Shown: positions 1 to 64,000 of the stretch, one piece after another
Layout: every line of letters starts with the position of its first letter
Position numbering within the stretch: the first letter of the stretch is position 1
IMG/VR virus record: IMGVR_UViG_3300031825_000369
Length of the DNA: 64,000 nucleotides
Direction: 5' to 3' (one strand)
Source of the DNA: a virus
Program-made: the position numbers and the translations under genes
The notes under the pieces: model-generated
Database searches by the model: none
What the model was told of the DNA's origin: nothing
The model's input: the letters and a program-made list of their open reading frames with translations, nothing else

Positions 1-1917
1 GCGCTTCGGTCGGAGGTCGGCCCCGGGCGGTTCAGTCCCGCCGAAGCTGACGGGCTCGCCGATCACCGGCGGCGCGTTGCCCGCAGGGGGCTCCGCCCGT
101 ATATTTGCTGTAGAGCCAGTCGGTTCGGCAGGCGCAACTCCGGGAGTAGTCATCCGGCCCGTTCCGCCTTCGCCTGAGCCGACTGGCTCAAATTTTGTCA
201 GCTGATGATCGTAGTGGAGGCGCCCCGCACTCGTCTCCCGCGCCACGATCTCGACGTGGTAGTCCCTCTCGCCGATGCGCAGGTAATTCTCGAAACGCAG
301 ATAGGCCGGGACTGATCGGGCTTTGGCGGCGTCGCGGTTCGCCTCCGACCCCAGGAACCGCGCGCCCTCGATCAGCTCCGGCAGCGCATAGACCGCCTGG
401 AGCTTCTCGACGCTGGCACGCGGTTGCAGGGACTCTTTGAGGCCGGTCGTCGAGAATCCGATTTCCCATCCCGTCTCTCGATTGAGCACCCGGCGCGGAT
501 GGAGATGCGTCCTCGCCCACTCGCGCGTGGCCGCGTACCATCGGTGCGCTGGCCCGACTCGGTCGTTCACGACCTCGTCGCCGGCAATGTGCGGGTACTC
601 TACCTCTCGGTCGCCGACGAACTGGCGCGCGGTACGCACCTGCCCAGGCGGGAGTTGCGCCGGTCCACTGACCGATTCTGGTGCCGGACGCCGCCCGACC
701 TTCTTGGTGTACTCGGCGATGTCCGACACGCGCGACGAGTAGCGCGGCGCGTCTTCGGGCGAGACGCCGAACACCGACACGGGCTGGGACTGCGGCGACT
801 CGACCGGCGGCCGCCACGGCGACGACGGCCCTTCCGTTGGCGTCGGCGGGTTGCGCCGCGCCTCGAGTGCGGCGAGTCGGGCCGCCCCCTCGTCGCGCGA
901 GATGCGGCGAACGCCCGACTTCGGCACCGCCGGCGCCTCACTCACCGCGGCCGGAGACGGACCCTCGACGCCTTCGAGCGAGTAGGTCTCGTAGGCGCGG
1001 TCCGCCGGCGGCTTCGGGACCCGCGGCGCTTCCGGCGGGAGGTCCGCCCCAACCACGCGCGGCGCCTCCTCGCGGAGTGCGTCGGTGAGCTCGCGGTAGA
1101 GGTCCGCGTACGTCGCCTCGGCCCGCGCGATGTCCTTGCCGAGCGCGAGCCGCGGCACCTTCCCCGCCCCGGCGGGCCGGCGGGCCGGTGCCATCGCGGG
1201 GGCCGCGCGCCCCGGTGCCGGTCCCTTCGCTTCGCGCGCCACGTCGTCGAACGCGCGCACGAACCCCTCGGAGACGTCCGTGGTGCGCGCGGCGATCGCG
1301 CGACTCGTGGCGCCCGTGGCCTTTCCGGCCCCCCTTATCGTGCGGTCGAGCGTGGCGCCCATGAGTGCGCCTAACGCGGGATCGTCCGGCGACTGCACGG
1401 CGCCGAACCCGGCCGCCGCGGCGAGCGGACCCACGACCCGCGACGCCAGCGGGAACGCCGCGTTGGCCACCGTACCGACCGCGTCACGCCCCAACTGTTC
1501 GCGCGAGATCGCGCCGGGCGTGTCGCGGGTAATTGCCTGCCCAGGCCGCAGTCCGCCGGGAAGCGCGCCGACCTTCCCGAGCGTGTAATCCCCCTCGGCC
1601 ACCCGCCCACCCTCGACGGGTGCCGTGAAGAAGCGCACCGGGGCCATGACGACCGCATCCGCGATGGCCTCGGCCGTCTCCTTCGGATGCGTGACCATCT
1701 GTTTTATCGCCGTGCCGTAGCGCTTCAGGAGCGGTGGGCGGTCGGCGGTGTCCTCCTCTAGGAGATCCGAGTATGCCGCATCCGCGGTCAGCAGATCAGC
1801 GTACGGGTCTATGTCACTGGCGCGCGGTCGGATCTCCGGCCGCTGGCCCCGGCGCCTAACGCGACTCGAGTCGGGACGGGTCGGTGCTTGGCCTCCCCCT
1901 TTTTCGTTCCCGGTCAC
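1..1917 (-). CDS. 5' part of the large DNA-ejection/polyvalent protein (cut by the window edge; complete copy at 43420-46440)
   Basis: Same sequence as 44524-46440; GTG start overlaps the upstream TGA (GTGA). Confidence 0.8.
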   Translation of the reverse strand, partial: MTGNEKGGGQAPTRPDSSRVRRRGQRPEIRPRASDIDPYADLLTADAAYSDLLEEDTADRPPLLKRYGTAIKQMVTHPKETAEAIADAVVMAPVRFFTAPVEGGRVAEGDYTLGKVGALPGGLRPGQAITRDTPGAISREQLGRDAVGTVANAAFPLASRVVGPLAAAAGFGAVQSPDDPALGALMGATLDRTIRGAGKATGATSRAIAARTTDVSEGFVRAFDDVAREAKGPAPGRAAPAMAPARRPAGAGKVPRLALGKDIARAEATYADLYRELTDALREEAPRVVGADLPPEAPRVPKPPADRAYETYSLEGVEGPSPAAVSEAPAVPKSGVRRISRDEGAARLAALEARRNPPTPTEGPSSPWRPPVESPQSQPVSVFGVSPEDAPRYSSRVSDIAEYTKKVGRRPAPESVSGPAQLPPGQVRTARQFVGDREVEYPHIAGDEVVNDRVGPAHRWYAATREWARTHLHPRRVLNRETGWEIGFSTTGLKESLQPRASVEKLQAVYALPELIEGARFLGSEANRDAAKARSVPAYLRFENYLRIGERDYHVEIVARETSAGRLHYDHQLTKFEPVGSGEGGTGRMTTPGVAPAEPTGSTANIRAEPPAGNAPPVIGEPVSFGGTEPPGADLRPKR

Positions 1918-2651
1918 GGCGTGCCCGTGCGTTCCTTGAATCTCTGCGTCGCGATCGCCTTCCGCCGTTCCTTCTCGGCGTCGGGGATCGGGAGCGCCTC
2001 GATCTTCTCGAGGGCCCGCTCGTACGCGGCGCGCTCCGGGTCGACGGGCTCGGCGCCGAGATTGATGTTACCGGCCGCCCCGCCGGGCGCGGCCGACGTG
2101 CCCTGGCCCGTAATCGCGTCCCACTCTTCGGCGGCCTTCCGCGCCGCGTCGGCAGGCGCGAGCCCGGGTGCGAGGAGACTCGTCTTGGGGTCGCGTTGCG
2201 GCTTCGTGAGCTCAGGGACTCGGCCCGCGATGTACCGCTGTCGCGCGTCCTCGCGCGGCGGCCGCGGCGCGCGGTTCCGTGCGGTCTCCGTGATCCGGTC
2301 CCGCGCTTCGACACGCTGATTCGTCGACCGTAGATTCTCCAGGTCGATCCGATCGCGCTGCGCCTGGTCGCGCGCGGCGCGCGACTCGTCGCGGCGGAGC
2401 ATCCGCTCCATGGACTCCGCCGTCACGCGGCGCTGAGCTTCCTCCTTCCGGAACGCGAACTCGTCGTCCTCACGCTGCTGCTGCCGGCGCACGAGCGACT
2501 CGGCGAGGATGTCCTTTTGCCGCTGGCGCTCCGCCTCGGCCGCCTGCGCCTCGCGTTGCCGCCGCAGCTCCTCGCCCTGCATCCGGCCTTGCATGCCCTT
2601 CGCGAGCACGCCCGGGGCCGCGCGGAACAGCGCGCCTAAGAGTCCGGCCAT
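1914..2651 (-). CDS. Putative internal virion (ejection) protein, coiled-coil, 245 aa
   Basis: Charged helical ORF in the ejection-protein block with coupled neighbours; function inferred from position. Confidence 0.65.
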   Translation of the reverse strand: MAGLLGALFRAAPGVLAKGMQGRMQGEELRRQREAQAAEAERQRQKDILAESLVRRQQQREDDEFAFRKEEAQRRVTAESMERMLRRDESRAARDQAQRDRIDLENLRSTNQRVEARDRITETARNRAPRPPREDARQRYIAGRVPELTKPQRDPKTSLLAPGLAPADAARKAAEEWDAITGQGTSAAPGGAAGNINLGAEPVDPERAAYERALEKIEALPIPDAEKERRKAIATQRFKERTGTP

Positions 2652-2654
2652 GGC

Positions 2655-4079
2655 TTATCTCGTCGGGAGGAGGTCACGGACGGACGGCGGGGCGACGTAG
2701 GGAACCGCCGTCCCGCCGCCCCCGTTTGCGCTGCGTTGCATGAGGAACTGCGCGAGCAGATCCCCGACGCCTTGCATCGCCGCCTCGCCCTGCGCCGAGT
2801 ACTCGCGGCCCGACTGCGCGAGCGTGCTGGTCGGATCGTAGGCGCTCCCGATCCGAAACGCGTCGTTCATCTGGTCGCGCTGGCGCCCGTACGCGCGATC
2901 GAGCAGGTCCTCCCCCATGGCGCGCTCGCGCACCCGGTTGTTGATGGCGTCCTGATCGAGGCCGTACTGGTACGCGCGCTCGCCGCGGAGTTCGTCGCGG
3001 TCGGTGCGCTCGCTGCCGCTCACGCCTTGCTCGTAGCCGAACAGCGAGCCGAGGCGCGACTGTTCGCGCGCGAAGCCGCGGTCCCCAAGGTCATCGGCGT
3101 AATTCCGCTCGCCGACCGTATCGCCGTAGCTGTCGCGCTCGCGCCCGTAGAGGTCGCGCCCGAGCGTCAGCAGGTTGCCGAATTGCTCCTGGTTCGCGCG
3201 CGCGGCGTTGCCCGCGTACCCGGCCCCGATGCTCCCCACCGTGCCCATCACGTCGCGCGCGGCGCCGAGCTGCGCCAACCGATCGTCAAGCGTCTGCCCG
3301 GCGGATTCGGTCGCGAGCTGCCGCCGCGCGAGGTCGAGCTCGCGCTCGCGCTGGAGCTGCACGTCGCCGAGTTCGGACGTGGTCATCCCCGCGCCGATCC
3401 GGCCGAGCGCGGCCGCCCGGGACCCGACGTCGCGCATCTCCTTCTCGAAGCCCGGGCGCGAGCGCTCGAGGAGGAGGTCGTAGGCGTCGCCCGCGAGCTT
3501 CCCGCGGTCCGGGCCCGCCATCACCGCGTCCAAAGCACTCTTGACTTGCGTGTTGAGCCCGCCGATCGCGCCGTCGAACGGCGACCCGCCACCGCCCCCC
3601 CCGCCCTGCTGGGCCATCTTCAGGAGCTGGTCGTAGACGCCCTGGCTCTGCCCGGTGTTGGCCGGGCCGACCGCGCGGTATTGCATCCCCGGGAGATTCG
3701 CGAGCTGCTGCGCCGCCTGGGTGCTCATGCCTTGCGCGCCGGCGAGACGCTGCGACGCCTGCGGGGTGAACTGCTGCCCGATGAGACTGTTGCCCGGGCC
3801 GAACGACTGGCCCGGCTGCATGTTCGGCCCCCCCGTGCCGCCGCCCGCGCCGCCCTGCGGGATGAACGGTCCGCCGGTCTGCCCGCCCCCATACGGATTG
3901 ACCGGTCCACCGGGCGCCACCGGTGACGGGGGCCTCGGCCCGGGAGTCGGCGACGACCACACCGGGAGGGTCGGGCGCGTCGGGAGCGGGGTCGGGTTCG
4001 GGCGCGGGGCCTGCGTCGCCTGGCGGATGATGGAGGCAGGCGGCCGCGCCTGCTCGTCGGTCGTCGCGTAGCTGATCAT
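2655..4079 (-). CDS. Putative DNA transfer/internal virion protein, 474 aa
   Basis: Pro-rich N-terminus, Gly/Gln-rich helical body and RxRGxRAYQYGLDQ-type repeats typical of podophage ejection proteins; position after the pilot-like gene. Confidence 0.7.
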   Translation of the reverse strand: MISYATTDEQARPPASIIRQATQAPRPNPTPLPTRPTLPVWSSPTPGPRPPSPVAPGGPVNPYGGGQTGGPFIPQGGAGGGTGGPNMQPGQSFGPGNSLIGQQFTPQASQRLAGAQGMSTQAAQQLANLPGMQYRAVGPANTGQSQGVYDQLLKMAQQGGGGGGGSPFDGAIGGLNTQVKSALDAVMAGPDRGKLAGDAYDLLLERSRPGFEKEMRDVGSRAAALGRIGAGMTTSELGDVQLQRERELDLARRQLATESAGQTLDDRLAQLGAARDVMGTVGSIGAGYAGNAARANQEQFGNLLTLGRDLYGRERDSYGDTVGERNYADDLGDRGFAREQSRLGSLFGYEQGVSGSERTDRDELRGERAYQYGLDQDAINNRVRERAMGEDLLDRAYGRQRDQMNDAFRIGSAYDPTSTLAQSGREYSAQGEAAMQGVGDLLAQFLMQRSANGGGGTAVPYVAPPSVRDLLPTR

Positions 4080-4082
4080 GCG

Positions 4083-4820
4083 TCACCGGTTCGCGAAGGG
4101 ATTCTCACTGCGGAAGAGCGCGGACAGGTCTTCGCGCGGCGGGGGGGCTTGCAGGGCGAGCATCCGCGCGCGGTCCCGGAGCGGCGCCCCCGCCTGGTAC
4201 TCCGCCATGGCGATGTCGGACGCCTGGTTGCGCAGCTGGTCGCCGCGCCGTGCGTCCTTGGCGCTCTGCATGGCGCCGAGCGCCCCGACGCCGAGTTGCG
4301 CGACGTCGCCCCAGGGAATCTTGCTCAGCATGCCGCCCGCTCCACCGCCCCCGCCGAAGATGCTCGACAGCCCGCCGCCGCCACCGCTCGCCGCCGGTGC
4401 GCCACCGCCCGCGAGCAGGCTCGTCGCCGCGCCCTTCGCGCCGCCCGTCGCGTAGCCGGTGCCGGCCCGGAGCGCCGCGTCCTTGACACCATTCCCGATG
4501 ACCTGCTGGCCGGCCTGCTTGAGCCCGGCCTTCAACCCCTGACTCGCGATCGTCTTGATGCCGCCGCCGACCGCGCCGCCGACGCCACCGAGCGCCGCCC
4601 CGCTGGCCGCGCCGCCGAGCGCGTTCTTGAAGGCGTTGCCGCCCTTCTTCGTGGCCCCAGCGATCGCCCCGCCGAGCGCCGCGCCGGCCACGTTGCCAAT
4701 GCCGGGGATCATCGTGCCCAGGATCGGCAGCGCGATCGGCGCCGCCTTCTGCGCGACCTTGCCGAGCGGCCGGGTGACGTTTTTCTCGATCTTGCGTAAG
4801 CCCTTCGATAGCCAGGAAAT
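4083..4820 (-). CDS. Putative DNA pilot/ejection protein, 245 aa, apparent ATT start
   Basis: (M)SWLSKGLRKIEK N-terminus, then long Gly/Ala-rich hydrophobic segments (GAALGGAIAGA). GGGGGA lies 7 nt upstream of ATT at 4820. Confidence 0.7.
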   Translation of the reverse strand: MSWLSKGLRKIEKNVTRPLGKVAQKAAPIALPILGTMIPGIGNVAGAALGGAIAGATKKGGNAFKNALGGAASGAALGGVGGAVGGGIKTIASQGLKAGLKQAGQQVIGNGVKDAALRAGTGYATGGAKGAATSLLAGGGAPAASGGGGGLSSIFGGGGGAGGMLSKIPWGDVAQLGVGALGAMQSAKDARRGDQLRNQASDIAMAEYQAGAPLRDRARMLALQAPPPREDLSALFRSENPFANR

Positions 4821-4834
4821 TGTCGTATCCCCCG

Positions 4835-5710
4835 TTAGGGTAGGGTGAACAGCATCCCCGCGCTGCCCGCCTTCGTGGTGACGTTGTCGCCCACGGCCGA
4901 GGACTCCGAGGCGTGCTGGACTTGCAGCGTGCCGGCGTTCGCGCCGGTCCGCAGGATGCCCGTCACGCGCGCGACGAGCGACACCGCCGAGGCCGGCGAC
5001 GCGAGCGGCGACACGCGATCCCCGCTCGAGGTGCCGTACCCGACAAACGCCGCCCCCGCGCTGTCGCTGTTCGCCGGGATCGTCGCCGTGTAGGCGATCG
5101 TGGCCCCCGCCGGACAGGTCAGCGCGAGTTGATACCCGACGCTGACATTCGACGTCAGAAACAGGAGATAGAACTCGAACGCGTACTCCGTGTTGGCCGC
5201 GACCGCGAGACTCAGCCCCGTCACGTCCGTGAGCGCCGTGGAGCCCGTGGCATTCCCCACCGGGCCGACGTCGCTCCCGATCTTCACCGAGGCTTGGGTG
5301 CTGGGCGCGCTCGGCGTGTAACTCGGCAGGATCACCCACCCGTAGGTCGCGGGCGTGGCGCTCAGGACCGCCTGCAGCTGGTGCGTCTCGTGCTGCGTGG
5401 CCCACGCGAGCGTCGCCGCCCCGTCGATCGCCTGGCCCCCGGTGCCCTGGAGCGTCACCGTGTTGGCGCCCGCGTTCGTTTTCTTCGCGGTGAAGCGGCG
5501 CCCCAGCACCGTGCTGGCGTCGGGGAGCGTCAGCACCACCGCGCCCCCGGTCGTGTCGACGAGCAGCAGTTCGTCGGAGTCGACGACGGTGACCGACGCG
5601 GTGACGAGTCGCGCGGCGTAAGTGCCGGGCTGCGCCGCGATGTCGCGTTGCCACCGCCGGAGCGTGTCCTCCGGCTTCTCGCCGGACACGACCGTGAGTT
5701 TCGGCGCCAT
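4835..5710 (-). CDS. Tail fibre/baseplate-like protein, 291 aa
   Basis: VDTTGGAVVLTLP...KKTNAGANTVTL...IDG module common in phage fibre proteins; beta-rich C-terminal domain. Confidence 0.7.
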   Translation of the reverse strand: MAPKLTVVSGEKPEDTLRRWQRDIAAQPGTYAARLVTASVTVVDSDELLLVDTTGGAVVLTLPDASTVLGRRFTAKKTNAGANTVTLQGTGGQAIDGAATLAWATQHETHQLQAVLSATPATYGWVILPSYTPSAPSTQASVKIGSDVGPVGNATGSTALTDVTGLSLAVAANTEYAFEFYLLFLTSNVSVGYQLALTCPAGATIAYTATIPANSDSAGAAFVGYGTSSGDRVSPLASPASAVSLVARVTGILRTGANAGTLQVQHASESSAVGDNVTTKAGSAGMLFTLP

Positions 5711-5919
5711 TAGGGGACCGTCTCCGGCGCATCCGTGACGTCGAGCACGATCTCGTTGCTATCGGTGTCGATCGCTTGCAGGTGCCCCGCCGTTATGCCC
5801 GCGCCGGCCACCACGACCGCCACCGCGTCCGCGAACCGCCGCGCCGCGGCTTCCGCTTCGCGTTGTCGCTCCAGCACCATCGCGATCTGCGCGGGGTGCG
5901 CTTTCACTCGCTGCATCAT
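5710..5919 (-). CDS. Small hypothetical protein (possible fibre chaperone), 69 aa
   Basis: MMQRVKAHP...; the start overlaps the upstream stop (ATGA) and the stop overlaps the downstream start. Confidence 0.55.
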   Translation of the reverse strand: MMQRVKAHPAQIAMVLERQREAEAAARRFADAVAVVVAGAGITAGHLQAIDTDSNEIVLDVTDAPETVP

Positions 5920-6503
5920 GGGGTGCTGTCCTCCACCCAGGCCGAGGCCCAGGAGCCGGTCCCGGAGAAGCGTTCGTGCCGCGCGCGGAGTGAGCCGCCC
6001 GCGACGCCGCCGGCGAGGATGATTTCCGCCGACGGGACGCCGTCGCTGACGAACGTGTTGTCGGACAGCACCGCCCCGCCGCCATCGCGGAACTGATAGC
6101 GGGTCGTGCAGAACGTTTCGCTCGGGGTGACGGTCCCGCCGTAGGCCCCGCCGCCCAGGTCTCGGAAGTCGACCCCTGCCGGCGCGGCAGGCGGGTTGAT
6201 GAATGGGTCCGGCGTCGACACCGGCGCCCACTCCGACGCCACGCCCTGCCGCTCCAGCCGCACGCGGTAGCTCCCGGCTTCGGTGTACCCAACGATGTCG
6301 ACGCTGAACGACGTGCCGCTCGCGCTCCCGGTCCCGAACGCCGACCAGACGCCGGAGCCGGGCGCCGATTCCTTCTCGACCCGCACCGTCAGCGGGCCCG
6401 GATTCCCGGCCGTGTTCCCGGTGAACCGCGTCGAGCTCTCCCACTGCGAGGCGAGGAGCCCCGTGGGCTTGGCGACGTGCGTGCCGTGCATCATCCCGAA
6501 CAT
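5916..6503 (-). CDS. Tail accessory protein with beta-sandwich (Fn3/Ig-like) domains, 195 aa
   Basis: Start MFGMMHG at 6503; YRVRLERQGVASEW and LRARHERFSGTGSW resemble Fn3 F-G strands. Confidence 0.6.
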   Translation of the reverse strand: MFGMMHGTHVAKPTGLLASQWESSTRFTGNTAGNPGPLTVRVEKESAPGSGVWSAFGTGSASGTSFSVDIVGYTEAGSYRVRLERQGVASEWAPVSTPDPFINPPAAPAGVDFRDLGGGAYGGTVTPSETFCTTRYQFRDGGGAVLSDNTFVSDGVPSAEIILAGGVAGGSLRARHERFSGTGSWASAWVEDSTP

Positions 6504-6508
6504 GCGCG

Positions 6509-7204
6509 TTAGGCCGTGTAGTTGGCGCCGACCATCGCGCCGAAGTAGGTCGCGCCGTCGTAGTAGAGCGCGATCAGGTCGACCTTGCTCGCCGTCGTCG
6601 TGAGCGTCGGCGCCGTGCCGCCCGACCAGTGCACCGCCGCCGGCCAGGTGATCGTCCGCGAGCCCGTGGCGTCCTGCGCGATCCGCAACAGGTAGTGCGC
6701 CCCCGCCTGCGGGTTCGAGAGCGTGAGCGTGCAATTCGCCGTCAGGGTCAGCTTTTGGGAGTTCCCGCTATTCCAGTCGATCGTCTTCGCCGCACCGCTG
6801 TTCCCGGCGTCGACTTGCGCGCTGTACCCCTGCCCGGCCGCGAGCGCGAGGTTCCCGGCCGTGACCGCGATTCCACCAGCCACGACCGACACGCCGCCGG
6901 CTTGCACGCTGATGCCGCCGCTCGCGACCGTCAGCCCGGTGATCCCGCCTAACGTGCCGGTGATCGTGCTGTTGCCGGTGACCGTGATCCCGCCGGCCGA
7001 CACCGTGATCCCGCCCGTCGAGACCGTGATCCCGACGCCCGCGCCCGGCGTGAAGGTCAGGTTCGCCGTGACGGTGCGGGCCACGTCGGTAAACAGCGCG
7101 TAGCTGTTCACCGTCGTCCGGATCGTGTCGAAGTTCTGGTTGACCTGGGCCGACTGGATGGTCGTCCCGGAGGAGAACGCGGTCAGGGCGCTGATGAGTG
7201 GCAT
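6509..7204 (-). CDS. Tail fibre adaptor protein, 231 aa
   Basis: N-terminal FSSGTTIQSAQVNQNFD; GGITV repeats; C-terminal IDWNSGN...QDATGSRTITWP..VHWSGGTAPTLTTTASKVDL fibre domain. Confidence 0.8.
   Translation of the reverse strand: MPLISALTAFSSGTTIQSAQVNQNFDTIRTTVNSYALFTDVARTVTANLTFTPGAGVGITVSTGGITVSAGGITVTGNSTITGTLGGITGLTVASGGISVQAGGVSVVAGGIAVTAGNLALAAGQGYSAQVDAGNSGAAKTIDWNSGNSQKLTLTANCTLTLSNPQAGAHYLLRIAQDATGSRTITWPAAVHWSGGTAPTLTTTASKVDLIALYYDGATYFGAMVGANYTA
6860..7035 (-). repeat. Coding tandem repeats (GGITV-like heptads) in the fibre shaft
   Basis: Repeated cgtgatcccg units encode GITVSTGGITVSAGGITVT...GGISVQAGGVSVVAGGIAV. Confidence 0.75.
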
Positions 7205-7208
7205 GGCG

Positions 7209-8849
7209 TTAGTAAGTCGAGGGGCGTTCGTCGAGCGGCGCGGCCACCGCCGAGACCTGCTGGAGCTGCCACCGCTCCCCGAGCTCGGCGTGCGTGAGCT
7301 CCACTTCGAGCCAGCGGCCCGTCACCTGCCGCAAGCCGGCCGGGAGATGCCGCTCCCCGAGCTCGGTCCCCCACGTGGCTTGGTCCCACAGCGACACGTC
7401 CCACCGCGCGTCCGAGCCCGACGAGGTGACGGAGAGCGGCGTCGCGAGCGGCCAGGTCCCGCGCGGCGTCGCGACGGTCACGGACACGCCGGTCAGCGTC
7501 GTGGGAATGCGGAGCGTCGTATCGAGCCGCGTCCAATGCTTGTCGAGCGCGACGGTGGCGCCCAGGTGGCCCGTCCGGACGGTGTGCTGGATCGCCACCG
7601 CGCCCGCGGCGAAGCCGTCATCCCAGACGTTCCCGGTCGGGACGTCGTGCCAGTAGCAATACCCCTCGTCCACCGTGGCCGACGTCGAGCCCCCGCCGTG
7701 CACGAGCCGCCGCTCGCCGGCCGCGTTCTTCGCCGTCGCCAGCACCGTCGATTGCCAGCCGCGCCAGACGCCTTCACAGAGCCCGGTCTTGGGGTTGCAC
7801 ACCACATACGCGTTCGGCTCGTCGTAGCCCGTCTCGGCCACGCCGACGACCACCCGCTCGCCCTGCGGCTCGCCGTCCCAGAGCGCGATCTCCGCGCGCT
7901 CGAACTTGAGCGGGTTGAGCGCCGTCAGGGCGTTCCGCGCCCCGATCCCGACTTCCTCGAGCGCCACGCCGCGCGCCCGCATGACGCGCCGGTCCGAGGA
8001 GAGGAAGTACACATCCTGATCGACCACCATCACGGCCGCGGGCGAGCGACAGCCCACGTGCTCCGAGACCGCCTCGCGCGTGCCGCTCGAGCGAAAGTCC
8101 GTCGTGACTTCGCCGGTCACGAGCGTGACGCTGTTCTGGCGGAACAGGTAAATCGCGTCGTTGGTCGCGGCCCCGGCGAAGAACGGCGCCGCGTTGGTCT
8201 GGCGCAGCGTCCAGGCGTTGTTGTACCCGCCGGCCTCATAGCCGGTGTTGGGCGTCGCGGGCTCGGACCAGACGATCGTCGTGCGCTCGGTGCTCTTGAT
8301 CCCGAACAGCTGGCCGTAGTACACCCAGGGCGCGCCGTAGAGCACCGGCGCGTTCGTGAGCTTCGTCAGGCCCGCGCCCGCGGTGCCGTCCCACGCGAAC
8401 GGCGTGTTGACGCCGTCCGAGATCACCAGCAGGTCGGCGAAGTTGACGGCGTACACCTTCGCGCTCGCCGACAGCGTGATGGCGGAGCCCGCGAGGTTCG
8501 CGGTCGTGAGGACCTTGGTCCACGCGTCGCCGCCCCAGTCGTAGGTGTAGACTTCGCCCCCCACGACCGCGACCGTGTACTCGGTGCCGTTGACCTTCGT
8601 GAACTGCGCAACCCGCTGGACCGCGCGCGCGCCGACGCTCCCGAGCTGCGCGCCCATCTGGCTAAAGCCCGGGCGCCCTTCGACCATTGGGGTCTCGGTG
8701 TCGGCGTCGCGGATCCAACAATTCACGAGGCGCCCGGCCGCGTCGCCGCGGTTGTCGGCCGACTGGTCGCGATCGTGCTGCCGGACCGGCGGGCCCCAGT
8801 CGTAGCGCCGCGAGCGGGCCGCCGCGGCCACGTAGGCGCGCGCCGTCAT
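7209..8849 (-). CDS. Tail nozzle/stabilisation protein (P22 gp10 / T7 gp12-like beta-propeller), 546 aa
   Basis: Size; beta-propeller-like repeats (IVWSEP, VGCRSPAAV..VDQDVYFLS); C-terminal WDVSLWDQATWG...GRWLEVELTH; follows the adaptor gene. Confidence 0.75.
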   Translation of the reverse strand: MTARAYVAAAARSRRYDWGPPVRQHDRDQSADNRGDAAGRLVNCWIRDADTETPMVEGRPGFSQMGAQLGSVGARAVQRVAQFTKVNGTEYTVAVVGGEVYTYDWGGDAWTKVLTTANLAGSAITLSASAKVYAVNFADLLVISDGVNTPFAWDGTAGAGLTKLTNAPVLYGAPWVYYGQLFGIKSTERTTIVWSEPATPNTGYEAGGYNNAWTLRQTNAAPFFAGAATNDAIYLFRQNSVTLVTGEVTTDFRSSGTREAVSEHVGCRSPAAVMVVDQDVYFLSSDRRVMRARGVALEEVGIGARNALTALNPLKFERAEIALWDGEPQGERVVVGVAETGYDEPNAYVVCNPKTGLCEGVWRGWQSTVLATAKNAAGERRLVHGGGSTSATVDEGYCYWHDVPTGNVWDDGFAAGAVAIQHTVRTGHLGATVALDKHWTRLDTTLRIPTTLTGVSVTVATPRGTWPLATPLSVTSSGSDARWDVSLWDQATWGTELGERHLPAGLRQVTGRWLEVELTHAELGERWQLQQVSAVAAPLDERPSTY

Positions 8850-8859
8850 CGGTGGCGCC

Positions 8860-9537
8860 TCATCGGAGCGGCCCCCGCCACCAGAAGCGCGACGTCCCGA
8901 GCGCATACGCCGGGTCCGAGCCCTGCCCGAACATCTGGCCCTTCAAGCTGCCGATGATCCCGGTGTCGCCGGGGTTCATCGGGTCGCCCCAGCACGTGTG
9001 CTGGAACAGCTGCAGGAAGGGCGAGGGGTCACGCAGCCCGCCCTGCCGCGCCCACTCGGCCACGGCGTCGTACACGAGGAGGATGCGCGCCGGCTCCGGC
9101 TGCAGGGTGGGCTCGACCGACGCCGAGATCGACACCGGCTGACGGACGTACCGCGTGTAGAGCGTGTCGGCGAAGGTCTGGGTGCGGCCGTTGGGCATGC
9201 GGATCCGGTTCCCCTCGAACACGAAGTCCGCGTGCGGCGAGAAGTCCGCGCCGGGGATCAGGATGCGGCCACTGCGCCCGACCCGGATCTCGGCTTCGCC
9301 GAGCGGCCAGTCCGAATTCGGGAACGTGTAGGTGGCGCCGCCGTCTGCCGTCGACATCGCGGCCGGCGCCGTCATGAGGACGTGCGGGACGTGCGACGCG
9401 AAGAGCCGCGTCACCTTCTGCTGCGCGTTCGAGAGCAGCTGGTACCACTGCGCATCGCTCGTGACGTCGCCCTGCGTCGGCTCCTGGGCGGTGTCCTTGC
9501 AGCGCTGGAGGATGTCGGCAGAATCCCAATCGCTCAT
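8860..9537 (-). CDS. Head-tail adaptor (tail tubular protein A-like), 225 aa
   Basis: Start MSDWDSADILQRC at 9537; LLSNAQQKV helix, Y.FP.D motif, LLVYDAVAEW; position upstream of the nozzle gene. Confidence 0.7.
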   Translation of the reverse strand: MSDWDSADILQRCKDTAQEPTQGDVTSDAQWYQLLSNAQQKVTRLFASHVPHVLMTAPAAMSTADGGATYTFPNSDWPLGEAEIRVGRSGRILIPGADFSPHADFVFEGNRIRMPNGRTQTFADTLYTRYVRQPVSISASVEPTLQPEPARILLVYDAVAEWARQGGLRDPSPFLQLFQHTCWGDPMNPGDTGIIGSLKGQMFGQGSDPAYALGTSRFWWRGPLR

Positions 9538-9541
9538 CGCG

Positions 9542-9742
9542 CTAGCCTCGCAGCCCGACGAACCGGCGGCCGCGGCGCCGCCGCGTGGTCGGCGTGCCCG
9601 GCGCGGGCGGGTCGCCCGCGGTGGCGTAGGGATACACGCCCGCGAGCTGCCGCCGGTCCGGGACGCTCGCGAGCGAGCCATCGGGCGGAGGCGCGTAGAC
9701 CTCCGCCACGAATCGGCGCTTCTGTTCCGTGTCGATCGCCAT
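9542..9742 (-). CDS. Small virion-associated peptide, 66 aa
   Basis: Fills the operon gap with an RBS; DRRQLAGVY motif and Arg-rich tail. Confidence 0.6.
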   Translation of the reverse strand: MAIDTEQKRRFVAEVYAPPPDGSLASVPDRRQLAGVYPYATAGDPPAPGTPTTRRRRGRRFVGLRG

Positions 9743-9753
9743 AGGGGCCGCCG

Positions 9754-10518
9754 TTAGGCGTCGGCTCCGCGGGTGAAGGTGGTCGCGTCATCCGTCAGGG
9801 CCGCGGTCCCGAGCGCCGTCACGCCGTCCGCCTTGAACAGCGTGTCGGTCGTCGCCGTCACGGTGCGCTTGTGGCGGAACCGCTGGTAGAGGTAGCGGAC
9901 CATCTTCGGCAGCGTCTGCGCGCCGGTCGACGGGAGCGCCGCGAGCTCCGCCTCGGTCGCGAACGCCGCGTCGGTGATGGCCGCGGCCGCGATCGCCCCG
10001 ACGCTCGCATCGATGCGCCCGCTCACGAGCGCCGCCGGCAACCGGGTCTGGATGTCGTTGGTGTCGGCGACGATCGCCGCGAGCTGGGTCGAGTTGCTGT
10101 CGATCTCGGTCCGGACGGCCGCCGCCGTCACGCCCGCCGCGAGCGGGTCGTAGCCCGCCAGCGCGATCGTCACGCCGTCGTCGACGGTGTTGGCCCCGGT
10201 CCACGAGATCACGACCTCATCGACGCCCGTCGCGAGCGCCGCGTTCGGGAGGTCGAGCCGGTAGAGGCCCGGCGCGTTGGTGGCGTCGACCTCGACGAAG
10301 CCGCCCGTCGCCCACGCGCCCGTGACGGTCTGGGTGGCCAGCGTGATGGCCGCCGCGGCCGCGCCCGCGCGCGTGTAGTAGACCTTGAGCCCCGCCGTGC
10401 CGAACGCGAGCCCGGTGAGGCCCATCCCGACCGGCGTGGTCGCCGAGCCGCGGATGAAGACGTAGATCGTCTTGCTGGTCGCGTCCTTCGCTAGCACTCG
10501 TGACATGAGGAGTCCCAT
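9754..10518 (-). CDS. Virion accessory/fibre-like protein, about 250 aa (start at 10518 or 10506)
   Basis: GLTGLAFGTAGLKVYYTRAG...GGFVEVDATNAPGLYRLDLP motif seen in phage structural proteins. Confidence 0.65.
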   Translation of the reverse strand: MGLLMSRVLAKDATSKTIYVFIRGSATTPVGMGLTGLAFGTAGLKVYYTRAGAAAAAITLATQTVTGAWATGGFVEVDATNAPGLYRLDLPNAALATGVDEVVISWTGANTVDDGVTIALAGYDPLAAGVTAAAVRTEIDSNSTQLAAIVADTNDIQTRLPAALVSGRIDASVGAIAAAAITDAAFATEAELAALPSTGAQTLPKMVRYLYQRFRHKRTVTATTDTLFKADGVTALGTAALTDDATTFTRGADA

Positions 10519-10534
10519 GGAGGCCGAAGAGAGA

Positions 10535-11596
10535 TTACCCGGAGAATCCGCCCGCCAACTGGCGGAGAAGGAGCGGGTGCCACGCCGACCCGCCACCCCC
10601 GCCAGTGGATCCTTGCTCGTCGGCGCCGATGTCCCACGCCGCGCCCACCGGCCGTGCGAAGCCGTTGCCGTCGATCGCGAACTGGAATTGCGGCGCGCCG
10701 ACCGCCGAGAGGTTGGTCCCGAGCTCCTTCGCAACGGTGTCGCCGCTCTGGAGCCGGAAGTTTCCGACCGTGGCGTCCACGAAGGACGCGGTGATCGACG
10801 CGGCCCACGCGTTGGTCGCCGGGTCGTCGGTCGTGGCGTTGAGGGTCGTGATGCCGTTCATCACGCGCTGCATGAGCGCGTTCTTGATCCGCGCGACTGC
10901 GTTCGTCGCCCCACCCGCGAACTTCGCCCAGATCGCTTCGCCCTCGTCGCCCTTCAGGCCCACGATCGTCGGGTTGTAGATGACGATGGTGGAGTTCGAC
11001 GGCGTCGCCTGGAAGATGATGCCGTCGGTGAAGTTCCAGGTGACCACGTTGCGGAACACGAAGGTGCCGGCCTTCCCGTTCGCGTCGAAGGCAAAGCCAC
11101 CAATGGAGCTGACATTGCTGACGCGCCGCATCTTCACGCCGTCGAGGTACAGCTCCCCGCCGAGCGACAAGACACTCAGCCCGTGATTCCCTGGGTCAAG
11201 CGTCGTGTTTGAGTGGTAGAACTGAACGCCGGTGACGCGGATCGAATTGGTGTTGATCGTGAAGACCGGGCCGCCGTTCGACGTGCGTTCGAGCGTGTAC
11301 ACGGCGTCGTCCCACGCGACTTTGCGATCCGCGCTCGGCACCGAGAAGTGCACGTAGCGAGTCGTGTCGCTGGTCGGCCACGTGGTGCCCGGCGTCGTCG
11401 TGTCGTTGGTCGCGCCCGAGCACTCGACGTTGACCTGCACGTCGGCGGCAACGAGCCCGGTCGGGTACGCGGCCAGCAGCGCGGTGCGGACTTCCTCCAT
11501 CGACGCCCAGGCGCGGTTCGCGCCCGCGGTCGCGTTGGTCGTCCCGTCGCCGCCCGCCGTCGAGCCGGTGTTGAGGAAGCGGTTGACGACGGTCAC
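10535..11596 (-). CDS. Beta-helix (pectin-lyase-like) tailspike/adhesin, 353 aa
   Basis: Asn/Thr-rich beta-helix rungs; FVDATVGNFRLQSG...D.NG.ARP...WDIGADE C-terminal motif; Gly-linker tail. Confidence 0.7.
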   Translation of the reverse strand: MTVVNRFLNTGSTAGGDGTTNATAGANRAWASMEEVRTALLAAYPTGLVAADVQVNVECSGATNDTTTPGTTWPTSDTTRYVHFSVPSADRKVAWDDAVYTLERTSNGGPVFTINTNSIRVTGVQFYHSNTTLDPGNHGLSVLSLGGELYLDGVKMRRVSNVSSIGGFAFDANGKAGTFVFRNVVTWNFTDGIIFQATPSNSTIVIYNPTIVGLKGDEGEAIWAKFAGGATNAVARIKNALMQRVMNGITTLNATTDDPATNAWAASITASFVDATVGNFRLQSGDTVAKELGTNLSAVGAPQFQFAIDGNGFARPVGAAWDIGADEQGSTGGGGGSAWHPLLLRQLAGGFSG

Positions 11597-11841
11597 GACG
11601 CCCCCCCGTTCGCCACTGGTGTCACGTTTCTCGACATTGACAACGCACCGTCAGGCGCGGAACGTAGTGTGCGAGGCGGGAGCCCACGGCAGTCACACCC
11701 CGGCACAGGGATCGACAGATGAGACGCATCGGAGGCGGCGCGGCCGCGGTGCTGGCCCTCGTGGTGGCGGTGACGATCGTGTACCCGGCGGTGACCCTCT
11801 GGTCGATCATCAGAGGCGAGGGCGAGCCGTAGCCCACTCAC
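11593..11841 (-). CDS. Small ORF, frame ambiguous (82-aa His-rich frame or 71-aa frame 11622-11837)
   Basis: The 82-aa frame has GTGA overlaps at both ends; the 71-aa frame has higher GC3. Confidence 0.35.
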   Translation of the reverse strand: MSGLRLALASDDRPEGHRRVHDRHRHHEGQHRGRAASDASHLSIPVPGCDCRGLPPRTLRSAPDGALSMSRNVTPVANGGAS

Positions 11842-13748
11842 GGCGCGACCCCCGCCGTCGCCATCTCCACGGTGTCCAGGTCGCACCCCGGATCGGCGCC
11901 ACCCAAGCCGATGCCCTTGCCCGGACTCGTCACCGCGAGGCGGTAGTTGTGGCTCGCGGCGTCCACGAAGTCGGCGTCAGCCAGCACCGCCGCGAGCGTA
12001 GGGCTCACGCCCGCGTCCGGGTACACGTTGCCGTCGCCCTGCGGGAGCAGGTTGGTGTACTGCCCTTCGAGCCCGACCAGGAAGTTGCGCTTGAAACTCC
12101 AGCCCGTGGCGTATTTGTTGAGCCCCGCCACGCCGACGAAGCCACCCGAGTAGAAGAAGCTGCTGTTGTCGCTGTTCGTCGTGCTCGCGTTGTCCGAGAT
12201 GTCGAACCCCGTCGCTTCCTGCCCGGCCGGCACCGCGTCCGACACCGCCCACGCCGCGATGAGGTTCACGTTATGCACGAACGTGTTGAACCGGATCTTG
12301 AGGGCGTTCGTCGGGTTGACGAGCAGCAGCGCGTTCCCCGACTGACTTATGGTACCGGACGGCGCCCCGTTGGCGGTGACGATGCCGATGTCGTGGAACA
12401 GGTTGTGGTAGCACGCCACGCTGTGACACGGCTCTATGTCCGTTTCAATCGGGTCCCCGTACCCGCTCACGTTGAAGGCCATGCGCGCGCTCCGCGTGAG
12501 GTTGTAGCGGAACGTGACGTGGGAGGTCCCGAGCCCCGTCGATGCGCCCATGCCGTCGCCCGCGCTCTTGATCACGGTGGCCATCCCGTTCTGTGCGCCA
12601 GACGGGCAACGTTCGAGGACATTGCCCTCGAACAGCACGCGCTTCGCGTTCTTCAACTCGAACAGGCCCTTCATCGCGTACTTCGTGGCCCCGGCGTTCT
12701 CGGCGGGACACCACGCCTCGGGGTGCGCCAGATAATTGCGCCGCAACTCGAGGTCGCTCGGCTTCCCGTTCGCGGCCCCGAGCCCCGGCATGGCGCCGCC
12801 GAAGAACAACGGCACCGACCCACCGTCGATGTAGTTGTTCACGATTTTCAACGGCCCCGGCGTGTTCCACGCGGCCACGCCGTGCGTCTCGTCGCTCGCG
12901 TTGTACTGGCCGGCCACCCACGAGTCCACGAGCGCGCCGCGAATCGCTTCGAGCGTGACCCCGTTCTTGTTGCGCCCCTGCGGTGTGCCGTCGCCCGCGA
13001 GCCCGGTGTCACCCACCGGTCCCGTCACCAGAATCCGGTCGAGCACGATGTCGCGCGGGCAGTGTTCGAGCAGCGACTGCGACTGCTCGTCGAGCAGGGC
13101 CGGCTCGCGGGCGTGGATGCGCACCGTGAAGTAGATGACCCCCGTCGCCGTCGGCTCCGGCACGTTCGTGACGCCCATGACCCGATAGCGGTCCGCCCCG
13201 CGGCGACACGCAATCGTCGGGTTGTCGTTCCCGACCGCATGGAGCACCGGCGCGTTGGTCATCGTCGCCGGCGTGCAGCGGATGCCTTCCGCGCACGGCG
13301 CCGTCTCGGCCTCGATGTCGGTCCAGACGTTCGGGAAGGTGTGCGGCAGGAGCCACATGGTCCCCTGGTACGTCAGCCCCATCGCGAGCCGGATGCGCGT
13401 GTCGCCGTTGGTCGCCGCGCACGTCACGATCTCGGCGTTCACCGCGTCCATGTTCGCCGTCGGCGACCCCTGGTCGGTGATGAGGGTATCACGCACGTAT
13501 GTGCGCGACCCCTTCGCCGAGGTCACCCACGCCTGCGGCAAGTCGATCGTCGCGCCCAGGTCGAACGGGTGCGGGGCCGGGTTGTACGTCTCCGTGCTGA
13601 GCGCGGCGGGCGATGAGAACCCACCACCGCCGCCCGGTGCCGCCGTCGCCAGTCGCGCCTGCCCGTTGGCGTGCGCCGCGGCGATGAGGAACACGCCAAG
13701 CAGGAAGCGCCGCATCGAGCGGTCCATGGTCCGACGGAGGCGCTTCAC
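11838..13748 (-). CDS. Right-handed parallel beta-helix protein (glycan-binding/depolymerase-like), up to 636 aa
   Basis: WNTPGPLKIVNNYIDGG..PLFFGGA, PSDLELRRNY, KGLFELKNAKRVLFEGNVLE and FVDAASHNYRLAVTSPGKG motifs. Confidence 0.8.
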   Translation of the reverse strand: MKRLRRTMDRSMRRFLLGVFLIAAAHANGQARLATAAPGGGGGFSSPAALSTETYNPAPHPFDLGATIDLPQAWVTSAKGSRTYVRDTLITDQGSPTANMDAVNAEIVTCAATNGDTRIRLAMGLTYQGTMWLLPHTFPNVWTDIEAETAPCAEGIRCTPATMTNAPVLHAVGNDNPTIACRRGADRYRVMGVTNVPEPTATGVIYFTVRIHAREPALLDEQSQSLLEHCPRDIVLDRILVTGPVGDTGLAGDGTPQGRNKNGVTLEAIRGALVDSWVAGQYNASDETHGVAAWNTPGPLKIVNNYIDGGSVPLFFGGAMPGLGAANGKPSDLELRRNYLAHPEAWCPAENAGATKYAMKGLFELKNAKRVLFEGNVLERCPSGAQNGMATVIKSAGDGMGASTGLGTSHVTFRYNLTRSARMAFNVSGYGDPIETDIEPCHSVACYHNLFHDIGIVTANGAPSGTISQSGNALLLVNPTNALKIRFNTFVHNVNLIAAWAVSDAVPAGQEATGFDISDNASTTNSDNSSFFYSGGFVGVAGLNKYATGWSFKRNFLVGLEGQYTNLLPQGDGNVYPDAGVSPTLAAVLADADFVDAASHNYRLAVTSPGKGIGLGGADPGCDLDTVEMATAGVAP

Positions 13749-14122
13749 CCGCGGAGCGGCAGGACGTAGACTTTGGCCGAGCCGGCCGAGAGCGCCGTCA
13801 CCTCGATCGCGATGTCCAGCCCGTCGGCTTCGATCACGATGAGCGCGTCGCCGGTGATCGCGGCCGAGACGGTCGTGTCATCGCTCGCCACGCCCCCGAG
13901 CGAGCGGCGCCGGTACGGAATCGGGACGTAGCCGTTGGTCCCCGTGTGGGCGCCAGTCAGGCGGCCCTTCACGGTGAACGACCCGGTCAGCCCGGTGCCC
14001 ACGATCTGGACGAGCATGGACCCGACCGTCTCCTCGGACGTGTTGCCCAGCGCCAGCAGGCCGGTCTCGTTGACGTTCCAATAGCCCCGGCCGCCGGTCG
14101 TCTGCTGCTTGTTGTTCGCCAT
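13745..14122 (-). CDS. Small beta-rich virion protein, 125 aa
   Basis: Start MANNKQQ at 14122 (TGATG overlap); jelly-roll-like strands. Confidence 0.6.
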   Translation of the reverse strand: MANNKQQTTGGRGYWNVNETGLLALGNTSEETVGSMLVQIVGTGLTGSFTVKGRLTGAHTGTNGYVPIPYRRRSLGGVASDDTTVSAAITGDALIVIEADGLDIAIEVTALSAGSAKVYVLPLRG

Positions 14123-14691
14123 CAGGCCGCCGTCGCCGGGGTGCGGCGCGCGCCACGCGCCGGAGCGTTCGGCGGGTCGGCCGGCGGGTCGTCGGCCCCC
14201 TCGCGCATGAACGCGAGTTCGTCGTCGGCCTTCGGGACGAAGAACGGCACCGCCCACTTGGGCATGTCGCTCGAGAGCCCGAGCACCCACTCGTCACCGG
14301 CCCGCGCGGCGAGCACCGGCTCGACCGGGTACGGCTTCGGCCCGACGATGAGGAGCACCGAGGGCCCGGGCTCCTTCGGGTCGAACTTGTCGGCGTTCAC
14401 GGCGTGCCCGACCTTCATCATGTGCTCGGTCCACTCCTTGAGCGCGGCCTTGAGGTCCGACACCCATTCGTCGTAGGCGATCGTGAGCGCCTGGACGTTG
14501 TCCGGGTCGGCGGAGACCCGGAGGTACTGCTGCGGCGGGATGAGCGGCGCCGCGAAACTCGGCGACAGCGCCTCGCACGGATGGTCCGTGCGCTTGTCGA
14601 CGTTCGCGCCCCAGCGGCGGCCGTGCTGGTCCTTGTAAAGGCGGTAGCGGCGCTGGAGGGCCTGCGGGTGTTCGCCGGGTTTGACGGCCAT
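14122..14691 (-). CDS. Hypothetical protein, 189 aa
   Basis: GGAGG-like RBS region, coupled stop/start, globular composition. Confidence 0.65.
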   Translation of the reverse strand: MAVKPGEHPQALQRRYRLYKDQHGRRWGANVDKRTDHPCEALSPSFAAPLIPPQQYLRVSADPDNVQALTIAYDEWVSDLKAALKEWTEHMMKVGHAVNADKFDPKEPGPSVLLIVGPKPYPVEPVLAARAGDEWVLGLSSDMPKWAVPFFVPKADDELAFMREGADDPPADPPNAPARGARRTPATAA

Positions 14692-14710
14692 GGGAGGGTT
14701 CGGTTAGGCG

Positions 14711-15439
14711 TTAGGCACCGGACGGCACAACCCGCCCGGTTTCGATGTAGACGGCATCCGCAGCGGAGTCGTCGCCGTGGGCCAGGCGGGCGGCCGGGTG
14801 GTCGCGATCGACGCGTCGCGCCAGCCCGCCGTCCAGGATCGCCGGCGCGGCGCGCGTGACGTCGTCGCGCAGCGAGGCGTCGAGCGTGCGGACGATCTCG
14901 GTCCGGAAGCCGCGGGCACGCGCCTCGGCGCGCGCGGCGCGTTCGGCCGGGAGGCTCGCGTGCCGGCGGTTCGTCAGGACCGACAGCGCCCGGAGCTGCC
15001 AGAGCACGCGGCCATCGAGCCCCGCGTAGGGCAGCGCGCCGAGCGCCGGCATGGCCCCGTCGCCGTAGCCCATCCACCGGCGCCAGGTGGCATTCTCCGC
15101 CGTCGCGCGGTAGGGGTGGCCGCCGTCGGGCCCTTGGAGCACCCAGCACGGCACCGGGAGCGCGCCCTGCGTGAGCCAGTAGTGCGTGGCCCAAGCGTGC
15201 TCGGCGCAGTCGAACGGGTCGCCGAGCAATTGCTCGAGCAGGACCGACGGCGCGAACGCGGCCGGCATGCACTCGAACACGACCCAGCGCTGCGCCGGCA
15301 CGTCGGGCAGGCCGGGCACCCACGCGAGCGTCAGGTGACTCAGGCGCTCGCGGGGTGGGGCGATGCGGTGCAGCGCCGCCAGCCACGCGGCCGGCGGGTC
15401 CCACGACCAGCGGAAGAGCGCCGGACGCTTAGAGTCCAA
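14711..15439 (-). CDS. Hypothetical protein, about 242 aa (probable TTG start)
   Basis: Trp/Pro-rich ORF filling the late operon; the start overlaps the end of the upstream gene. Confidence 0.55.
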   Translation of the reverse strand: MDSKRPALFRWSWDPPAAWLAALHRIAPPRERLSHLTLAWVPGLPDVPAQRWVVFECMPAAFAPSVLLEQLLGDPFDCAEHAWATHYWLTQGALPVPCWVLQGPDGGHPYRATAENATWRRWMGYGDGAMPALGALPYAGLDGRVLWQLRALSVLTNRRHASLPAERAARAEARARGFRTEIVRTLDASLRDDVTRAAPAILDGGLARRVDRDHPAARLAHGDDSAADAVYIETGRVVPSGA

Positions 15440-15659
15440 TTTTCGCGTCCAGCTTCGCCGGGCCACTCGCCGCCGAGTCGGTAACGAGGGTGGCGTAGTT
15501 GACGTCGGTGACCCCGGCATCCGCGTCGAGCTTCGCGGTGAGGACCCGGAGGTTGGTGACCAGCTTGTTGTGTTCGGTCACGAGGTTCTGGAGCACGTCC
15601 TCGGCGCGGATCGCACCGGTGCCCAGCGCCGTGACCTTGATATCGTCGGGATTCGCCAT
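15429..15659 (-). CDS. Putative head fibre/decoration protein, 76 aa
   Basis: Coiled coil ending LTAKLDADAGVTDVNY, a motif seen in small proteins just downstream of capsid genes. Confidence 0.6.
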   Translation of the reverse strand: MANPDDIKVTALGTGAIRAEDVLQNLVTEHNKLVTNLRVLTAKLDADAGVTDVNYATLVTDSAASGPAKLDAKIGL

Positions 15660-15688
15660 GGAATCGGAATCGTTAGGGTCCGGATGCG

Positions 15689-15718
15689 GAGCGGGGCACC
15701 GGCATCGGTGCCCCGCTC
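15689..15718 (-). other. Perfect 13-bp-stem hairpin downstream of the major capsid gene
   Basis: GAGCGGGGCACCG-gcat-CGGTGCCCCGCTC; no U-tract follows on the coding strand. Confidence 0.7.
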
Positions 15719-15743
15719 ACACAGTCAGTCATCGGCCGAAGGC

Positions 15744-17024
15744 TCACGCCTCGGTCAGCGCGCTCCAGTAGGCCATGTTCCCACGGTTCGTGGTCACGAA
15801 CGCGTAGGGGAAGTCAAAACTCATCACCTTGGCGTTCTGGTCCTGGAGCTTGTCCTCGTTCGCGTTCTCGATCCCGTCGAGGCTTTCGGCGTCCTCGCCC
15901 GGCATCGGCACCATGGTCCAGCGGTGCAGCGTGCCCTTGTCCATGCCGATCCCGAACCCGGTCGGCACCTTCCGGCTCGAGAACTGTTCGATGGACTTCG
16001 TCTTCACGTTCCCGAGGATCTCCATGTTCAACGGGTCGTTGAACTGCACCGCGTTGGACGTGGACTGGTAGACGTCGCGCTCGACGCCCTGCGTCTGAAT
16101 CAGCAGGTTCATCTTGCCGCCGCCCAGGTTGGTGATCTGGTGCTGGCCCTTCTTGATCCGCGTGCCCGTGAGCCGCCCGCCCGCGGTGTCGGCCAAGGCC
16201 GGCATCCAGAGCGGGTACGTCGAGCCCGAGAGCCCGTGCACCGTCGTCGCGGTCAGGAAGTCGAGCAGTCCCGACGGCGCCTTGTTGTAGTCGGTGTGGG
16301 CGATCGTGCCCGTGGTGATCAGGTGACCGGCCGAGTTGGCGAGCACGATCTCGTCGCCGTCATCCGAGTCGACGGAGCCGGCCCAGGTGATCGTCAGGCC
16401 GTTCGTCGCGTGCACCGCCGTGATGATCCCGATCGCGTTGGCCACGAGCGCCCCGGTGCGGATCAGCGCCACGTAGTCGTCGACCTTGAAGAGCGACGCC
16501 AGGAACGCCGTGTCATCGAGCCCCGACTGCCCGTAAGCGTCCTTGAGCGCGTAGGTGCCCGACGCCTGCGTGGCGTTGGTCGAGGTCTTGGCCAGCACGC
16601 CGGTCGACACGCCGTAGAACGACGTCCCCACGCGGTTCGTCAGCCCCTCGATGAGCTTCTTGGTCTGGTACTTGGCCTGCCGGACGAGCTGCGCCTGGCG
16701 GAACTTCCGGTCCAGGTACTCGCTCGTGAGGGTGAACGAGAAGCGGTCGTTGTAGTTCGCCCACGTGAACGACAGCTCCTGCGGCGCGGCGGTCTTGGGG
16801 TTCGCCTCGTACCCGCCCTCGGGAATGAAGGCTCCCGAGCCCTGCTGGATGATGTCGATGGGCGTGGTGACTTCGCGCGCGCTCATGTCGAGATCGAACT
16901 CCTTGAGCCGCTTCGCGAGGGCCCACTCCTCGCACTTCGCCTGAAAGCCCTTGAGCACGTTGCCCTGGACCTTCCGGTACACTTTGGCGAGCGTCGTGCC
17001 CGCCGTCGTAATGCCGTAAGCCAT
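15744..17024 (-). CDS. Major capsid protein, 426 aa
   Basis: Position after the scaffold; G.FIPEGGYEANP, WANYNDRFSFTLT and FDFPYAFVTTNRGNMAYWS match HK97-fold capsid patterns; strongly biased codons. Confidence 0.85.
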   Translation of the reverse strand: MAYGITTAGTTLAKVYRKVQGNVLKGFQAKCEEWALAKRLKEFDLDMSAREVTTPIDIIQQGSGAFIPEGGYEANPKTAAPQELSFTWANYNDRFSFTLTSEYLDRKFRQAQLVRQAKYQTKKLIEGLTNRVGTSFYGVSTGVLAKTSTNATQASGTYALKDAYGQSGLDDTAFLASLFKVDDYVALIRTGALVANAIGIITAVHATNGLTITWAGSVDSDDGDEIVLANSAGHLITTGTIAHTDYNKAPSGLLDFLTATTVHGLSGSTYPLWMPALADTAGGRLTGTRIKKGQHQITNLGGGKMNLLIQTQGVERDVYQSTSNAVQFNDPLNMEILGNVKTKSIEQFSSRKVPTGFGIGMDKGTLHRWTMVPMPGEDAESLDGIENANEDKLQDQNAKVMSFDFPYAFVTTNRGNMAYWSALTEA

Positions 17025-17060
17025 GATAGTGGTTCGTCAGTGGTTAGGCGCCGCCGGGCG

Positions 17061-18239
17061 TCAGCCCGTCAGCACGTCACTCCAGTCGTCCGCGTCGAAC
17101 TGCTCCTTGAACTCGTCCCAGCTCGGCCGTGCGTGGGGCGCGGCCTTCTGTCTCCCCTGCTGCGGCGTTGCCGCGCGCGGCTTCGTGGGGGCGGGCGCTT
17201 GGGGCGCCGGTGCCACGGCCGCGGCGTTGCGCTCGGTGGCGGACTTTGCCGCCTCGAACCGCTGTCGGATGCGCGCGACGCGCTGGGCCTCGCGGCCCAA
17301 CACCTCGCGGAGGAACTCCTCGTTCACGCCAATGAAGCCCTTCGGGATGCCGTATTCCGGGTAATCCCGGTCGGCTTCCCAAAAGAGCTGCTGGCCATAC
17401 GTCGACCAGAGTTGCCCGAGGAGGTCCTGCCGCTCCTGCGGCGTCTCGGCGATCAGGGCGAGGTCCGGCGCTTGGAGCGCCTGGGTCACCGTCGTCTCGA
17501 GCCGTCCGGCGAGGAGCGGGATGATCTGCGCGCGCTCTTCCTCGGCGGCGCGCGCGGCCCGTTCCTGCTCGTGATACTGCAGCTGCGCGCGGGCTTCCGC
17601 GGCTTCGGCCTGGGCCTGGAGGATCGGGGCGTTGCGCTCGAAGTCCGCGAGCCAGTCGGCCACCGCGTCGGGCCCCTGCGCGAGCAGGTTGTCCATCGCG
17701 CTGAGGATTGCGTTGGCGCGGGCCTCGCGGTGCGTGCCGGCCTGCTCCGCGCGGCGCGCACGGTCAACGAGTTGCGTGCGTTCCGTCCGCCAACTCTCGC
17801 GGTTCGCGATGTAGTTGGGCCGGAGATGCTTCTCCCACGCCTCACGCGGGATGTACACGCCGTGCTCGTACTCGAGCGCGCCGGGGATCTCGACGTCCGA
17901 ATTGTCCGCGCGGAACTTCCACGGCTTCCCGCCGTCGGGCGGCGCGAACGCGGGAGGCGCCGCGGCCGCAACGGCAGCAGACGGGTCGACCGCAGCTCCG
18001 TCGGTCGCCGCGGGCGCTCCCGCTTTCGGGGCGAACGTCCCATCGGGGTTGCGCGGCCGGTCATCCGGCGCGGCCGGATCGGCGGGCGCCTCGGCGACTG
18101 GCGGTGCGTCGGGCGCCCCCTGGGCGCCAGCCTCCGCGGTCGCCGCCGGTGCGGCGGGGTCCTGCTCGTCACCCTCGTCGTTGAGCAGCGCGTCCCAGTC
18201 GCCCTCTTCGATCGGCGTTTCGGTGTTCGGAGCGGTCAT
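17061..18239 (-). CDS. Scaffolding protein, 392 aa
   Basis: Acidic, Pro/Ala-rich N-terminus (RNPDGTFAPK), long helices, acidic C-terminal helix; lies between portal and capsid genes. Confidence 0.75.
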   Translation of the reverse strand: MTAPNTETPIEEGDWDALLNDEGDEQDPAAPAATAEAGAQGAPDAPPVAEAPADPAAPDDRPRNPDGTFAPKAGAPAATDGAAVDPSAAVAAAAPPAFAPPDGGKPWKFRADNSDVEIPGALEYEHGVYIPREAWEKHLRPNYIANRESWRTERTQLVDRARRAEQAGTHREARANAILSAMDNLLAQGPDAVADWLADFERNAPILQAQAEAAEARAQLQYHEQERAARAAEEERAQIIPLLAGRLETTVTQALQAPDLALIAETPQERQDLLGQLWSTYGQQLFWEADRDYPEYGIPKGFIGVNEEFLREVLGREAQRVARIRQRFEAAKSATERNAAAVAPAPQAPAPTKPRAATPQQGRQKAAPHARPSWDEFKEQFDADDWSDVLTG

Positions 18240-18252
18240 CAGGTTCCTCGCG

Positions 18253-20604
18253 TTAGGCTGCGATCGAGAGGTTGGGCGCGGCGTTCGGGTCCGCCGGTGC
18301 GCCGTCCGGCGGTGCCGCGTTCTGCGGGTCAGCCGGGACGGCCGGCTGCGGAGTCACGGCCTGCACGGCGGCCTGGTACGCCATGTCGAGCGCGGCGCGC
18401 CACTCCGCCGGAAACTGGCCGTACTTGTGGCCCGCCATCGCGCGGCCGAGCTCACGCACCCGAAGCACGGCGACGTCGGGCTGGGCGTCGACCGGGCGCG
18501 GGTCGAAGATCGCCATCGCGCGCGGGTCAACCATCGGCCCTTGCGGCACCGGCGGAGCGCCGGGGATCGGCACCGGGGCGCCGGTCATCGGATCGGCCAT
18601 CACGGCCGGGGCGTACCCGCCTAACGGCACTGGTTCGGCGACGCCGTCTTCCCCCGGCCCGCCTTCCCACTTCGCGACCTGCTGGCGCACGCGGAGCACG
18701 TGCGGGTTGTCCTGCCAGCCGATCTCGGAGCCGGTCGACGTGAGCACCATCTCCCGGAGATCGTCCGGCGGGATCAACCCCGCCTGCCCATACATCATCG
18801 CGCGCTCGGCCTTCTGCATCGGCGAGAGCATCGAGAGCGAGCCCGGCACCAGGCTGACGTCCTTCGTGCTGCGCAGGTCGGCGCCGCGCCACGCCCGGAC
18901 CTTGAACTCCCCGTCCTCGCCCGTGTAGCGGAGGAGCGCCGGCACCGTGTAGTACCGGCGCACGAGTTGGAGCTTGACCCGCCCCGCGCGCTCGCTGGCG
19001 CGCGCCGCGTTCTGCCGGATGTCGGAGAGCCCGGCCTGCACCTGCGAGATGATCGTCGCGGCGTGCTTGCCGGACTGGACCGACTTGTCCTGGAGCCCCT
19101 GCCCCGCTTCCTGCAGCGAGCTCGCGTCGTCCATCTCGCGCGTCGCGATCGCGAACAGGTCCCCCGCCGGCTCGAGCGCGTCGGTCGGCACGTCTTCGTA
19201 TTTCGGCTCGCCCCCGGGATTGATGGGGATGTGCGTCATGTACTGGAGATGCGCCTGCTTGCCCTGGAGGATCGAATTCGTCGGGACGTAGACTTTGCGG
19301 TTGAGGATGCGATCGAGGATGTCCTGCATCGCGCCCGCGAGCGACGCGCGCCACTCACTCGCGGGGCCGAGTAGGTGCATCAGTCCGATGCCGTGCGGGT
19401 TGCCGCGCGGGCCACGGAACTGCTTGATCTGTGTGAGCGGAATGTCCATCGGCTCGCGCCCGTTCGGGCCGTCCATCACCCAGCCGCGGCGGAACACGAC
19501 CACCGACTCGCCCAGCACCAGCATCTCGAGCCCGTCCGGATAGCTGGGACACTCGGTCGCGTACGCCAACAGCGTGAACACGAGCCGATCGTCGACCCGT
19601 TCCGGTTTCGGGTCCTTCGGCTTCCCGTTCAGTTGCGGCAGCAGGCGTTCCGTCCGCTCCGGTCGCTCGGACCGCGTGAGGCGCTCGACGACTTCCGGCG
19701 GCGTCTCCGCCAGTTCCGGATACCACCCCTTCAGCGTGCCCCAGGTGTGGTACTTCGCGACGAGCACGATCTCGGCGTCCCAGAGATCGTCGGCCGTCTC
19801 CGGCCAGAACCGCACATGATTCGCCGGCAGCACCTCGCGGCAGAGCTTCGGATGCCAGCGGAGCGCGGCCGCCTTGGTGTCGTCCGTCAGCGCACCGTCC
19901 GGCGCGACGAACCGCCGCACGAACGGGCCCGGCCGGGGCTGGCCGGTCATCGGGTCGCGCGTCGCGTCCTCGGCGGTCGTCGCGCCCTGCCCCGCTTCCA
20001 CGGTCACCGGATGCCGGCCCCCGCCCTTCGGGTCGGCGAAGTAGCGGATATAGCCGGAGCCGAACGACGACGCGACATCGAACGCGGCGCGGTGCGCCTC
20101 GAGATCGTTCAGCGTCGATTCCGCGTCCACGTCGCGCAGCACGCGCGTCGACAGGTCGGCCGCGTCGCGGTCCTCGCTACTCCCGCTTTCGGGCGTCGCC
20201 TTGAGCACCGGCGGGTCCGCGTACACCTGGGAGCAGAGCCGTTGACAGAGGCGGTCGGACTTGTTGAAGACGGCCGGAGGGACGTCGGCGCTCCCGGGTG
20301 GCTTGTAGACCTGCCAGCTCTGTTGATCCTGCGTCTTCGTCGCCCAGACGTTGCAGTCGCCGCCGCGCCGCTTCTCGTTCACTTCCCACTCGACTTCGTG
20401 GCGCGCGTACTTCTCGCGCTGCGTCGTCCACATCCGGACGAGCGCTTTCGCGGCCTCCTTGGGCTTGAGCGTGAGCAGGTCGCCCGGCTCGGCGGGATCG
20501 CCGTAGACGCGAGAGGCGCCCTGTTCAGGCGCCTCGGTCGACTCCGGCCGGTCGATCTCGTCGGGGATCCCCGGGGCGATCCCGCCGTCGACTTCGCCGA
20601 TCAT
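18253..20604 (-). CDS. Portal protein, 783 aa
   Basis: Start ATG 20604 (ATGA overlap); large helical protein with a Pro-rich C-terminus upstream of scaffold and capsid genes; P22-like portal size. Confidence 0.85.
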   Translation of the reverse strand: MIGEVDGGIAPGIPDEIDRPESTEAPEQGASRVYGDPAEPGDLLTLKPKEAAKALVRMWTTQREKYARHEVEWEVNEKRRGGDCNVWATKTQDQQSWQVYKPPGSADVPPAVFNKSDRLCQRLCSQVYADPPVLKATPESGSSEDRDAADLSTRVLRDVDAESTLNDLEAHRAAFDVASSFGSGYIRYFADPKGGGRHPVTVEAGQGATTAEDATRDPMTGQPRPGPFVRRFVAPDGALTDDTKAAALRWHPKLCREVLPANHVRFWPETADDLWDAEIVLVAKYHTWGTLKGWYPELAETPPEVVERLTRSERPERTERLLPQLNGKPKDPKPERVDDRLVFTLLAYATECPSYPDGLEMLVLGESVVVFRRGWVMDGPNGREPMDIPLTQIKQFRGPRGNPHGIGLMHLLGPASEWRASLAGAMQDILDRILNRKVYVPTNSILQGKQAHLQYMTHIPINPGGEPKYEDVPTDALEPAGDLFAIATREMDDASSLQEAGQGLQDKSVQSGKHAATIISQVQAGLSDIRQNAARASERAGRVKLQLVRRYYTVPALLRYTGEDGEFKVRAWRGADLRSTKDVSLVPGSLSMLSPMQKAERAMMYGQAGLIPPDDLREMVLTSTGSEIGWQDNPHVLRVRQQVAKWEGGPGEDGVAEPVPLGGYAPAVMADPMTGAPVPIPGAPPVPQGPMVDPRAMAIFDPRPVDAQPDVAVLRVRELGRAMAGHKYGQFPAEWRAALDMAYQAAVQAVTPQPAVPADPQNAAPPDGAPADPNAAPNLSIAA

Positions 20605-20903
20605 GCGGGAGGCTCCGGGAACAGGGAGACGATCACGCGACACATCCCGATCATATCCGCCGCGTCCTTGTCCAGCTTCTCGACGTCGATCCCCGCCTCG
20701 CGGATCTCATCGAATCCGCGCATCGTATCGCGCGCGGCCGCCACGACATTGGCGGGTACGCGCTCCAGCACCTCCGCAACCGTGCGGAGACGCTCGCGAA
20801 TGTCAGTGTCGCCCGCGAAGTGCGGCACGTAGGCGTACGCACCGTCGTCCGGGCCCGGCAACGCCTCCGCCAATTCCCGCAACAGCGACCCCAGCGCCCT
20901 CAC
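20601..20903 (-). CDS. Hypothetical protein, 100 aa
   Basis: GTGA overlap at the start and ATGA overlap with the portal start. Confidence 0.6.
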   Translation of the reverse strand: MRALGSLLRELAEALPGPDDGAYAYVPHFAGDTDIRERLRTVAEVLERVPANVVAAARDTMRGFDEIREAGIDVEKLDKDAADMIGMCRVIVSLFPEPPA

Positions 20904-21274
20904 GTGTCCTCTCCGTCCCATACGATGCGCGCGACTTCGTCCGGCTTCGCGTTGCCCATGATGCGCTGCAGCGCGTACGCGGAGAGGCGCTTCCCCAGGT
21001 CCGTGTGCAGCCCGCCCGCCCGCGCCGTGATCGCTTCGGTGACTTCGTCCGGGAGCTCCGGCGCCGAATCGGTGAACGACTCGGCCGGGGCCGGCGGCCG
21101 CCATCCTTCGCGCTGCATCTGCCCCAAGCGGTCCGTCAGATCGTCGACGCGCGACTGGAGCCGGTCGGCGGTCGCGGCCCATCGGTCGCGATCGCGTTCC
21201 GCCGCCGCGAGCGCGTCCTTGAGGGCGCGCTCGGCGGTCGTGTCGTCGGGGCGACGGAGGAAGGGCCAGGCCAT
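20900..21274 (-). CDS. Hypothetical coiled-coil protein, 124 aa
   Basis: Coupled to neighbours on both sides. Confidence 0.65.
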   Translation of the reverse strand: MAWPFLRRPDDTTAERALKDALAAAERDRDRWAATADRLQSRVDDLTDRLGQMQREGWRPPAPAESFTDSAPELPDEVTEAITARAGGLHTDLGKRLSAYALQRIMGNAKPDEVARIVWDGEDT

Positions 21275-21429
21275 CAGGCGTCCCCCCGTTGCGGTCGGAC
21301 GCGGTAGCGCGCGGTGTTGATGACGCCCACACCCTCGACGAGCAGGATGAGCAGCACGCAGCCGATCGCCTCGACGACATAGAGCAGCGCGGCGACCGCG
21401 TGGCGGAGCAGCCGAGGGAGGAGCGCCAT
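21274..21429 (-). CDS. Small membrane protein, 51 aa
   Basis: MALLPRLLRHAVAALLYVVEAIGCVLLILLVEG..., stop overlapping the next ATG; below the ORF-track cutoff. Confidence 0.55.
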   Translation of the reverse strand: MALLPRLLRHAVAALLYVVEAIGCVLLILLVEGVGVINTARYRVRPQRGDA

Positions 21430-21432
21430 CCG

Positions 21433-21780
21433 TCAGACGACGCGCTCGAGCCGATCGGCGACCAGGGACAGCCGCTCGCGCAGCGCGGCCAGCCCGCGCC
21501 CGTTCGCCTCGAGCGACCCGAGTGCGCCGGGCCGCTCTGGCGTCCCCGGGTCTGTCGAGGGGTTGACCGGCGGGAACGCCGCGCCGAGGCGATCGAGCGC
21601 CGCCTCGAGCCGTGACGCCATGCCGTGCGCGGCGTCGATGAGGGTGTTCTGATGGCCCAGCTCCGTGAACAACTCCGGCGCGGACGACTGTGGCGTCGAC
21701 GCTACCGGCTTCAGGCCGAAGACGTCGGCCGACAGGTGCGCTGCGGTGGTGTGCACTGCCTGCCTTTGGTCACCGTACAT
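21433..21780 (-). CDS. Hypothetical protein, 115 aa
   Basis: GAGGGA RBS; helical composition. Confidence 0.6.
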   Translation of the reverse strand: MYGDQRQAVHTTAAHLSADVFGLKPVASTPQSSAPELFTELGHQNTLIDAAHGMASRLEAALDRLGAAFPPVNPSTDPGTPERPGALGSLEANGRGLAALRERLSLVADRLERVV

Positions 21781-21790
21781 GGGTCCCTCG

Positions 21791-21949
21791 TTAGGTGTTG
21801 TTGGTTGATGCCGCCCAGTGCATCACCGGCTTACTCAGGTCCGGCGCCGGCGGTGCGGTCGGTCGCCCGTACCCGAGGCACGCGTGGCAGTCCGGGTTGG
21901 TCCCGGCCGTGCGCTTGCACTCGCGGCAGGTCACGCCGGCGCCACCCAT
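21791..21949 (-). CDS. Small Zn-finger protein, 52 aa
   Basis: CRECK...CHAC; TAATG overlap. Confidence 0.5.
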   Translation of the reverse strand: MGGAGVTCRECKRTAGTNPDCHACLGYGRPTAPPAPDLSKPVMHWAASTNNT

Positions 21950-22215
21950 TATCCACCGAACCCTTGCGGCCGCTGGCGGCGACGCTGGCGCCGTGCCTCG
22001 GCGCGTGCGAGCCGAATGTGCTTCCACCGTGACGCCGAGCTGCGCTCTTCCCTGGTCAGCTTGGGTTGCGGCTTCGGCTTTGGCTTCGCGGTCTCGACCT
22101 GCGGCATCGCGCGGCGCCGTTGCTCCTCGATCGGCACGCCGGGCGCGGCCAGCGCGGCGCCCGCCATGACGACCGCGGCAACCATTCCGGCCGTGCCGAG
22201 CTTTCTGCGAGCCAT
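21949..22215 (-). CDS. Small protein with an N-terminal hydrophobic segment and basic tail, 88 aa
   Basis: TAATG overlaps at both ends. Confidence 0.55.
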   Translation of the reverse strand: MARRKLGTAGMVAAVVMAGAALAAPGVPIEEQRRRAMPQVETAKPKPKPQPKLTREERSSASRWKHIRLARAEARRQRRRQRPQGFGG

Positions 22216-22664
22216 TACGTTCCGCTCTCCGTGTCAGGCACGACAGCGAACGTCGGCTTCGGGCTGGTGAGCACGCGCCACCGCAGTGTCTCAAGCATCG
22301 CCCGCGCGGCGGTGAACTCCGCCCACAGCTGCGGATCGACGCAGCGATAGAGCCCGACGTTGCCGGCGATGTTAGGGCTCCGCTCCGCCTCTTTCAGCGC
22401 GTCAGCAGAACCGTCGCCGATGTCGACGAGCACAAAGTCAGTCACGGGGATCACCGGAGGCAGAACGTCGGCCTTCACCTCGGCGTCGGCCATCACGTCG
22501 GCGTCATCGCCATTCAGGATCCCCGCAAAATCCTCGTCGGTGATGGGAACGGTGCGGGAAGGGACCGCGAACCCGCCGCCAGATGGTGAGTGGCTGATCG
22601 CTTGGGCGTGGGACATCTGATTGGGATCAGAGGATGAATAGGAATTCACTAGGCCGCCCGCCAT
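22215..22664 (-). CDS. Hypothetical acidic protein, about 149 aa
   Basis: In-frame ATG at 22664; coupled to the downstream gene. Confidence 0.5.
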   Translation of the reverse strand: MAGGLVNSYSSSDPNQMSHAQAISHSPSGGGFAVPSRTVPITDEDFAGILNGDDADVMADAEVKADVLPPVIPVTDFVLVDIGDGSADALKEAERSPNIAGNVGLYRCVDPQLWAEFTAARAMLETLRWRVLTSPKPTFAVVPDTESGT

Positions 22665-22723
22665 TTCCGGATTCGCCGCGCGATGCGCTTGGCGGCATAA
22701 TCGGCAATCGCGTTGCTCAGCAT
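22649..22723 (-). CDS. Possible 24-aa basic peptide (MLSNAIADYAAKRIARRIRKWRAA)
   Basis: TGATG overlap with the terL stop. Confidence 0.35.
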   Translation of the reverse strand: MLSNAIADYAAKRIARRIRKWRAA

Positions 22724-24273
22724 CACAGCCCCGGCCTCCGCCCGTACCGCGACGTCGGCAGCGCGCCCCGCGCTGCGAGCTCGAGGTATTGCTCGTGCGC
22801 TTCGTTCTCCGGCGTCCGCTCGCGCGCGCGCCGAACACCCGGCGTCACGAACCCCGGATGCTGGTGCTCCGGCACGTCGCGGCGTGGCGCTTCCGCCTGC
22901 GGCGTGCGCAGCATCACGCAGTAGCGCAGCGCGTCGTACGCGTGATCGTCGGCCTTCGTGTCGACGTCCTCGGTTTTCTTCTCGTCGCGCGGGAGCTTCG
23001 GCAGCGACGACACGAGATAGCGCGCGTCCGGGTGGAACCGGAGTAGCGGCAACCCCCACGATGGTACGGTGCCGTCTGCCGCGCGGGTGTACTTGAGCCC
23101 CTCGTGAATGAGCAGCTTCCCCGCGACCCGGGAGCCGGGCCCCTTCGGCGTCGAGACCAGCGGGACCGTCGCCCCCTGCAGTGCGTCGTTGAGCCCTTTC
23201 TGCACGCGCTCCGCGATCGTCGGCCCGCCGTCAGTGACGTCCCACATCGATGAGTCGCCCGCGATCCATTCCGGGAGCCCGTAGCCGACGACGAGCTGCC
23301 CGATCGTGTAGCCGACCTCGTACGGGTCCGTGCCGCTGAAGCGGTAGTCCATGCGTCCGATGATCTGGCCCGACTCCCCGGCCGCGACGAGCACGAAGCA
23401 CCCCGGATCCGCGTACCCCCAGTCGAGCCCCGCGCACCAGCGCCAGAACCGAGGGACCTGCGCGGTCTCCGGCAGGACGTGCACGGCCGCGTTCCACTCA
23501 GGGAACGCGAGCCCGGCGCCACCGGTGAGCAGCTTCGCGTAGACCTCCTCGTGCAGCTCCGGCTTTTCGGTCGAACCGTCGCCCGTCTTGTATTCGGCCT
23601 CGAGCTCGGCGATCGCCGCCGGCGACAACTTCGGGTTGTCGTGCGGCGTGCCGTAGAACTCCGCCCACTCGTCGGACCGCTTCCCTTCCTGAATCTCGGT
23701 GCAGACCGCGTTGAAGTAGGACCCGGCCTTCGTGGTCGAGAGGATCGCCAGCCACCCGTCGTTGTCGAGCAGCGCCGGGAGCACTACCGCGCGGAGCGCC
23801 GTCTCCAGGTCGTAGTGCGCGCCCTCGTCGAGGATGACCCCTTTGAGCCGCTTCCCGACGCCGCGGATGGTGTGGATGTTCTCGGCCGACTTGATGTGCA
23901 GGCGACCGAGCCCCGAGACGTGCACGCACTTTTTCGTCTCGTTGACGTAGAAGCCGGGCACGCCCTTGAAGCGCGGGACGATCTCTTCGTTCCAGAGCGT
24001 ATCGGCCTGGCCGTAGTCGAGCGCCACCCACACGACATCCCAGCCCTGCAGGACGCCCTCATGCATCGGCGTCCCGTCGACGTCGAGCGGACCATGGCCC
24101 GCCATGCTGGCCTTGAACGCCCATCGCGTCTTGCCCCAGCGGCGGCCGCAGCGCCCAACCTTTCGTTTCGCGGGCGAGTCGTCGATGTCGGTCTGGTGCG
24201 GCAGTGGTTCCGGGATGTGGACCTCGAGCACTCCATCGGGGCCCCACTCCATCACGGCACCGGTCGCCGTCAT
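22723..24273 (-). CDS. terL: Terminase large subunit, 516 aa
   Basis: GRRWGKT Walker A, VILDEGAH Walker B, GLDWGYADP and DDHAYDALRY nuclease motifs. Confidence 0.95.
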   Translation of the reverse strand: MTATGAVMEWGPDGVLEVHIPEPLPHQTDIDDSPAKRKVGRCGRRWGKTRWAFKASMAGHGPLDVDGTPMHEGVLQGWDVVWVALDYGQADTLWNEEIVPRFKGVPGFYVNETKKCVHVSGLGRLHIKSAENIHTIRGVGKRLKGVILDEGAHYDLETALRAVVLPALLDNDGWLAILSTTKAGSYFNAVCTEIQEGKRSDEWAEFYGTPHDNPKLSPAAIAELEAEYKTGDGSTEKPELHEEVYAKLLTGGAGLAFPEWNAAVHVLPETAQVPRFWRWCAGLDWGYADPGCFVLVAAGESGQIIGRMDYRFSGTDPYEVGYTIGQLVVGYGLPEWIAGDSSMWDVTDGGPTIAERVQKGLNDALQGATVPLVSTPKGPGSRVAGKLLIHEGLKYTRAADGTVPSWGLPLLRFHPDARYLVSSLPKLPRDEKKTEDVDTKADDHAYDALRYCVMLRTPQAEAPRRDVPEHQHPGFVTPGVRRARERTPENEAHEQYLELAARGALPTSRYGRRPGL

Positions 24274-24686
24274 CACTCGCGCACCAACCTGACGCGTACC
24301 GCGTCGTTGCCCTGCGTGTCGGTCTCGGTGATCGTCGTCCCGAGGCCGTATTTCGCGAGGAGCTCGAGCGCCTTGAGCTGATCGCCGACGCCGAACACCG
24401 CCATCGGCGCACTGGTCGCGGCGGTGCAGCTGCAATCGGGTCCGCCTTCCTTCCCGCACGTGCACACGTCCGCGCGCTTGACGCCTTTCGGCAGGTATGG
24501 CACGAAGTGGCCGTCCGCGATCCGTTCCAGCGTCTTGATGCGCCGCTGGAACGATCCGCGCAGCTTGTCGCGCAGCACCGAGGGGAGGCGTCCGCTCCGG
24601 CCCTTCTTCCCGCCGGAGTTGCCCGGGTTCCCAGGCGTCAGATGCGACGGGAGCCCCCCGCGGTGGACGCGCAATTGTGGCGGCAT
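24273..24686 (-). CDS. terS: Terminase small subunit, 137 aa
   Basis: PGNPGNSGGKKGRSGR N-terminus and DQLKALELLAKYG; directly coupled to terL. Confidence 0.75.
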   Translation of the reverse strand: MPPQLRVHRGGLPSHLTPGNPGNSGGKKGRSGRLPSVLRDKLRGSFQRRIKTLERIADGHFVPYLPKGVKRADVCTCGKEGGPDCSCTAATSAPMAVFGVGDQLKALELLAKYGLGTTITETDTQGNDAVRVRLVRE

Positions 24687-25126
24687 CAGGCCGTCTTGCG
24701 CTGGCGGTTCGGGCCCGTGAACTGGCCGCGCGTGCCCTGAATCAGCCGCTCGATGCGCGCAACCGTGCGAGACTTCCGCCGCGTCTCGGTGTGGGGCGCG
24801 TCGATGACCGGCACGCCCGCGCGGCGCAGCTGGCGACGCACCTTCTCGCGCCGCTCGTACGCCTGACGCTCGCGCACCGCGTGGCCGGACTCGGTCGACC
24901 GCGGCGCGGCGCCCGGGATGACCTCGGCCGTCCATGCCGGCTTGGCTTCTTGCGGACCGCCGACGAAGAGCCCTTCGGCGTTATGGTCCTTGGGCATGCC
25001 GGACCAGTAGCGCGGATCGTCGCGCGTGAAAGCACCGAGGCCGGCACCCACGACGGGGCCGGCCTCATTGATGTCGGGATGGAGCCGGGAGACCAGAGGG
25101 TCCGCCGGCGCGCGTGTGTGTGGCAT
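24686..25126 (-). CDS. Hypothetical protein, 146 aa (first gene of the presumed late operon)
   Basis: The stop overlaps the terS start. Confidence 0.55.
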   Translation of the reverse strand: MPHTRAPADPLVSRLHPDINEAGPVVGAGLGAFTRDDPRYWSGMPKDHNAEGLFVGGPQEAKPAWTAEVIPGAAPRSTESGHAVRERQAYERREKVRRQLRRAGVPVIDAPHTETRRKSRTVARIERLIQGTRGQFTGPNRQRKTA

Positions 25127-25179
25127 TCTACGCCAAGAAACGCGCGTGCAGCCTCAGCTGCTACGTACGATCGTACAGG

Positions 25180-25380
25180 CTAGGACGACGAATCAGGAAG
25201 ATCCACCGAGCCCGGAGCGACCACCTGCCCGTTTTCGTCAATGTCGAAGGAGAATGGCCCGAGCTCAATGCTACCGATGACGAAGGTGACGCCTCGGAAT
25301 TGGCTTGATCGAATATCGACCCCGGGCAGCGCGGCGAACAACGCACGCGGCACCGACATCTCGTTGTCGATTGCCATCAC
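25180..25380 (-). CDS. Hypothetical protein, 66 aa
   Basis: AAGGGG RBS; globular composition. Confidence 0.5.
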   Translation of the reverse strand: MMAIDNEMSVPRALFAALPGVDIRSSQFRGVTFVIGSIELGPFSFDIDENGQVVAPGSVDLPDSSS

Positions 25381-25396
25381 ATCCCCTTGCAGTCAG

Positions 25397-25654
25397 TCAC
25401 GCCGCGATCCCGCGCTCAAGCAGCTCCTCGGCGTGGCGGAGGATCTTCCAGGACGCGGGGCCGTCGCCGTCCAGCCAAGTCGCGATCTGCTCGACGTGCA
25501 TTTTCACGGTGCGGACCGTGATCCCGAGCCGCGCCGCGATCCCCTCGTAGTCGAGCTCCTCGGCGTAGAGCAGCACGACGACGTCGCGCTGACGCCGCGT
25601 GAGCCGCCGCTCGAGCGCGCAGGGGGCCGGCTTGAGGCGCGTGGGGGCGTTCAT
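25397..25654 (-). CDS. LuxR/sigma-70 region 4-type HTH regulator, 85 aa (candidate late activator)
   Basis: LTRRQRDVVVLLYAEELDYEGIAARLGITVRTVKMHVEQI is a GerE/LuxR HTH; lies upstream of the terminase genes. Confidence 0.85.
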   Translation of the reverse strand: MNAPTRLKPAPCALERRLTRRQRDVVVLLYAEELDYEGIAARLGITVRTVKMHVEQIATWLDGDGPASWKILRHAEELLERGIAA

Positions 25655-25884
25655 GGAAAGGGCAGGTCCATGATGTATTCGAATACCGGCTCGCCGGTGC
25701 GCCGCACGTACACCGACCGCGTCATCCGCATCCGGATCGGGACGACCCCGTCGGGCAGCGGCGAACTATCGCGCGTGATTTCGGTGAACCGGAGGGTATC
25801 CCGCGTGACTTGTAGTTGCTGACCGCCGGACGGCCCGCCGACCAGCGTCACCAACTCCAGATCGTACCCGTTAGGCATCCGCAC
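25651..25884 (-). CDS. Hypothetical protein, 77 aa
   Basis: LVGGPSGGQ...Y.R.....FEY pattern common in small phage ORFs; ATGA overlap. Confidence 0.6.
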   Translation of the reverse strand: MRMPNGYDLELVTLVGGPSGGQQLQVTRDTLRFTEITRDSSPLPDGVVPIRMRMTRSVYVRRTGEPVFEYIMDLPFP

Positions 25885-25892
25885 ATCCCAGC

Positions 25893-25921
25893 TTGACAGT
25901 TAGGGCCATTGGCCCTAATAT
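25893..25921 (+). promoter_or_regulatory. Sigma-70-type promoter with a palindromic operator in the spacer
   Basis: TTGACA-17 bp-TAATAT; perfect inverted repeat TTAGGGCCA-T-TGGCCCTAA at 25900-25918. Confidence 0.85.
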
Positions 25922-25969
25922 GGTGTATGCGCCAGGGCGCTCCAGCCCGGCCAACCAAGAGAGGGCACC

Positions 25970-26506
25970 ATGGAAGCGATCGCACTCACCCCGAAGTCCA
26001 CCGCCGCGTTGATCCGCACCATCCTCCGCCGCGCGTTCCCCGCAACGAAGTTCAGCGTCACCATCGGCCGCGGGTCCGGCGTGTCGTCCGTGCGGGTCCG
26101 ATGGACTGACGGCCCGACCGTAAAGAGCGTCGAGCGGTTCGTCGCGCCCTTCGAGTGCGGGTCGTTCGACGGCATGACGGACTCCTACAACTACGCCAAG
26201 GGCGCCGACCGGTACCTGATCGTAGACGGGCAGACGTACCACACGGGCACGCGGTACGTGCAGACGTCGCGCACCGTCTCGCCCGCGCTCGCGAACCGGT
26301 GCATCGCCGCGATCGCCGCGTATTGGGGTGGCGTCGATGTCGTCCCCCAGGCCGTGCCGGCGACGTGGGGCGACGGGTACCGGCTCGAGCCCGCGATCGG
26401 TCGCCAGCCGGTGCGCCCTGACCTTGGCGGATTCGATCACGACTGGGACACCATGATCTACCGTTGCGCCAGCGACCGTACCCAATTCACCCGGACCCAT
26501 GACTGA
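25970..26506 (+). CDS. LPD29-like (large polyvalent protein-associated) domain protein, 178 aa
   Basis: IR.ILRRAFP.TKFSV...S.RVRWTDGPT..SV..F...F....FDGMTD signature; strong AGAGGG RBS. Confidence 0.75.
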   Translation: MEAIALTPKSTAALIRTILRRAFPATKFSVTIGRGSGVSSVRVRWTDGPTVKSVERFVAPFECGSFDGMTDSYNYAKGADRYLIVDGQTYHTGTRYVQTSRTVSPALANRCIAAIAAYWGGVDVVPQAVPATWGDGYRLEPAIGRQPVRPDLGGFDHDWDTMIYRCASDRTQFTRTHD

Positions 26507-26714
26507 CATTGAGCTGTTAGAACGCGCGATCGAAGCGTCGGGCCTTTCCGCCCGGCGCTTCGCCGTTCGCGTCCTCGACGTTGACGAGCGGACCGTTAGG
26601 CGTTGGGAGGGCAACGAACGCGCGATCCCCGGGCCCGTGCTCCAGCTCTGCCGGCTCGTCATCGAGAACCCGCGCCTGGTACTCGCCACGCTCGGCATCG
26701 ACCGCGAGGAGTAG
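26499..26714 (+). CDS. Small XRE-type HTH regulator, 71 aa
   Basis: GLSARRFAVRVLDVDERTVRRWEGNERAIP; overlaps the upstream stop. Confidence 0.85.
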   Translation: MTDIELLERAIEASGLSARRFAVRVLDVDERTVRRWEGNERAIPGPVLQLCRLVIENPRLVLATLGIDREE

Positions 26715-26718
26715 CGGG

Positions 26719-27222
26719 TCACTCCGTCGCCCCGCCTTCGGCGCGCGCGCGCACCACCGCCTCCGCCGCCTCTTGGGAGAAGTAGACGTATCGCGATCGG
26801 ATGATGAGCTCGTTGTCGAGGTAGTTCGGGTTCGCCGGCAACACCAGGAATCCGACCTCGAGATAGTCGTGCTCGTCCTCCGCGTCCCACTTCTCCATCC
26901 TCGGGTCGACCGCCTGATAGGCGTTCCACTCCCAGGCCGTGTTGCCCGACTTCGTCGCCTTCCAGAGCCGGCCCTCGATGCTGGCCTCCGACTCCAGCCA
27001 TTGCTGGCGGTACACGATCGCCACCGCGGGAATCCCGGAGAGCTCGGGATCGAGCGTCGTGTCATTCTCGAAGAGCAGCCACGCCTCCCGCGCCTGAGGC
27101 AGCGGGACGATGACGGTGCGATGCCCCATGCGTGCGTGCGGCGGCTCGTCAGCGGTGAACTCGCGGCCCGCGCTCGCGATGTGCTCGCGTGGCGGGCGTG
27201 GTCCGGCGGCGTCGGTGGTCAT
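26719..27222 (-). CDS. Hypothetical protein, 167 aa
   Basis: Aromatic-rich globular ORF with a GGAG RBS. Confidence 0.6.
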   Translation of the reverse strand: MTTDAAGPRPPREHIASAGREFTADEPPHARMGHRTVIVPLPQAREAWLLFENDTTLDPELSGIPAVAIVYRQQWLESEASIEGRLWKATKSGNTAWEWNAYQAVDPRMEKWDAEDEHDYLEVGFLVLPANPNYLDNELIIRSRYVYFSQEAAEAVVRARAEGGATE

Positions 27223-27259
27223 GCCAGGCTCCGGTTTTCGGTTGGGTTTTCTGCAGCGT

Positions 27260-27375
27260 TGCGGGTCGATGCGGGCCAGTTTTCCATTTCAGACGTAGTA
27301 CGCGCGCGCGATGTAGCGTAGGGAGAGAATCCTCTAGAACGTCCATAATGCAAGACCGTACCGCATCGACCCGCA
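27260..27375. other. 15-bp perfect inverted repeat flanking an AT-richer 86-bp spacer; candidate replication origin
   Basis: TGCGGGTCGATGCGG (27260-27274) and CCGCATCGACCCGCA (27361-27375), abutting the primase-helicase stop codon. Confidence 0.55.
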
Positions 27376-29106
27376 CTAGTCGTCGTGCTGGTCGCTCTTC
27401 TTGCCCTTTTCCTCCGGCGGCCGAATCCATAACCCCTTGAATGCAACAGTCTTGGAGTGCCCCGTCGAGAACCGGTCGAACCCGTGCGACTCGAGCGCCT
27501 GACTGAATGATTTCGAGGAACCGGCGTCCTCGCCGTGTTTGCTTGCCCACTCCTGCCACGACTGATAGAGCACGGCAAACAGTTCCGTGTGCGTCTTCCC
27601 TTCGACACAGCAATCGGCCACCCACGCGAGTAGAGAATCCTCCTCCTCGAAATACTTTTCGGTGGCTTTTGTCACCGAATCCGGCGGTTTGAGCCCCTGG
27701 TCGATCCACTCGATGCACCCGACGACCATCCAGTTCAGAATGGCGGGCCATTCCTCGCGGAGCTTCTCCGGGAGGTCCTTGTCCTTCTCTTTCTCGGTGA
27801 TCCGTTGCGTCCACGGGATCAGGTGCAAGCGTCGCCGAATGGCCTCGTCGACCGAGCGAATCGACGGCTTGTAGTTGCCGGCGATGACCAGCTTGAACTT
27901 GGGTTGATAGGTGAAGAAGTCCGCGCGCATGAACCGCGCGGAGATCGGATCGCCCCCGGTCAACGCCTTGATCTTCGACTCCGCCCAGCGGCGCCCCTGC
28001 TCCGTTTCCTGCGCCGTCACGAGCCGCGCCCCGCGGAGCATCGCGAGCTCGGTGGGGTGGCGGTCCGACTGCGACGCGGTGAAGGCTTCAATCGGGGCGA
28101 TTTTCGCGTAGTCGCCCAGGATGCCGTTGATCGTGTTGTGAAACGTGCCCTTGCCGTTCCCGCCGGTGCCGTACGAGAAGAACAGGGCGTGCTCGGTCGT
28201 GAGGCCGGTGAGCGCGTAGCCACACACCCGTTGGAGGAACTTCTGTAGTGTCTCGTCGCCGTTGGTGGCCCACTTGAGGAACGCGAGCCACCGCGGGCAT
28301 TTATCGCCGAGCCCCACGGCGGTGATCTTGGTCCCGTATTCGTCGGGCCGTGACGCCCGAACCGCGCCGGTGCGGAGCTCGATCGTTCCGTCGGGCGTGT
28401 TCAGGATCCACTCGTGCGCGTCCCACTGGTCCATGGTGGCCGCGAGCCGGCGATCGCTCTTCGCGAGCGCCGTAGCCGCGTTCACCGTCTTGGCGCTCGT
28501 GATGATCGACGCGAGCTTCACGCTCTCGGCCCGCGCGCGCTCGGCGTGCTCGCGGAGCACGGGCCGGGCGAGGTCAAAGACGTGCAGCGTCTCGTCCTCT
28601 TTCCAGCGGGTGCCGTCCCACATATACCACCGCTTCCACTTCTCCGTGTAGCGGAGCGTGTCCTGATACCGCTCGGTGAACGCGAGCGCCAGGGCGTCGT
28701 CACTGTACTCCGGCGGCAGCACGGGAGCGTCCGACTCGGCCGGTATCGTGACTGCCCCGCTCGTGGTGCTCGGCCCGTGCTCGCCGATCTCCGTCGGCGG
28801 GATCACACCAACGACGCGCCCCTCCTTGCGCGCGCGGGCCGGCTTGTTCGCGGCCGCCACGAGTGCCGCGTCGACGTCCACGGAGAGCCTGAGGAGCACC
28901 TCCGAGACTTCCGTCCGCATCTCTTCGGGCAGGCGCCCCACGACCGCGGTTCGCTTACTCTCCTCGCCAACGTCAACCCTGTCCTTGAGCAACGGCGTGT
29001 CCAGATCGCTCTTGCGGAAGAGCGTCAGATTGCATTTGGACTGCCCGTTGACCACCGCGACCGCGCGCACGGTCGCGCCCTCGATCACGACCGGCTTATA
29101 CGCCAT
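27376..29106 (-). CDS. P4/D5-family SF3 primase-helicase, 576 aa
   Basis: D5-N region (WYMWDGTRWKED), GTGGNGKGT Walker A, LRGARLVTAQE, KALTGGDPISARFMR, AIRRRLHLIPW. Confidence 0.93.
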   Translation of the reverse strand: MAYKPVVIEGATVRAVAVVNGQSKCNLTLFRKSDLDTPLLKDRVDVGEESKRTAVVGRLPEEMRTEVSEVLLRLSVDVDAALVAAANKPARARKEGRVVGVIPPTEIGEHGPSTTSGAVTIPAESDAPVLPPEYSDDALALAFTERYQDTLRYTEKWKRWYMWDGTRWKEDETLHVFDLARPVLREHAERARAESVKLASIITSAKTVNAATALAKSDRRLAATMDQWDAHEWILNTPDGTIELRTGAVRASRPDEYGTKITAVGLGDKCPRWLAFLKWATNGDETLQKFLQRVCGYALTGLTTEHALFFSYGTGGNGKGTFHNTINGILGDYAKIAPIEAFTASQSDRHPTELAMLRGARLVTAQETEQGRRWAESKIKALTGGDPISARFMRADFFTYQPKFKLVIAGNYKPSIRSVDEAIRRRLHLIPWTQRITEKEKDKDLPEKLREEWPAILNWMVVGCIEWIDQGLKPPDSVTKATEKYFEEEDSLLAWVADCCVEGKTHTELFAVLYQSWQEWASKHGEDAGSSKSFSQALESHGFDRFSTGHSKTVAFKGLWIRPPEEKGKKSDQHDD

Positions 29107-30217
29107 CGGGCGAGCCTCCCGAGAACGGATTCCGCCAGCCCGATACGTTCGTGGCCGTGACGTTCGCTAGCGGCGAACGCCATTTGCCTTGCGGCGGCCC
29201 GTTCTTGTTGTACTTGCGCGCGTTCACGATCGTGTCCTCGAGCTTGTCGTCCGAGAGCGGCGTGGCGTTGCCCCCGTTCCAGTCGCGGAGATGGAGCAGC
29301 GTGTCGCCGTCGGAGAGCTCGCACGCGTGCAGGAGAAACCGCGCGTACCGGAACGCGACGTCGGACCGCTTCTCCCCCGCCGAGAGCCCCGAGGGGAGCG
29401 CGCGCTGGTAGGCCGCGATCCGGCGCGCGAGCGCGTCGTCGTCCATGACGTACGGCACCCGCCTAACGGTTGGTGGCGGAGGCGGAGGCGGAGCCACGGG
29501 AACGGCGGACGGCAGGCTGAGGGGCCACGACATCCACGCCCGGGCCGCGTCCGCGCCCTCGAGCCACTGGCCGCGATCGTCGATCCGTGACCAGTGGTCC
29601 TTCGTGTGGTGGCGGCCGACGACCCGAAGCCAATTGCCGTATTCCGAGATGTGCGGTTGCTTGGGGTAGGTCTCGCTGTCGAACTCGATCTCGGCGAGAA
29701 TCCCAGTGAGCAACACGAACAGGTCGCGCGTCGGCACCGGCTCCTCGAAGAAGCACCACAGGTGGTAGCCGCCGGCGCCGTTGGAGTCCTCGAGCAGCGG
29801 CTCCAGGCCGCGGGCGCGGAACGCGTCGAGCGCGCGCCGGGCCGTCTCAAGGTTGCGCTCGGCGATCTCCGGGCTCTTCTCGTGATTGTCGATGTCGAGC
29901 GCGCCGAACAGTGACGTGTGCACCCCTTCCGGCGAGAGCGTCGTCGTGTGCAGCCCGACGACGTCGTACCTCGACCGACCGAGGAAGTGGCGCTCGAGCA
30001 CCTTCGGCGTCAGCTGCACCTTGCCGCGGTCCGCCTTCGCCGGCGCCGTCCACGCACCGAACGCGCGGGTCCCGTCGCGCTTGGGCACCATCCCGTACGC
30101 GCCCCAGACGTCGGTGCGGTTGACGAGCCGCTCCCACGCGTGCGCGGCGAGCCGGAACGCCTCCGCCCGCCACCCGTCCGCCGGCGTCGGCGGAATGAAC
30201 ACCGCTCCGCTCATCAT
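29096..30217 (-). CDS. Archaeo-eukaryotic primase (AEP-TOTE-like) with a C-terminal PriCT-like domain, 373 aa
   Basis: NRTDVWG.Y, ERHFLG...VGLH, FGALDIDNH, EDSNGAGGYHLW, GNWLR..G.H; helical C-terminus RDWN..N..PLSDDKL. Confidence 0.75.
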   Translation of the reverse strand: MMSGAVFIPPTPADGWRAEAFRLAAHAWERLVNRTDVWGAYGMVPKRDGTRAFGAWTAPAKADRGKVQLTPKVLERHFLGRSRYDVVGLHTTTLSPEGVHTSLFGALDIDNHEKSPEIAERNLETARRALDAFRARGLEPLLEDSNGAGGYHLWCFFEEPVPTRDLFVLLTGILAEIEFDSETYPKQPHISEYGNWLRVVGRHHTKDHWSRIDDRGQWLEGADAARAWMSWPLSLPSAVPVAPPPPPPPTVRRVPYVMDDDALARRIAAYQRALPSGLSAGEKRSDVAFRYARFLLHACELSDGDTLLHLRDWNGGNATPLSDDKLEDTIVNARKYNKNGPPQGKWRSPLANVTATNVSGWRNPFSGGSPDGV

Positions 30218-31317
30218 GCCGCCCTCTGGACGATCGTTAGGCCGGTGCGCGCCCGCGTGAATGCCGTATACAACCACCGCTGCCGGAGCGGCGGATCCCA
30301 GGCCCCGAATCCGTCATCCCACACGAGCACCTCCTCCCATTCGGAGCCCTGCGCCTTGTGCACCGTCAGGCAGTATCCGTAATCGATCGGCACGCGCTTG
30401 CGCCCGACCCGGCGTGCCGCGGTCGCGTCGGCGCAGAGCTCCACCGGCACCGCGGGCAAGTGGCGACCGTCCGGCGAGAGCAACGAGAGCCGCCAGTCGT
30501 CGCGTCGGATCTCACAGGCCGACCCGGCGCACTGGAGTTGCTCCCCGTTGGCGACGCCGTAGTCCGGCGAGTTGCGGAGCACGACGACCGTCTCGCCGTG
30601 CTTCGGGTACGGCGACGCGTGGCCGTAGTGGTCGCGATAGATCGCGTTCACGCGCGCACGATTGCGGTTCGTGCCGGCGATGATCTGTGCGGCGCCCGCG
30701 AGGATCGGCAACTCCTCGGCGGCGATGTCGCGCGCGTCGAGGAACCGGAGCCCGCCCTCGTCACGCGCCGGGACCGCGCGCCCTTGCCGGACCGCCGTGG
30801 CGAGCCGGAGGATCGGGTCGTCCTCGGCCTGCCGATGGACCTCAGTCAGCAGGTAGTCGGGCTCGCGCGCCGTGAAGTAGCCGGCCCCGTCCACCGGTGG
30901 GAGCTGCGCCGGGTCACCGAGCACGAGCACCGGCGTGCCGAACGCGAGCACGTCGCGCGCGAGCTGCGCGCCCACCATCGAGCACTCGTCGAGGATGAGC
31001 AGCGACGCGCCCCTGAGATCGCTCAGCGGGTTTGGTGACCAGGTGACGTTGCCGAACACGTCCTCGGATCGCTTGTAGATGAGCGAGTGCAGCGTCGAGG
31101 CGCCGTCGCACCCCTTCGACCGGAGCACGGCCGCCGCCTTCCCCGTGTACGCGGCGAACAGCACGCGGCCCGGGACCATGTCGGCGACCTCGCGAGCCAG
31201 CGTCGTCTTGCCCGTGCCGGCGTAGCCGGCCAGGTAGAACGTCGGACGGACCGAATACCGGAGCCACTCGTCGACGCCCTGGAGCGCCGCCTGCTGCTGT
31301 GTGGACCATTCGGTCAT
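30214..31317 (-). CDS. SF1 (RecD/Dda-like) helicase, 367 aa
   Basis: GYAGTGKTT, ILDECSMV, LGDPAQLPPV, LTEVHRQ, YCLTVHKAQGSEW, WLYTAFTRA. Confidence 0.93.
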   Translation of the reverse strand: MTEWSTQQQAALQGVDEWLRYSVRPTFYLAGYAGTGKTTLAREVADMVPGRVLFAAYTGKAAAVLRSKGCDGASTLHSLIYKRSEDVFGNVTWSPNPLSDLRGASLLILDECSMVGAQLARDVLAFGTPVLVLGDPAQLPPVDGAGYFTAREPDYLLTEVHRQAEDDPILRLATAVRQGRAVPARDEGGLRFLDARDIAAEELPILAGAAQIIAGTNRNRARVNAIYRDHYGHASPYPKHGETVVVLRNSPDYGVANGEQLQCAGSACEIRRDDWRLSLLSPDGRHLPAVPVELCADATAARRVGRKRVPIDYGYCLTVHKAQGSEWEEVLVWDDGFGAWDPPLRQRWLYTAFTRARTGLTIVQRAA

Positions 31318-31454
31318 CGGGGCCGTCCGCGCAGCGCGACGTACAGCACCAACGCCACCACCCCGGTCACGTCGAGCCATCGACCCGGTAGCGCACTGGC
31401 CGCGAGGCCGAGCACGCCAACGCTGAGGCACGCCCCGCGTGCGAAGTCACGCAT
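31314..31454 (-). CDS. Small membrane protein, 46 aa
   Basis: MRDFARGACLSVGVLGLAASALPGRWLDVTGVVALVLYVALRGRPR; ATGA overlap with the helicase start. Confidence 0.5.
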   Translation of the reverse strand: MRDFARGACLSVGVLGLAASALPGRWLDVTGVVALVLYVALRGRPR

Positions 31455-31644
31455 CGCGCCGCCCGCGCCAACGGTCGGGGTACGTCACCCGGAGCGACTG
31501 GCCGCACGTCGCACAGTCCCGGGCGTGCACGACCCGGCGCTTTCGCGCCCAGCGGCGCCACTCGGCGCCATGGTGATCGCAGGGAGGCGGAGTCAAGGGG
31601 AGCGCGCGTACGCGTGCCGGCGCGCGGCGGAGTGCGTTAGACAT
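31447..31644 (-). CDS. Small Zn-binding hypothetical protein, 65 aa
   Basis: CDHH...CATCG; overlaps its neighbours. Confidence 0.5.
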   Translation of the reverse strand: MSNALRRAPARVRALPLTPPPCDHHGAEWRRWARKRRVVHARDCATCGQSLRVTYPDRWRGRRDA

Positions 31645-32044
31645 GGTGCGCGCCCTCCTGCGTCGCGTTCGCGAGCGCATCAGCGGCCGCGAGCGCACGC
31701 GCCTCGAGCGAGCGCACGAGATCCCATCGGTCGTCGCGCGCGGTCGGGTTCAGCTGCGGTTTCTCCCACAACCGCGGCTCGCGACGGACCGCGCCCGGGT
31801 GCGCGTGCACCGCGAGGAACGCCTCGCGCATCGGGTGCACCCCGCCGACCGGGAGCGGCGCCGGCCTGCCCGGCGGTGGGAGCTGGAGCTCGGCGTTCAC
31901 CCAACCGCCGCAGATCGCACACTGCATGTGCACCGGCACGAGCCCGCGGTTCCTCGCCTCGGCCTCGGGCGTAGTGAGGAACGTGTAGACGACCCAGGGC
32001 TGGTCGGTCTCGTACGTGTCGTAGCCCTTCCGGTCAGGCGGCAT
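31637..32044 (-). CDS. Hypothetical protein, 135 aa
   Basis: CAIC...H.H possible metal site; overlaps its neighbours. Confidence 0.6.
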   Translation of the reverse strand: MPPDRKGYDTYETDQPWVVYTFLTTPEAEARNRGLVPVHMQCAICGGWVNAELQLPPPGRPAPLPVGGVHPMREAFLAVHAHPGAVRREPRLWEKPQLNPTARDDRWDLVRSLEARALAAADALANATQEGAHHV

Positions 32045-32216
32045 GGCTCGCCCCCGTCGCTTCGACTTCGTCGCGCTCGAACACGTACGGGGTATCCGGA
32101 TAACGGTCGAGCCGCACGCGGTACTGTCCGGGTTCCACCGCGATCACAACGCCCTGTTCGCCGTAGTCGAGGTCCGCCGTCACTACGACGCGCTGTCCCT
32201 TCGCGATGGCGGTCAT
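32034..32216 (-). CDS. Small SH3/KOW-like protein, 60 aa
   Basis: KGQRVVV.....GEQGVVIAV...YRVRLD pattern. Confidence 0.6.
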   Translation of the reverse strand: MTAIAKGQRVVVTADLDYGEQGVVIAVEPGQYRVRLDRYPDTPYVFERDEVEATGASHAA

Positions 32217-32361
32217 CGGGAACCCCCCGCGCGCGAAAGTCGTACGAAACGTCGTACGCTGCGATTTTTTTGGTCCCGGGCGGCCGCGCGCTCCGTACGC
32301 TTCCTAACGCTTCCTACTCTGAGCGCGAGCCGTTGACCCCGCCGTTGCGGGAGCGACGTTT

Positions 32362-32413
32362 GACTTAGGATCCAGTGGGGCAACCCGTCCGGGTTCGAGT
32401 CCCGGCTTTCGCA
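32362..32413 (+). other. attP core = 3' half of tRNA-Leu(UAG)
   Basis: GA-CTTAGGA (TAG anticodon loop)-TCCAG, long variable arm TGGG-GCAA-CCCG, T-arm CCGGG-TTCGAGT-CCCGG, acceptor CTTTCGC-A. There is no D-arm; it lies 22 bp from the int stop. Confidence 0.88.
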
Positions 32414-32434
32414 TCTCCTTGTTGCACAACGCAT

Positions 32435-33685
32435 TTAGTCATCCCTCCTGAGCTCGGCGCGCGGGCGCTCCTCGTCCGCAGTCGCACGAGCGGTCGTAGT
32501 CGGATTCACGAGGTAAGGCACTTTCGGTTTGCCTTCGCCTTTCGATTCGGTCGCGCGTTGCACTTCGGCGAGCCGGTCCTCGAGCGTGCGCGTGATGTGG
32601 GCGTAGGTCTCGGTGACCTGGTAGACCGTGTTCCCGAGGAGATCGGCGATCCACTCCCACGACATCCCCTTGAGGCGCCATCGCACCGCGCACGAGTGGC
32701 GCGCGTCCTTGAGCGTGTAGTCCACCACGCCGGCGGCCTTGCACCCCTGCTCGTGATGGTGATGGAGCATGTGCCGCGTCACCCCCGGGAACACGTCATC
32801 GTTAGGCCCGAGGGCCATCTCGGCGACGTAGGCGCGGAGCCGCGGCAGCGCCCAGGGTTCGATGAACACAACGCGGTTCACCAGCCGGCGCGACGTCTTC
32901 CCCTTCACGTGCGCCGTGCCCTGGTCCAGGTCCAGGTGCCGGAGCTTGAAGTGCGGCGGGAGCGCGTACCCGACGTCCGTGGTGCTCGCCATAACGAACG
33001 CCAGCGCCGCCCGGATCCGTGCGGCCAGGGGCCGCGCCTCGCGCGTCGGGTTGACCGCGTCGACGATCGCCCGGTCGGTCGCTTCCGTCTCCCACCGCTC
33101 GCGCTTCTTGTTCTTGGCCGGCGACGCAACCCGCCCCTTGATCGGGTTCTCCGTGAGCACGGTCATCTCCAGCAGGTACGCGACGAAGGAGTAGAGGGCG
33201 TACAGGTACTTACGCCGTGTCCCGCTCGTGACGTCGGGCAGCTCCGAGAGCCATCGGCTCACGGTCGCCGGCGTCAGGTCCGCGCTCGTGAACGTGCCCG
33301 TGACCAGCGTCTCCACCTGCGCGCGGTACGTCGTCGCCGTGGTGGGGTTGTCCGTGTTCCGCCGGACCCACTTCCCCCACGCGTCGAGATGCCCCGCGAG
33401 CGGGACCGCCGAGAGCTCGGCGCGGAGATCGTCGAGCCGGCGCGGCGCGTAGAACTGCTCGTAGAGCCGGAACAGCGTCAGCTTGCGCCCCTGCACCTTC
33501 CGCCCCTCGGCGACGGCGTACAGGAACTCGCGCGTCTCCGCGCGCTCGGCGAGATGGTCGCGCATCCGCACGAGCTCCTTGAGCATCGCGTCGCCGTCGA
33601 TCCCCGCGCTCCGCTGCACCAGCTTGCCCGTTCGCGTCGGGAGGTAAATCTGCCCGCGCGAGCCCTTCATGAACGCGGCGCTCAT
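32435..33685 (-). CDS. int: Tyrosine recombinase/integrase, 416 aa, atypical active site
   Basis: SAM-like core-binding domain (TATTYRAQV, TRRKYLYALYSF), KGKT, YTLKDARHS, IADLLGN, TETYAH; adjacent to attP. Confidence 0.88.
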   Translation of the reverse strand: MSAAFMKGSRGQIYLPTRTGKLVQRSAGIDGDAMLKELVRMRDHLAERAETREFLYAVAEGRKVQGRKLTLFRLYEQFYAPRRLDDLRAELSAVPLAGHLDAWGKWVRRNTDNPTTATTYRAQVETLVTGTFTSADLTPATVSRWLSELPDVTSGTRRKYLYALYSFVAYLLEMTVLTENPIKGRVASPAKNKKRERWETEATDRAIVDAVNPTREARPLAARIRAALAFVMASTTDVGYALPPHFKLRHLDLDQGTAHVKGKTSRRLVNRVVFIEPWALPRLRAYVAEMALGPNDDVFPGVTRHMLHHHHEQGCKAAGVVDYTLKDARHSCAVRWRLKGMSWEWIADLLGNTVYQVTETYAHITRTLEDRLAEVQRATESKGEGKPKVPYLVNPTTTARATADEERPRAELRRDD

Positions 33686-33993
33686 AGGTCGATCCGGTAC
33701 GTGAGGCGTGAGGCGACGTACGCGAGGCACTGCGACTTGAGATAGCGCACGTTCCCGCGCGTCTTGCCGGGCTTCGTCAGCGGCGCGCGCGGCACGTCGC
33801 TCTTTTCCAGCCACTCCGGCGACACCTTCATCAGCGCCGCGGCTTCGTCCAGGTCCAGCACTTCATCGTTGAGTGCGGCGAGGAACCGGAGGGCGCGCTC
33901 GACGGCGTTCGGTGCGCCAATGGCCCCGTCTGACGGCGACGGGGCCACGGGCACCACGGGGCGGCGAAGCGGCGCCGCACCACCACGGCTCAC
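33682..33993 (-). CDS. xis: Excisionase-like winged HTH (HTH_17 type), 103 aa
   Basis: EVLDLDEAAALMKVSPEWL...VRYLKS; directly upstream of int with an ATGA overlap. Confidence 0.75.
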   Translation of the reverse strand: MSRGGAAPLRRPVVPVAPSPSDGAIGAPNAVERALRFLAALNDEVLDLDEAAALMKVSPEWLEKSDVPRAPLTKPGKTRGNVRYLKSQCLAYVASRLTYRIDL

Positions 33994-34745
33994 GGAGCCA
34001 CGACCCACGGGGCGATGCCGACCTTCCGAATCTCGCGCCGGTCGACCAGCACCCACACGCCGATGTGCTCGCCGATCTCCGCCTGACGCCGCTCCGTCGC
34101 GGGCCAGTCGATGCCGTCGAACGCGACCATGCGCATGTGCTCCCAGAGCTTGTCGGAATTGCCGTGGTTCCACAGCGTCGGATCGTCGGGCTCCCGCTCG
34201 ATGTCCGGCTCGCTCTGCTTCATGATGGTGAGCCGGTGCGTCCACTTGTTGTTGAGGTAGTCGAGCATCTTCGCCACCAGCCGCGCCGACACACGCCCCG
34301 TGCGGCACGTGATCGAGCAGTACGGCGTGTGAAACGACTCCCGCCACCCGCCTAACAGGTGCCGGTCGCAACGCGGACACCGGTCGGGACTCCACACCCA
34401 CTCGCCCTCGTCGCGCCGGTAGACAATGGCGGTCCGATCGGTGAGCACGAACGCCATCACGGAGGCGGTGCACCGCTGCTCCATGAGGCAGCTTGCGTTG
34501 AGGTCGAACTGGTGCGAGCCAATGGCATCGCTGATGTCCCAGTCGACGCCGATCGCGGCGCCGATGTACTCTCGGCCCTCCTCGCTCGTTGGTGAGACGT
34601 GAGGCGCGACGCGCTGCAGATAGCGTGTGGCGGCGTCGGCCATGGTGAGCAGCGCGAGCACTTCCTTGGTCGGGACCGGGCGCGCGGTGCGCCCGGTCGG
34701 TGGCTGCGTGCGGGACGCGTCCCGCTCGATCGCTATCGCGGTCAT
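33990..34745 (-). CDS. Hypothetical Zn-finger protein, 251 aa (paralog B)
   Basis: DRCPRCDR...YCSITC; ATGA overlap. Confidence 0.65.
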   Translation of the reverse strand: MTAIAIERDASRTQPPTGRTARPVPTKEVLALLTMADAATRYLQRVAPHVSPTSEEGREYIGAAIGVDWDISDAIGSHQFDLNASCLMEQRCTASVMAFVLTDRTAIVYRRDEGEWVWSPDRCPRCDRHLLGGWRESFHTPYCSITCRTGRVSARLVAKMLDYLNNKWTHRLTIMKQSEPDIEREPDDPTLWNHGNSDKLWEHMRMVAFDGIDWPATERRQAEIGEHIGVWVLVDRREIRKVGIAPWVVAP

Positions 34746-35566
34746 GACTGAGCCCTCACCGGTTCGGCGTCTGACGCGGAACGCCACGACCACGGCCGCC
34801 CGCGCGCCTTGATGACTTCGGAGCCGTCGACCAACGCGAACCCGACAACGCCTTCCGCTTGGTAGGCCGGCTCTCGCGTGACCATCGTCAGGAACCAGTC
34901 GACACACGGATGCCGGAGCGCGCACGGCAGGTTGAACGGGAGGTCCGGGCCACCAGCCCACACGACCGCGTTCGGGTCGTCCTTGAACGCCAGCGTTTGG
35001 AGAATGTTGTCGCTCTCCGCCCACGCCGTTTCGAGGTCCCGGATGAACGCGCGGCGCTCCTGTGCCGTGACCCGGCTCGTCGCGCACGGCACGCTGCAGC
35101 ACATCGCCGCGCCGTCGAACACCGGCGGACCGACGATCGCGCGGTCGCAGCGGCGGCACCGGTCGGAATGCAGCGTGAACTGCGTCGCGCCCGGCCCCGC
35201 CACGAGGATCGACCCGTCCTTGAGCCCGACGACGGCGTACCCGCCGCCGAACCGCTCGCGGTTGTACCAGGAGCGGTCGAGGCAAATCTCCGGCGCGAGC
35301 GGCACGAGCGTCCGACAGTGCGGCCCATCCTGCAGTACCTCAAGCATCGAGTGGTCGGCGTCGCGGTTCCGTAGAGCCGGCCCGATGAGGGGCAGCGCTC
35401 CAGTGAAGAGGTCCCGGAGCTCGGCGAGCCGCGCCGCCGCGATCTTGCGCGCGGGCATCGGCCGCGGCCAGAACGTCTGCGGCGTGGACGGCACGCGGCG
35501 CAGGTGCCGACGACGCCGCGCCCGAACGACGGGCGCGGGGGTCGGTCGAATGGCGACGGCGGTCAT
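34742..35566 (-). CDS. Hypothetical Zn-finger protein, 274 aa (paralog A)
   Basis: DRCRRCDR...CCSVPC; ATGA overlap. Confidence 0.65.
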   Translation of the reverse strand: MTAVAIRPTPAPVVRARRRRHLRRVPSTPQTFWPRPMPARKIAAARLAELRDLFTGALPLIGPALRNRDADHSMLEVLQDGPHCRTLVPLAPEICLDRSWYNRERFGGGYAVVGLKDGSILVAGPGATQFTLHSDRCRRCDRAIVGPPVFDGAAMCCSVPCATSRVTAQERRAFIRDLETAWAESDNILQTLAFKDDPNAVVWAGGPDLPFNLPCALRHPCVDWFLTMVTREPAYQAEGVVGFALVDGSEVIKARGRPWSWRSASDAEPVRAQS

Positions 35567-36222
35567 GCGTCCTCCTTCTCGACGCGTCCGGCGTACCGAA
35601 CGCGGGCCGGTGAACCCTTGCAGCTTTCGCCGTCAAGCACGCTGCGCGCGCCACGGCACGTCTCGGCGACGATCTCCGCGTAGTCCTGACGGGCATCGAT
35701 CTCGACGTGGTCCCACAACTCGCCCGCGTGATCGGTCACAAGGATCTCGGCCTGCACGCGCGGGTCGCGCGGGCGCCACGGGGCCTCGAACACGCCAGCG
35801 CGCCACAACGGATGGCCGATGCGCTCGAAGAGGCGCGGGTCGTCCACCACCTCGATGTCGTCGTACTGCACCGTCTTGATGTCATCGCCTGAGCGGAGCG
35901 CGTAGACCCATGTGTCGTGCGCGCCGCTCAGGCGGTCGACCGGCAGCAACGCGGCGAGCCGACCGGCCGCGTCGATCACCACCAGCACGAGGCGCCCCTC
36001 GTGCACGAACGGCGCGACGTGCACGCCGGGCGGGTAGTGGAATGGTGCCGGCGTGAGCGTCAGCTCGACCGGCTGCACCCGCACGGTGCGGATGACCTCC
36101 ATGAACACCGCGTAGCCCTCCGGCGCCGCGTTCGGTGCGGCGTCCTGGCTGATGAGCGGCGCCGAGACGCGCGCGTGCCCGTTCCCGTTGCCGTTGCGCT
36201 GTGGCTTCATCGTCGTGTCCAT
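35563..36222 (-). CDS. Hypothetical protein, 219 aa
   Basis: Start MDTTMKP after GAGGG; coupled to the downstream gene. Confidence 0.6.
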   Translation of the reverse strand: MDTTMKPQRNGNGNGHARVSAPLISQDAAPNAAPEGYAVFMEVIRTVRVQPVELTLTPAPFHYPPGVHVAPFVHEGRLVLVVIDAAGRLAALLPVDRLSGAHDTWVYALRSGDDIKTVQYDDIEVVDDPRLFERIGHPLWRAGVFEAPWRPRDPRVQAEILVTDHAGELWDHVEIDARQDYAEIVAETCRGARSVLDGESCKGSPARVRYAGRVEKEDA

Positions 36223-36224
36223 GG

Positions 36225-36509
36225 TTAGGCGACCCTCGCGACCGGCTGGCATTCCTGCGCGCGGAGCCGGTCCGCTTCCTCGCGCAGGGCGCGCACGCGC
36301 GCCGTATCCGTTTCGTGCAGGGCGAACAGGTTGCCGCCGCACGTCCACCACTCCAGCCCGAGCGACTCGAGCACGCCGATCTGTGCGCGACGCTCGTTCG
36401 AGTGCGTGAAGTGGGGCATCAGCACGCGCCCCTCCGCCTTCACGCCCTCGATGTCGCGCTCCGCGTCCGCTGCCGTCCGCGGTGCGATGTCCGATTCCCG
36501 TTGCTTCAT
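36225..36509 (-). CDS. Hypothetical protein, 94 aa
   Basis: GAGGGG RBS; fills the early operon. Confidence 0.55.
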   Translation of the reverse strand: MKQRESDIAPRTAADAERDIEGVKAEGRVLMPHFTHSNERRAQIGVLESLGLEWWTCGGNLFALHETDTARVRALREEADRLRAQECQPVARVA

Positions 36510-36621
36510 TTGCGTTGACCCCCTCGAAACCAGCGGTTACGTTCCGAGCGTGGCCTTTGTGGTCACGCCCTCGAAGCCGCCCCAGCCGGGCCCTACACCC
36601 GCGCTGGGGCTTCGTGCATCC

Positions 36622-37110
36622 CTACCGTTCCAGCCTCGCCAGCTCGTGCCCCGCCGCGAGGATGTAGTCGTCGAGCACGGCGCGATGGCGGATCGCCCAC
36701 TCCCGCGCCTCGCGCACCGTGCCCGGCGTCCGCACCCTGTCCGCGATGACCTGCCGCGGGTCCGTCAGCCCTTGCACGCGCGTCTCTTCGACGAGCGTCT
36801 GATGCAGGCACAGCGACACCGGCGAGCGGCGCGCGTGCAGCTTCTCGCGGATCGCCGCGAGCACGACGAACGCGATCATCTCGATTTCCGCATCCGGCAC
36901 CCCGCCGGCGATCGCGACATCGACCGCGTGCTCGAGCCCGAGACACGGGCCCCGCTCGCCGTCGAGCACGTGCCGCAACGCCCGCGGCGTCTCCGTCCCG
37001 CGCCGGCGCCCGCGCAGCATCACGCGAATGCCTTCACGCACCTCGCGTTGAATCACCCCGCCCCGACCTGCCAGGGGCACGATTCGCTGAATCTCCGCCT
37101 CCATCGCCAT
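36622..37110 (-). CDS. Putative CII-like regulator (start 37110 or GTG 37056)
   Basis: Position downstream of the cro-like gene; helical protein. Function is inference only. Confidence 0.45.
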   Translation of the reverse strand: MAMEAEIQRIVPLAGRGGVIQREVREGIRVMLRGRRRGTETPRALRHVLDGERGPCLGLEHAVDVAIAGGVPDAEIEMIAFVVLAAIREKLHARRSPVSLCLHQTLVEETRVQGLTDPRQVIADRVRTPGTVREAREWAIRHRAVLDDYILAAGHELARLER

Positions 37111-37291
37111 CGCCCTCGATCGCTAAGGTTGGCCATCACTCTCGGTCGTGGCCGCGTCGTCGCGGGGCCCTACCCCCGCCCGTCAGCCGGACACACGCCG
37201 CACGAACCCATGTCCTTCTCTCCCGTGTCCCGAGACCCTGCCCCGCGCCTAACGCCGCACACGCGGACCATTGTTAGGCGCGCGCCGCGCG

Positions 37292-37501
37292 TCAGTCGGA
37301 CGACGCGGCCGCCACGGAGTCGCGAGAGATCACGACCTGACCGGCGCGCATTTCCGCCACCAGTTCACCCGCGATGACGCGGGTGAGCACCTTGTGGCGA
37401 GTGCAGCCGAGCGCCTCCGCCGCCTTCGGCAGGGTCATCCACCGGTCACCCATCCCCGGCGTTTTTGCCGGGGTCTTCTTGCGAGCCGCCGCAGTCGACA
37501 T
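37292..37501 (-). CDS. Cro-position DNA-binding protein (HTH_17/Xis-like), 69 aa
   Basis: WMTLPKAAEALGCTRHKVLTRVIAGEL; divergent from the repressor gene. Confidence 0.8.
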   Translation of the reverse strand: MSTAAARKKTPAKTPGMGDRWMTLPKAAEALGCTRHKVLTRVIAGELVAEMRAGQVVISRDSVAAASSD

Positions 37502-37521
37502 ATGATCCCTCAGGACGTATC

Positions 37522-37609
37522 TGCTACAGAACGGAAGCAGTTGCTACGCACTGAGTATAATGCTACGCCATGCGTACAGTCAACGTGCAATAGCTACGCA
37601 CCTGTAGCA
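37522..37609. promoter_or_regulatory. Operator array (five WGCTAC half-sites)
   Basis: TGCTAC at 37522, 37542 and 37561; AGCTAC at 37592; inverted GTAGCA at 37604; all in the AT-rich cI/cro intergenic region. Confidence 0.7.
37554..37583 (-). promoter_or_regulatory. Early lytic (PR-like) promoter
   Basis: Minus strand TTGACT-18 bp-TATACT, pointing at the cro-position gene. Confidence 0.75.
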
Positions 37610-37627
37610 CTCACCTATGCGGTTGCC

Positions 37628-38368
37628 ATGTCGACATTTGCGGAGCGCCTCGGGATGGCGCTCGTGCGGAAGGGCCATAAAACCGGAAGCCGCTACACCC
37701 AGACCGAACTCGCGAAGGCGATCGGCGTCGAGCGGAACACGGTGAACGGGTGGATGCGGCGCGGATCGTTGCCCCGGGATCCGGCCATCCTCTCGCGGCT
37801 CGCGCGAGAGCTCGACGTCAACATCCCGTGGTTGACGGAGGGCACGGGCCCGGGATTCCCCGGGAGCGTACGCCGCGACGAGGCAGCGGTCGACGCCCTG
37901 CGGGATGCGCCAAAACCGCCCTTGAGCGGCGGGGCGCGTGTGTGGATTCAGGAGGAGTTGTTGGACTACGCGCGCGCCGGGGCGACCCAGCAGGAAGTCG
38001 ACTTTGCGAAAGCGTTGCTCGAGTCCGTCCCGCTCTGGGCGTTCTACTCGAACGGCGTCGATGACTACGAGACCGAGGCGGGAGTGTTGCGCGGGCTCCG
38101 GTCAATCGGATCGCTCATTCGCTACGAGCTCCGGCTCCGGGGGCGGCCGGTGCAGACGCGCCCGTTGGTCGACTACACCGCAGCCATGTCCGCGATTCTC
38201 TCTCTCGACGAGTTCGCAGGTCCGGCGAACGCCGGACCTGCGGGCACGAAGTCCGGTGCCCCGTCCGTGTTGGGCAGCGCCGCCCAGCGCGCGGCGGCCG
38301 CGAAGCGCGAGCGGGCGGAGGAGCGGGCCGCCGAGCCGCCGCGCCGGCGACGGCCGAAAGGCGCCTAG
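37628..38368 (+). CDS. cI: CI-like immunity repressor, XRE HTH, 246 aa
   Basis: TFAERL...YTQTELAKAIGVERNTVNGWMRRGSLP...LARELDVNIPWL..G; divergent arrangement. Confidence 0.85.
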   Translation: MSTFAERLGMALVRKGHKTGSRYTQTELAKAIGVERNTVNGWMRRGSLPRDPAILSRLARELDVNIPWLTEGTGPGFPGSVRRDEAAVDALRDAPKPPLSGGARVWIQEELLDYARAGATQQEVDFAKALLESVPLWAFYSNGVDDYETEAGVLRGLRSIGSLIRYELRLRGRPVQTRPLVDYTAAMSAILSLDEFAGPANAGPAGTKSGAPSVLGSAAQRAAAAKRERAEERAAEPPRRRRPKGA

Positions 38369-38778
38369 TCCTTCATGAGTTTGAGCCGCGCCCCCGGGAC
38401 GTGTTCGTCGAGGAATTGCTGCATCTTCCGGAACATGGCCGGCCGGTACGCGCTGGCGCGGATGCGGAAGTAAGCGAACTCCTCGCCCTCGTCGTCCAGC
38501 GCTTGAATGGCGATCATCCCCGGCGGACCAGGGGTGTCGTACACGCCCCGCGGCGAGCGGTTATCCATCGCCGGCGCGGTCGCGGTCGTGATGACGGCGG
38601 GCAGGGATGCCGACTGCTCGCCGGGTTCGTACCCGGCATTAATGAGGAACTGGAGAATGCGGTCAATCTCCGCCATGGCTTCGGCGCCTGTTCGGGGGCC
38701 GTCATTGTACAACCGGCTGCCGAGCCTCGGCAATAGCCGCTGTAACACATGCCCCGGAATAGACGATTGCGAGTCCAT
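38365..38778 (-). CDS. Hypothetical protein convergent on cI (start 38778 or 38676)
   Basis: Globular C-terminal half; its stop overlaps the cI stop in CTAG. Confidence 0.5.
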   Translation of the reverse strand: MDSQSSIPGHVLQRLLPRLGSRLYNDGPRTGAEAMAEIDRILQFLINAGYEPGEQSASLPAVITTATAPAMDNRSPRGVYDTPGPPGMIAIQALDDEGEEFAYFRIRASAYRPAMFRKMQQFLDEHVPGARLKLMKD

Positions 38779-38814
38779 CGTCGGCCGCCTCTCGTCGCAA
38801 GAGTGAGGGAGCAA

Positions 38815-39294
38815 TTGACCGCGCGGGACGCCGTCGGCGCGGTGTCTGACATCACGCAGGAGGACACGGTGGGTGACCAAGCGAGCGCAGTTGACGAACT
38901 CGTGGCGGAGGCGCTGGGGTGGACGCGGAACGCGGAGGGGCGCTGGGTCCACCCCACCGGCGAGATCGCCGACAAGGTGCCGCCCTACTATCACGTGCTC
39001 GCCGCGATCGCGCCCGAATTCGAGGCGCTCGTGAACCGTGATGGACTAGACCCCACGATCACGCGAGACGTCATGCTACCGACCGGCTCGCTACGCTGGT
39101 GTGTAAGTCTCAGCCACGGCGAAAAAAAAGCCAGCGCGAAGTCGTGGGGCGATTCACTGGCCGAAGCGATGGCGCTGTCGGTCTACATGGCGGTCGGGGT
39201 AAGCCGGATACTCAAGACGGCCAACCCGGCGCCTCCGGACCCGGAACCCAAGGACACGCCCGAGCACGTCCTGAAGTTCCAGCCGCGCACCTAG
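38815..39294 (+). CDS. Phage ABA-sandwich-like domain protein, 159 aa
   Basis: GAGGGAG RBS plus TTG; DELVAEALGW...PPY...AEAMALSVYMAVG pattern. Confidence 0.55.
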   Translation: MTARDAVGAVSDITQEDTVGDQASAVDELVAEALGWTRNAEGRWVHPTGEIADKVPPYYHVLAAIAPEFEALVNRDGLDPTITRDVMLPTGSLRWCVSLSHGEKKASAKSWGDSLAEAMALSVYMAVGVSRILKTANPAPPDPEPKDTPEHVLKFQPRT

Positions 39295-39299
39295 ATCTG

Positions 39300-39914
39300 C
39301 TACGGCGTGAGCTTCCCGATCGTGTACCCGACCGTGCCACTCACCAGGCGCTCCGTCCATACGCGGAGCGTGGAGGGGCGCGCGGCCTTCAGGGCCGCCC
39401 GTAGCTGCGTCTCCACCGCGGCGTCGCGGCGGAGCTGCGCGGTGGCAGAATCGACGGCCGAGTGGAGCAGGGCGTTCGACTCGCGGAGTGCCGCGGCCTC
39501 GCGTTCCCGTTGCGCGATCACGCGCTCTTGCTCGGCAATGATGGAATCATCGGCGGCTGACTTGGCGAGGAGCGCCGCAATCGAGTCCGCGGCCGTTTTC
39601 GCTTCCCGGAGCGCCACCCGCGCGCTGTCCCGCTGTTTCCTGACCCCTGCCTCTCGCGCGGCGATCATCTGAGCCACTGAGTCGGCGATCCGCGCCCGGC
39701 GTTCCTCTGTCTCCACACGCTCCGCCAGCTCGGCGTTCGACTTCAACACGGCCGCCCGCTGTTTCGCCGCGTCGGCGGCCACGGAATCCGCGACGTGCGC
39801 TTGCATCTCTGCCCTCCCGGCCTGCTGATTGGCACGCGCGTACATCGCCAGGCACACGGCCGCCACGAGCCACGGCCATGTGTGGCGGAGGAACGTCCGA
39901 AAGACGGGGCTCAT
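39300..39914 (-). CDS. Rz/i-spanin-like protein, 204 aa
   Basis: N-terminal TM (WPWLVAAVCLAMYA), long Ala-rich coiled coil, directly after the endolysin. Confidence 0.7.
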   Translation of the reverse strand: MSPVFRTFLRHTWPWLVAAVCLAMYARANQQAGRAEMQAHVADSVAADAAKQRAAVLKSNAELAERVETEERRARIADSVAQMIAAREAGVRKQRDSARVALREAKTAADSIAALLAKSAADDSIIAEQERVIAQREREAAALRESNALLHSAVDSATAQLRRDAAVETQLRAALKAARPSTLRVWTERLVSGTVGYTIGKLTP

Positions 39915-40417
39915 TTCAGGAGCAGCCACCAGTAGACGAACACGTAGCGCTCGCCCGGCTTCCGGGGCCGCTCGATTTCTACGATGTCGGTGCCCTCGCG
40001 CGAGCCGTCCTCGTTGCTGTTCCCCTCGCGCGTCATCCACTTCCCGCTCGGCATCGGGTCGCTGTCCACGAGCCCGGCGTGCGTCGCGTTCTCCGGGTTC
40101 TCCGGATCGAGTTTGAGGAAGATCGCCCCCCGCGCCGGCGTGTCGCGCAGGATGCCCATCTTCCGCGCGTAGCGGAGCAGCACGTCACAGTTGCCGTTGA
40201 TCGGCAGCGGCCAGCGCGCTTTGCCGATCGCGTGCGCCGCCGCGTAGTGGCACGCATTGAGGCACCACGCGGAGCCGGGTGGAGAGCCCGCCCATTCGTT
40301 GATGGCATCGACGAAATAGCCCCGGTTTCCCGGCAGCTCCTTCACGGGGCTGAGCGCCGCCATCGCGCCCAGCACCGCATCGATTACCGTGACGGTGGGC
40401 AGCGCCGCGGCGCTCAT
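39911..40417 (-). CDS. CHAP-domain endolysin, 168 aa
   Basis: AWC...C..., THAGLV, TREGNSN catalytic pattern. Confidence 0.85.
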   Translation of the reverse strand: MSAAALPTVTVIDAVLGAMAALSPVKELPGNRGYFVDAINEWAGSPPGSAWCLNACHYAAAHAIGKARWPLPINGNCDVLLRYARKMGILRDTPARGAIFLKLDPENPENATHAGLVDSDPMPSGKWMTREGNSNEDGSREGTDIVEIERPRKPGERYVFVYWWLLLK

Positions 40418-40713
40418 CGCCACCCCCACCGCCACGCCGCGAGCCCGACGAGTGCGCCGAGCACGACGAACGCGACATCCCATCGGCCGAGCCCACGATT
40501 CGGCCCGGCGATGAGGAAGTGCCACACGAGCCAGATGAGCAGCGCGCCGAGGAACATCCGCATCGGCCACGGCCCAATCTTCGACCACACCCATTCGCTG
40601 AACGTGTCGCCCGGTGCCCTCCGCCAGATCGCCCGTCCCTCTTGGACCGCGAAGGCGCTCACCAGCAGGTACACGAACCCGGCCCAATAGCGGCGGTAAT
40701 CACGCGTGCTCAC
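40414..40713 (-). CDS. Holin-like membrane protein (3 TM), 99 aa
   Basis: Three hydrophobic segments, a DTFSEWVW loop and a basic C-terminus; coupled to the endolysin. Confidence 0.65.
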   Translation of the reverse strand: MSTRDYRRYWAGFVYLLVSAFAVQEGRAIWRRAPGDTFSEWVWSKIGPWPMRMFLGALLIWLVWHFLIAGPNRGLGRWDVAFVVLGALVGLAAWRWGWR

Positions 40714-40955
40714 TGCCCCGCCGGTGGCGGACCGCCACCCCTCCACGGCAGGACGCGTTGCGCGATCTCCGCGAGCCGGCCGAGAATCGCGAACACGAGA
40801 TCCCCCAGCAGGAGCGCGACGCCGAACATCGAGATGGTGAACCCGATGGCGACGTGCCCGAGGTGCAGCGCCTTGTTCAGAAACCCGTCACCGCCCATCA
40901 CGGCGATCCCGAGCAGCACGAACAGCCAGCCGAGAACCTTCTTGGTGGTGCTCAT
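40710..40955 (-). CDS. Holin/antiholin-like membrane protein (2 TM), 81 aa
   Basis: Two hydrophobic helices; in the lysis cassette. Confidence 0.6.
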   Translation of the reverse strand: MSTTKKVLGWLFVLLGIAVMGGDGFLNKALHLGHVAIGFTISMFGVALLLGDLVFAILGRLAEIAQRVLPWRGGGPPPAGQ

Positions 40956-41218
40956 CGAATCCCCTCCCGCCGCGCGCAGTCCAGGGCGATCCGCACGCGG
41001 ATGTCAGTGGTTGAGAGACAGCGGTCCAGCGCGAGCGCGGAGAGGATGTCGGCCGACTCGCGTTGCGCCGATTCGAGCGCACTCACCCGCGCCTCGAGCG
41101 CGCCGATTCGCTCCAGCGGGGACACCCAGCGGAAGCCGAGCGCGGTCGCGAGGGAGGCCGAGAGGGCGACCACATGCCAGTTCCTTTCGAGCGTGGCTCG
41201 GAGGGTCGAGCGGGTCAT
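40952..41218 (-). CDS. Single-TM coiled-coil protein of the lysis cassette, 88 aa
   Basis: TM helix, then LEARVSALESAQ coil and two Cys. Confidence 0.6.
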   Translation of the reverse strand: MTRSTLRATLERNWHVVALSASLATALGFRWVSPLERIGALEARVSALESAQRESADILSALALDRCLSTTDIRVRIALDCARREGIR

Positions 41219-41240
41219 TGCGTCAACTCACGGGGTGGAT

Positions 41241-41269
41241 GTGAAAACGGGCACCCTTGCGAGCGCCCG
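41241..41269 (-). terminator. Rho-independent terminator between the virion operon and the lysis genes
   Basis: Minus strand CGGGCGCTC-GCAA-GGGTGCCCG-TTTTCAC (9-bp stem with two G-U pairs, GNRA loop, short U-tract). Confidence 0.7.
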
Positions 41270-41332
41270 GGGGCTGGGAATCGTGACCCAGGCCCTTTAC
41301 ACGTCTCGCGGGGCTGCCCCATGCTTCACGGC

Positions 41333-41575
41333 ATGAGCGCCCCGCGCTGGTTTTATCTGGTGCTGGCTGCGTGCGCCGTGACCCTCACGGCCGCGGCGGT
41401 AATGCGAATGCGGTACGCGCCGGCCACGGATGCGTACTTCGATGCGTACCGCCGGGCGATTTGCACCGCGCACACGTGCACCCCGCTCGCCCGCGACGTC
41501 GTCCCGCTGGAAGAGTTCCACAAGCGCGACCAGCTACGCCGCTCGGCCTACGACTCATTGCCGTTTCGTCCGTAG
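41333..41575 (+). CDS. Small N-terminally membrane-anchored protein, 80 aa (superinfection-exclusion candidate)
   Basis: MSAPRWFYLVLAACAVTLTAAAVM TM segment; antisense to the flanking operons; upstream TTTACA-18-CATGCT ends 7 nt before the ATG. Confidence 0.6.
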   Translation: MSAPRWFYLVLAACAVTLTAAAVMRMRYAPATDAYFDAYRRAICTAHTCTPLARDVVPLEEFHKRDQLRRSAYDSLPFRP

Positions 41576-43423
41576 CGTCTTCGCGCGCACCGGCTGACGC
41601 GCGTTCGCCCGGATCGTCCCGATCACGTTCTCCAACCAGAGGCGCCGCTCGTCGTCGGACATCGCGGCGTACTCGGCGTCGCCGACCATCGCGGCGAGCG
41701 CCTGCATTGTCTCCCGTCCAGCGTCCCGCACGAACGCCTCGTAGTCCGCGCGCGCGATCGGCGTGCTCCGCCCCCCTTCCCGCATCGTCCGCGACGGCAT
41801 CCCGATGGAGACGCCGAGCCGGCGGAGCTCGGTCAGCACCGGCGAGTCGCTGGCCCGCCGCATTGGGAACGGGCTCGCGACGGCCGCGACCCGCTCCGCC
41901 GTCGACTTCCGCACGAACTCGCCCGTCGGGGCCTGAGCCTTCGGGAGCGCGAACGACCCGCCGGGGACCCGCGAGAGCACGCGCTCGCCTAACGTGCGGG
42001 CGTCCCGCGCGTACGGGTCCGCGGCGCGGGTGGCCTGGCCGAGCACCGCCGGCACCGGGATCTGGCTCACCAGGAGCGACGACGCGGCCCGCTCGTCGCC
42101 GAACGCATCGATGAGGCGTTTGACGCCGTCCAGGTAGCTCTGCTCGGTCAGGACATGCCCCGCCGCGAGGGCCCCGCGCACCGCCTGCTCCGGCACCCCC
42201 GCGTCCGGCTCTTCGTCGCGGATGCGAGCGAGCTGCGCGCCCATGAACAGTGGGACCGACGCGGGCCCGAGCGACAGTAGGCCGACCCAGTGATCGCCGA
42301 GGCGCACGGCGAAGGGAATGCGCCCGTCGGCCCGCCACTGGGCGCGCTCCTTCGCGTCCTCCGGCATCGGCCCGGTGATGCGCCCCTCCTTGTAGAGCGC
42401 GAGCCCGGCCGCCCACATTGCGGTCCCAACGCCGGCCGTCGCGAGCGCGCGCGCCCGTTGCGCCTGGTTCCCCAGCACGTTCGGCGACAGGAGCCCGAGC
42501 GGCGAGACGGCCGCCATCTTGTACGCGACCGACGACGGCACACCGACGAACGGGAGGTTTTGCTCGAGCATCACCGTCCCGACCTGCGCGCCCCGTTGCT
42601 TGGCGCGCTGCGCCGCCTGCGCGTAGGGCGAGGCCGCGGGATCCGGCTCGGTGTCGGCGAGTCGCCGCGTCGCCTGTTTCGCGCCGGTCGCGAGTTTCGA
42701 GAGGAGGTTGCGGTCCTTGAACGTCGCGTAATGCGCGTCGTCCGTCGCGCGCGCGAGCATCTCCTCGGTCGGATGCTCGAAGTATTGCCGCGCACGGGCC
42801 GCGCGTTCCGCCCCCGTCGCCCCCTCGCGGATCGCCAGCAGCTTGGACTGCATATAGATCGATCCGTCGAACGCCGCGCGCCAGAACGGGCGGTCCGCCG
42901 CTTCGAGCACCGCGAACGCGCCATCGACGAGCGTCTGCGTCACCGGGCTCGCGTACTTCACCCGCTCGACGTCGAGCACGTTGGTAATCGCCTCGGCGTC
43001 GAGCCGCGCCGAGAGCTCCTGGACGAAGTTGCGGACCCGCTGGCCGATCGGCTGGCCGGCCGTCGCCGCGTACGCGCCGCGGACCGGCGCCGTCCCCTGC
43101 TTGAACCCCCGCCACATCGCACCCACCCCGTCGGCGTCGAGGGCGTTCGCGACCTCGCGCAGCTCGCGAGGTTTCACGCGAAACCCCGTGCGCGCGGAGC
43201 GCCCGAGCGAGAGCAGGTAATCGACCCCCGCCTCGGCCGGCTGCAGCACGAGCGCGCGCATCCCGCCCCATGACGTGTTGCCCGCGACCGCTCGCATCGG
43301 CGTCACGAGCGAGCCCACGAACCCGGCCTTGATGGCGGTCGTGGCCTTCTCGGTGCCGGAGACGGTGCGGATCTCCGCGACGAACCGCGCGAGCTTGATC
43401 CTCGCCAGCGCGCAGGCGCTCAT
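41555..43423 (-). CDS. Large internal virion/polyvalent protein C-terminal part (LPD38-like), 622 aa
   Basis: GGAGG RBS plus ATGA overlap at 43423; SYLDGVKRLIDAF...QATRAADPYARD...LSRVPG...LP....TGE pattern. Confidence 0.7.
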   Translation of the reverse strand: MSACALARIKLARFVAEIRTVSGTEKATTAIKAGFVGSLVTPMRAVAGNTSWGGMRALVLQPAEAGVDYLLSLGRSARTGFRVKPRELREVANALDADGVGAMWRGFKQGTAPVRGAYAATAGQPIGQRVRNFVQELSARLDAEAITNVLDVERVKYASPVTQTLVDGAFAVLEAADRPFWRAAFDGSIYMQSKLLAIREGATGAERAARARQYFEHPTEEMLARATDDAHYATFKDRNLLSKLATGAKQATRRLADTEPDPAASPYAQAAQRAKQRGAQVGTVMLEQNLPFVGVPSSVAYKMAAVSPLGLLSPNVLGNQAQRARALATAGVGTAMWAAGLALYKEGRITGPMPEDAKERAQWRADGRIPFAVRLGDHWVGLLSLGPASVPLFMGAQLARIRDEEPDAGVPEQAVRGALAAGHVLTEQSYLDGVKRLIDAFGDERAASSLLVSQIPVPAVLGQATRAADPYARDARTLGERVLSRVPGGSFALPKAQAPTGEFVRKSTAERVAAVASPFPMRRASDSPVLTELRRLGVSIGMPSRTMREGGRSTPIARADYEAFVRDAGRETMQALAAMVGDAEYAAMSDDERRLWLENVIGTIRANARQPVRAKTLRTKRQ

Positions 43424-46400
43424 CCCCCACCTCCACACGTTTCGGCCGCTTCACGGGCCAGCCGCCGGATCTCCAGCATCACCGCATCCGGGAGCGGGCG
43501 GTCGCCCGCGAGCTTCTTTGCCTGCACGATCCACAGGTCCGGGTCGAGGGAGCGATGGGCCAGGTCGCGGTAGTAGCCGAGCGACCGCCCGGCCTGCGCC
43601 CGTTCGCGCACGATCGCCGACAGCGCCTCGTCGGTCTGCCGGGAGGCTTCGTCGATCACCCGTTGCGCGCGGGTCAAGTCGTCGCCGGAGAGCTCGCCCG
43701 AGTTGAGGGCGCGCGACGCCGCTTCCATCGCCGCGGTGTTCTCGCGGACGATGTCGTGCAGGGCCGCGACCTGATACCCGTCGAGCCGCTGCAGCTTGGC
43801 CTGGTCGATCTCCAACGGGTTGGCGACCAGCTTGCGCCGGAACTCGTCGCGGAGCGCGCGCTGCGCGTCGAACGACTGGTAGCCACGCTGCGCCTTGAGC
43901 TCGTCGACCCGCGCCTCCACCCGCGCGGCGACGGAGCGCGCGATCGGCGATTGCTCGCCGAGGTACGCTTTCCAGTTGGTCGTGACGTCGGCCGCCGGCT
44001 CCATCGGGGGCCGCGGTTCTGGAGTAGCGCCTGACGGTGCGGCGTCCTGTCCAGCATCTCCAAATTTAGATATGCTCGCCTCAGGCGCCGCCGGCTCCTC
44101 TTCCCCGAACCCGAAGAACGAGTCGTCCGCGTCCGCGAGCTCGTCGGCCGCCCGCATCGCGTCACGCTCGAGTGATTCCTTGAGCCGGTTGGCGTGGATC
44201 ACCCCGTCAGCGATCGAGTCGTCGGAGTGGCCGCGCGACTTGAGCACCGCATCGATGCGTTCCTGGATGCGCTTGTAGTCCTCGAGGTTCTGCAGCGCCT
44301 TCGCTTGGCTCGAGACTTTCCCTTTGCCCGTCGAGACCTGGACCGTGACGGACTGGTCATCGTCGAATGCCGAGCGGTACTGCGCGCGGCGCGTCGCGTC
44401 GGCGACCTTCTCCTGCAGTTCGTCGAGTTCGCGGAACAGTCCCTCATCCGAGACCGATTCCGGGTTGCGCAGCTTCCCGCCTTCGGTGCGCGCTTCCGAG
44501 AACAGTGGCACCTCGCGGCCCGCGCGCTTCGGTCGGAGGTCGGCCCCGGGCGGTTCAGTCCCGCCGAAGCTGACGGGCTCGCCGATCACCGGCGGCGCGT
44601 TGCCCGCAGGGGGCTCCGCCCGTATATTTGCTGTAGAGCCAGTCGGTTCGGCAGGCGCAACTCCGGGAGTAGTCATCCGGCCCGTTCCGCCTTCGCCTGA
44701 GCCGACTGGCTCAAATTTTGTCAGCTGATGATCGTAGTGGAGGCGCCCCGCACTCGTCTCCCGCGCCACGATCTCGACGTGGTAGTCCCTCTCGCCGATG
44801 CGCAGGTAATTCTCGAAACGCAGATAGGCCGGGACTGATCGGGCTTTGGCGGCGTCGCGGTTCGCCTCCGACCCCAGGAACCGCGCGCCCTCGATCAGCT
44901 CCGGCAGCGCATAGACCGCCTGGAGCTTCTCGACGCTGGCACGCGGTTGCAGGGACTCTTTGAGGCCGGTCGTCGAGAATCCGATTTCCCATCCCGTCTC
45001 TCGATTGAGCACCCGGCGCGGATGGAGATGCGTCCTCGCCCACTCGCGCGTGGCCGCGTACCATCGGTGCGCTGGCCCGACTCGGTCGTTCACGACCTCG
45101 TCGCCGGCAATGTGCGGGTACTCTACCTCTCGGTCGCCGACGAACTGGCGCGCGGTACGCACCTGCCCAGGCGGGAGTTGCGCCGGTCCACTGACCGATT
45201 CTGGTGCCGGACGCCGCCCGACCTTCTTGGTGTACTCGGCGATGTCCGACACGCGCGACGAGTAGCGCGGCGCGTCTTCGGGCGAGACGCCGAACACCGA
45301 CACGGGCTGGGACTGCGGCGACTCGACCGGCGGCCGCCACGGCGACGACGGCCCTTCCGTTGGCGTCGGCGGGTTGCGCCGCGCCTCGAGTGCGGCGAGT
45401 CGGGCCGCCCCCTCGTCGCGCGAGATGCGGCGAACGCCCGACTTCGGCACCGCCGGCGCCTCACTCACCGCGGCCGGAGACGGACCCTCGACGCCTTCGA
45501 GCGAGTAGGTCTCGTAGGCGCGGTCCGCCGGCGGCTTCGGGACCCGCGGCGCTTCCGGCGGGAGGTCCGCCCCAACCACGCGCGGCGCCTCCTCGCGGAG
45601 TGCGTCGGTGAGCTCGCGGTAGAGGTCCGCGTACGTCGCCTCGGCCCGCGCGATGTCCTTGCCGAGCGCGAGCCGCGGCACCTTCCCCGCCCCGGCGGGC
45701 CGGCGGGCCGGTGCCATCGCGGGGGCCGCGCGCCCCGGTGCCGGTCCCTTCGCTTCGCGCGCCACGTCGTCGAACGCGCGCACGAACCCCTCGGAGACGT
45801 CCGTGGTGCGCGCGGCGATCGCGCGACTCGTGGCGCCCGTGGCCTTTCCGGCCCCCCTTATCGTGCGGTCGAGCGTGGCGCCCATGAGTGCGCCTAACGC
45901 GGGATCGTCCGGCGACTGCACGGCGCCGAACCCGGCCGCCGCGGCGAGCGGACCCACGACCCGCGACGCCAGCGGGAACGCCGCGTTGGCCACCGTACCG
46001 ACCGCGTCACGCCCCAACTGTTCGCGCGAGATCGCGCCGGGCGTGTCGCGGGTAATTGCCTGCCCAGGCCGCAGTCCGCCGGGAAGCGCGCCGACCTTCC
46101 CGAGCGTGTAATCCCCCTCGGCCACCCGCCCACCCTCGACGGGTGCCGTGAAGAAGCGCACCGGGGCCATGACGACCGCATCCGCGATGGCCTCGGCCGT
46201 CTCCTTCGGATGCGTGACCATCTGTTTTATCGCCGTGCCGTAGCGCTTCAGGAGCGGTGGGCGGTCGGCGGTGTCCTCCTCTAGGAGATCCGAGTATGCC
46301 GCATCCGCGGTCAGCAGATCAGCGTACGGGTCTATGTCACTGGCGCGCGGTCGGATCTCCGGCCGCTGGCCCCGGCGCCTAACGCGACTCGAGTCGGGAC

Positions 46401-46440
46401 GGGTCGGTGCTTGGCCTCCCCCTTTTTCGTTCCCGGTCAC
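43420..46440 (-). CDS. Large DNA-ejection/polyvalent protein with an LPD3-like domain, 1006 aa
   Basis: Internal domain (about 44709-45065): VLNRETGWEIGFSTTGLKE...KLQAVYALPELIEGA...FENYLRIGERDYHVEIVARE...HYDH. Confidence 0.75.
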   Translation of the reverse strand: MTGNEKGGGQAPTRPDSSRVRRRGQRPEIRPRASDIDPYADLLTADAAYSDLLEEDTADRPPLLKRYGTAIKQMVTHPKETAEAIADAVVMAPVRFFTAPVEGGRVAEGDYTLGKVGALPGGLRPGQAITRDTPGAISREQLGRDAVGTVANAAFPLASRVVGPLAAAAGFGAVQSPDDPALGALMGATLDRTIRGAGKATGATSRAIAARTTDVSEGFVRAFDDVAREAKGPAPGRAAPAMAPARRPAGAGKVPRLALGKDIARAEATYADLYRELTDALREEAPRVVGADLPPEAPRVPKPPADRAYETYSLEGVEGPSPAAVSEAPAVPKSGVRRISRDEGAARLAALEARRNPPTPTEGPSSPWRPPVESPQSQPVSVFGVSPEDAPRYSSRVSDIAEYTKKVGRRPAPESVSGPAQLPPGQVRTARQFVGDREVEYPHIAGDEVVNDRVGPAHRWYAATREWARTHLHPRRVLNRETGWEIGFSTTGLKESLQPRASVEKLQAVYALPELIEGARFLGSEANRDAAKARSVPAYLRFENYLRIGERDYHVEIVARETSAGRLHYDHQLTKFEPVGSGEGGTGRMTTPGVAPAEPTGSTANIRAEPPAGNAPPVIGEPVSFGGTEPPGADLRPKRAGREVPLFSEARTEGGKLRNPESVSDEGLFRELDELQEKVADATRRAQYRSAFDDDQSVTVQVSTGKGKVSSQAKALQNLEDYKRIQERIDAVLKSRGHSDDSIADGVIHANRLKESLERDAMRAADELADADDSFFGFGEEEPAAPEASISKFGDAGQDAAPSGATPEPRPPMEPAADVTTNWKAYLGEQSPIARSVAARVEARVDELKAQRGYQSFDAQRALRDEFRRKLVANPLEIDQAKLQRLDGYQVAALHDIVRENTAAMEAASRALNSGELSGDDLTRAQRVIDEASRQTDEALSAIVRERAQAGRSLGYYRDLAHRSLDPDLWIVQAKKLAGDRPLPDAVMLEIRRLAREAAETCGGGG

Positions 46441-47174
46441 GGCGTGCCCGTGCGTTCCTTGAATCTCTGCGTCGCGATCGCCTTCCGCCGTTCCTTCTCG
46501 GCGTCGGGGATCGGGAGCGCCTCGATCTTCTCGAGGGCCCGCTCGTACGCGGCGCGCTCCGGGTCGACGGGCTCGGCGCCGAGATTGATGTTACCGGCCG
46601 CCCCGCCGGGCGCGGCCGACGTGCCCTGGCCCGTAATCGCGTCCCACTCTTCGGCGGCCTTCCGCGCCGCGTCGGCAGGCGCGAGCCCGGGTGCGAGGAG
46701 ACTCGTCTTGGGGTCGCGTTGCGGCTTCGTGAGCTCAGGGACTCGGCCCGCGATGTACCGCTGTCGCGCGTCCTCGCGCGGCGGCCGCGGCGCGCGGTTC
46801 CGTGCGGTCTCCGTGATCCGGTCCCGCGCTTCGACACGCTGATTCGTCGACCGTAGATTCTCCAGGTCGATCCGATCGCGCTGCGCCTGGTCGCGCGCGG
46901 CGCGCGACTCGTCGCGGCGGAGCATCCGCTCCATGGACTCCGCCGTCACGCGGCGCTGAGCTTCCTCCTTCCGGAACGCGAACTCGTCGTCCTCACGCTG
47001 CTGCTGCCGGCGCACGAGCGACTCGGCGAGGATGTCCTTTTGCCGCTGGCGCTCCGCCTCGGCCGCCTGCGCCTCGCGTTGCCGCCGCAGCTCCTCGCCC
47101 TGCATCCGGCCTTGCATGCCCTTCGCGAGCACGCCCGGGGCCGCGCGGAACAGCGCGCCTAAGAGTCCGGCCAT
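46437..47174 (-). CDS. Copy 2 of 1914-2651 (internal virion protein)
   Basis: Identical translation at +44523. Confidence 0.65.
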   Translation of the reverse strand: MAGLLGALFRAAPGVLAKGMQGRMQGEELRRQREAQAAEAERQRQKDILAESLVRRQQQREDDEFAFRKEEAQRRVTAESMERMLRRDESRAARDQAQRDRIDLENLRSTNQRVEARDRITETARNRAPRPPREDARQRYIAGRVPELTKPQRDPKTSLLAPGLAPADAARKAAEEWDAITGQGTSAAPGGAAGNINLGAEPVDPERAAYERALEKIEALPIPDAEKERRKAIATQRFKERTGTP

Positions 47175-47177
47175 GGC

Positions 47178-48602
47178 TTATCTCGTCGGGAGGAGGTCAC
47201 GGACGGACGGCGGGGCGACGTAGGGAACCGCCGTCCCGCCGCCCCCGTTTGCGCTGCGTTGCATGAGGAACTGCGCGAGCAGATCCCCGACGCCTTGCAT
47301 CGCCGCCTCGCCCTGCGCCGAGTACTCGCGGCCCGACTGCGCGAGCGTGCTGGTCGGATCGTAGGCGCTCCCGATCCGAAACGCGTCGTTCATCTGGTCG
47401 CGCTGGCGCCCGTACGCGCGATCGAGCAGGTCCTCCCCCATGGCGCGCTCGCGCACCCGGTTGTTGATGGCGTCCTGATCGAGGCCGTACTGGTACGCGC
47501 GCTCGCCGCGGAGTTCGTCGCGGTCGGTGCGCTCGCTGCCGCTCACGCCTTGCTCGTAGCCGAACAGCGAGCCGAGGCGCGACTGTTCGCGCGCGAAGCC
47601 GCGGTCCCCAAGGTCATCGGCGTAATTCCGCTCGCCGACCGTATCGCCGTAGCTGTCGCGCTCGCGCCCGTAGAGGTCGCGCCCGAGCGTCAGCAGGTTG
47701 CCGAATTGCTCCTGGTTCGCGCGCGCGGCGTTGCCCGCGTACCCGGCCCCGATGCTCCCCACCGTGCCCATCACGTCGCGCGCGGCGCCGAGCTGCGCCA
47801 ACCGATCGTCAAGCGTCTGCCCGGCGGATTCGGTCGCGAGCTGCCGCCGCGCGAGGTCGAGCTCGCGCTCGCGCTGGAGCTGCACGTCGCCGAGTTCGGA
47901 CGTGGTCATCCCCGCGCCGATCCGGCCGAGCGCGGCCGCCCGGGACCCGACGTCGCGCATCTCCTTCTCGAAGCCCGGGCGCGAGCGCTCGAGGAGGAGG
48001 TCGTAGGCGTCGCCCGCGAGCTTCCCGCGGTCCGGGCCCGCCATCACCGCGTCCAAAGCACTCTTGACTTGCGTGTTGAGCCCGCCGATCGCGCCGTCGA
48101 ACGGCGACCCGCCACCGCCCCCCCCGCCCTGCTGGGCCATCTTCAGGAGCTGGTCGTAGACGCCCTGGCTCTGCCCGGTGTTGGCCGGGCCGACCGCGCG
48201 GTATTGCATCCCCGGGAGATTCGCGAGCTGCTGCGCCGCCTGGGTGCTCATGCCTTGCGCGCCGGCGAGACGCTGCGACGCCTGCGGGGTGAACTGCTGC
48301 CCGATGAGACTGTTGCCCGGGCCGAACGACTGGCCCGGCTGCATGTTCGGCCCCCCCGTGCCGCCGCCCGCGCCGCCCTGCGGGATGAACGGTCCGCCGG
48401 TCTGCCCGCCCCCATACGGATTGACCGGTCCACCGGGCGCCACCGGTGACGGGGGCCTCGGCCCGGGAGTCGGCGACGACCACACCGGGAGGGTCGGGCG
48501 CGTCGGGAGCGGGGTCGGGTTCGGGCGCGGGGCCTGCGTCGCCTGGCGGATGATGGAGGCAGGCGGCCGCGCCTGCTCGTCGGTCGTCGCGTAGCTGATC
48601 AT
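47178..48602 (-). CDS. Copy 2 of 2655-4079 (DNA transfer protein)
   Basis: Identical translation. Confidence 0.7.
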   Translation of the reverse strand: MISYATTDEQARPPASIIRQATQAPRPNPTPLPTRPTLPVWSSPTPGPRPPSPVAPGGPVNPYGGGQTGGPFIPQGGAGGGTGGPNMQPGQSFGPGNSLIGQQFTPQASQRLAGAQGMSTQAAQQLANLPGMQYRAVGPANTGQSQGVYDQLLKMAQQGGGGGGGSPFDGAIGGLNTQVKSALDAVMAGPDRGKLAGDAYDLLLERSRPGFEKEMRDVGSRAAALGRIGAGMTTSELGDVQLQRERELDLARRQLATESAGQTLDDRLAQLGAARDVMGTVGSIGAGYAGNAARANQEQFGNLLTLGRDLYGRERDSYGDTVGERNYADDLGDRGFAREQSRLGSLFGYEQGVSGSERTDRDELRGERAYQYGLDQDAINNRVRERAMGEDLLDRAYGRQRDQMNDAFRIGSAYDPTSTLAQSGREYSAQGEAAMQGVGDLLAQFLMQRSANGGGGTAVPYVAPPSVRDLLPTR

Positions 48603-48605
48603 GCG

Positions 48606-49343
48606 TCACCGGTTCGCGAAGGGATTCTCACTGCGGAAGAGCGCGGACAGGTCTTCGCGCGGCGGGGGGGCTTGCAGGGCGAGCATCCGCGCGCGGTCCC
48701 GGAGCGGCGCCCCCGCCTGGTACTCCGCCATGGCGATGTCGGACGCCTGGTTGCGCAGCTGGTCGCCGCGCCGTGCGTCCTTGGCGCTCTGCATGGCGCC
48801 GAGCGCCCCGACGCCGAGTTGCGCGACGTCGCCCCAGGGAATCTTGCTCAGCATGCCGCCCGCTCCACCGCCCCCGCCGAAGATGCTCGACAGCCCGCCG
48901 CCGCCACCGCTCGCCGCCGGTGCGCCACCGCCCGCGAGCAGGCTCGTCGCCGCGCCCTTCGCGCCGCCCGTCGCGTAGCCGGTGCCGGCCCGGAGCGCCG
49001 CGTCCTTGACACCATTCCCGATGACCTGCTGGCCGGCCTGCTTGAGCCCGGCCTTCAACCCCTGACTCGCGATCGTCTTGATGCCGCCGCCGACCGCGCC
49101 GCCGACGCCACCGAGCGCCGCCCCGCTGGCCGCGCCGCCGAGCGCGTTCTTGAAGGCGTTGCCGCCCTTCTTCGTGGCCCCAGCGATCGCCCCGCCGAGC
49201 GCCGCGCCGGCCACGTTGCCAATGCCGGGGATCATCGTGCCCAGGATCGGCAGCGCGATCGGCGCCGCCTTCTGCGCGACCTTGCCGAGCGGCCGGGTGA
49301 CGTTTTTCTCGATCTTGCGTAAGCCCTTCGATAGCCAGGAAAT
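48606..49343 (-). CDS. Copy 2 of 4083-4820 (pilot-like protein, ATT start)
   Basis: Identical sequence. Confidence 0.7.
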   Translation of the reverse strand: MSWLSKGLRKIEKNVTRPLGKVAQKAAPIALPILGTMIPGIGNVAGAALGGAIAGATKKGGNAFKNALGGAASGAALGGVGGAVGGGIKTIASQGLKAGLKQAGQQVIGNGVKDAALRAGTGYATGGAKGAATSLLAGGGAPAASGGGGGLSSIFGGGGGAGGMLSKIPWGDVAQLGVGALGAMQSAKDARRGDQLRNQASDIAMAEYQAGAPLRDRARMLALQAPPPREDLSALFRSENPFANR

Positions 49344-49357
49344 TGTCGTATCCCCCG

Positions 49358-50233
49358 TTAGGGTAGGGTGAACAGCATCCCCGCGCTGCCCGCCTTCGTG
49401 GTGACGTTGTCGCCCACGGCCGAGGACTCCGAGGCGTGCTGGACTTGCAGCGTGCCGGCGTTCGCGCCGGTCCGCAGGATGCCCGTCACGCGCGCGACGA
49501 GCGACACCGCCGAGGCCGGCGACGCGAGCGGCGACACGCGATCCCCGCTCGAGGTGCCGTACCCGACAAACGCCGCCCCCGCGCTGTCGCTGTTCGCCGG
49601 GATCGTCGCCGTGTAGGCGATCGTGGCCCCCGCCGGACAGGTCAGCGCGAGTTGATACCCGACGCTGACATTCGACGTCAGAAACAGGAGATAGAACTCG
49701 AACGCGTACTCCGTGTTGGCCGCGACCGCGAGACTCAGCCCCGTCACGTCCGTGAGCGCCGTGGAGCCCGTGGCATTCCCCACCGGGCCGACGTCGCTCC
49801 CGATCTTCACCGAGGCTTGGGTGCTGGGCGCGCTCGGCGTGTAACTCGGCAGGATCACCCACCCGTAGGTCGCGGGCGTGGCGCTCAGGACCGCCTGCAG
49901 CTGGTGCGTCTCGTGCTGCGTGGCCCACGCGAGCGTCGCCGCCCCGTCGATCGCCTGGCCCCCGGTGCCCTGGAGCGTCACCGTGTTGGCGCCCGCGTTC
50001 GTTTTCTTCGCGGTGAAGCGGCGCCCCAGCACCGTGCTGGCGTCGGGGAGCGTCAGCACCACCGCGCCCCCGGTCGTGTCGACGAGCAGCAGTTCGTCGG
50101 AGTCGACGACGGTGACCGACGCGGTGACGAGTCGCGCGGCGTAAGTGCCGGGCTGCGCCGCGATGTCGCGTTGCCACCGCCGGAGCGTGTCCTCCGGCTT
50201 CTCGCCGGACACGACCGTGAGTTTCGGCGCCAT
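49358..50233 (-). CDS. Copy 2 of 4835-5710 (fibre-like protein)
   Basis: Identical translation. Confidence 0.7.
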   Translation of the reverse strand: MAPKLTVVSGEKPEDTLRRWQRDIAAQPGTYAARLVTASVTVVDSDELLLVDTTGGAVVLTLPDASTVLGRRFTAKKTNAGANTVTLQGTGGQAIDGAATLAWATQHETHQLQAVLSATPATYGWVILPSYTPSAPSTQASVKIGSDVGPVGNATGSTALTDVTGLSLAVAANTEYAFEFYLLFLTSNVSVGYQLALTCPAGATIAYTATIPANSDSAGAAFVGYGTSSGDRVSPLASPASAVSLVARVTGILRTGANAGTLQVQHASESSAVGDNVTTKAGSAGMLFTLP

Positions 50234-50442
50234 TAGGGGACCGTCTCCGGCGCATCCGTGACGTCGAGCACGATCTCGTTGCTATCGGTGTCGATCGCTT
50301 GCAGGTGCCCCGCCGTTATGCCCGCGCCGGCCACCACGACCGCCACCGCGTCCGCGAACCGCCGCGCCGCGGCTTCCGCTTCGCGTTGTCGCTCCAGCAC
50401 CATCGCGATCTGCGCGGGGTGCGCTTTCACTCGCTGCATCAT
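50233..50442 (-). CDS. Copy 2 of 5710-5919
   Basis: Identical translation. Confidence 0.55.
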   Translation of the reverse strand: MMQRVKAHPAQIAMVLERQREAEAAARRFADAVAVVVAGAGITAGHLQAIDTDSNEIVLDVTDAPETVP

Positions 50443-51026
50443 GGGGTGCTGTCCTCCACCCAGGCCGAGGCCCAGGAGCCGGTCCCGGAGAAGCGTTCGT
50501 GCCGCGCGCGGAGTGAGCCGCCCGCGACGCCGCCGGCGAGGATGATTTCCGCCGACGGGACGCCGTCGCTGACGAACGTGTTGTCGGACAGCACCGCCCC
50601 GCCGCCATCGCGGAACTGATAGCGGGTCGTGCAGAACGTTTCGCTCGGGGTGACGGTCCCGCCGTAGGCCCCGCCGCCCAGGTCTCGGAAGTCGACCCCT
50701 GCCGGCGCGGCAGGCGGGTTGATGAATGGGTCCGGCGTCGACACCGGCGCCCACTCCGACGCCACGCCCTGCCGCTCCAGCCGCACGCGGTAGCTCCCGG
50801 CTTCGGTGTACCCAACGATGTCGACGCTGAACGACGTGCCGCTCGCGCTCCCGGTCCCGAACGCCGACCAGACGCCGGAGCCGGGCGCCGATTCCTTCTC
50901 GACCCGCACCGTCAGCGGGCCCGGATTCCCGGCCGTGTTCCCGGTGAACCGCGTCGAGCTCTCCCACTGCGAGGCGAGGAGCCCCGTGGGCTTGGCGACG
51001 TGCGTGCCGTGCATCATCCCGAACAT
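50439..51026 (-). CDS. Copy 2 of 5916-6503 (Fn3-like protein)
   Basis: Identical translation. Confidence 0.6.
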   Translation of the reverse strand: MFGMMHGTHVAKPTGLLASQWESSTRFTGNTAGNPGPLTVRVEKESAPGSGVWSAFGTGSASGTSFSVDIVGYTEAGSYRVRLERQGVASEWAPVSTPDPFINPPAAPAGVDFRDLGGGAYGGTVTPSETFCTTRYQFRDGGGAVLSDNTFVSDGVPSAEIILAGGVAGGSLRARHERFSGTGSWASAWVEDSTP

Positions 51027-51031
51027 GCGCG

Positions 51032-51727
51032 TTAGGCCGTGTAGTTGGCGCCGACCATCGCGCCGAAGTAGGTCGCGCCGTCGTAGTAGAGCGCGATCAG
51101 GTCGACCTTGCTCGCCGTCGTCGTGAGCGTCGGCGCCGTGCCGCCCGACCAGTGCACCGCCGCCGGCCAGGTGATCGTCCGCGAGCCCGTGGCGTCCTGC
51201 GCGATCCGCAACAGGTAGTGCGCCCCCGCCTGCGGGTTCGAGAGCGTGAGCGTGCAATTCGCCGTCAGGGTCAGCTTTTGGGAGTTCCCGCTATTCCAGT
51301 CGATCGTCTTCGCCGCACCGCTGTTCCCGGCGTCGACTTGCGCGCTGTACCCCTGCCCGGCCGCGAGCGCGAGGTTCCCGGCCGTGACCGCGATTCCACC
51401 AGCCACGACCGACACGCCGCCGGCTTGCACGCTGATGCCGCCGCTCGCGACCGTCAGCCCGGTGATCCCGCCTAACGTGCCGGTGATCGTGCTGTTGCCG
51501 GTGACCGTGATCCCGCCGGCCGACACCGTGATCCCGCCCGTCGAGACCGTGATCCCGACGCCCGCGCCCGGCGTGAAGGTCAGGTTCGCCGTGACGGTGC
51601 GGGCCACGTCGGTAAACAGCGCGTAGCTGTTCACCGTCGTCCGGATCGTGTCGAAGTTCTGGTTGACCTGGGCCGACTGGATGGTCGTCCCGGAGGAGAA
51701 CGCGGTCAGGGCGCTGATGAGTGGCAT
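51032..51727 (-). CDS. Copy 2 of 6509-7204 (fibre adaptor)
   Basis: Identical translation. Confidence 0.8.
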   Translation of the reverse strand: MPLISALTAFSSGTTIQSAQVNQNFDTIRTTVNSYALFTDVARTVTANLTFTPGAGVGITVSTGGITVSAGGITVTGNSTITGTLGGITGLTVASGGISVQAGGVSVVAGGIAVTAGNLALAAGQGYSAQVDAGNSGAAKTIDWNSGNSQKLTLTANCTLTLSNPQAGAHYLLRIAQDATGSRTITWPAAVHWSGGTAPTLTTTASKVDLIALYYDGATYFGAMVGANYTA

Positions 51728-51731
51728 GGCG

Positions 51732-53372
51732 TTAGTAAGTCGAGGGGCGTTCGTCGAGCGGCGCGGCCACCGCCGAGACCTGCTGGAGCTGCCACCGCTC
51801 CCCGAGCTCGGCGTGCGTGAGCTCCACTTCGAGCCAGCGGCCCGTCACCTGCCGCAAGCCGGCCGGGAGATGCCGCTCCCCGAGCTCGGTCCCCCACGTG
51901 GCTTGGTCCCACAGCGACACGTCCCACCGCGCGTCCGAGCCCGACGAGGTGACGGAGAGCGGCGTCGCGAGCGGCCAGGTCCCGCGCGGCGTCGCGACGG
52001 TCACGGACACGCCGGTCAGCGTCGTGGGAATGCGGAGCGTCGTATCGAGCCGCGTCCAATGCTTGTCGAGCGCGACGGTGGCGCCCAGGTGGCCCGTCCG
52101 GACGGTGTGCTGGATCGCCACCGCGCCCGCGGCGAAGCCGTCATCCCAGACGTTCCCGGTCGGGACGTCGTGCCAGTAGCAATACCCCTCGTCCACCGTG
52201 GCCGACGTCGAGCCCCCGCCGTGCACGAGCCGCCGCTCGCCGGCCGCGTTCTTCGCCGTCGCCAGCACCGTCGATTGCCAGCCGCGCCAGACGCCTTCAC
52301 AGAGCCCGGTCTTGGGGTTGCACACCACATACGCGTTCGGCTCGTCGTAGCCCGTCTCGGCCACGCCGACGACCACCCGCTCGCCCTGCGGCTCGCCGTC
52401 CCAGAGCGCGATCTCCGCGCGCTCGAACTTGAGCGGGTTGAGCGCCGTCAGGGCGTTCCGCGCCCCGATCCCGACTTCCTCGAGCGCCACGCCGCGCGCC
52501 CGCATGACGCGCCGGTCCGAGGAGAGGAAGTACACATCCTGATCGACCACCATCACGGCCGCGGGCGAGCGACAGCCCACGTGCTCCGAGACCGCCTCGC
52601 GCGTGCCGCTCGAGCGAAAGTCCGTCGTGACTTCGCCGGTCACGAGCGTGACGCTGTTCTGGCGGAACAGGTAAATCGCGTCGTTGGTCGCGGCCCCGGC
52701 GAAGAACGGCGCCGCGTTGGTCTGGCGCAGCGTCCAGGCGTTGTTGTACCCGCCGGCCTCATAGCCGGTGTTGGGCGTCGCGGGCTCGGACCAGACGATC
52801 GTCGTGCGCTCGGTGCTCTTGATCCCGAACAGCTGGCCGTAGTACACCCAGGGCGCGCCGTAGAGCACCGGCGCGTTCGTGAGCTTCGTCAGGCCCGCGC
52901 CCGCGGTGCCGTCCCACGCGAACGGCGTGTTGACGCCGTCCGAGATCACCAGCAGGTCGGCGAAGTTGACGGCGTACACCTTCGCGCTCGCCGACAGCGT
53001 GATGGCGGAGCCCGCGAGGTTCGCGGTCGTGAGGACCTTGGTCCACGCGTCGCCGCCCCAGTCGTAGGTGTAGACTTCGCCCCCCACGACCGCGACCGTG
53101 TACTCGGTGCCGTTGACCTTCGTGAACTGCGCAACCCGCTGGACCGCGCGCGCGCCGACGCTCCCGAGCTGCGCGCCCATCTGGCTAAAGCCCGGGCGCC
53201 CTTCGACCATTGGGGTCTCGGTGTCGGCGTCGCGGATCCAACAATTCACGAGGCGCCCGGCCGCGTCGCCGCGGTTGTCGGCCGACTGGTCGCGATCGTG
53301 CTGCCGGACCGGCGGGCCCCAGTCGTAGCGCCGCGAGCGGGCCGCCGCGGCCACGTAGGCGCGCGCCGTCAT
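51732..53372 (-). CDS. Copy 2 of 7209-8849 (nozzle protein)
   Basis: Identical translation. Confidence 0.75.
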   Translation of the reverse strand: MTARAYVAAAARSRRYDWGPPVRQHDRDQSADNRGDAAGRLVNCWIRDADTETPMVEGRPGFSQMGAQLGSVGARAVQRVAQFTKVNGTEYTVAVVGGEVYTYDWGGDAWTKVLTTANLAGSAITLSASAKVYAVNFADLLVISDGVNTPFAWDGTAGAGLTKLTNAPVLYGAPWVYYGQLFGIKSTERTTIVWSEPATPNTGYEAGGYNNAWTLRQTNAAPFFAGAATNDAIYLFRQNSVTLVTGEVTTDFRSSGTREAVSEHVGCRSPAAVMVVDQDVYFLSSDRRVMRARGVALEEVGIGARNALTALNPLKFERAEIALWDGEPQGERVVVGVAETGYDEPNAYVVCNPKTGLCEGVWRGWQSTVLATAKNAAGERRLVHGGGSTSATVDEGYCYWHDVPTGNVWDDGFAAGAVAIQHTVRTGHLGATVALDKHWTRLDTTLRIPTTLTGVSVTVATPRGTWPLATPLSVTSSGSDARWDVSLWDQATWGTELGERHLPAGLRQVTGRWLEVELTHAELGERWQLQQVSAVAAPLDERPSTY

Positions 53373-53382
53373 CGGTGGCGCC

Positions 53383-54060
53383 TCATCGGAGCGGCCCCCG
53401 CCACCAGAAGCGCGACGTCCCGAGCGCATACGCCGGGTCCGAGCCCTGCCCGAACATCTGGCCCTTCAAGCTGCCGATGATCCCGGTGTCGCCGGGGTTC
53501 ATCGGGTCGCCCCAGCACGTGTGCTGGAACAGCTGCAGGAAGGGCGAGGGGTCACGCAGCCCGCCCTGCCGCGCCCACTCGGCCACGGCGTCGTACACGA
53601 GGAGGATGCGCGCCGGCTCCGGCTGCAGGGTGGGCTCGACCGACGCCGAGATCGACACCGGCTGACGGACGTACCGCGTGTAGAGCGTGTCGGCGAAGGT
53701 CTGGGTGCGGCCGTTGGGCATGCGGATCCGGTTCCCCTCGAACACGAAGTCCGCGTGCGGCGAGAAGTCCGCGCCGGGGATCAGGATGCGGCCACTGCGC
53801 CCGACCCGGATCTCGGCTTCGCCGAGCGGCCAGTCCGAATTCGGGAACGTGTAGGTGGCGCCGCCGTCTGCCGTCGACATCGCGGCCGGCGCCGTCATGA
53901 GGACGTGCGGGACGTGCGACGCGAAGAGCCGCGTCACCTTCTGCTGCGCGTTCGAGAGCAGCTGGTACCACTGCGCATCGCTCGTGACGTCGCCCTGCGT
54001 CGGCTCCTGGGCGGTGTCCTTGCAGCGCTGGAGGATGTCGGCAGAATCCCAATCGCTCAT
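53383..54060 (-). CDS. Copy 2 of 8860-9537 (adaptor)
   Basis: Identical translation. Confidence 0.7.
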   Translation of the reverse strand: MSDWDSADILQRCKDTAQEPTQGDVTSDAQWYQLLSNAQQKVTRLFASHVPHVLMTAPAAMSTADGGATYTFPNSDWPLGEAEIRVGRSGRILIPGADFSPHADFVFEGNRIRMPNGRTQTFADTLYTRYVRQPVSISASVEPTLQPEPARILLVYDAVAEWARQGGLRDPSPFLQLFQHTCWGDPMNPGDTGIIGSLKGQMFGQGSDPAYALGTSRFWWRGPLR

Positions 54061-54064
54061 CGCG

Positions 54065-54265
54065 CTAGCCTCGCAGCCCGACGAACCGGCGGCCGCGGCG
54101 CCGCCGCGTGGTCGGCGTGCCCGGCGCGGGCGGGTCGCCCGCGGTGGCGTAGGGATACACGCCCGCGAGCTGCCGCCGGTCCGGGACGCTCGCGAGCGAG
54201 CCATCGGGCGGAGGCGCGTAGACCTCCGCCACGAATCGGCGCTTCTGTTCCGTGTCGATCGCCAT
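54065..54265 (-). CDS. Copy 2 of 9542-9742
   Basis: Identical translation. Confidence 0.6.
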   Translation of the reverse strand: MAIDTEQKRRFVAEVYAPPPDGSLASVPDRRQLAGVYPYATAGDPPAPGTPTTRRRRGRRFVGLRG

Positions 54266-54276
54266 AGGGGCCGCCG

Positions 54277-55041
54277 TTAGGCGTCGGCTCCGCGGGTGAA
54301 GGTGGTCGCGTCATCCGTCAGGGCCGCGGTCCCGAGCGCCGTCACGCCGTCCGCCTTGAACAGCGTGTCGGTCGTCGCCGTCACGGTGCGCTTGTGGCGG
54401 AACCGCTGGTAGAGGTAGCGGACCATCTTCGGCAGCGTCTGCGCGCCGGTCGACGGGAGCGCCGCGAGCTCCGCCTCGGTCGCGAACGCCGCGTCGGTGA
54501 TGGCCGCGGCCGCGATCGCCCCGACGCTCGCATCGATGCGCCCGCTCACGAGCGCCGCCGGCAACCGGGTCTGGATGTCGTTGGTGTCGGCGACGATCGC
54601 CGCGAGCTGGGTCGAGTTGCTGTCGATCTCGGTCCGGACGGCCGCCGCCGTCACGCCCGCCGCGAGCGGGTCGTAGCCCGCCAGCGCGATCGTCACGCCG
54701 TCGTCGACGGTGTTGGCCCCGGTCCACGAGATCACGACCTCATCGACGCCCGTCGCGAGCGCCGCGTTCGGGAGGTCGAGCCGGTAGAGGCCCGGCGCGT
54801 TGGTGGCGTCGACCTCGACGAAGCCGCCCGTCGCCCACGCGCCCGTGACGGTCTGGGTGGCCAGCGTGATGGCCGCCGCGGCCGCGCCCGCGCGCGTGTA
54901 GTAGACCTTGAGCCCCGCCGTGCCGAACGCGAGCCCGGTGAGGCCCATCCCGACCGGCGTGGTCGCCGAGCCGCGGATGAAGACGTAGATCGTCTTGCTG
55001 GTCGCGTCCTTCGCTAGCACTCGTGACATGAGGAGTCCCAT
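54277..55041 (-). CDS. Copy 2 of 9754-10518
   Basis: Identical translation. Confidence 0.65.
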   Translation of the reverse strand: MGLLMSRVLAKDATSKTIYVFIRGSATTPVGMGLTGLAFGTAGLKVYYTRAGAAAAAITLATQTVTGAWATGGFVEVDATNAPGLYRLDLPNAALATGVDEVVISWTGANTVDDGVTIALAGYDPLAAGVTAAAVRTEIDSNSTQLAAIVADTNDIQTRLPAALVSGRIDASVGAIAAAAITDAAFATEAELAALPSTGAQTLPKMVRYLYQRFRHKRTVTATTDTLFKADGVTALGTAALTDDATTFTRGADA

Positions 55042-55057
55042 GGAGGCCGAAGAGAGA

Positions 55058-56119
55058 TTACCCGGAGAATCCGCCCGCCAACTGGCGGAGAAGGAGCGGG
55101 TGCCACGCCGACCCGCCACCCCCGCCAGTGGATCCTTGCTCGTCGGCGCCGATGTCCCACGCCGCGCCCACCGGCCGTGCGAAGCCGTTGCCGTCGATCG
55201 CGAACTGGAATTGCGGCGCGCCGACCGCCGAGAGGTTGGTCCCGAGCTCCTTCGCAACGGTGTCGCCGCTCTGGAGCCGGAAGTTTCCGACCGTGGCGTC
55301 CACGAAGGACGCGGTGATCGACGCGGCCCACGCGTTGGTCGCCGGGTCGTCGGTCGTGGCGTTGAGGGTCGTGATGCCGTTCATCACGCGCTGCATGAGC
55401 GCGTTCTTGATCCGCGCGACTGCGTTCGTCGCCCCACCCGCGAACTTCGCCCAGATCGCTTCGCCCTCGTCGCCCTTCAGGCCCACGATCGTCGGGTTGT
55501 AGATGACGATGGTGGAGTTCGACGGCGTCGCCTGGAAGATGATGCCGTCGGTGAAGTTCCAGGTGACCACGTTGCGGAACACGAAGGTGCCGGCCTTCCC
55601 GTTCGCGTCGAAGGCAAAGCCACCAATGGAGCTGACATTGCTGACGCGCCGCATCTTCACGCCGTCGAGGTACAGCTCCCCGCCGAGCGACAAGACACTC
55701 AGCCCGTGATTCCCTGGGTCAAGCGTCGTGTTTGAGTGGTAGAACTGAACGCCGGTGACGCGGATCGAATTGGTGTTGATCGTGAAGACCGGGCCGCCGT
55801 TCGACGTGCGTTCGAGCGTGTACACGGCGTCGTCCCACGCGACTTTGCGATCCGCGCTCGGCACCGAGAAGTGCACGTAGCGAGTCGTGTCGCTGGTCGG
55901 CCACGTGGTGCCCGGCGTCGTCGTGTCGTTGGTCGCGCCCGAGCACTCGACGTTGACCTGCACGTCGGCGGCAACGAGCCCGGTCGGGTACGCGGCCAGC
56001 AGCGCGGTGCGGACTTCCTCCATCGACGCCCAGGCGCGGTTCGCGCCCGCGGTCGCGTTGGTCGTCCCGTCGCCGCCCGCCGTCGAGCCGGTGTTGAGGA
56101 AGCGGTTGACGACGGTCAC
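55058..56119 (-). CDS. Copy 2 of 10535-11596 (beta-helix protein)
   Basis: Identical translation. Confidence 0.7.
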   Translation of the reverse strand: MTVVNRFLNTGSTAGGDGTTNATAGANRAWASMEEVRTALLAAYPTGLVAADVQVNVECSGATNDTTTPGTTWPTSDTTRYVHFSVPSADRKVAWDDAVYTLERTSNGGPVFTINTNSIRVTGVQFYHSNTTLDPGNHGLSVLSLGGELYLDGVKMRRVSNVSSIGGFAFDANGKAGTFVFRNVVTWNFTDGIIFQATPSNSTIVIYNPTIVGLKGDEGEAIWAKFAGGATNAVARIKNALMQRVMNGITTLNATTDDPATNAWAASITASFVDATVGNFRLQSGDTVAKELGTNLSAVGAPQFQFAIDGNGFARPVGAAWDIGADEQGSTGGGGGSAWHPLLLRQLAGGFSG

Positions 56120-56360
56120 GACGCCCCCCCGTTCGCCACTGGTGTCACGTTTCTCGACATTGACAACGCACCGTCAGGCGCGGAACGTAGTGTGCGAGGC
56201 GGGAGCCCACGGCAGTCACACCCCGGCACAGGGATCGACAGATGAGACGCATCGGAGGCGGCGCGGCCGCGGTGCTGGCCCTCGTGGTGGCGGTGACGAT
56301 CGTGTACCCGGCGGTGACCCTCTGGTCGATCATCAGAGGCGAGGGCGAGCCGTAGCCCAC

Positions 56361-58271
56361 TCACGGCGCGACCCCCGCCGTCGCCATCTCCACGGTGTCC
56401 AGGTCGCACCCCGGATCGGCGCCACCCAAGCCGATGCCCTTGCCCGGACTCGTCACCGCGAGGCGGTAGTTGTGGCTCGCGGCGTCCACGAAGTCGGCGT
56501 CAGCCAGCACCGCCGCGAGCGTAGGGCTCACGCCCGCGTCCGGGTACACGTTGCCGTCGCCCTGCGGGAGCAGGTTGGTGTACTGCCCTTCGAGCCCGAC
56601 CAGGAAGTTGCGCTTGAAACTCCAGCCCGTGGCGTATTTGTTGAGCCCCGCCACGCCGACGAAGCCACCCGAGTAGAAGAAGCTGCTGTTGTCGCTGTTC
56701 GTCGTGCTCGCGTTGTCCGAGATGTCGAACCCCGTCGCTTCCTGCCCGGCCGGCACCGCGTCCGACACCGCCCACGCCGCGATGAGGTTCACGTTATGCA
56801 CGAACGTGTTGAACCGGATCTTGAGGGCGTTCGTCGGGTTGACGAGCAGCAGCGCGTTCCCCGACTGACTTATGGTACCGGACGGCGCCCCGTTGGCGGT
56901 GACGATGCCGATGTCGTGGAACAGGTTGTGGTAGCACGCCACGCTGTGACACGGCTCTATGTCCGTTTCAATCGGGTCCCCGTACCCGCTCACGTTGAAG
57001 GCCATGCGCGCGCTCCGCGTGAGGTTGTAGCGGAACGTGACGTGGGAGGTCCCGAGCCCCGTCGATGCGCCCATGCCGTCGCCCGCGCTCTTGATCACGG
57101 TGGCCATCCCGTTCTGTGCGCCAGACGGGCAACGTTCGAGGACATTGCCCTCGAACAGCACGCGCTTCGCGTTCTTCAACTCGAACAGGCCCTTCATCGC
57201 GTACTTCGTGGCCCCGGCGTTCTCGGCGGGACACCACGCCTCGGGGTGCGCCAGATAATTGCGCCGCAACTCGAGGTCGCTCGGCTTCCCGTTCGCGGCC
57301 CCGAGCCCCGGCATGGCGCCGCCGAAGAACAACGGCACCGACCCACCGTCGATGTAGTTGTTCACGATTTTCAACGGCCCCGGCGTGTTCCACGCGGCCA
57401 CGCCGTGCGTCTCGTCGCTCGCGTTGTACTGGCCGGCCACCCACGAGTCCACGAGCGCGCCGCGAATCGCTTCGAGCGTGACCCCGTTCTTGTTGCGCCC
57501 CTGCGGTGTGCCGTCGCCCGCGAGCCCGGTGTCACCCACCGGTCCCGTCACCAGAATCCGGTCGAGCACGATGTCGCGCGGGCAGTGTTCGAGCAGCGAC
57601 TGCGACTGCTCGTCGAGCAGGGCCGGCTCGCGGGCGTGGATGCGCACCGTGAAGTAGATGACCCCCGTCGCCGTCGGCTCCGGCACGTTCGTGACGCCCA
57701 TGACCCGATAGCGGTCCGCCCCGCGGCGACACGCAATCGTCGGGTTGTCGTTCCCGACCGCATGGAGCACCGGCGCGTTGGTCATCGTCGCCGGCGTGCA
57801 GCGGATGCCTTCCGCGCACGGCGCCGTCTCGGCCTCGATGTCGGTCCAGACGTTCGGGAAGGTGTGCGGCAGGAGCCACATGGTCCCCTGGTACGTCAGC
57901 CCCATCGCGAGCCGGATGCGCGTGTCGCCGTTGGTCGCCGCGCACGTCACGATCTCGGCGTTCACCGCGTCCATGTTCGCCGTCGGCGACCCCTGGTCGG
58001 TGATGAGGGTATCACGCACGTATGTGCGCGACCCCTTCGCCGAGGTCACCCACGCCTGCGGCAAGTCGATCGTCGCGCCCAGGTCGAACGGGTGCGGGGC
58101 CGGGTTGTACGTCTCCGTGCTGAGCGCGGCGGGCGATGAGAACCCACCACCGCCGCCCGGTGCCGCCGTCGCCAGTCGCGCCTGCCCGTTGGCGTGCGCC
58201 GCGGCGATGAGGAACACGCCAAGCAGGAAGCGCCGCATCGAGCGGTCCATGGTCCGACGGAGGCGCTTCAC
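56361..58271 (-). CDS. Copy 2 of 11838-13748 (beta-helix protein)
   Basis: Identical translation. Confidence 0.8.
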   Translation of the reverse strand: MKRLRRTMDRSMRRFLLGVFLIAAAHANGQARLATAAPGGGGGFSSPAALSTETYNPAPHPFDLGATIDLPQAWVTSAKGSRTYVRDTLITDQGSPTANMDAVNAEIVTCAATNGDTRIRLAMGLTYQGTMWLLPHTFPNVWTDIEAETAPCAEGIRCTPATMTNAPVLHAVGNDNPTIACRRGADRYRVMGVTNVPEPTATGVIYFTVRIHAREPALLDEQSQSLLEHCPRDIVLDRILVTGPVGDTGLAGDGTPQGRNKNGVTLEAIRGALVDSWVAGQYNASDETHGVAAWNTPGPLKIVNNYIDGGSVPLFFGGAMPGLGAANGKPSDLELRRNYLAHPEAWCPAENAGATKYAMKGLFELKNAKRVLFEGNVLERCPSGAQNGMATVIKSAGDGMGASTGLGTSHVTFRYNLTRSARMAFNVSGYGDPIETDIEPCHSVACYHNLFHDIGIVTANGAPSGTISQSGNALLLVNPTNALKIRFNTFVHNVNLIAAWAVSDAVPAGQEATGFDISDNASTTNSDNSSFFYSGGFVGVAGLNKYATGWSFKRNFLVGLEGQYTNLLPQGDGNVYPDAGVSPTLAAVLADADFVDAASHNYRLAVTSPGKGIGLGGADPGCDLDTVEMATAGVAP

Positions 58272-58645
58272 CCGCGGAGCGGCAGGACGTAGACTTTGGC
58301 CGAGCCGGCCGAGAGCGCCGTCACCTCGATCGCGATGTCCAGCCCGTCGGCTTCGATCACGATGAGCGCGTCGCCGGTGATCGCGGCCGAGACGGTCGTG
58401 TCATCGCTCGCCACGCCCCCGAGCGAGCGGCGCCGGTACGGAATCGGGACGTAGCCGTTGGTCCCCGTGTGGGCGCCAGTCAGGCGGCCCTTCACGGTGA
58501 ACGACCCGGTCAGCCCGGTGCCCACGATCTGGACGAGCATGGACCCGACCGTCTCCTCGGACGTGTTGCCCAGCGCCAGCAGGCCGGTCTCGTTGACGTT
58601 CCAATAGCCCCGGCCGCCGGTCGTCTGCTGCTTGTTGTTCGCCAT
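58268..58645 (-). CDS. Copy 2 of 13745-14122
   Basis: Identical translation. Confidence 0.6.
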   Translation of the reverse strand: MANNKQQTTGGRGYWNVNETGLLALGNTSEETVGSMLVQIVGTGLTGSFTVKGRLTGAHTGTNGYVPIPYRRRSLGGVASDDTTVSAAITGDALIVIEADGLDIAIEVTALSAGSAKVYVLPLRG

Positions 58646-59214
58646 CAGGCCGCCGTCGCCGGGGTGCGGCGCGCGCCACGCGCCGGAGCGTTCGGCGGGT
58701 CGGCCGGCGGGTCGTCGGCCCCCTCGCGCATGAACGCGAGTTCGTCGTCGGCCTTCGGGACGAAGAACGGCACCGCCCACTTGGGCATGTCGCTCGAGAG
58801 CCCGAGCACCCACTCGTCACCGGCCCGCGCGGCGAGCACCGGCTCGACCGGGTACGGCTTCGGCCCGACGATGAGGAGCACCGAGGGCCCGGGCTCCTTC
58901 GGGTCGAACTTGTCGGCGTTCACGGCGTGCCCGACCTTCATCATGTGCTCGGTCCACTCCTTGAGCGCGGCCTTGAGGTCCGACACCCATTCGTCGTAGG
59001 CGATCGTGAGCGCCTGGACGTTGTCCGGGTCGGCGGAGACCCGGAGGTACTGCTGCGGCGGGATGAGCGGCGCCGCGAAACTCGGCGACAGCGCCTCGCA
59101 CGGATGGTCCGTGCGCTTGTCGACGTTCGCGCCCCAGCGGCGGCCGTGCTGGTCCTTGTAAAGGCGGTAGCGGCGCTGGAGGGCCTGCGGGTGTTCGCCG
59201 GGTTTGACGGCCAT
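58645..59214 (-). CDS. Copy 2 of 14122-14691
   Basis: Identical translation. Confidence 0.65.
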   Translation of the reverse strand: MAVKPGEHPQALQRRYRLYKDQHGRRWGANVDKRTDHPCEALSPSFAAPLIPPQQYLRVSADPDNVQALTIAYDEWVSDLKAALKEWTEHMMKVGHAVNADKFDPKEPGPSVLLIVGPKPYPVEPVLAARAGDEWVLGLSSDMPKWAVPFFVPKADDELAFMREGADDPPADPPNAPARGARRTPATAA

Positions 59215-59233
59215 GGGAGGGTTCGGTTAGGCG

Positions 59234-59962
59234 TTAGGCACCGGACGGCACAACCCGCCCGGTTTCGATGTAGACGGCATCCGCAGCGGAGTCGTCGCCG
59301 TGGGCCAGGCGGGCGGCCGGGTGGTCGCGATCGACGCGTCGCGCCAGCCCGCCGTCCAGGATCGCCGGCGCGGCGCGCGTGACGTCGTCGCGCAGCGAGG
59401 CGTCGAGCGTGCGGACGATCTCGGTCCGGAAGCCGCGGGCACGCGCCTCGGCGCGCGCGGCGCGTTCGGCCGGGAGGCTCGCGTGCCGGCGGTTCGTCAG
59501 GACCGACAGCGCCCGGAGCTGCCAGAGCACGCGGCCATCGAGCCCCGCGTAGGGCAGCGCGCCGAGCGCCGGCATGGCCCCGTCGCCGTAGCCCATCCAC
59601 CGGCGCCAGGTGGCATTCTCCGCCGTCGCGCGGTAGGGGTGGCCGCCGTCGGGCCCTTGGAGCACCCAGCACGGCACCGGGAGCGCGCCCTGCGTGAGCC
59701 AGTAGTGCGTGGCCCAAGCGTGCTCGGCGCAGTCGAACGGGTCGCCGAGCAATTGCTCGAGCAGGACCGACGGCGCGAACGCGGCCGGCATGCACTCGAA
59801 CACGACCCAGCGCTGCGCCGGCACGTCGGGCAGGCCGGGCACCCACGCGAGCGTCAGGTGACTCAGGCGCTCGCGGGGTGGGGCGATGCGGTGCAGCGCC
59901 GCCAGCCACGCGGCCGGCGGGTCCCACGACCAGCGGAAGAGCGCCGGACGCTTAGAGTCCAA
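59234..59962 (-). CDS. Copy 2 of 14711-15439
   Basis: Identical translation. Confidence 0.55.
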   Translation of the reverse strand: MDSKRPALFRWSWDPPAAWLAALHRIAPPRERLSHLTLAWVPGLPDVPAQRWVVFECMPAAFAPSVLLEQLLGDPFDCAEHAWATHYWLTQGALPVPCWVLQGPDGGHPYRATAENATWRRWMGYGDGAMPALGALPYAGLDGRVLWQLRALSVLTNRRHASLPAERAARAEARARGFRTEIVRTLDASLRDDVTRAAPAILDGGLARRVDRDHPAARLAHGDDSAADAVYIETGRVVPSGA

Positions 59963-60182
59963 TTTTCGCGTCCAGCTTCGCCGGGCCACTCGCCGCCGAG
60001 TCGGTAACGAGGGTGGCGTAGTTGACGTCGGTGACCCCGGCATCCGCGTCGAGCTTCGCGGTGAGGACCCGGAGGTTGGTGACCAGCTTGTTGTGTTCGG
60101 TCACGAGGTTCTGGAGCACGTCCTCGGCGCGGATCGCACCGGTGCCCAGCGCCGTGACCTTGATATCGTCGGGATTCGCCAT
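59952..60182 (-). CDS. Copy 2 of 15429-15659 (head fibre-like)
   Basis: Identical translation. Confidence 0.6.
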   Translation of the reverse strand: MANPDDIKVTALGTGAIRAEDVLQNLVTEHNKLVTNLRVLTAKLDADAGVTDVNYATLVTDSAASGPAKLDAKIGL

Positions 60183-60266
60183 GGAATCGGAATCGTTAGG
60201 GTCCGGATGCGGAGCGGGGCACCGGCATCGGTGCCCCGCTCACACAGTCAGTCATCGGCCGAAGGC

Positions 60267-61547
60267 TCACGCCTCGGTCAGCGCGCTCCAGTAGGCCATG
60301 TTCCCACGGTTCGTGGTCACGAACGCGTAGGGGAAGTCAAAACTCATCACCTTGGCGTTCTGGTCCTGGAGCTTGTCCTCGTTCGCGTTCTCGATCCCGT
60401 CGAGGCTTTCGGCGTCCTCGCCCGGCATCGGCACCATGGTCCAGCGGTGCAGCGTGCCCTTGTCCATGCCGATCCCGAACCCGGTCGGCACCTTCCGGCT
60501 CGAGAACTGTTCGATGGACTTCGTCTTCACGTTCCCGAGGATCTCCATGTTCAACGGGTCGTTGAACTGCACCGCGTTGGACGTGGACTGGTAGACGTCG
60601 CGCTCGACGCCCTGCGTCTGAATCAGCAGGTTCATCTTGCCGCCGCCCAGGTTGGTGATCTGGTGCTGGCCCTTCTTGATCCGCGTGCCCGTGAGCCGCC
60701 CGCCCGCGGTGTCGGCCAAGGCCGGCATCCAGAGCGGGTACGTCGAGCCCGAGAGCCCGTGCACCGTCGTCGCGGTCAGGAAGTCGAGCAGTCCCGACGG
60801 CGCCTTGTTGTAGTCGGTGTGGGCGATCGTGCCCGTGGTGATCAGGTGACCGGCCGAGTTGGCGAGCACGATCTCGTCGCCGTCATCCGAGTCGACGGAG
60901 CCGGCCCAGGTGATCGTCAGGCCGTTCGTCGCGTGCACCGCCGTGATGATCCCGATCGCGTTGGCCACGAGCGCCCCGGTGCGGATCAGCGCCACGTAGT
61001 CGTCGACCTTGAAGAGCGACGCCAGGAACGCCGTGTCATCGAGCCCCGACTGCCCGTAAGCGTCCTTGAGCGCGTAGGTGCCCGACGCCTGCGTGGCGTT
61101 GGTCGAGGTCTTGGCCAGCACGCCGGTCGACACGCCGTAGAACGACGTCCCCACGCGGTTCGTCAGCCCCTCGATGAGCTTCTTGGTCTGGTACTTGGCC
61201 TGCCGGACGAGCTGCGCCTGGCGGAACTTCCGGTCCAGGTACTCGCTCGTGAGGGTGAACGAGAAGCGGTCGTTGTAGTTCGCCCACGTGAACGACAGCT
61301 CCTGCGGCGCGGCGGTCTTGGGGTTCGCCTCGTACCCGCCCTCGGGAATGAAGGCTCCCGAGCCCTGCTGGATGATGTCGATGGGCGTGGTGACTTCGCG
61401 CGCGCTCATGTCGAGATCGAACTCCTTGAGCCGCTTCGCGAGGGCCCACTCCTCGCACTTCGCCTGAAAGCCCTTGAGCACGTTGCCCTGGACCTTCCGG
61501 TACACTTTGGCGAGCGTCGTGCCCGCCGTCGTAATGCCGTAAGCCAT
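60267..61547 (-). CDS. Copy 2 of the major capsid protein
   Basis: Identical translation. Confidence 0.85.
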   Translation of the reverse strand: MAYGITTAGTTLAKVYRKVQGNVLKGFQAKCEEWALAKRLKEFDLDMSAREVTTPIDIIQQGSGAFIPEGGYEANPKTAAPQELSFTWANYNDRFSFTLTSEYLDRKFRQAQLVRQAKYQTKKLIEGLTNRVGTSFYGVSTGVLAKTSTNATQASGTYALKDAYGQSGLDDTAFLASLFKVDDYVALIRTGALVANAIGIITAVHATNGLTITWAGSVDSDDGDEIVLANSAGHLITTGTIAHTDYNKAPSGLLDFLTATTVHGLSGSTYPLWMPALADTAGGRLTGTRIKKGQHQITNLGGGKMNLLIQTQGVERDVYQSTSNAVQFNDPLNMEILGNVKTKSIEQFSSRKVPTGFGIGMDKGTLHRWTMVPMPGEDAESLDGIENANEDKLQDQNAKVMSFDFPYAFVTTNRGNMAYWSALTEA

Positions 61548-61583
61548 GATAGTGGTTCGTCAGTGGTTAGGCGCCGCCGGGCG

Positions 61584-62762
61584 TCAGCCCGTCAGCACGT
61601 CACTCCAGTCGTCCGCGTCGAACTGCTCCTTGAACTCGTCCCAGCTCGGCCGTGCGTGGGGCGCGGCCTTCTGTCTCCCCTGCTGCGGCGTTGCCGCGCG
61701 CGGCTTCGTGGGGGCGGGCGCTTGGGGCGCCGGTGCCACGGCCGCGGCGTTGCGCTCGGTGGCGGACTTTGCCGCCTCGAACCGCTGTCGGATGCGCGCG
61801 ACGCGCTGGGCCTCGCGGCCCAACACCTCGCGGAGGAACTCCTCGTTCACGCCAATGAAGCCCTTCGGGATGCCGTATTCCGGGTAATCCCGGTCGGCTT
61901 CCCAAAAGAGCTGCTGGCCATACGTCGACCAGAGTTGCCCGAGGAGGTCCTGCCGCTCCTGCGGCGTCTCGGCGATCAGGGCGAGGTCCGGCGCTTGGAG
62001 CGCCTGGGTCACCGTCGTCTCGAGCCGTCCGGCGAGGAGCGGGATGATCTGCGCGCGCTCTTCCTCGGCGGCGCGCGCGGCCCGTTCCTGCTCGTGATAC
62101 TGCAGCTGCGCGCGGGCTTCCGCGGCTTCGGCCTGGGCCTGGAGGATCGGGGCGTTGCGCTCGAAGTCCGCGAGCCAGTCGGCCACCGCGTCGGGCCCCT
62201 GCGCGAGCAGGTTGTCCATCGCGCTGAGGATTGCGTTGGCGCGGGCCTCGCGGTGCGTGCCGGCCTGCTCCGCGCGGCGCGCACGGTCAACGAGTTGCGT
62301 GCGTTCCGTCCGCCAACTCTCGCGGTTCGCGATGTAGTTGGGCCGGAGATGCTTCTCCCACGCCTCACGCGGGATGTACACGCCGTGCTCGTACTCGAGC
62401 GCGCCGGGGATCTCGACGTCCGAATTGTCCGCGCGGAACTTCCACGGCTTCCCGCCGTCGGGCGGCGCGAACGCGGGAGGCGCCGCGGCCGCAACGGCAG
62501 CAGACGGGTCGACCGCAGCTCCGTCGGTCGCCGCGGGCGCTCCCGCTTTCGGGGCGAACGTCCCATCGGGGTTGCGCGGCCGGTCATCCGGCGCGGCCGG
62601 ATCGGCGGGCGCCTCGGCGACTGGCGGTGCGTCGGGCGCCCCCTGGGCGCCAGCCTCCGCGGTCGCCGCCGGTGCGGCGGGGTCCTGCTCGTCACCCTCG
62701 TCGTTGAGCAGCGCGTCCCAGTCGCCCTCTTCGATCGGCGTTTCGGTGTTCGGAGCGGTCAT
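61584..62762 (-). CDS. Copy 2 of the scaffolding protein
   Basis: Identical translation. Confidence 0.75.
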   Translation of the reverse strand: MTAPNTETPIEEGDWDALLNDEGDEQDPAAPAATAEAGAQGAPDAPPVAEAPADPAAPDDRPRNPDGTFAPKAGAPAATDGAAVDPSAAVAAAAPPAFAPPDGGKPWKFRADNSDVEIPGALEYEHGVYIPREAWEKHLRPNYIANRESWRTERTQLVDRARRAEQAGTHREARANAILSAMDNLLAQGPDAVADWLADFERNAPILQAQAEAAEARAQLQYHEQERAARAAEEERAQIIPLLAGRLETTVTQALQAPDLALIAETPQERQDLLGQLWSTYGQQLFWEADRDYPEYGIPKGFIGVNEEFLREVLGREAQRVARIRQRFEAAKSATERNAAAVAPAPQAPAPTKPRAATPQQGRQKAAPHARPSWDEFKEQFDADDWSDVLTG

Positions 62763-62775
62763 CAGGTTCCTCGCG

Positions 62776-64000
62776 TTAGGCTGCGATCGAGAGGTTGGGC
62801 GCGGCGTTCGGGTCCGCCGGTGCGCCGTCCGGCGGTGCCGCGTTCTGCGGGTCAGCCGGGACGGCCGGCTGCGGAGTCACGGCCTGCACGGCGGCCTGGT
62901 ACGCCATGTCGAGCGCGGCGCGCCACTCCGCCGGAAACTGGCCGTACTTGTGGCCCGCCATCGCGCGGCCGAGCTCACGCACCCGAAGCACGGCGACGTC
63001 GGGCTGGGCGTCGACCGGGCGCGGGTCGAAGATCGCCATCGCGCGCGGGTCAACCATCGGCCCTTGCGGCACCGGCGGAGCGCCGGGGATCGGCACCGGG
63101 GCGCCGGTCATCGGATCGGCCATCACGGCCGGGGCGTACCCGCCTAACGGCACTGGTTCGGCGACGCCGTCTTCCCCCGGCCCGCCTTCCCACTTCGCGA
63201 CCTGCTGGCGCACGCGGAGCACGTGCGGGTTGTCCTGCCAGCCGATCTCGGAGCCGGTCGACGTGAGCACCATCTCCCGGAGATCGTCCGGCGGGATCAA
63301 CCCCGCCTGCCCATACATCATCGCGCGCTCGGCCTTCTGCATCGGCGAGAGCATCGAGAGCGAGCCCGGCACCAGGCTGACGTCCTTCGTGCTGCGCAGG
63401 TCGGCGCCGCGCCACGCCCGGACCTTGAACTCCCCGTCCTCGCCCGTGTAGCGGAGGAGCGCCGGCACCGTGTAGTACCGGCGCACGAGTTGGAGCTTGA
63501 CCCGCCCCGCGCGCTCGCTGGCGCGCGCCGCGTTCTGCCGGATGTCGGAGAGCCCGGCCTGCACCTGCGAGATGATCGTCGCGGCGTGCTTGCCGGACTG
63601 GACCGACTTGTCCTGGAGCCCCTGCCCCGCTTCCTGCAGCGAGCTCGCGTCGTCCATCTCGCGCGTCGCGATCGCGAACAGGTCCCCCGCCGGCTCGAGC
63701 GCGTCGGTCGGCACGTCTTCGTATTTCGGCTCGCCCCCGGGATTGATGGGGATGTGCGTCATGTACTGGAGATGCGCCTGCTTGCCCTGGAGGATCGAAT
63801 TCGTCGGGACGTAGACTTTGCGGTTGAGGATGCGATCGAGGATGTCCTGCATCGCGCCCGCGAGCGACGCGCGCCACTCACTCGCGGGGCCGAGTAGGTG
63901 CATCAGTCCGATGCCGTGCGGGTTGCCGCGCGGGCCACGGAACTGCTTGATCTGTGTGAGCGGAATGTCCATCGGCTCGCGCCCGTTCGGGCCGTCCATC
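62776..64000 (-). CDS. Copy 2 of the portal, 3' part only (cut by the window edge)
   Basis: Identical to the C-terminal 407 aa of the portal. Confidence 0.85.
   Translation of the reverse strand, partial: MDGPNGREPMDIPLTQIKQFRGPRGNPHGIGLMHLLGPASEWRASLAGAMQDILDRILNRKVYVPTNSILQGKQAHLQYMTHIPINPGGEPKYEDVPTDALEPAGDLFAIATREMDDASSLQEAGQGLQDKSVQSGKHAATIISQVQAGLSDIRQNAARASERAGRVKLQLVRRYYTVPALLRYTGEDGEFKVRAWRGADLRSTKDVSLVPGSLSMLSPMQKAERAMMYGQAGLIPPDDLREMVLTSTGSEIGWQDNPHVLRVRQQVAKWEGGPGEDGVAEPVPLGGYAPAVMADPMTGAPVPIPGAPPVPQGPMVDPRAMAIFDPRPVDAQPDVAVLRVRELGRAMAGHKYGQFPAEWRAALDMAYQAAVQAVTPQPAVPADPQNAAPPDGAPADPNAAPNLSIAA

Follow-up and report, generated by a model that had tools for sequence, protein, structure and literature searches.

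Is the eight-base word CGTTAGGC (reverse complement GCCTAACG), which is highly iterated in this viral genome, a signal of the phage, a signal of its host, or an outcome of codon usage and base composition? To our knowledge, only a handful of bacterial groups have documented genome-wide iterated words with a known reader (USS, DUS, Chi, KOPS and HIP1); the present word belongs to a poorly studied yet abundant soil phylum and imposes even the rarest codons on coding sequence.

Abundance and placement of the word in the phage genome

The window (the whole stretch of DNA analysed, 64,000 bp) contains one full turn of a 44,523-bp genome and part of a second: it repeats at an offset of 44,523 with 0 mismatches, so that counts per genome are the correct unit, and in the second pass over the circular genome (44524..64000) the octamers from 45892 to 63142 repeat those from 1369 to 18619. 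The preliminary description had reported the word on both strands, with at least 26 GTTAGG cores and 15 full octamers per genome, and the recount gives exactly 26 and 15 (8 octamers on the plus strand, 7 on the minus strand); its rough zero-order expectation of about 1.5 octamers is computed here as 1.57. The excess is about 20-fold.

The enrichment was to be judged against Markov or codon-aware nulls and against permuted octamers, and it is confirmed. Markov models of orders 0-3 predict 0.5-1.6 octamers (1.57 at order zero, 0.54-0.86 at orders 1-3), and at orders 1-3 the word ranks first among all octamers of the phage genome; shuffling of synonymous codons, with the intergenic copies left in place, yields 3.6 +/- 1.1 octamers (maximum 8 in 500) vs 15 observed. 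At orders 4-6, where 7.3-14.9 octamers are expected, the excess 'disappears', but this loss is circular because 26 of the 30 TTAGG pentamers in the small genome fall within the motif itself; ranking with the maximal-order Markov model is uninformative, since the motif's own sub-words soak up the signal. Among 1,680 permutations of the same composition, two words made of common codons reach comparable raw numbers in this genome (GATCGTCG, 19; CGATGTCG, 18), whereas across related host DNA (800 kb) the word comes first (457 vs 326). The loss of the excess at high orders and the two matching permutations are what could be said for chance or for ordinary codon or composition bias, an explanation that we regard as already refuted and to which we give practically no weight: besides the circularity and the codon-shuffled null, the word resorts to the rarest codons, and in each of four independent genomes no octamer ranks higher. 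A second enriched word of the phage, GCTCAAGG, was set aside as in-frame coding bias (G-CTC-AAG-G in 13 of 14 copies), within reach of the codon-shuffled null.

Inside genes, the word appears in frame as G-TTA-GG at each of the five positions previously listed (1370, 6948, 18620, 34351 and 41988). Four of these are octamers on the minus strand read as xCG-TTA-GGC, in the LPD3 polyvalent-protein gene (1369..1376; Leu-Gly), a 231-aa gene (6947..6954), the portal gene (18619..18626) and the gene for a 622-aa internal virion protein (41987..41994); the fifth is a hexamer-only copy in a 251-aa gene (34351..34356, minus strand; TG-TTA-GGC). The genome has only 8 TTA codons, 6 of which are followed by GGCG. 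The frame C-GTT-AGG-C is used within a 71-aa plus-strand gene (26594..26601, plus strand) and the AEP-primase gene (29461..29468, minus strand), and by frame arithmetic also at 1854..1861 (minus strand) if this octamer lies in the LPD3 N-terminal extension of the 1006-aa ENA call rather than in the spacer upstream of a shorter call. G-CCT-AAC-G occurs within the integrase gene (32800..32807, plus strand) and at codon 2 of a 75-aa gene in the divergent control region (25869..25876, plus strand), CCT-AAC in a hexamer-only copy within a 133-aa gene (22371..22376, plus strand), and xGC-CTA-ACG in the 3' end of the gene for the Dda/PIF1 helicase, with the primase start 18 nt further on (30235..30242, plus strand).

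In about 10 of the 26 copies, the word overlaps a stop codon that stands 1-33 nt ahead of the next start. On the plus strand, octamers supply the stop as GCC-TAA-CG (in the mRNA) for the above 231-aa gene (6507..6514, 4 nt ahead of the next start), a 254-aa gene (9752..9759, 10 nt ahead), a 242-aa gene (14703..14716, a tandem hexamer and octamer) and the portal gene (18251..18258), and hexamer-only copies do so for a 291-aa gene (4834..4839; mRNA CCC-TAA-CG), a 52-aa gene of the ENA call (21790..21795; TAA) and a 94-aa gene (36224..36229, 1 nt ahead; GCC-TAA-CC). The TAA stops noted earlier at 4835, 6509, 9754, 14711 and 18253 thus stand, as does that at 21791 according to the ENA gene call. 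Copies said to occupy gaps are indeed in spacers at 15672, 17043 and 37248/37273, while the copy at 36224 holds the stop at 36225. The spacer copies comprise plus-strand hexamers after a 426-aa gene, 12 nt before the start of a 76-aa gene (15672..15677), and between a 392-aa gene and the 426-aa gene (17043..17048), a minus-strand hexamer adjoining attP (32303..32308) and an inverted pair, CGCCTAACG...GTTAGGCG (37246..37281; octamer 37247-37254, hexamer 37273-37278), near the repressor region. One further plus-strand hexamer immediately follows a TTGACA -35-like hexamer (25899..25904).

Two phages with portals only about 50% identical to this one also carry the word, with 13 copies in 22 kb and 8 in 21 kb, and a distant relative in another host has 1 copy in 22 kb. 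With regard to conservation among the three related phages, proposed earlier as a check, the junction copies are semi-conserved, and the internal coding copies are not shared among them. The stop homologous to that of the 242-aa gene matches the word at 7 of 8 positions in both relatives; the portal stop is GCC-TAA-CG in one (L085) and GCC-TGA-CG in the other (L084), and L085 has a full octamer in the spacer corresponding to 15672..15677. Megablast of 20 kb against a phage collection and single-protein portal scans of viral contigs and of genome contigs returned no matches, and the sole match in a tblastn search was a 33%-identical portal.

The prophage, its host and the spread of the word among Gemmatimonadota

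This temperate phage, of the P22 portal type, resides as a prophage in the tRNA-Leu(TAG) gene of an uncultured Gemmatimonadaceae bacterium. A 17-bp att core, CCACTGGATCCTAAGTC (32362..32378), is identical at both prophage-host junctions, the phage-borne 3' part (32362-32413) rebuilds tRNA-Leu(TAG), and a tyrosine integrase gene (32435..33685, minus strand) lies beside it; a CI-like repressor is encoded at 37628..38368 (plus strand). Within the phage itself, no tRNA gene and no methyltransferase was found. The host flanking DNA was reached by walking from contig to contig, and the word density of the prophage, 0.34 per kb, does not differ from the 0.27 per kb of its own host's flanks (p = 0.68), the true-host sample consisting of 29.8 kb of flank with 8 copies.

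In each close relative of the host, the word occurs 3,700-5,000 times, or roughly once in 1.5 kb and 13-14x the control (word/control counts of 5004/373, 4372/325 and 3749/271 in three genomes), and two more distant relatives have counts of 57/454 and 2/48. In 400 kb of one word-rich genome (G001), the word is the top octamer, with 252 copies vs 13 expected (z = 66). The megaplasmids of the cultured Gemmatirosa kalamazoonensis KBS708 contain 30 and 20 copies per 50 kb, and densities across these megaplasmids and the close relatives span 0.2-0.65 copies per kb. A phylum scan found about 5 of 151 sampled genomes to be enriched and most other Gemmatimonadota to be depleted, and of 57 MprF-neighbourhood loci only the five closest are word-rich. 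A dialect was sought in a moderately enriched genome (G145); its top octamer is the same word and no variant was found. The tentative assignment of the word to the host lineage, with Gemmatimonadota as the candidate, is supported and can be narrowed: the host is a Gemmatimonadaceae bacterium, its close relatives are rich in the word, which runs through the genomes of the host clade, and this clade is a subclade of Gemmatimonadaceae and not the whole phylum. No paper containing the word was found in the literature searched. Since temperate phages equilibrate to the host word density, the word can serve as a practical, sequence-only marker linking viruses of uncultured Gemmatimonadaceae to their hosts.

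Frame, orientation, spacing and upkeep of the word

In host DNA, the word occurs in all permitted frames and in both gene orientations, through the rare codons TTA, CCT, AGG and CTA and, at stops, as GCC-TAA; 25 of 55 host TAA stops are GCC-TAA-CG. The word fills 10-44% of its synonymous opportunities in host DNA; for the phage the range is 6-27%. The two orientations are nearly balanced over 800 kb (239:218, or 52:48), where cumulative GC skew is monotonic, and word orientation shows no correlation with local GC skew over the same 800 kb. Spacing is more even than random (CV 0.82 vs 0.99 +/- 0.06; 1 in 2,000 random placements is as even). Between orthologs, the word is kept about 3x better than other 8-mers (88% vs 27% identical at >=80% amino acid identity, and 35% vs 12.5% below 80%), in counts whose pairs are phylogenetically non-independent. 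One-transition neighbours of the word are enriched rather than depleted (CGTTAGGT 5.7x, TGTTAGGC 2.9x). The word thus behaves as a tag of double-stranded DNA, free in orientation and placed wherever coding tolerates it, and the earlier suggestion of a DNA-level signal is borne out: the word overrides codons, is indifferent to orientation and is present by the thousands in DNA of the host's relatives.

These properties bear directly on the view that the word is a phage-specific regulatory site, either a repressor site of the stoperator kind or a translational coupling signal at gene junctions. The overlap of about 10 of 26 copies with stops just before the next start, the copy abutting the -35-like hexamer in the divergent control region and the inverted pair near the repressor gene all invite such a view. 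Cluster A mycobacteriophages offer a parallel in their stoperators, asymmetric 13-bp sites for the repressor that lie in short gaps between genes: these, too, are numerous at the gene junctions of a temperate phage, as the word is, with one copy at a promoter. However, stoperators are confined to the phage and always point the same way relative to transcription, whereas the word is host-wide, with thousands of copies in the chromosomes and megaplasmids of host relatives and 8 in the flank of its own host, and occurs in both orientations relative to transcription and inside genes as well. Junction placement is generic because 25 of 55 host TAA stops also fall in the word: the phage gene-junction copies are tolerated placements (GCC-TAA-CG), not phage regulatory sites, and a regulatory role, already contradicted by the host counts, is scarcely credible. 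Clade limitation, absence of polarity and absence from the m6A motifs published for a word-rich cultured relative together identify the word as a host marker mirrored by the phage.

Known systems and possible readers of the word

Uptake sequences, namely the USS of Pasteurellaceae (9-bp core AAGTGCGGT) and the DUS of Neisseriaceae (GCCGTCTGAA and dialects, with the ComP receptor), are the closest analogy. ComP is a minor pilin-type receptor in Neisseria. Like these sequences, the word is short and non-palindromic, recurs every 1-2 kb or so in either orientation regardless of the direction of replication, lies in spacers and, in tolerated frames, in genes, is evenly spaced and limited to a clade, is surrounded by a halo of one-mismatch variants and builds up in co-evolved prophages. 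It differs in being only 8 bp long with unconserved flanks, in the lack of dialects among the sampled genomes, in its few inverted terminator pairs and in the full host density reached by phages; moreover, we know of no uptake bias, competence or receptor shown for any of the Gemmatimonadota. The flanks, near background in 252 host copies (G001) and in 26 phage copies, set the word apart from REP/MITE-type repeats, whose core has conserved flanks or a palindromic structure round it.

The remaining candidates each share some of these features. A Chi-like role, in which an AddAB-like helicase-nuclease would read the word as 'self', with degradation attenuated and recombination stimulated, so that phages with no recombinase or inhibitor of their own would be selected for host density, would suit a non-palindromic octamer, the form of E. 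coli Chi (GCTGGTGG), shared at host-like density with a phage in which neither a recombinase nor an inhibitor of the Gam/Abc2 type was detected. Chi is likewise abundant in phages of the Rec-minus lambdoid, P1-like and T5-like groups (Bobay et al. 2013), with host-like density in the Rec-minus lambdoid ones (PMC3784561). Weak AddB-like nuclease matches in two word-rich genomes (G001 and G003) point the same way, but they are below the cut-off and recur in a word-poor relative. Chi is co-oriented with replication, requires RecBCD or AddAB and is about 2-5x over-represented (published values of 2.3-2.4 in E. coli and Salmonella), whereas the word is non-polar (239:218 over 800 kb, 8:7 in the phage) and about 20x over-represented, and RecC is missing from 5 of 5 genomes searched; its phage copies are spread evenly rather than concentrated in the interval from the replication origin to the packaging site. 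We consider this role distinctly unlikely. KOPS and architecture-imparting sequences are strongly skewed between the strands, with a switch at ori and dif, and no such skew is seen here; both Chi/KOPS-like readings, raised earlier together with a strand-skew check, are disfavoured by the lack of polarity.

HIP1 of cyanobacteria (GCGATCGC), whose function is unsettled, is similarly a hyper-abundant octamer with quasi-regular spacing that is conserved at orthologous sites and imposed on coding sequence. The word might accordingly be tied to cytosine methylation or be regenerated by a sequence-specific mismatch-repair drive; it has CpG at one end, and 5mC is poorly detected by SMRT sequencing. 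Yet HIP1 is palindromic and overlaps methyltransferase sites, whereas the word is asymmetric; its one-transition neighbours are enriched, unlike the pattern of a Vsr-type drive, and the phage has no detected methyltransferase, which leaves this explanation quite improbable. The SMRT methylome of KBS708, a word-rich cultured relative, comprises RGATCY, ATGCAC and CCAGN7TCA only (PMC3974934), with poor coverage of 5mC; the word is not among these motifs, and the proposal of an m6A methyltransferase site is accordingly disfavoured. An abundant nucleoid-associated or chromosome-organising protein that binds the word and marks all replicons at roughly regular intervals would be in line with the even spacing, the orientation independence, the per-site conservation and the occurrence on the chromosome, the megaplasmids and the prophage alike. 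The analysis identified no candidate protein, no nucleoid protein is known to hold coding DNA to an exact 8-mer even where rare codons must be used, and the sharp clade boundary would demand a clade-specific protein; this, too, is unlikely.

The explanation that we tentatively prefer, at somewhat under an even chance, is a genome-wide word of the host clade that is mirrored by the prophage, with an uptake-type drive as its functional part. A sequence-specific DNA-handling machine in these cells would favour word-bearing DNA and would act on every resident replicon, chromosome, megaplasmid and prophage alike; biased uptake followed by homologous recombination would spread the word to every site that tolerates it, and a temperate phage of long residence would come under the same drive while it is a prophage in a lysogenic population. 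That the word-writing force acts alike on prophage, megaplasmid and chromosome constrains the mechanism. As a functional analogy, a self tag of the DNA-uptake type seems the best available, although it falls somewhat short of an even chance. Uptake sequences are reported to accumulate in prophages with co-evolution, and DUS density to fall drastically in genomic islands (PMC7371117); the three diverged phages, unlike DUS in islands, are at or near host density, so that a selective benefit inside the cell would fit at least as well as a transformation drive. With a confidence that comes close to an even chance, CGTTAGGC may be the tag by which an undescribed system in a clade of Gemmatimonadaceae recognises self-DNA, read by an uptake receptor or by a non-polar regulator of nuclease or recombination activity, which temperate phages would have to carry at host density to persist; if so, this would be the first such system outside Proteobacteria and Cyanobacteria. 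KBS708, a cultured and sequenced word-bearing strain with a published methylome, makes uptake, binding and modification hypotheses directly testable.

In gene content, RecC, AddB (both types) and ComEC fail to separate word-rich from word-poor genomes, and ComEC has no discriminating power because it is equally present in word-poor relatives. The two longest word-free gaps in one contig of a word-rich genome (G001:C4; 14.7 and about 20 kb) hold housekeeping genes (Ddl, ThyX, parts of MetH, PP2C) and not mobile elements or islands, so that they offer no contrast for the prediction that foreign DNA would lack the word.

Excess of the octamer in the phage genome

From base 44,524 onward, the window repeats its own start with 0 mismatches, giving a phage genome of 44,523 bp. 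This genome holds 15 copies of the octamer CGTTAGGC/GCCTAACG (hereafter the word; 8 on the plus strand and 7 on the minus strand) and 26 GTTAGG cores, exactly the counts in the preliminary description, whose rough zero-order estimate of about 1.5 octamers is borne out by the computed expectation of 1.57. Under Markov models of orders 1-3, only 0.54-0.86 octamers are expected, and no other octamer ranks above the word in any of these models; the excess is gone only at orders 4-6, a circular loss because 26 of the 30 TTAGG pentamers of the 44-kb genome belong to the motif itself. A codon-aware null, with synonymous codons permuted and intergenic copies kept in place, yields 3.6 +/- 1.1 octamers (maximum of 8 in 500 shuffles) compared to the 15 observed. 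Two permuted octamers of the same composition reach 18-19 copies in the phage, but these consist of common codons, so that raw permutations are a weak null; none of the 1,680 permutations is as frequent as the word when 800 kb of DNA from related hosts is counted. The next most enriched phage octamer, GCTCAAGG/CCTTGAGC, with 14 copies genome-wide, was rejected as a signal: 13 of these are in-frame G-CTC-AAG-G (Leu-Lys), which reflects ordinary codon bias.

A temperate phage in a word-rich host

Among the phage gene products are a P22-type portal, large terminase, D5-type primase-helicase, AEP primase, Dda/PIF1 helicase, CI-like repressor, tyrosine integrase and an endolysin-like protein. Neither a methyltransferase nor a recombinase nor a Gam/Abc2-type inhibitor was detected, but many phage genes lack a family match and may include one. 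It also carries polyvalent-protein modules in the setting of a podovirus-type temperate phage, namely a 933-1006-aa protein with the LPD3 'large polyvalent protein' domain (window 43420-46221, minus strand, wrapping to 1-1698) and a 178-aa LPD29-domain protein (25970-26506, plus strand). A 629-kb contig on record carries this prophage, and an identical portal is found on a metagenome contig of 153,730 bp, where HtrA-like, flagellar, two-component and MprF-like genes of the host border the phage on its two sides. The colinearity of contig and window stops on both sides at one 17-bp core, CCACTGGATCCTAAGTC (window 32362-32378), which adjoins the integrase gene and is identical at both prophage junctions; one junction holds an intact tRNA-Leu(TAG) with the 3' part supplied by the phage (window 32362-32413; L003:21011-21092 in the junction locus). 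Thus, the phage integrates into tRNA-Leu(TAG), bringing a replacement 3' end, and the host-gene flanks, the shared core and the rebuilt tRNA together identify a temperate phage caught in the integrated state.

The host MprF-like protein is 74-77% identical to those of Gemmatimonadaceae metagenome-assembled genomes, and the 29.8-kb host flank contains 8 copies of the word (0.27/kb), compared to 0.34/kb in the prophage (p = 0.68). The whole genomes of three close relatives contain 5004, 4372 and 3749 copies versus 373, 325 and 271 copies of the reversed word used as the control, whereas these numbers are 57 versus 454 in a more distant Gemmatimonadales genome and 2 versus 48 in a Longimicrobiales genome. 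Both megaplasmids of the cultured Gemmatirosa kalamazoonensis KBS708 carry the word as well: their first 50 kb contain 30 and 20 copies, respectively, and 0 copies of the control. In the moderately enriched genome G145, the top octamer is the same word, not a variant. Of the 57 MprF-neighbourhood loci compared across many taxa, 43 have no copy and 9 have one; the word is abundant (0.44-0.63/kb) solely in the five closest relatives. The suggested assignment to Gemmatimonadota is therefore upheld by the richness of the close relatives, but not an extension to the entire phylum, given that most of the 151 genomes sampled from the phylum are depleted and only about five are clearly enriched. Some otherwise word-poor Gemmatimonadota genomes contain tight clusters of 3-6 same-strand copies within about 1-6 kb (contig positions G073:C12:90891-94102, G073:C23:120-3236, G073:C27:24852-28039 and G078:C55:62-6383, and contigs C51 and C89 of G125), which could represent misbinned word-rich contigs, transferred islands or phages.

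Placement and conservation of the copies

Almost all phage genes are on the minus strand. The copies that read GCCUAACG in the mRNA are located at gene junctions, where CCTAAC contains 6 of the 15 TAA stops, 1-33 nt ahead of the next start (that the motif supplies TAA stops had been noticed in the preliminary description); further copies of this type occupy short spacers. Those reading CGUUAGGC lie within genes, chiefly as xCG-TTA-GGC, and the reported link to a rare codon is confirmed: only 8 of the 1,145 Leu codons are TTA, and 6 of these are followed by GGCG. The flanks are unconserved except for a preferred G after the word. A near-consensus sigma-70-type promoter, TTGACA-N17-TAATAT (25893-25921, plus strand), is located in a divergent region between the minus-strand genes and a small plus-strand pair (25970-26714); the first six bases of its spacer are a GTTAGG copy.

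In 400 kb of the Gemmatimonadota genome G001, the word is the top octamer (252 copies versus an order-3 expectation of 13, z = 66), has flanks near background, and occurs in every permitted register and in both gene orientations (xCG-TTA-GGC 60, G-CCT-AAC-G 43, C-GTT-AGG-C 24, xGC-CTA-ACG 18, intergenic 75). GCC-TAA-CG accounts for 25 of the 55 host TAA stops. The word spells 18% of [APST]-L-G tripeptides in the host and 12.5% in the phage; the respective values are 44% and 15% for P-N-[VADEG], and 38% and 27% for Ala-stop gene ends. The copies are spaced more evenly than expected at random (CV 0.82 versus 0.99 +/- 0.06). In orthologous alignments with at least 80% amino-acid identity, 88% of the word 8-mers are identical compared to 27% of other 8-mers, and below 80% identity the values are 35% and 12.5%; the ortholog pairs are phylogenetically non-independent, but the effect is large nonetheless. 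No strand skew was found: the ratio of the two orientations is 239:218 over 800 kb across which cumulative GC skew rises steadily, with no correlation with local skew.

The word is among the top octamers in two phages with portals only about 50% identical to that in the window (13 copies in 22.4 kb at 62% GC; 8 in 20.7 kb at 65% GC), and one copy is present in a 39%-identical relative, which sits integrated in another genome, of 3 Mb. Site conservation among related phages is partial, in that junction copies are semi-conserved but internal coding copies are unshared. The portal gene ends in GCC-TAA-CG in two of the three phages and in GCC-TGA-CG in the third, and the word at the end of a 242-aa gene of the window phage has a 7/8 match in the other two. 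In the 22.4-kb phage L084, with all genes oriented one way, the sense CGTTAGGC orientation is used by 11 of the 13 copies, unlike in the window phage (7:8 sense to antisense) and L085 (3:5).

Candidate functions of the word

The signal resides in the double-stranded DNA of the host clade, is non-polar and maintained per site, and acts alike on chromosome, megaplasmid and prophage; the host counts exclude a phage-specific regulatory site. A sequence-specific reader would presumably confer an advantage on word-bearing DNA. Among the known classes of signals, uptake sequences (USS/DUS) appear to fit best, considering density, orientation symmetry, even spacing, placement in tolerated frames, the mismatch halo and clade limitation, and we tentatively suggest that the word might be an uptake-like self tag. 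According to published work, uptake sequences build up in co-evolved prophages but are sparse in islands (PMC7371117). An inverted pair of copies about 18 nt apart, CGCCTAACG and GTTAGGCG (window 37246-37281), is reminiscent of the inverted pairs of DUS in Neisseria. In the host stretch, however, only 1 close inverted pair occurs among the 252 copies; the phage pair has an inner CCGC/GCGG hairpin and lies in a spacer near the CI-like repressor region.

Binding by a nucleoid protein seems an unlikely role for the word. A Chi-like signal, for which there is a real phage precedent (PMC3784561), is a rather poor prospect given that the word lacks polarity and its excess is about 10 times that of Chi, that RecC is absent, and that AddB-like matches are only sub-threshold and present in a word-poor genome too. 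The modified-base idea in the preliminary description finds no support in the published SMRT methylome of KBS708 (kinetics deposited as GEO GSE55390), which reports only RGATCY, ATGCAC and CCAGN7TCA (PMC3974934), and a site of an m6A (or otherwise readily detected) methyltransferase is thus disfavoured; 5mC falls outside that result, and accumulation of the word through a 5mC/repair drive appears improbable.

Neither spelling of the word was found in the searchable literature. What is new here is the mapping of the prophage in a word-rich host, at a density equal to that of the true host, the semi-conservation of junction copies among diverged phages, and the connection of the word with the methylome already published for a word-rich strain in culture. 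In the AddB-like nuclease region of G001 (G001:C15:10927-12122), the match is split between short open frames of 436 and 258 aa, and this gene may be broken or misassembled; the corresponding frames of the Gemmatimonadota genomes G003 and G004 are about 1,100 aa long.

Follow-up and report, generated by a model that had tools for sequence, protein, structure and literature searches.

The locus considered here raises the question of why a phage carries two genes on the plus strand, behind a strong promoter of their own, amid genes that all run the other way, and what these two genes do. The window, i.e., the whole stretch of 64,000 nt that was analysed (IMG/VR record IMGVR_UViG_3300031825_000369), is concatemeric: it derives from a circular phage genome of 44,523 bp, and positions 1-19477 repeat exactly at 44524-64000, so that features recur with a 44,523-bp period. 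Near 32370, next to an integrase gene (32435-33814), there is a tRNA-Leu-like attachment site, and the same phage is found in a separate assembly (L001), where it is fused at the attachment site to host genes, namely VirJ-like and MprF-like genes. Because this assembly shows a phage–host junction at the attachment site beside the integrase, the phage is temperate. A facing pair of sigma-70-like promoters at 37479-37583 is probably the lysis-lysogeny switch. In the integrated state, the replication and packaging genes would be parted from the leftward promoter near 37583 and may therefore need excision for their expression.

The two-gene cassette is flanked on one side by a replication block on the minus strand, comprising RecD-like helicase, AEP primase and D5 helicase, and on the other by a sigma-region-4 HTH gene, which is followed by the terminase and a P22-like portal gene. 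Every neighbouring called gene is on the minus strand, in agreement with the original prediction of a plus-strand cassette inside a minus-strand operon. The features of the locus and of the attachment site are the following:

25651-25878, minus strand: divergent gene of 75 aa, its start 14 nt from the -35 box; beyond it the sigma70-region-4 HTH gene and then the packaging genes
25893-25921, plus strand: sigma-70-type promoter, with -35 TTGACA (25893-25898), a 17-nt spacer and -10 TAATAT (25916-25921)
25900-25918, no strand assigned: predicted operator, a perfect 9-1-9 palindrome with half-sites TAGGGC and GCCCTA and a 5-nt spacer, overlapping the -10 box
25931-25951, plus strand: 5' leader hairpin with a 3-bp lower stem, a 1-nt bulge, a 4-bp upper stem and a 6-nt loop
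25959-25965, plus strand: Shine-Dalgarno-like site
25970-26506, plus strand: LPD29 cargo gene, encoding a stand-alone protein of 178 aa (pI 9.1)
26499-26714, plus strand: XRE-type HTH gene of 71 aa, predicted autorepressor with recognition helix RTVRRW, its start overlapping the LPD29 stop
26719-27222, minus strand: converging orphan gene of 167 aa, the last gene of the helicase/AEP primase/D5 block
32360-32414: tRNA-Leu-like attachment site, with its counterpart at L001:16390-16450

The near-consensus promoter that had been predicted matches the consensus at 10 of 12 positions and is the sole promoter-like site in 24500-28000, where 0.3 would be expected. The palindrome, predicted to fill the spacer as a perfect 19-bp repeat, is indeed perfect and additionally reaches into the -10 box, taking up the spacer plus the first three -10 bases. 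Elsewhere in the 44.5-kb genome, perfect inverted repeats with 9-bp arms occur only twice, both GC-rich, and a search of the phage genome for a second operator copy found none. The ribosome-binding site that had been called strong is present, although it is only a fair GAGG-type site, short of the full consensus. The overlapping HTH gene was recognised correctly, as the two ORFs overlap by 8 nt and the second product has an XRE-type fold in the model. A strong core promoter enclosing an inverted repeat, as found here, is characteristic of the acr-aca-type layout.

The association between operator and HTH gene recurs across genomes. The exact 17-bp operator core is present in 38 other viral contigs (IMG/VR), usually directly after TTGAC, and the promoter-operator layout of this phage is seen at operator sites in other phages. 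With the orientation of the operator set by the -35 match, independently of the HTH, a member of the HTH family is encoded downstream, no more than 2.5 kb away, at 31 of 43 viral sites compared to 2 of 43 in reverse, and at 24 of 27 compared to 1 of 31 for sites with at least 1.2 kb of flanking DNA, while in bacterial genomes it lies downstream of the operator core at 13 of 29 sites compared to 1 of 29 in reverse, these counts, and the HTH-based one below, including some near-duplicates. A related palindrome of 16 bp, one base shorter, served as a control and has the HTH at only 2 of 45 sites. Starting from the HTH, a related operator is found inside a TTG promoter at 15 of 27 loci, most of them with the hairpin, and starting from the hairpin yields 75 sites, 12 of which are in promoter context, with the HTH downstream at 8 and in reverse at none. 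Each of four entry points (operator, HTH, hairpin and LPD29) retrieves the same cassette layout, and the promoter-palindrome-ORF-HTH architecture, which had been proposed for a search with other cargo genes, occurs across phages and bacterial genomes. A small HTH gene that closes its operon and is tied to a repeat across genomes is a further property of the acr-aca layout that the cassette displays. The self-regulation originally proposed is well supported by this comparison, and the HTH very probably represses its own promoter via the palindrome.

Two loci (L189 and L250) contain two adjacent operons with doubled operators each and a single HTH after the LPD29 gene, likely a case of multi-operon control. 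An operator-like palindrome in a repeated element of a Faecalibacterium MAG (L231, L233, L236, L246) has no HTH and is probably unrelated. One HTH clade (L206, L207, L209, L212, L214, L216, L218-L220, L222, L227) has the same half-sites with a 4-nt spacer; it mostly lacks a loop arginine equivalent to Aca1 R59 and offers a natural pair for spacer read-out. The operator spacer (5 or 4 nt) tracks this arginine (19 of 23 vs 1 of 11). Co-evolution of spacer and arginine was nevertheless rejected, since the 4-nt group is one clade and hence one event.

As a single sequence, the 71-aa HTH stays below every Pfam cut-off (best HTH_29, E 0.013) and has neither a significant match among solved structures nor a phmmer match to solved Aca proteins. 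Members of its family match the HTH_31, HTH_3 and Xre-like Pfam models, and four members weakly match Aca2_YdiL. A profile of 31 operator-linked members has as its best solved relatives Aca10 (E 1.5e-9), Aca3 (E 5e-7) and Aca2 (E 1e-6), followed by MbcA, HigA2, YdiL and Aca1 (Aca1 E 4e-3). Structure prediction gives an XRE bundle of five helices (pLDDT 95), with HigA2, Aca2, Aca10 and Aca1 in the top fold rows, none of them below E 0.03. In Aca1, the essential, DNA-reading residues are R44, R47 and R59 (PMC8633003), which align by eye to R31, R34 and R41 of the HTH; of these, R31 and R34 show no variation among 50 close homologues.

The acrIF1-aca1 operon of Pseudomonas phage JBD30 (PDB 7VJM, 7C0G; PMC8633003) resembles the cassette in several respects. 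The operators are equal in length and frame, with two base differences per half-site between Aca1 IR2 and the operator here, and in both operons the cargo comes first and the HTH is terminal. The key arginines map across, although the two regulators are only remotely similar in sequence, as the profile E-value and the missing direct phmmer match indicate, and the cassette carries LPD29 instead of an Acr and a single operator copy. The operators of Aca10 (PDB 7XI5; PMC9410906), the best solved match of the profile, and of Aca6 have a 5-bp half-site and an AWT centre frame in common with the operator here, which is thus of the Aca1, Aca6 and Aca10 frame, but their half-sites are of the CGCTC and GCGCAC types, in contrast to GGGCC. 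The GGGCC half-site is in none of the nine listed Aca consensus motifs (Aca8 has none), the operator has no occurrence in the accessible part of the promoter set of PMC9410906, and a literature search returned no paper containing its sequence. Aca2 of phage ZF40, a dual DNA and RNA repressor (PMC6765145), likewise has a promoter inverted repeat and a leader hairpin, but is ~120 aa long, dimerises through a C-terminal domain and recognises a TTCG core, compared to the 71 aa of the HTH. These sequence comparisons suggest that the HTH works like an Aca, within the same HTH group. It apparently falls outside the named Aca families, in a comparison with the solved Aca proteins and the listed consensus motifs, and, with no validated Acr partner among the cargo proteins scanned, it is not formally an Aca.

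A second potential site of regulation, absent from the original prediction, is a 21-nt hairpin between promoter and ribosome-binding site that ends 18 nt before the ATG. The published Aca1 RNA motif (10.64898/2026.07.27.740549) spans ~20 nt downstream of the start site; up to two unpaired bases set its 3-bp lower stem apart, and another ~20 nt separate its end from the start codon. The hairpin agrees with this motif in shape, including lower stem and bulge, and in position, and one aca6 leader has a similar hairpin. In an alignment of 36 leaders, 85.7% of the cells are paired, with 17 double-sided changes, and in the 13 closest loci 97.8% are paired, with one lower-stem position of four pair types as the sole covarying pair; the rows were picked by the upper stem, which is itself nearly invariant. 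The predicted folding of the cassette's own leader does not stand out from that of shuffled sequences (z -0.5 to -1.6), and an Rfam scan of the leader found no family. Apart from a spacer that is longer by one base, the upper stem is similar to the operator, and G-U pairs show no strand bias (14 vs 14), for which reasons the hairpin, a candidate RNA site for the HTH, could also be a second DNA site. The HTH may bind the leader hairpin and lower translation as Aca1 and Aca2 do, control at the RNA level being slightly less than an even prospect. That the hairpin might be a mimic of its own operator has become less likely, as the same hairpin stands behind other operators, including an Aca1-type one. 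At the latter locus (L334:3680-3740), the HTH has an Aca1-like helix, which suggests a continuum with Aca1.

The cargo under the operator is freely exchanged. The cargo genes, up to five in some cassettes and none in others, encode proteins with a median of 85 aa that are nearly all unrelated and mostly orphans. This exchange bears on the reading of the pair as a type II toxin-antitoxin system in HigBA order, with LPD29 as the toxin and the HTH as antitoxin and autorepressor. Such a system would account for the toxin-first order with gene overlap and for HigA2 in the top fold rows of the HTH model (TM ~0.7, E above 0.03). However, the same HTH and operator occur with dozens of unrelated cargo genes instead of in a fixed pairing, the HTH is a bare DNA-binding domain without a toxin-binding extension, and most LPD29 genes have no HTH partner, which makes this reading highly improbable. 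The named cargo consists of ArdC with a metallopeptidase (L171, E 5e-41), at a locus where no RTVRRW-type HTH was found in the DNA examined, and of LPD29 twice more (L189, L216). No known Acr was found by Pfam among the 77 + 10 (~87) cargo proteins, NCBIfam, PHROGs and PADLOC having been run on the 77 only. A 60-aa acidic cargo protein (L192:44-223, minus strand) shares a nine-residue motif, as judged by eye, with an unnamed gene of a published acrIC6-aca6 operon, and has no Pfam or PDB match.

The cargo of the present cassette, predicted as LPD29-like, is a clear member of Pfam PF18847 (E 1.5e-23; 83.7 bits against a gathering cut-off of 27), with residues 9-104 covering model positions 4-93 of 93. 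Compared to the LPD29 of polyvalent proteins (PMC5512222), it stands alone, without LPD30, and has a 70-residue C-terminal extension that is typical of a close subfamily. The protein model is confident (pLDDT 94.9), with conserved WTDGP and FDGMTD motifs and conserved aspartates D47, D67 and D71. A Foldseek search of the PDB with the model gave no match at E 0.001, the sequence has no match in the PDB, and the matches in fold searches of BFVD and the Atlas are all either further LPD29 proteins or proteins without a name. The best VIA-align matches (Z 7.0, rmsd 2.9, 65 aligned) are BON, ring-building and KH-like alpha/beta domains, an arrangement that is common; none of these fold searches pointed to a function. 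DNA-mimic inhibitors are acidic, unlike the LPD29 protein here, which is basic.

LPD29 is found on 341 plasmids, 231 of them conjugative, and occurs as a fusion with, or next to, LPD30, DUF4942, DUF3560 and DNA methyltransferases. An Aca-class HTH lies downstream of LPD29 in 11 of 94 non-redundant loci, counting that of the present phage, compared to 0 of 89 control stretches, and ~88% of LPD29 loci are without such a regulator; the HTH partners, judged by eye, include Aca2-like (L058) and Aca10-like (L045, L014) proteins. In a relative (L005:5913-12385), LPD29 heads a run of ~19 small counter-strand genes next to the terminase, behind a degenerate form of the present promoter and hairpin. Four LPD29 genes in aca4 operons have already been published and proposed as candidate anti-defence cargo (10.64898/2026.07.27.740549), there with a KorA-like Aca4 regulator to which the regulator here is unrelated. 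The repeated capture of LPD29 behind Aca-type regulators suggests that it is wanted early and briefly, which would fit counter-defence without proving that role. By association, with ArdC under the same operator and LPD29 behind several Aca-type regulators, an anti-defence role may be put at even chances; a role against restriction specifically is doubtful, restriction-type defence being a first guess.

Regulation might also be as proposed, with LPD29 serving host takeover or mobile-element competition through early host-protein binding or superinfection exclusion, instead of inhibiting a defence system. The cargo is overwhelmingly orphan, Aca-like genes frequently occur with no known acr gene (PMC9410906), and the function of LPD domains in polyvalent proteins is unresolved (PMC5512222), all of which leaves room for such a role. 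Against it, the only nameable cargo in the scans besides LPD29 is the anti-restriction protein ArdC, and LPD29 is repeatedly found behind Aca-type regulators as well as next to methyltransferases; a role in takeover or competition is accordingly rather unlikely.

The cassette had been described as an inserted moron. It is an accessory unit, as this implies, but recent insertion is not borne out, given its host-like composition and the cassettes at the same spot in relatives. Its GC (0.68) and GC3 (0.89) are like those of the terminase and portal genes and the rest of the genome, so that it does not show the foreign composition of a recently acquired moron; nor is there a terminator-like site of its own. 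Three contigs that share the terminase or portal (L003, L005, L256) have a counter-strand cassette at the same place, in L256 with a nearly identical operator, the same hairpin, an HTH of 60% identity and different cargo. Upstream of the terminase in ~10 independent terminase relatives, the cassette is absent. A search turned up no near relatives suited to comparing the site with and without the cassette. The locus is more aptly described as an exchange site of long standing than as a newly inserted element.

As the original prediction stated, no terminator-like site follows the HTH gene, Rho-dependent termination being invisible to these scans. The converging gene ends only 4 nt from the end of the HTH gene, and such tail-to-tail abutment is common in relatives. 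Read-through until repression is therefore possible, as is the antisense RNA into the replication operon that had been suggested. The cassette could even act by interference, its rightward promoter colliding with leftward transcription until repressed and delaying replication or late genes. The short gap without a terminator would allow this, and 24500-28000 contains no leftward consensus promoter, so that leftward transcription probably crosses the cassette. However, the unit occurs in both orientations and in a wide range of unrelated contexts, and the ~10 terminase relatives do without it at this position, so that interference is quite improbable as its purpose.

The best explanation, held with somewhat better than even confidence, is that the cassette is an autoregulated accessory operon of the acr-aca type with LPD29 as an early anti-defence factor. 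Given the consensus promoter and the Aca precedent, host sigma-70 RNA polymerase would transcribe the cassette once repressor-free phage DNA enters, and LPD29 would be produced first. The coupled HTH would then build up, dimerise and, in all likelihood, occupy the palindrome over spacer and -10 box and shut the promoter, which would likewise end read-through into the converging genes. Such burst-then-shut-off expression would follow from the Aca precedent. LPD29 itself would most likely be an early, non-catalytic binding protein that shields the incoming phage DNA from host defence.

The layout of the cassette is well known and LPD29 has already been flagged in the literature; the regulator is apparently unnamed. 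Aca-type regulators are the standard bait for phage counter-defence genes, and a lone 17-bp query recovers small orphan cargo genes by the dozen, with hosts among the Alpha- and Betaproteobacteria and the Spirochaetes as well as uncultured ones. The compact stand-alone LPD29 with its confident model is a convenient construct for the function of a domain that is widespread in phages and plasmids. In a more far-reaching and unlikely version, the RTVRRW HTH would be an unnamed, cross-phylum repressor of the Aca class that reads both a DNA operator and a leader RNA hairpin, its operator would serve as a tag for finding many new counter-defence genes, and LPD29 would be a real defence inhibitor recruited independently by several Aca-type regulators.

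Follow-up and report, generated by a model that had tools for sequence, protein, structure and literature searches.

The integrase encoded at positions 32435-33685 of the window (the whole stretch of DNA that was analysed, 64,000 nt) lacks the first catalytic arginine (Arg-I) of tyrosine recombinases and carries an acidic residue, Asp237, in its place. Comparisons across its family make it probable that Arg267, four residues past the catalytic lysine, replaces Arg-I and that Asp237 is a relocated structural acid. In about 150 distinct proteins a residue of opposite charge stands in place of Arg-I, and these proteins nevertheless seem able to integrate at tRNA genes. The principle of a relocated arginine is known from IntDOT, the integrase of CTnDOT; its position after the lysine and the acid at Arg-I appear to be a new variation. 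As the complete attP, attB and enzyme sequences are known, the claim can be tested with a few point mutants.

The phage, its host and its attachment sites

The 64-kb window is one turn of a 44,523-bp circle continued into a second: from position 44524 onward it repeats 1-19477 exactly (self-overlap 19,477 bp, zero mismatches). Its gene content includes a P22-like portal, terminase, tail and virion proteins, a primase/helicase block and a CI-like repressor, and the 44.5-kb element is a temperate phage of a soil bacterium from the Gemmatimonadota. An identical integrase gene was found inside a 153,730-bp host contig, as part of a prophage. The DnaK flanking this prophage is 74-87% identical to Gemmatimonadota DnaKs, and two of those Gemmatimonadota genomes have dnaK within a few kb of a family integrase that adjoins a tRNA-Leu, all on one contig. 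The chromosome carrying the prophage is Gemmatimonadaceae-like. Among GenBank phages no close relative was found; the best matches were short pieces of 23-41% identity.

Other genes of the phage include a replication block adjoining attP (27376-31317, - strand) with a RecD/PIF1-like helicase, an AEP-TOTE-like primase and a D5-like helicase. The CI-like repressor (37655-38368, + strand) is divergent from a 69-aa HTH gene (37292-37501, - strand) that matches an excisionase/regulator PHROG and is, besides the gene next to int, another candidate for a directionality factor. Possible anti-defence or injected proteins are a 1006-aa LPD3-domain protein (43420-46440, - strand) and a 178-aa LPD29 protein (25970-26506, + strand), both domains being polyvalent-protein-associated.

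The attachment features of the window are as follows.

32362-32378 (+), 17-bp att core, found in each of attP, attL and attR
32364-32370 (+), 7-nt anticodon loop within the core, likely strand-exchange region
32362-32413 (+), phage-borne 3' half of tRNA-Leu(UAG), which rebuilds the host tRNA at attL
32239-32258 (+), left pair of 8-bp direct repeats with a 12-bp period, candidate arm sites
32481-32500 (+), right pair of the same 8-bp repeats, inside the 3' end of int, candidate arm sites

The core lies 57 bp past the int stop codon. In the host contig the prophage is flanked by attL, with an intact tRNA-Leu(UAG), and attR, and the two 17-bp cores are 44,523 bp apart, which is the period of the window. 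The window in turn joins the phage left arm, the core and the phage-type tRNA half; it is the matching attP circle, as expected from excision within the core. That attP is real and preserved, as the initial annotation had held, is thus borne out by the tRNA half and by the core shared with attL and attR. The pattern of the candidate arm repeats was defined from the site itself, and any chance estimate for it would be circular. In run SRR9007495, two Logan contigs stop exactly at the two edges of the core, which suggests a graph fork, with integrated and excised forms in one sample. Past the core, 10 positions distinguish the phage tRNA half from the host one, and the tRNA folds with either half; integration exchanges the variable arm and two T-stem pairs of the host tRNA-Leu for the phage version (32379-32405 versus attR of locus L003), with base pairing preserved. 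The identical 50-bp tRNA half occurs in an unrelated circular phage (L012).

The same arrangement recurs across the family. A tRNA gene was found no more than 800 bp from the 3' end in 24 of 32 family genes located in genomes, 23 of them convergent; the targets are tRNA-Met, three tRNA-Leu isoacceptors and tRNA-Asn. On four other phage contigs, one of which has terminal repeats, the attP-type tRNA halves start at or just before the anticodon loop. Searches of the phage found no second tyrosine recombinase and no match to serine recombinase or transposase families. Judged from this DNA anatomy, the integrase appears to work.

Integrase gene, active-site residues and fold

The gene and the residues discussed below are listed here together with the gene adjoining int.

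32435-33685 (-), integrase gene, 416 aa, with an arm-binding-like N-terminus, core-binding and catalytic domains, and a lambda-Int-like three-domain fold
33101-33103 (-), Arg195, conserved linker Arg
32975-32977 (-), Asp237 (GAC), Arg-I column, probably a relocated structural acid
32966-32968 (-), Tyr240, canonical Glu/Asp-I position, where the acid is lost family-wide
32897-32899 (-), Lys263, catalytic Lys of the beta2-beta3 hairpin
32888-32890 (-), Arg266, neighbour of Arg267 and fallback donor
32885-32887 (-), Arg267 (Lys+4), proposed substitute for Arg-I
32753-32755 (-), His311, family-specific conserved His
32708-32710 (-), Lys326, His-II position
32699-32701 (-), Arg329, Arg-II, invariant
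32630-32632 (-), Asn352, His/Trp-III position
32603-32605 (-), Tyr361, nucleophile, invariant
33682-33993 (-), 103-aa HTH-like gene, probable excisionase, overlapping the int start by 4 nt (weak matches, PHROG E 0.16-0.23)

The residues that the initial annotation named, now numbered Asp237, Lys263, Lys326, Arg329, Asn352 and Tyr361, all stand where it had placed them, and its reading of a box I without Glu was correct, since Tyr240 stands three residues past Asp237. Of its statement that int is coupled to xis, the 4-nt overlap with the int start stands, and the adjoining gene, a weak excisionase/HTH match at these PHROG E-values, is plausibly xis.

The register of box I is secure, because a profile built from 113 homologues aligns gap-free through box I to Escherichia coli XerD, two archaeal XerA proteins and IntI4. 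In this alignment the acid of the family falls on the Arg-I of XerD, XerA and IntI4, and no normal Arg is aligned in box I. The family profile also matches XerA in the PDB (4a8e, E 4e-23); phmmer with the single integrase protein gave no match there. The AlphaFold model (mean pLDDT 87) places Asp237 directly N-terminal to a short box-I helix (238-241). Its beta2 ends with Lys263, and Arg267 comes just ahead of beta3, in a hairpin (residues 261-270, pLDDT 64) that has the lowest confidence within the catalytic domain. The core-binding and catalytic fold was matched by Foldseek with probability 1.0 to XerA, lambda Int, XerD and Cre, and the VIA fold comparison gave Z 14-18; with lambda Int it gave Z 17.5 and an rmsd of 8.1 over 319 aligned residues, with model residues 1-375 on lambda Int 13-356. 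The N-terminus of the model (4-47) forms three short strands and a helix, and the alignment on lambda Int starts at residue 13. The last 31 residues of the integrase (32438-32530) are predicted to be disordered, are common only to homologue P0002, and overlap the right candidate arm repeats.

By fold, and by the Tyr nucleophile, Arg-II and the hairpin Lys, the protein belongs to the tyrosine recombinase superfamily. It departs from the canonical R-D/E-K-H-R-H/W-Y set of lambda, Cre and Xer at Arg-I and Glu/Asp-I (D237, Y240) and likewise at His-II and His/Trp-III (K326, N352). At E-values up to 0.1 the sole Pfam match was PF00589, and neither an arm domain nor Arm-DNA-bind_5 or SAM_5 was matched. 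The score of 23.7 bits lies under the gathering cut-off of 27.1, and such integrases are easily missed or mis-called as inactive.

Family-wide conservation and the proposed substitute arginine

About 170 homologues were collected at roughly 24-45% identity, plus one (P0002) at 73%; residue counts out of 148 refer to homologues with a complete catalytic domain. The Arg-I column holds Asp or Glu, which swap freely, in 146/148 and Arg in none, and the +3 position is acidic in only 4/148. Arg-II (Arg329) and Tyr361 are invariant, and the hairpin Lys is present in 132/135 (98%). The remaining positions are variable: the His-II column is His in 65/148 and Lys or Arg in 83/148, and at His-III most distant members have His, the close ones Asn, Thr or Ser. 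D/K/N as an exact triple is found in 10/148 and E/H/H in 55/148. What has changed across the family is therefore the loss of Arg-I only; the positions of Lys326 and Asn352 vary and their residues have precedents. The dN/dS, computed on gene pairs of other family members than the window integrase and P0002, was 0.11 for the closest pair (94% identity) and did not exceed 0.55 in any other pair with more than 50% identity. Named genomes that carry the family belong to the Gemmatimonadaceae/Gemmatimonadales. A family member is present in at least 26 of 401 sampled Gemmatimonadota genomes, with the acid in all of those where box I was recovered. Genomes G060 and G160, which are marked as unpublished, were left out of the analysis. 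Neither a family with an acid at Arg-I nor phage integrases of Gemmatimonadota were found described in the literature searched, whose coverage took in few subscription journals.

The view that the protein represents a subfamily rather than a decaying gene agrees with the acid in 146/148 and with purifying selection among the family pairs, and the suspicion that close homologues might carry R/H/H did not materialise, Arg being absent from the Arg-I column of all 148. The check proposed in the initial annotation, of whether D/K/N is conserved under purifying selection, came out in favour of the acid (146/148, family dN/dS up to 0.55), with K and N found to vary. Its suggestion that the three substitutions jointly make a new chemistry is not supported, with only the change of Arg-I to an acid family-wide and the exact triple in 10/148.

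Arg-I of Cre is reported to tolerate only His or Lys (PMC2943603), so an active enzyme without Arg-I needs another source of positive charge. A second Gemmatimonadota clade, separately derived from canonical integrases that target tRNA-Cys and tRNA-Ser (loci L041:1459-2673 and L042:1447-2664; proteins P0187-P0227), has Thr, Ser or Ala at Arg-I, keeps the +3 Glu and carries an Arg at Lys+4. This Arg is found in 123/133 family members (129/135 when counted by column) and in 35/35 of the second clade, against 0/50 relatives that bear Arg-I, and Lys+4 is the only column that is basic in both groups without Arg-I yet not in canonical relatives. A tree that leaves out the trait columns joins the second clade to the canonical integrases with a support of 98, and a single origin of both groups without Arg-I is rejected (AU p 0.003, trait columns removed); the pairing of a Lys+4 Arg with the loss of Arg-I thus arose twice. 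In evolutionary terms the correlation counts some two to four events rather than 170. In the window integrase the four-residue spacing of Lys263 and Arg267 is kept, although both residues stand one column away from their place in most homologues, with Arg266 adjacent. A basic residue in the Arg267 column is not unique, since Xer proteins have a Lys (once an Arg) there alongside a retained Arg-I. Two of the canonical relatives (L047:39-1349 and L043:2693-3089) lie at the ends of tRNA arrays, of nine and four tRNA genes in the fetched stretch.

The four family members without the Lys+4 Arg all have an Arg at Lys-2, which elsewhere occurs in 1/129. The Lys-2 Arg is thus present in 5/133 family members, of which four are related sequences and the window integrase is not one; the members are P0060, P0100, P0112 and P0140, which lack the Lys+4 Arg, and P0148, which has both. 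Its position agrees with the region in which the IntDOT substitute lies (PMC8138268). The substitute residue would have been gained twice independently and, in a few members, given up for one placed as in IntDOT, and the hairpin for that reason looks like a recurrent source of a catalytic Arg. The earlier idea of an Arg supplied from elsewhere in the fold gains support from the counts at Lys+4.

Proposed mechanism, alternatives and known systems

Recombination would take place between attP and the anticodon loop of tRNA-Leu(UAG), by ordinary 3'-phosphotyrosine chemistry of Tyr361, Arg329 and Lys263. The guanidinium of box I would be replaced by that of Arg267, which stands where beta3 begins, four residues past the catalytic Lys. 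The structural acid of the +3 position, the anchor of Arg-I and the Lys loop, would have moved into the empty Arg-I slot as Asp237, which probably positions Arg267 through a putative contact, and Lys326 and Asn352 would be later, tolerated changes at the two least essential positions. In Cre, Glu176 bridges Arg173 and the backbone of Lys201, a structural role in which substitution is tolerated (PMC2943603), so the beta2-beta3 hairpin abuts the Arg-I site. Within the family, loss of the acid at +3 coincides exactly with the appearance of one in the Arg-I slot, and the second clade keeps the +3 Glu and has no acid at Arg-I; because gain and loss go together, a relocated structural acid would be the simplest reading. 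Cleavage by Cre R173E persists once the charge of the phosphate is neutralised (PMC4499138), so an acid at Arg-I is not in itself fatal. The Cre variants H289K and H289R are inactive, and Lys326 therefore presumably points elsewhere, like Lys220 of poxviral TopIB.

An active enzyme could also draw the missing charge from the linker Arg195, from Lys326 at His-II or from His311, in cis or from a neighbouring subunit, which is considered unlikely. Arg195 is found in 125/135 family members and His311 in 115/135, the latter being family-specific (residue 311 is Trp or Phe in canonical relatives); His-II is Lys or Arg in 83/148, the inter-domain linker of Cre lies near His-II, and a His in the Arg-I position can stand in for Arg-I of Cre (PMC2943603). 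Arg195, the first candidate considered, was rejected because it is equally conserved in canonical relatives (36/38) and so represents no compensating gain, and Lys326 was rejected as a general donor because 65/148 have His at His-II though they lack Arg-I. In the second clade, which also carries the Lys+4 Arg, residue 311 is Trp and His-II is His.

That the acid is itself catalytic, through binding of a divalent metal or a proton relay with His311 and Lys326, is very unlikely. If true, the family would be one of tyrosine recombinases with a different transition-state chemistry; to our knowledge, such acid or metal chemistry has not been described for tyrosine recombinases. The acid does occupy, in 146/148, a column that normally contacts the scissile phosphate, and the same domain has an invariant-looking Asp327 besides His311. 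However, Asp and Glu substitute for each other freely, the acid in this column comes with loss of the structural one at +3, Asp327 is also present in 37/38 canonical relatives, and the second clade lacks Arg-I without having an acid there and with its +3 Glu kept. A metal would moreover make the new Arg needless. No support was thus found for the metal-assisted acidic residue suggested in the initial annotation; a moved Glu/Asp-I, with +3 acidic in 4/148, is simpler.

Less probable again is a catalytically dead protein that serves as a DNA-binding or architectural subunit, with a host recombinase exchanging the strands. Arg-I is 91% conserved in tyrosine recombinases and Cre accepts only Lys or His there, non-catalytic repressors with a recombinase fold exist (SroF and YopR are among the fold matches), and Gemmatimonadota genomes hold several canonical recombinases. 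Against this, Tyr361 and Arg329 never vary in a family of about 24-45% identity, in which the Lys too is kept by 98%. The att sites do not resemble dif but are anticodon loops of tRNA genes, and four kinds of tRNA gene are targeted, each of which would need its own helper. Recent decay or misalignment, to which the Pfam score below the cut-off (23.7 vs 27.1 bits) might point, is refuted by the family-wide pattern, purifying selection, a gap-free box I and precise att sites.

For the proposed substitution by Arg267, the closest known parallel is IntDOT, in which Arg-I is replaced by a downstream Arg (PMC8138268). IntDOT, of the IntCTnDOT subgroup, is active without Arg-I, as the window integrase appears to be, and takes a substitute Arg from the region of the beta2-beta3 hairpin (PMC8138268; bioRxiv 10.1101/542381). 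Its donor precedes the Lys and closes the first beta strand, whereas the proposed donor of the window integrase stands four residues after the Lys. The IntDOT donor is reportedly R285, with K287 as the catalytic Lys, and its Arg-I position is said to hold a Ser. The window integrase also differs in having an acid at Arg-I and in the loss of the +3 acid, and hosts and element type differ as well. It falls outside the IntCTnDOT subgroup, as both the Arg before the Lys and the Arm-DNA-bind_5 plus SAM_5 N-terminus are absent.

With lambda Int and the arm-binding integrases that target tRNA genes, the window integrase shares the three-domain fold, an attP with a tRNA 3' half, candidate arm repeats, an adjoining xis-like gene and the retained Lys, Arg-II and Tyr; it differs from their R-D/E-K-H-R-H/W-Y consensus at Arg-I, Glu/Asp-I, His-II and His-III. 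SSV1-type archaeal integrases likewise have Lys at His-II (K278xxR281; PMC5861418, Table 1), but they retain both Arg-I and Glu-I, become split when they integrate, and show no relationship at the family level. Of the features of that type, the window integrase has KxxR; Arg-I is absent and the core lies outside the int gene. SNJ2-type integrases are active with small residues at Glu/Asp-I and His/Trp-III, functioning with Ala at His-III (PMC5861418), but keep Arg-I and His-II.

Precedents for the two variable positions also come from topoisomerases, since Asn replaces the last His in bacterial TopIB (PMC2647283) and Lys stands at His-II in poxviral TopIB (PMC2647283; PMC2943603). These enzymes differ in keeping Arg-I and are monomeric relaxases rather than recombinases. 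In the IntDes subgroup the first Arg is also shifted or replaced and His-II is changed (PMC8138268), but with Gly at Arg-I and Tyr at His-II, and only in Desulfovibrio.

Follow-up and report, generated by a model that had tools for sequence, protein, structure and literature searches.

A probable two-gene ejection protein of a temperate short-tailed phage carries an LPD3 domain and lone cysteines on either side of the break

Results

Organisation of the locus

The window (the whole stretch of viral DNA analysed, 64,000 nucleotides) is a 44,523-bp unit wrapped on itself, with 19,477 repeated bases and 0 mismatches, and its source is a 44.5-kb temperate short-tailed phage. The portal of this phage is P22-like, and its head genes are P22-like rather than T7-like. 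A megablast search against 50,697 phage records found no close phage relative of the region, and 0/17 neighbouring window genes matched the Gemmatimonadaceae locus L001. Two genes on the minus strand, ORF1 and ORF2, form the end of the late operon and adjoin the lysis genes. Their features are as follows.

43420..46440, minus strand: ORF1, 1006 aa, the putative cargo-carrying N-terminal half of a split ejection protein, with 1 Cys
45691..46332, minus strand: module A (residues 37-250), conserved N-terminal module, with BLASTP matches to 29 relatives that also carry module D
45121..45690, minus strand: Pro/Ala-rich linker 1 (residues 251-440), upstream edge of the cargo slot
44716..45120, minus strand: LPD3 cargo domain (residues 441-575), alpha+beta fold with a near-invariant Y-D-H on the last strand
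44506..44715, minus strand: Pro/Gly-rich linker 2 (residues 576-645), which holds the wrap point of the 44,523-bp unit
44071..44505, minus strand: module C (residues 646-790), helical, common to many relatives and in some of them present without module D
43423..43950, minus strand: module D (residues 831-1006), conserved C-terminal module, contiguous with the ORF2-like part in fused relatives
43435..43437, minus strand: codon of Cys1002, the sole ORF1 cysteine, fifth residue from the C-terminus
43420..43434, minus strand: coupling junction, GGAGG inside ORF1 Gly codons followed by an ATGA stop/start overlap
43412..43414, minus strand: codon of Cys4, the sole ORF2 cysteine
41555..43423, minus strand: ORF2, 622 aa, conserved, mostly helical putative ejection-protein body

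ORF1 starts with GTG, in a GTGA overlap with an upstream 245-aa gene, and ORF2 runs from an ATG at 43423 to a stop at 41555. An earlier reading made from the sequence only held that the 1006-aa and 622-aa genes are joined by GGAGG plus ATGA, and both elements are confirmed in the junction (TGT GGA GGT GGG GGA TGA), with GGAGG at 43434-43430 and the ATG at 43423-43421; ORF2 overlaps ORF1 in the -1 frame at a run of G. A programmed frameshift or readthrough giving a fused product was rejected, because the downstream start in relatives lies in different relative frames, including in frame after TAA, and because the G run is not a canonical slippery heptamer. ORF1 and ORF2 would be made together through termination-reinitiation coupling, the ribosome-binding site lying in the terminal Gly codons of ORF1. 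We also rejected a tape-measure protein, given the P22-like portal, the position beside the lysis genes at the end of the late operon and the matches to internal virion proteins.

ORF1 consists of several unrelated parts in one polypeptide, namely modules A, LPD3, C and D. A hydropathy scan found a moderately hydrophobic segment in module A (residues 150-174). The low-complexity linkers expected on either side of LPD3 were borne out by composition, with 15% Pro and 16% Ala in residues 225-440 and 19% Pro and 19% Gly in residues 576-645. The LPD3 codons had also been described as locally AT-richer; their GC content is indeed 65.7% compared to 72-75% in modules A and D and linker 1, but the drop falls mostly at codon position 2, GC3 being 0.81 in LPD3 and 0.85-0.92 in those other parts. 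The second helical domain previously placed at about 44170-44480 proved to be module C. A scan of viral contigs for the ORF1 family gave no match.

The LPD3 domain and the variable cargo slot

An LPD3-like domain had been proposed at about 44709-45065. ORF1 residues 463-569 (44734-45054) match Pfam LPD3 (PF18798) over model positions 9-114 of 114, with an E-value of 1.3e-21 and 77.4 bits against a gathering cut-off of 27, and 10/10 aligned relatives match Pfam LPD3 as well. LPD38, which had been named alongside LPD3, was found in neither ORF, and nor was any other LPD (Pfam). The structural model of the domain has a core pLDDT of 85-96 and matches the LPD3 domains of phage polyvalent proteins in BFVD, with E-values down to 4e-11. 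Foldseek of this model against the PDB returned nothing at E 0.001 or better, a profile search of PDB sequences gave no match, and a word-indexed search found no stand-alone LPD3 relatives.

There is, then, an LPD match at this locus, and the domain architecture among relatives is far from invariant, in keeping with the swappable domains that the sequence-only reading had envisaged. The cargo domains found in relatives were GGDEF (n=6), GNAT (n=2) and ART-PolyVal, ddrB-ParB and LPD3 (n=1 each); further relatives carry SNase plus GNAT, and others HNH, ART-PolyVal, SLT, GNAT or Endonuclea_NS_2. One relative, P0067, has LPD3, GGDEF and an ORF2-like body on one chain, and one fused relative carries an SLT transglycosylase.

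Split and fused relatives

The impression that the pair reads as one continuous protein is upheld by 46 low-GC metagenome relatives, each a single ORF (1,000-1,900 aa) in which 1-8 residues separate the two parts. Fused homologues in which modules A and D and the ORF2-like part form one chain include P0141, P0153, P0156, P0129, P0151 and P0003. Every low-GC metagenome locus (46/46) is fused and every high-GC locus is split; 109/115 module-D representatives, from the high-GC clade, end where ORF1 ends. The junctions of split relatives are of the types ATGA, TGATG, TAATG and TAA-ATG, giving different relative frames. The split is the conserved state of the whole high-GC clade and no recent accident. 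It probably arose once within the family, so the association between splitting and the cysteine pair described below counts as one evolutionary event there.

ORF2 and internal virion proteins

ORF2 matches PHROG 6651, ‘internal virion protein’ (E 3e-11), and tblastn with ORF2 retrieved internal virion proteins of ProddE and cyanopodoviruses; phi24B gp47 was not among the matches. The ORF2 family profile aligned with internal virion protein D of Desulfovibrio phage ProddE at an hhalign probability of 98.9% (E 4e-17, 397 columns), covering residues 784-1231, that is, the C-terminal ~450 residues, of the 1268-aa CPT_ProddE_034. This protein occupies the T7 gp16 position, between IVP-C and the tail fibre. 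These PHROG and profile matches link ORF2 to internal virion proteins, the profile match being to the gp16-position protein of an Autographiviridae phage. A profile comparison of the ORF1 family with ProddE IVP-D found no relationship.

Similarity of the ORF2 family to T7 gp16 and P22 gp16 was undetectable (hhalign probabilities of 0.3% and 3%, respectively); gp16-class proteins are known for divergence past recognition (PMC8954989). The ORF2 model (pLDDT 84) retrieved no solved relative from a library in which the T7 and A4 ejection-protein structures are expected, and Foldseek and VIA-align returned generic helical hairpins only (Z up to 6.5); the A4 chains were not retrieved in these fold searches. 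Sequence and profile searches of the PDB with ORF1, ORF2 and the alignments A2, A4 and A5 gave no match. Two moderately hydrophobic segments lie at ORF2 residues 326-344 and 380-399.

Cysteines at the break

C1002 and C4 are the only cysteines in the 1,628 residues of the pair and lie on opposite sides of the break. At the cysteine frequency of this phage (0.91%) around 15 would be expected (P about 4e-7). Both are invariant in the family alignments. Exactly one cysteine, within the last 8 residues, is present in 109/110 split relatives (79,390 residues in all), and the ORF2 family has a cysteine at positions 4-23 in 28/28. In contrast, fused forms lack cysteine in 33/34 and 13/14 cases (46/48 together). 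This pattern at the break is new in this analysis.

Discussion

Collectively, the data make it probable that a single internal virion (ejection) protein of the gp16-position class is encoded in two parts by ORF1 and ORF2, with LPD3 as its cargo. We infer that the cysteine-joined halves would be packed and injected with the DNA, that the joint would be a disulfide and that LPD3 would have an activity of its own. ORF2 would be the conserved body of the ejection protein and ORF1 the carrier, in which conserved N- and C-terminal modules would enclose a linker-bounded slot holding LPD3 and module C. Housed in the head, the complex would leave it together with the DNA, and a few copies of LPD3 would then reach the host ahead of any phage gene expression. 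Several results count against this reading. The ORF2 family lacks detectable similarity to T7 gp16, P22 gp16 and A4 gp26, as does the ORF1 family to ProddE IVP-D, and the ORF2 model retrieved no solved relative. Nor is a protease domain present for release of the cargo; Pfam searches found no peptidase family in ORF1 or ORF2 at E-values up to 1.

Alternatively, the pair could be a gene that was broken recently, by nonsense or frameshift mutation, or an assembly artefact from joined contig ends, and the wrap point of the unit (44523|44524) does fall inside ORF1, between codons 639 and 640, just as the -1 overlap does fall on a G run. We nevertheless regard this as very improbable. The split is kept down to ~30% identity with four junction geometries in different frames, and ORF2 has its own ATG and GGAGG. 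ORF1 is taken to be real despite the wrap point, since in 29 relatives a single protein carries modules A and C/D in unchanged order across it; GC3 there stays at 0.69-0.86, and is 0.81-0.92 in all modules. Granting a genuine pair of proteins, the terminal cysteines could still serve in metal binding, bear a modification or bond to their own counterpart in an adjacent subunit, with no link between ORF1 and ORF2. T7 gp14 and ProddE IVP-B, each with a lone cysteine at position 2 and no obvious partner, count in favour of this. Such a reading is unlikely, however, as the cysteines flank the break in split chains alone and are absent from the fused forms, and as the same geometry corresponds to a hetero-disulfide in phage A4. 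In the cryo-EM structure of the cyanophage A4 pre-ejectosome (PDB 9K2V and 9K3A; PMC12002296), gp26 receives the C-terminal helix of gp27, and a disulfide joins the two cysteines. As in our phage, these are large, mostly helical internal virion proteins encoded by two consecutive late genes. The only cysteine of the upstream protein is near its C-terminus (3 residues in A4, 5 here), that of the downstream protein at position 5 in A4 and 4 here; in A-4L, gp27 (1717 aa) has a single cysteine at 1715 and the next gene product, gp26 (1114 aa), a single cysteine at 5. Unlike the A4 disulfide, which is seen, ours is predicted, and there is no detectable sequence similarity between the two systems (BLASTP E > 0.4; hhalign 0.5% for the ORF2 family against A4 gp26). 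What backs the association of split and cysteines is its conservation together with the unrelated A4 case, rather than a large number of independent events. It is probable that C1002 and C4 tie the halves back together end to end, most likely by a disulfide formed in the virion.

The role of the cargo itself is a separate question, on which two specific proposals were weighed, and each of them strikes us as rather unlikely, to the same degree. In one, LPD3 would be a structural or docking domain, NTF2/VirB8-like, that contributes to a trans-envelope conduit or holds the carrier in place within the capsid core. The weak Foldseek matches of the model are to NTF2 or cystatin-like folds, VIA-align lists the type IV secretion scaffolds DotI, TraM, IcmL, CagV and VirB8 (Z 2.6-4.2), and in Achromobacter phage CF418P1 LPD3 lies under a gene annotated ‘putative portal’. 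The sequence-only reading held that LPD3 has been proposed to be nuclease-like; this finds no backing in Iyer et al. 2017 (PMC5512222), who term LPD functions elusive and leave LPD3 off their seven possibly enzymatic LPDs, an omission that also favours a structural role. All the Z scores in question are below the noise level stated for VIA-align, however, and the same slot in relatives holds enzymes that depend on cytoplasmic cofactors (GGDEF, GNAT and ART). The domain is missing from nearly all family members, hence dispensable for assembly, and where present it keeps the near-invariant polar Y-D-H motif. In the other proposal, LPD3 would be a divergent, metal-independent RNase of the BECR (barnase-EndoU-colicin-RelE) fold that cuts host RNA immediately at entry, and the Y-D-H on the last strand counts in its favour too. 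Two CdiA-CT toxins, 6cp9 (Z 4.8, rmsd 3.5 over 91 aligned residues) and 7m5f (Z 4.6), head the VIA-align list, in which BrnT, RelE, YoeB, ParE, MqsR, colicin D or E5 and Nsp15 make up many other rows, and a language-model search with LPD3 clusters skipped gave PBECR3 clusters at 0.85. Both tools mark values of this kind (Z < 5, atlas score < 0.9) as leads only, 0/11 LPD3 proteins match any Pfam PBECR family even at E 10, the PDB sequence profile search was without match, and this copy has Pro in place of the histidine of a second motif common in LPD3. A nuclease role, with a RelE/BECR-like RNase fold, is weakly suggested here and serves as a weak lead.

The preferred reading, a split ejection protein with an exchangeable cargo, has features in common with known systems. 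Like the polyvalent proteins (Iyer et al. 2017, PMC5512222), the pair is phage-encoded within a virion gene block, carries LPD3 and has relatives with the hallmark ART-PolyVal, ddrB-ParB, GGDEF and GNAT domains in changing combinations, and action at entry is predicted for both. It differs in having one named domain, in being split in two and in lacking the zincin-like processing peptidase that is common, though not universal, among polyvalent proteins; moreover the scaffold here is that of an ejection protein, while the text of PMC5512222 nowhere refers to gp16, internal virion proteins or ejection. The gp16-class proteins (T7 gp16 and CPT_ProddE_034) resemble the pair in combined size, helical content and moderately hydrophobic segments. 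T7 gp15 and gp16 and P22 gp7, gp20 and gp16 are cysteine-free, as is the pair apart from its two residues at the break, and T7 gp16 carries an SLT transglycosylase, like the fused relative mentioned above. No similarity to T7 gp16 itself was detected, and the cargo of the pair is internal and not a peptidoglycan hydrolase. Stx phage phi24B gp47, which contains polyvalent LPD5, LPD1, LPD38 and MuF-C, is found in virions by proteomics and its authors propose it to be an ejection protein (bioRxiv 10.64898/2026.04.10.717836). It is likewise a large polyvalent protein with a proposed role in ejection, but it forms one chain of 2811 aa, its LPDs are different and it has a peptidase.

A disulfide cannot form in a reducing cytoplasm, a further point against the main reading, so a C1002-C4 bond would need to form in the capsid or after lysis. 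A more speculative proposal, which we put forward tentatively and think doubtful as it stands, is that the bond acts as a redox switch. In the oxidised virion it would tie the carrier to the body as one thread, and the reducing cytoplasm of the host would free the LPD3 half. As part of the same proposal, ejection proteins in general would be kept cysteine-free, with a cysteine pair installed where the chain is cut, an arrangement seen in this family and in the unrelated cyanophage A4.

Injected phage proteins act before phage gene expression, which makes them prime candidates for first-strike counter-defence, and to our knowledge very few have been characterised. The carrier at this locus is compact and clearly bounded, its cargo slot is defined, and the natural series of different enzymes that relatives hold in this slot makes the platform idea testable. 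The cysteine pattern makes a more general point, as a sequence rule in which the absence of cysteine would point to an ejected protein and paired terminal cysteines to separate gene products travelling as one unit. If true, the rule would improve the annotation of unnamed genes in podovirus late operons, and a redox-opened C1002-C4 bond, if it exists, would be a protease-free means of releasing injected cargo.

Gene arrangement of ORF1 and ORF2

Two adjoining genes of the phage are read as the halves of one ejection (internal virion) protein:

46440 to 43420, minus strand: ORF1, 1006 aa
43423 to 41555, minus strand: ORF2, 622 aa counted from its ATG

They meet at TGT GGA GGT GGG GGA TGA, where the ATG of ORF2 uses the A of the last glycine codon. 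Stop and start thus overlap as ATGA, the Shine-Dalgarno sequence GGAGG is encoded by the terminal glycine codons of ORF1, and an upstream gene of 245 aa overlaps the start of ORF1 in a similar way, as GTGA. The window is a repeated 44,523-bp unit, with 0 mismatches across 19,477 bases (1-19477 = 44524-64000), and the wrap point lies inside ORF1 between codons 639 and 640. We rejected the possibility that ORF1 is an artefact of this join, as 29 database relatives have the N- and C-terminal modules together on a single chain and in the same order; third-position GC is high on either side. The exact ORF2 sequence is also listed on a 629,717-bp contig, and given that this is about 14 unit lengths and that the repeat is free of mismatches, the source record may be a long concatemer instead of a circle.

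A variable cargo slot in ORF1

With ORF1 as query, phmmer gave 390 hits among 1.84 billion representative proteins, and BLASTP against the best 150 of these divided the protein as follows:

Residues 37-250: module A, conserved, includes a moderately hydrophobic stretch
Residues 251-440: linker 1, Pro/Ala-rich
Residues about 441-575: LPD3, cargo domain
Residues 576-645: linker 2, Pro/Gly-rich
Residues 646-790: module C, helical
Residues 831-1006: module D, conserved C-terminal module

LPD3 corresponds to Pfam PF18798 (residues 463-569, 77.4 bits, E 1.3e-21). The sequence-only reading had taken it for a swappable insert, which was borne out: the spacing between modules A and D ranges from 26 to 718 residues in relatives with both, one of which (P0011, 642 aa) has practically no insert, and among the best 150 of the 390 representatives LPD3 is absent from every protein with module D at its C-terminus, the remaining LPD3 matches being unrelated proteins, large or small. 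On these alignments the LPD3 block is cargo occupying a variable slot. The same reading had noted AT-richer codons here; the GC content of the region is indeed lower (65.7%), but that of third positions just slightly so, the drop lying mainly at codon position 2 as an effect of amino-acid composition.

Other cargo is found in relatives. Pfam searches of 55 ORF1 relatives identified GGDEF (6), GNAT (2), LPD3 (1), ddrB-ParB (1) and ART-PolyVal (1); fused forms retrieved with ORF2 carry SNase and GNAT, and 34 fused metagenome ORFs carry HNH nucleases (3-4), ART-PolyVal (2), SLT (1), GNAT (1) and a non-specific endonuclease (1). LPD3 is fused to an ORF2-like body in P0150 and, together with GGDEF, in the 1778-aa single chain P0067. 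Most such cargo domains require cytoplasmic cofactors, for example GTP, acetyl-CoA or NAD; on established biochemistry, this implies that the host cytoplasm is where the slot comes to lie. The relative with SLT has the same design as T7 gp16, and several of the cargo domains are hallmarks of polyvalent proteins (Iyer et al. 2017, PMC5512222). An LPD3-like stretch with 38% identity to ORF1 residues 463-574 also lies beneath a gene annotated 'putative portal' in Achromobacter phage CF418P1 (OQ817832.1, 13628-13963).

An alpha+beta core is well predicted in the model of LPD3 (ORF1 residues 430-625), and the last strand bears a near-invariant Y-D-H in the alignment. Searched against BFVD, the model finds LPD3 domains from polyvalent proteins of phages; among solved structures neither Foldseek nor VIA-align gave a significant match. 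Foldseek returned weak NTF2-like rows; the best VIA-align rows were the CdiA-CT toxins 6cp9 (Z 4.8) and 7m5f (Z 4.6), followed by many RelE, YoeB, ParE, BrnT, MqsR and colicin rows amid VirB8-like scaffolds, all under the tool's noise bar. A language-model search excluding LPD3 clusters gave PBECR3 clusters at 0.85, a lead-level score, and HMM searches with LPD3 gave no cross-match. It is rather unlikely that LPD3 is an RNase, and a structural role would be a similarly doubtful assignment. The earlier statement that LPD3 had been proposed to be nuclease-like was not borne out, Iyer et al. 2017 (PMC5512222) containing no such proposal. LPD3-carrying proteins are poor in cysteine (0.11%), which fits injection.

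ORF2 and the source phage

No Pfam family matched ORF2. PHROG 6651 ('internal virion protein') did, and tblastn with ORF2 hit internal virion proteins encoded by Desulfovibrio phage ProddE and by T7-like cyanophages. A profile of 28 ORF2 relatives aligned residues 784-1231 of ProddE internal virion protein D (1268 aa) with 98.9% probability; the gene for this protein occupies the position of T7 gp16, with internal virion protein C on one side and the tail fibre on the other. The profile did not detect T7 gp16, P22 gp16 or A4 gp26, and the confidently predicted ORF2 structure (pLDDT 84, pTM 0.81) found no relative among solved structures. Divergence to this degree is usual among such ejection proteins (PMC8954989).

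The P22-like portal, large terminase, integrase, replication genes and an endolysin-like gene directly downstream identify the source phage as temperate and short-tailed. Three genes lie upstream:

46437-47174, minus strand: 245 aa, zero cysteines
47178-48602, minus strand: 474 aa, zero cysteines
48606-50255, minus strand: 549 aa, three cysteines

The first two are likely additional ejection proteins because their sizes are near those of P22 gp7 (229 aa) and gp20 (471 aa), to which no sequence similarity was detected. The third weakly resembles P22 gp16 in a pairwise comparison (residues 301-392 versus 90-186, 32% identity; E 5e-4, a value for the single comparison alone).

Split and fused forms

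When ORF2 was used to look for longer proteins, fused forms of 1,329-2,566 aa came up, and in P0141, P0153, P0156, P0129, P0151 and P0003 the ORF2-like part follows module D within 1-8 residues. We then scanned metagenomes for the ORF2 module and obtained 56 loci. All 46 readable loci at 33-50% GC hold it within one ORF of about 1,000-1,900 aa, whereas at high-GC loci it forms a separate gene of 620-640 aa with a module-D gene in front of it. Among the best 150 of the 390 representatives, 109 module-D proteins end exactly at the end of ORF1 and 5 are fused. Together these counts show the split to be of long standing and conserved in a high-GC clade, and not damage.

Split junctions read ATGA (ORF1/ORF2 and locus L005), TGATG (L001), TAATG (L006) or TAA then directly ATG (L007, L009). 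Programmed frameshifting is excluded, as the relative frames of the two genes vary between loci; close coupling is the common feature. Just one relative was found in a named genome; it belongs to a prophage-like locus of a Gemmatimonadaceae MAG (L001, 8795-12462), with a split pair of 603 and 618 aa. None of the 17 tested window genes neighbouring ORF1 and ORF2 has a match there, which indicates that the pair travels between phages as a unit of its own.

Paired cysteines at the break

In the family alignments, ORF1 has an invariant cysteine close to its C-terminus and ORF2 has one at its N-terminal end; fused forms have none at the join. The sole cysteine of ORF1 is C1002, fifth from the end, and that of ORF2 is C4; at the 0.91% cysteine of the other ORFs of this phage, about 15 would be expected per 1,628 residues (P about 4e-7). 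Exactly one cysteine, always within 8 residues of the end, occurs in 109/110 split-type relatives (79,390 residues), and ORF2 relatives have one at positions 4-23 in 28/28, with no further cysteine in 26/28. In contrast, 33/34 fused metagenome ORFs and 13/14 fused representatives are cysteine-free, as are T7 gp15 and gp16 and P22 gp7, gp20 and gp16. The one split-type relative without the terminal cysteine, P0094 (864 aa), may be truncated; its match falls about 20 residues short of the usual family end. A lone cysteine at position 2 was seen in the outer-membrane ejection proteins T7 gene 14 product (L003:729-1319) and ProddE IVP-B (L002:3796-4413), with no partner cysteine seen; the rest of these ejection sets is cysteine-free.

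In the cryo-EM structure of cyanopodophage A4, the C-terminal helix of gp27 enters gp26 and is held by a Cys1715-Cys5 disulfide (PMC12002296). The A-4L genome encodes gp27 (1717 aa) and gp26 (1114 aa) consecutively, each with that cysteine as its only one, and no homology to ORF1/ORF2 was detected. Given the same arrangement in this unrelated pair with its observed disulfide, we infer by analogy that a C1002-C4 bond would restore the continuity broken by the split, which probably arose once within the family.

The observation of a split protein with an LPD3 insert is confirmed, and its reading as a cargo-bearing ejection protein is supported, with three corrections: the split is a conserved state and did not arise recently, a nuclease role for LPD3 is not an established proposal and is weakly suggested here, and delivery by the virion is putative. 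Polyvalent, cargo-bearing ejection proteins are a kind already published, of which ORF1/ORF2 is a further example; their conserved arrangement as two genes, each product having its one cysteine beside the break, is a variant. The contrast between split, cysteine-paired and fused, cysteine-free forms is unusually clean, and such a bond is already present in one solved structure elsewhere.
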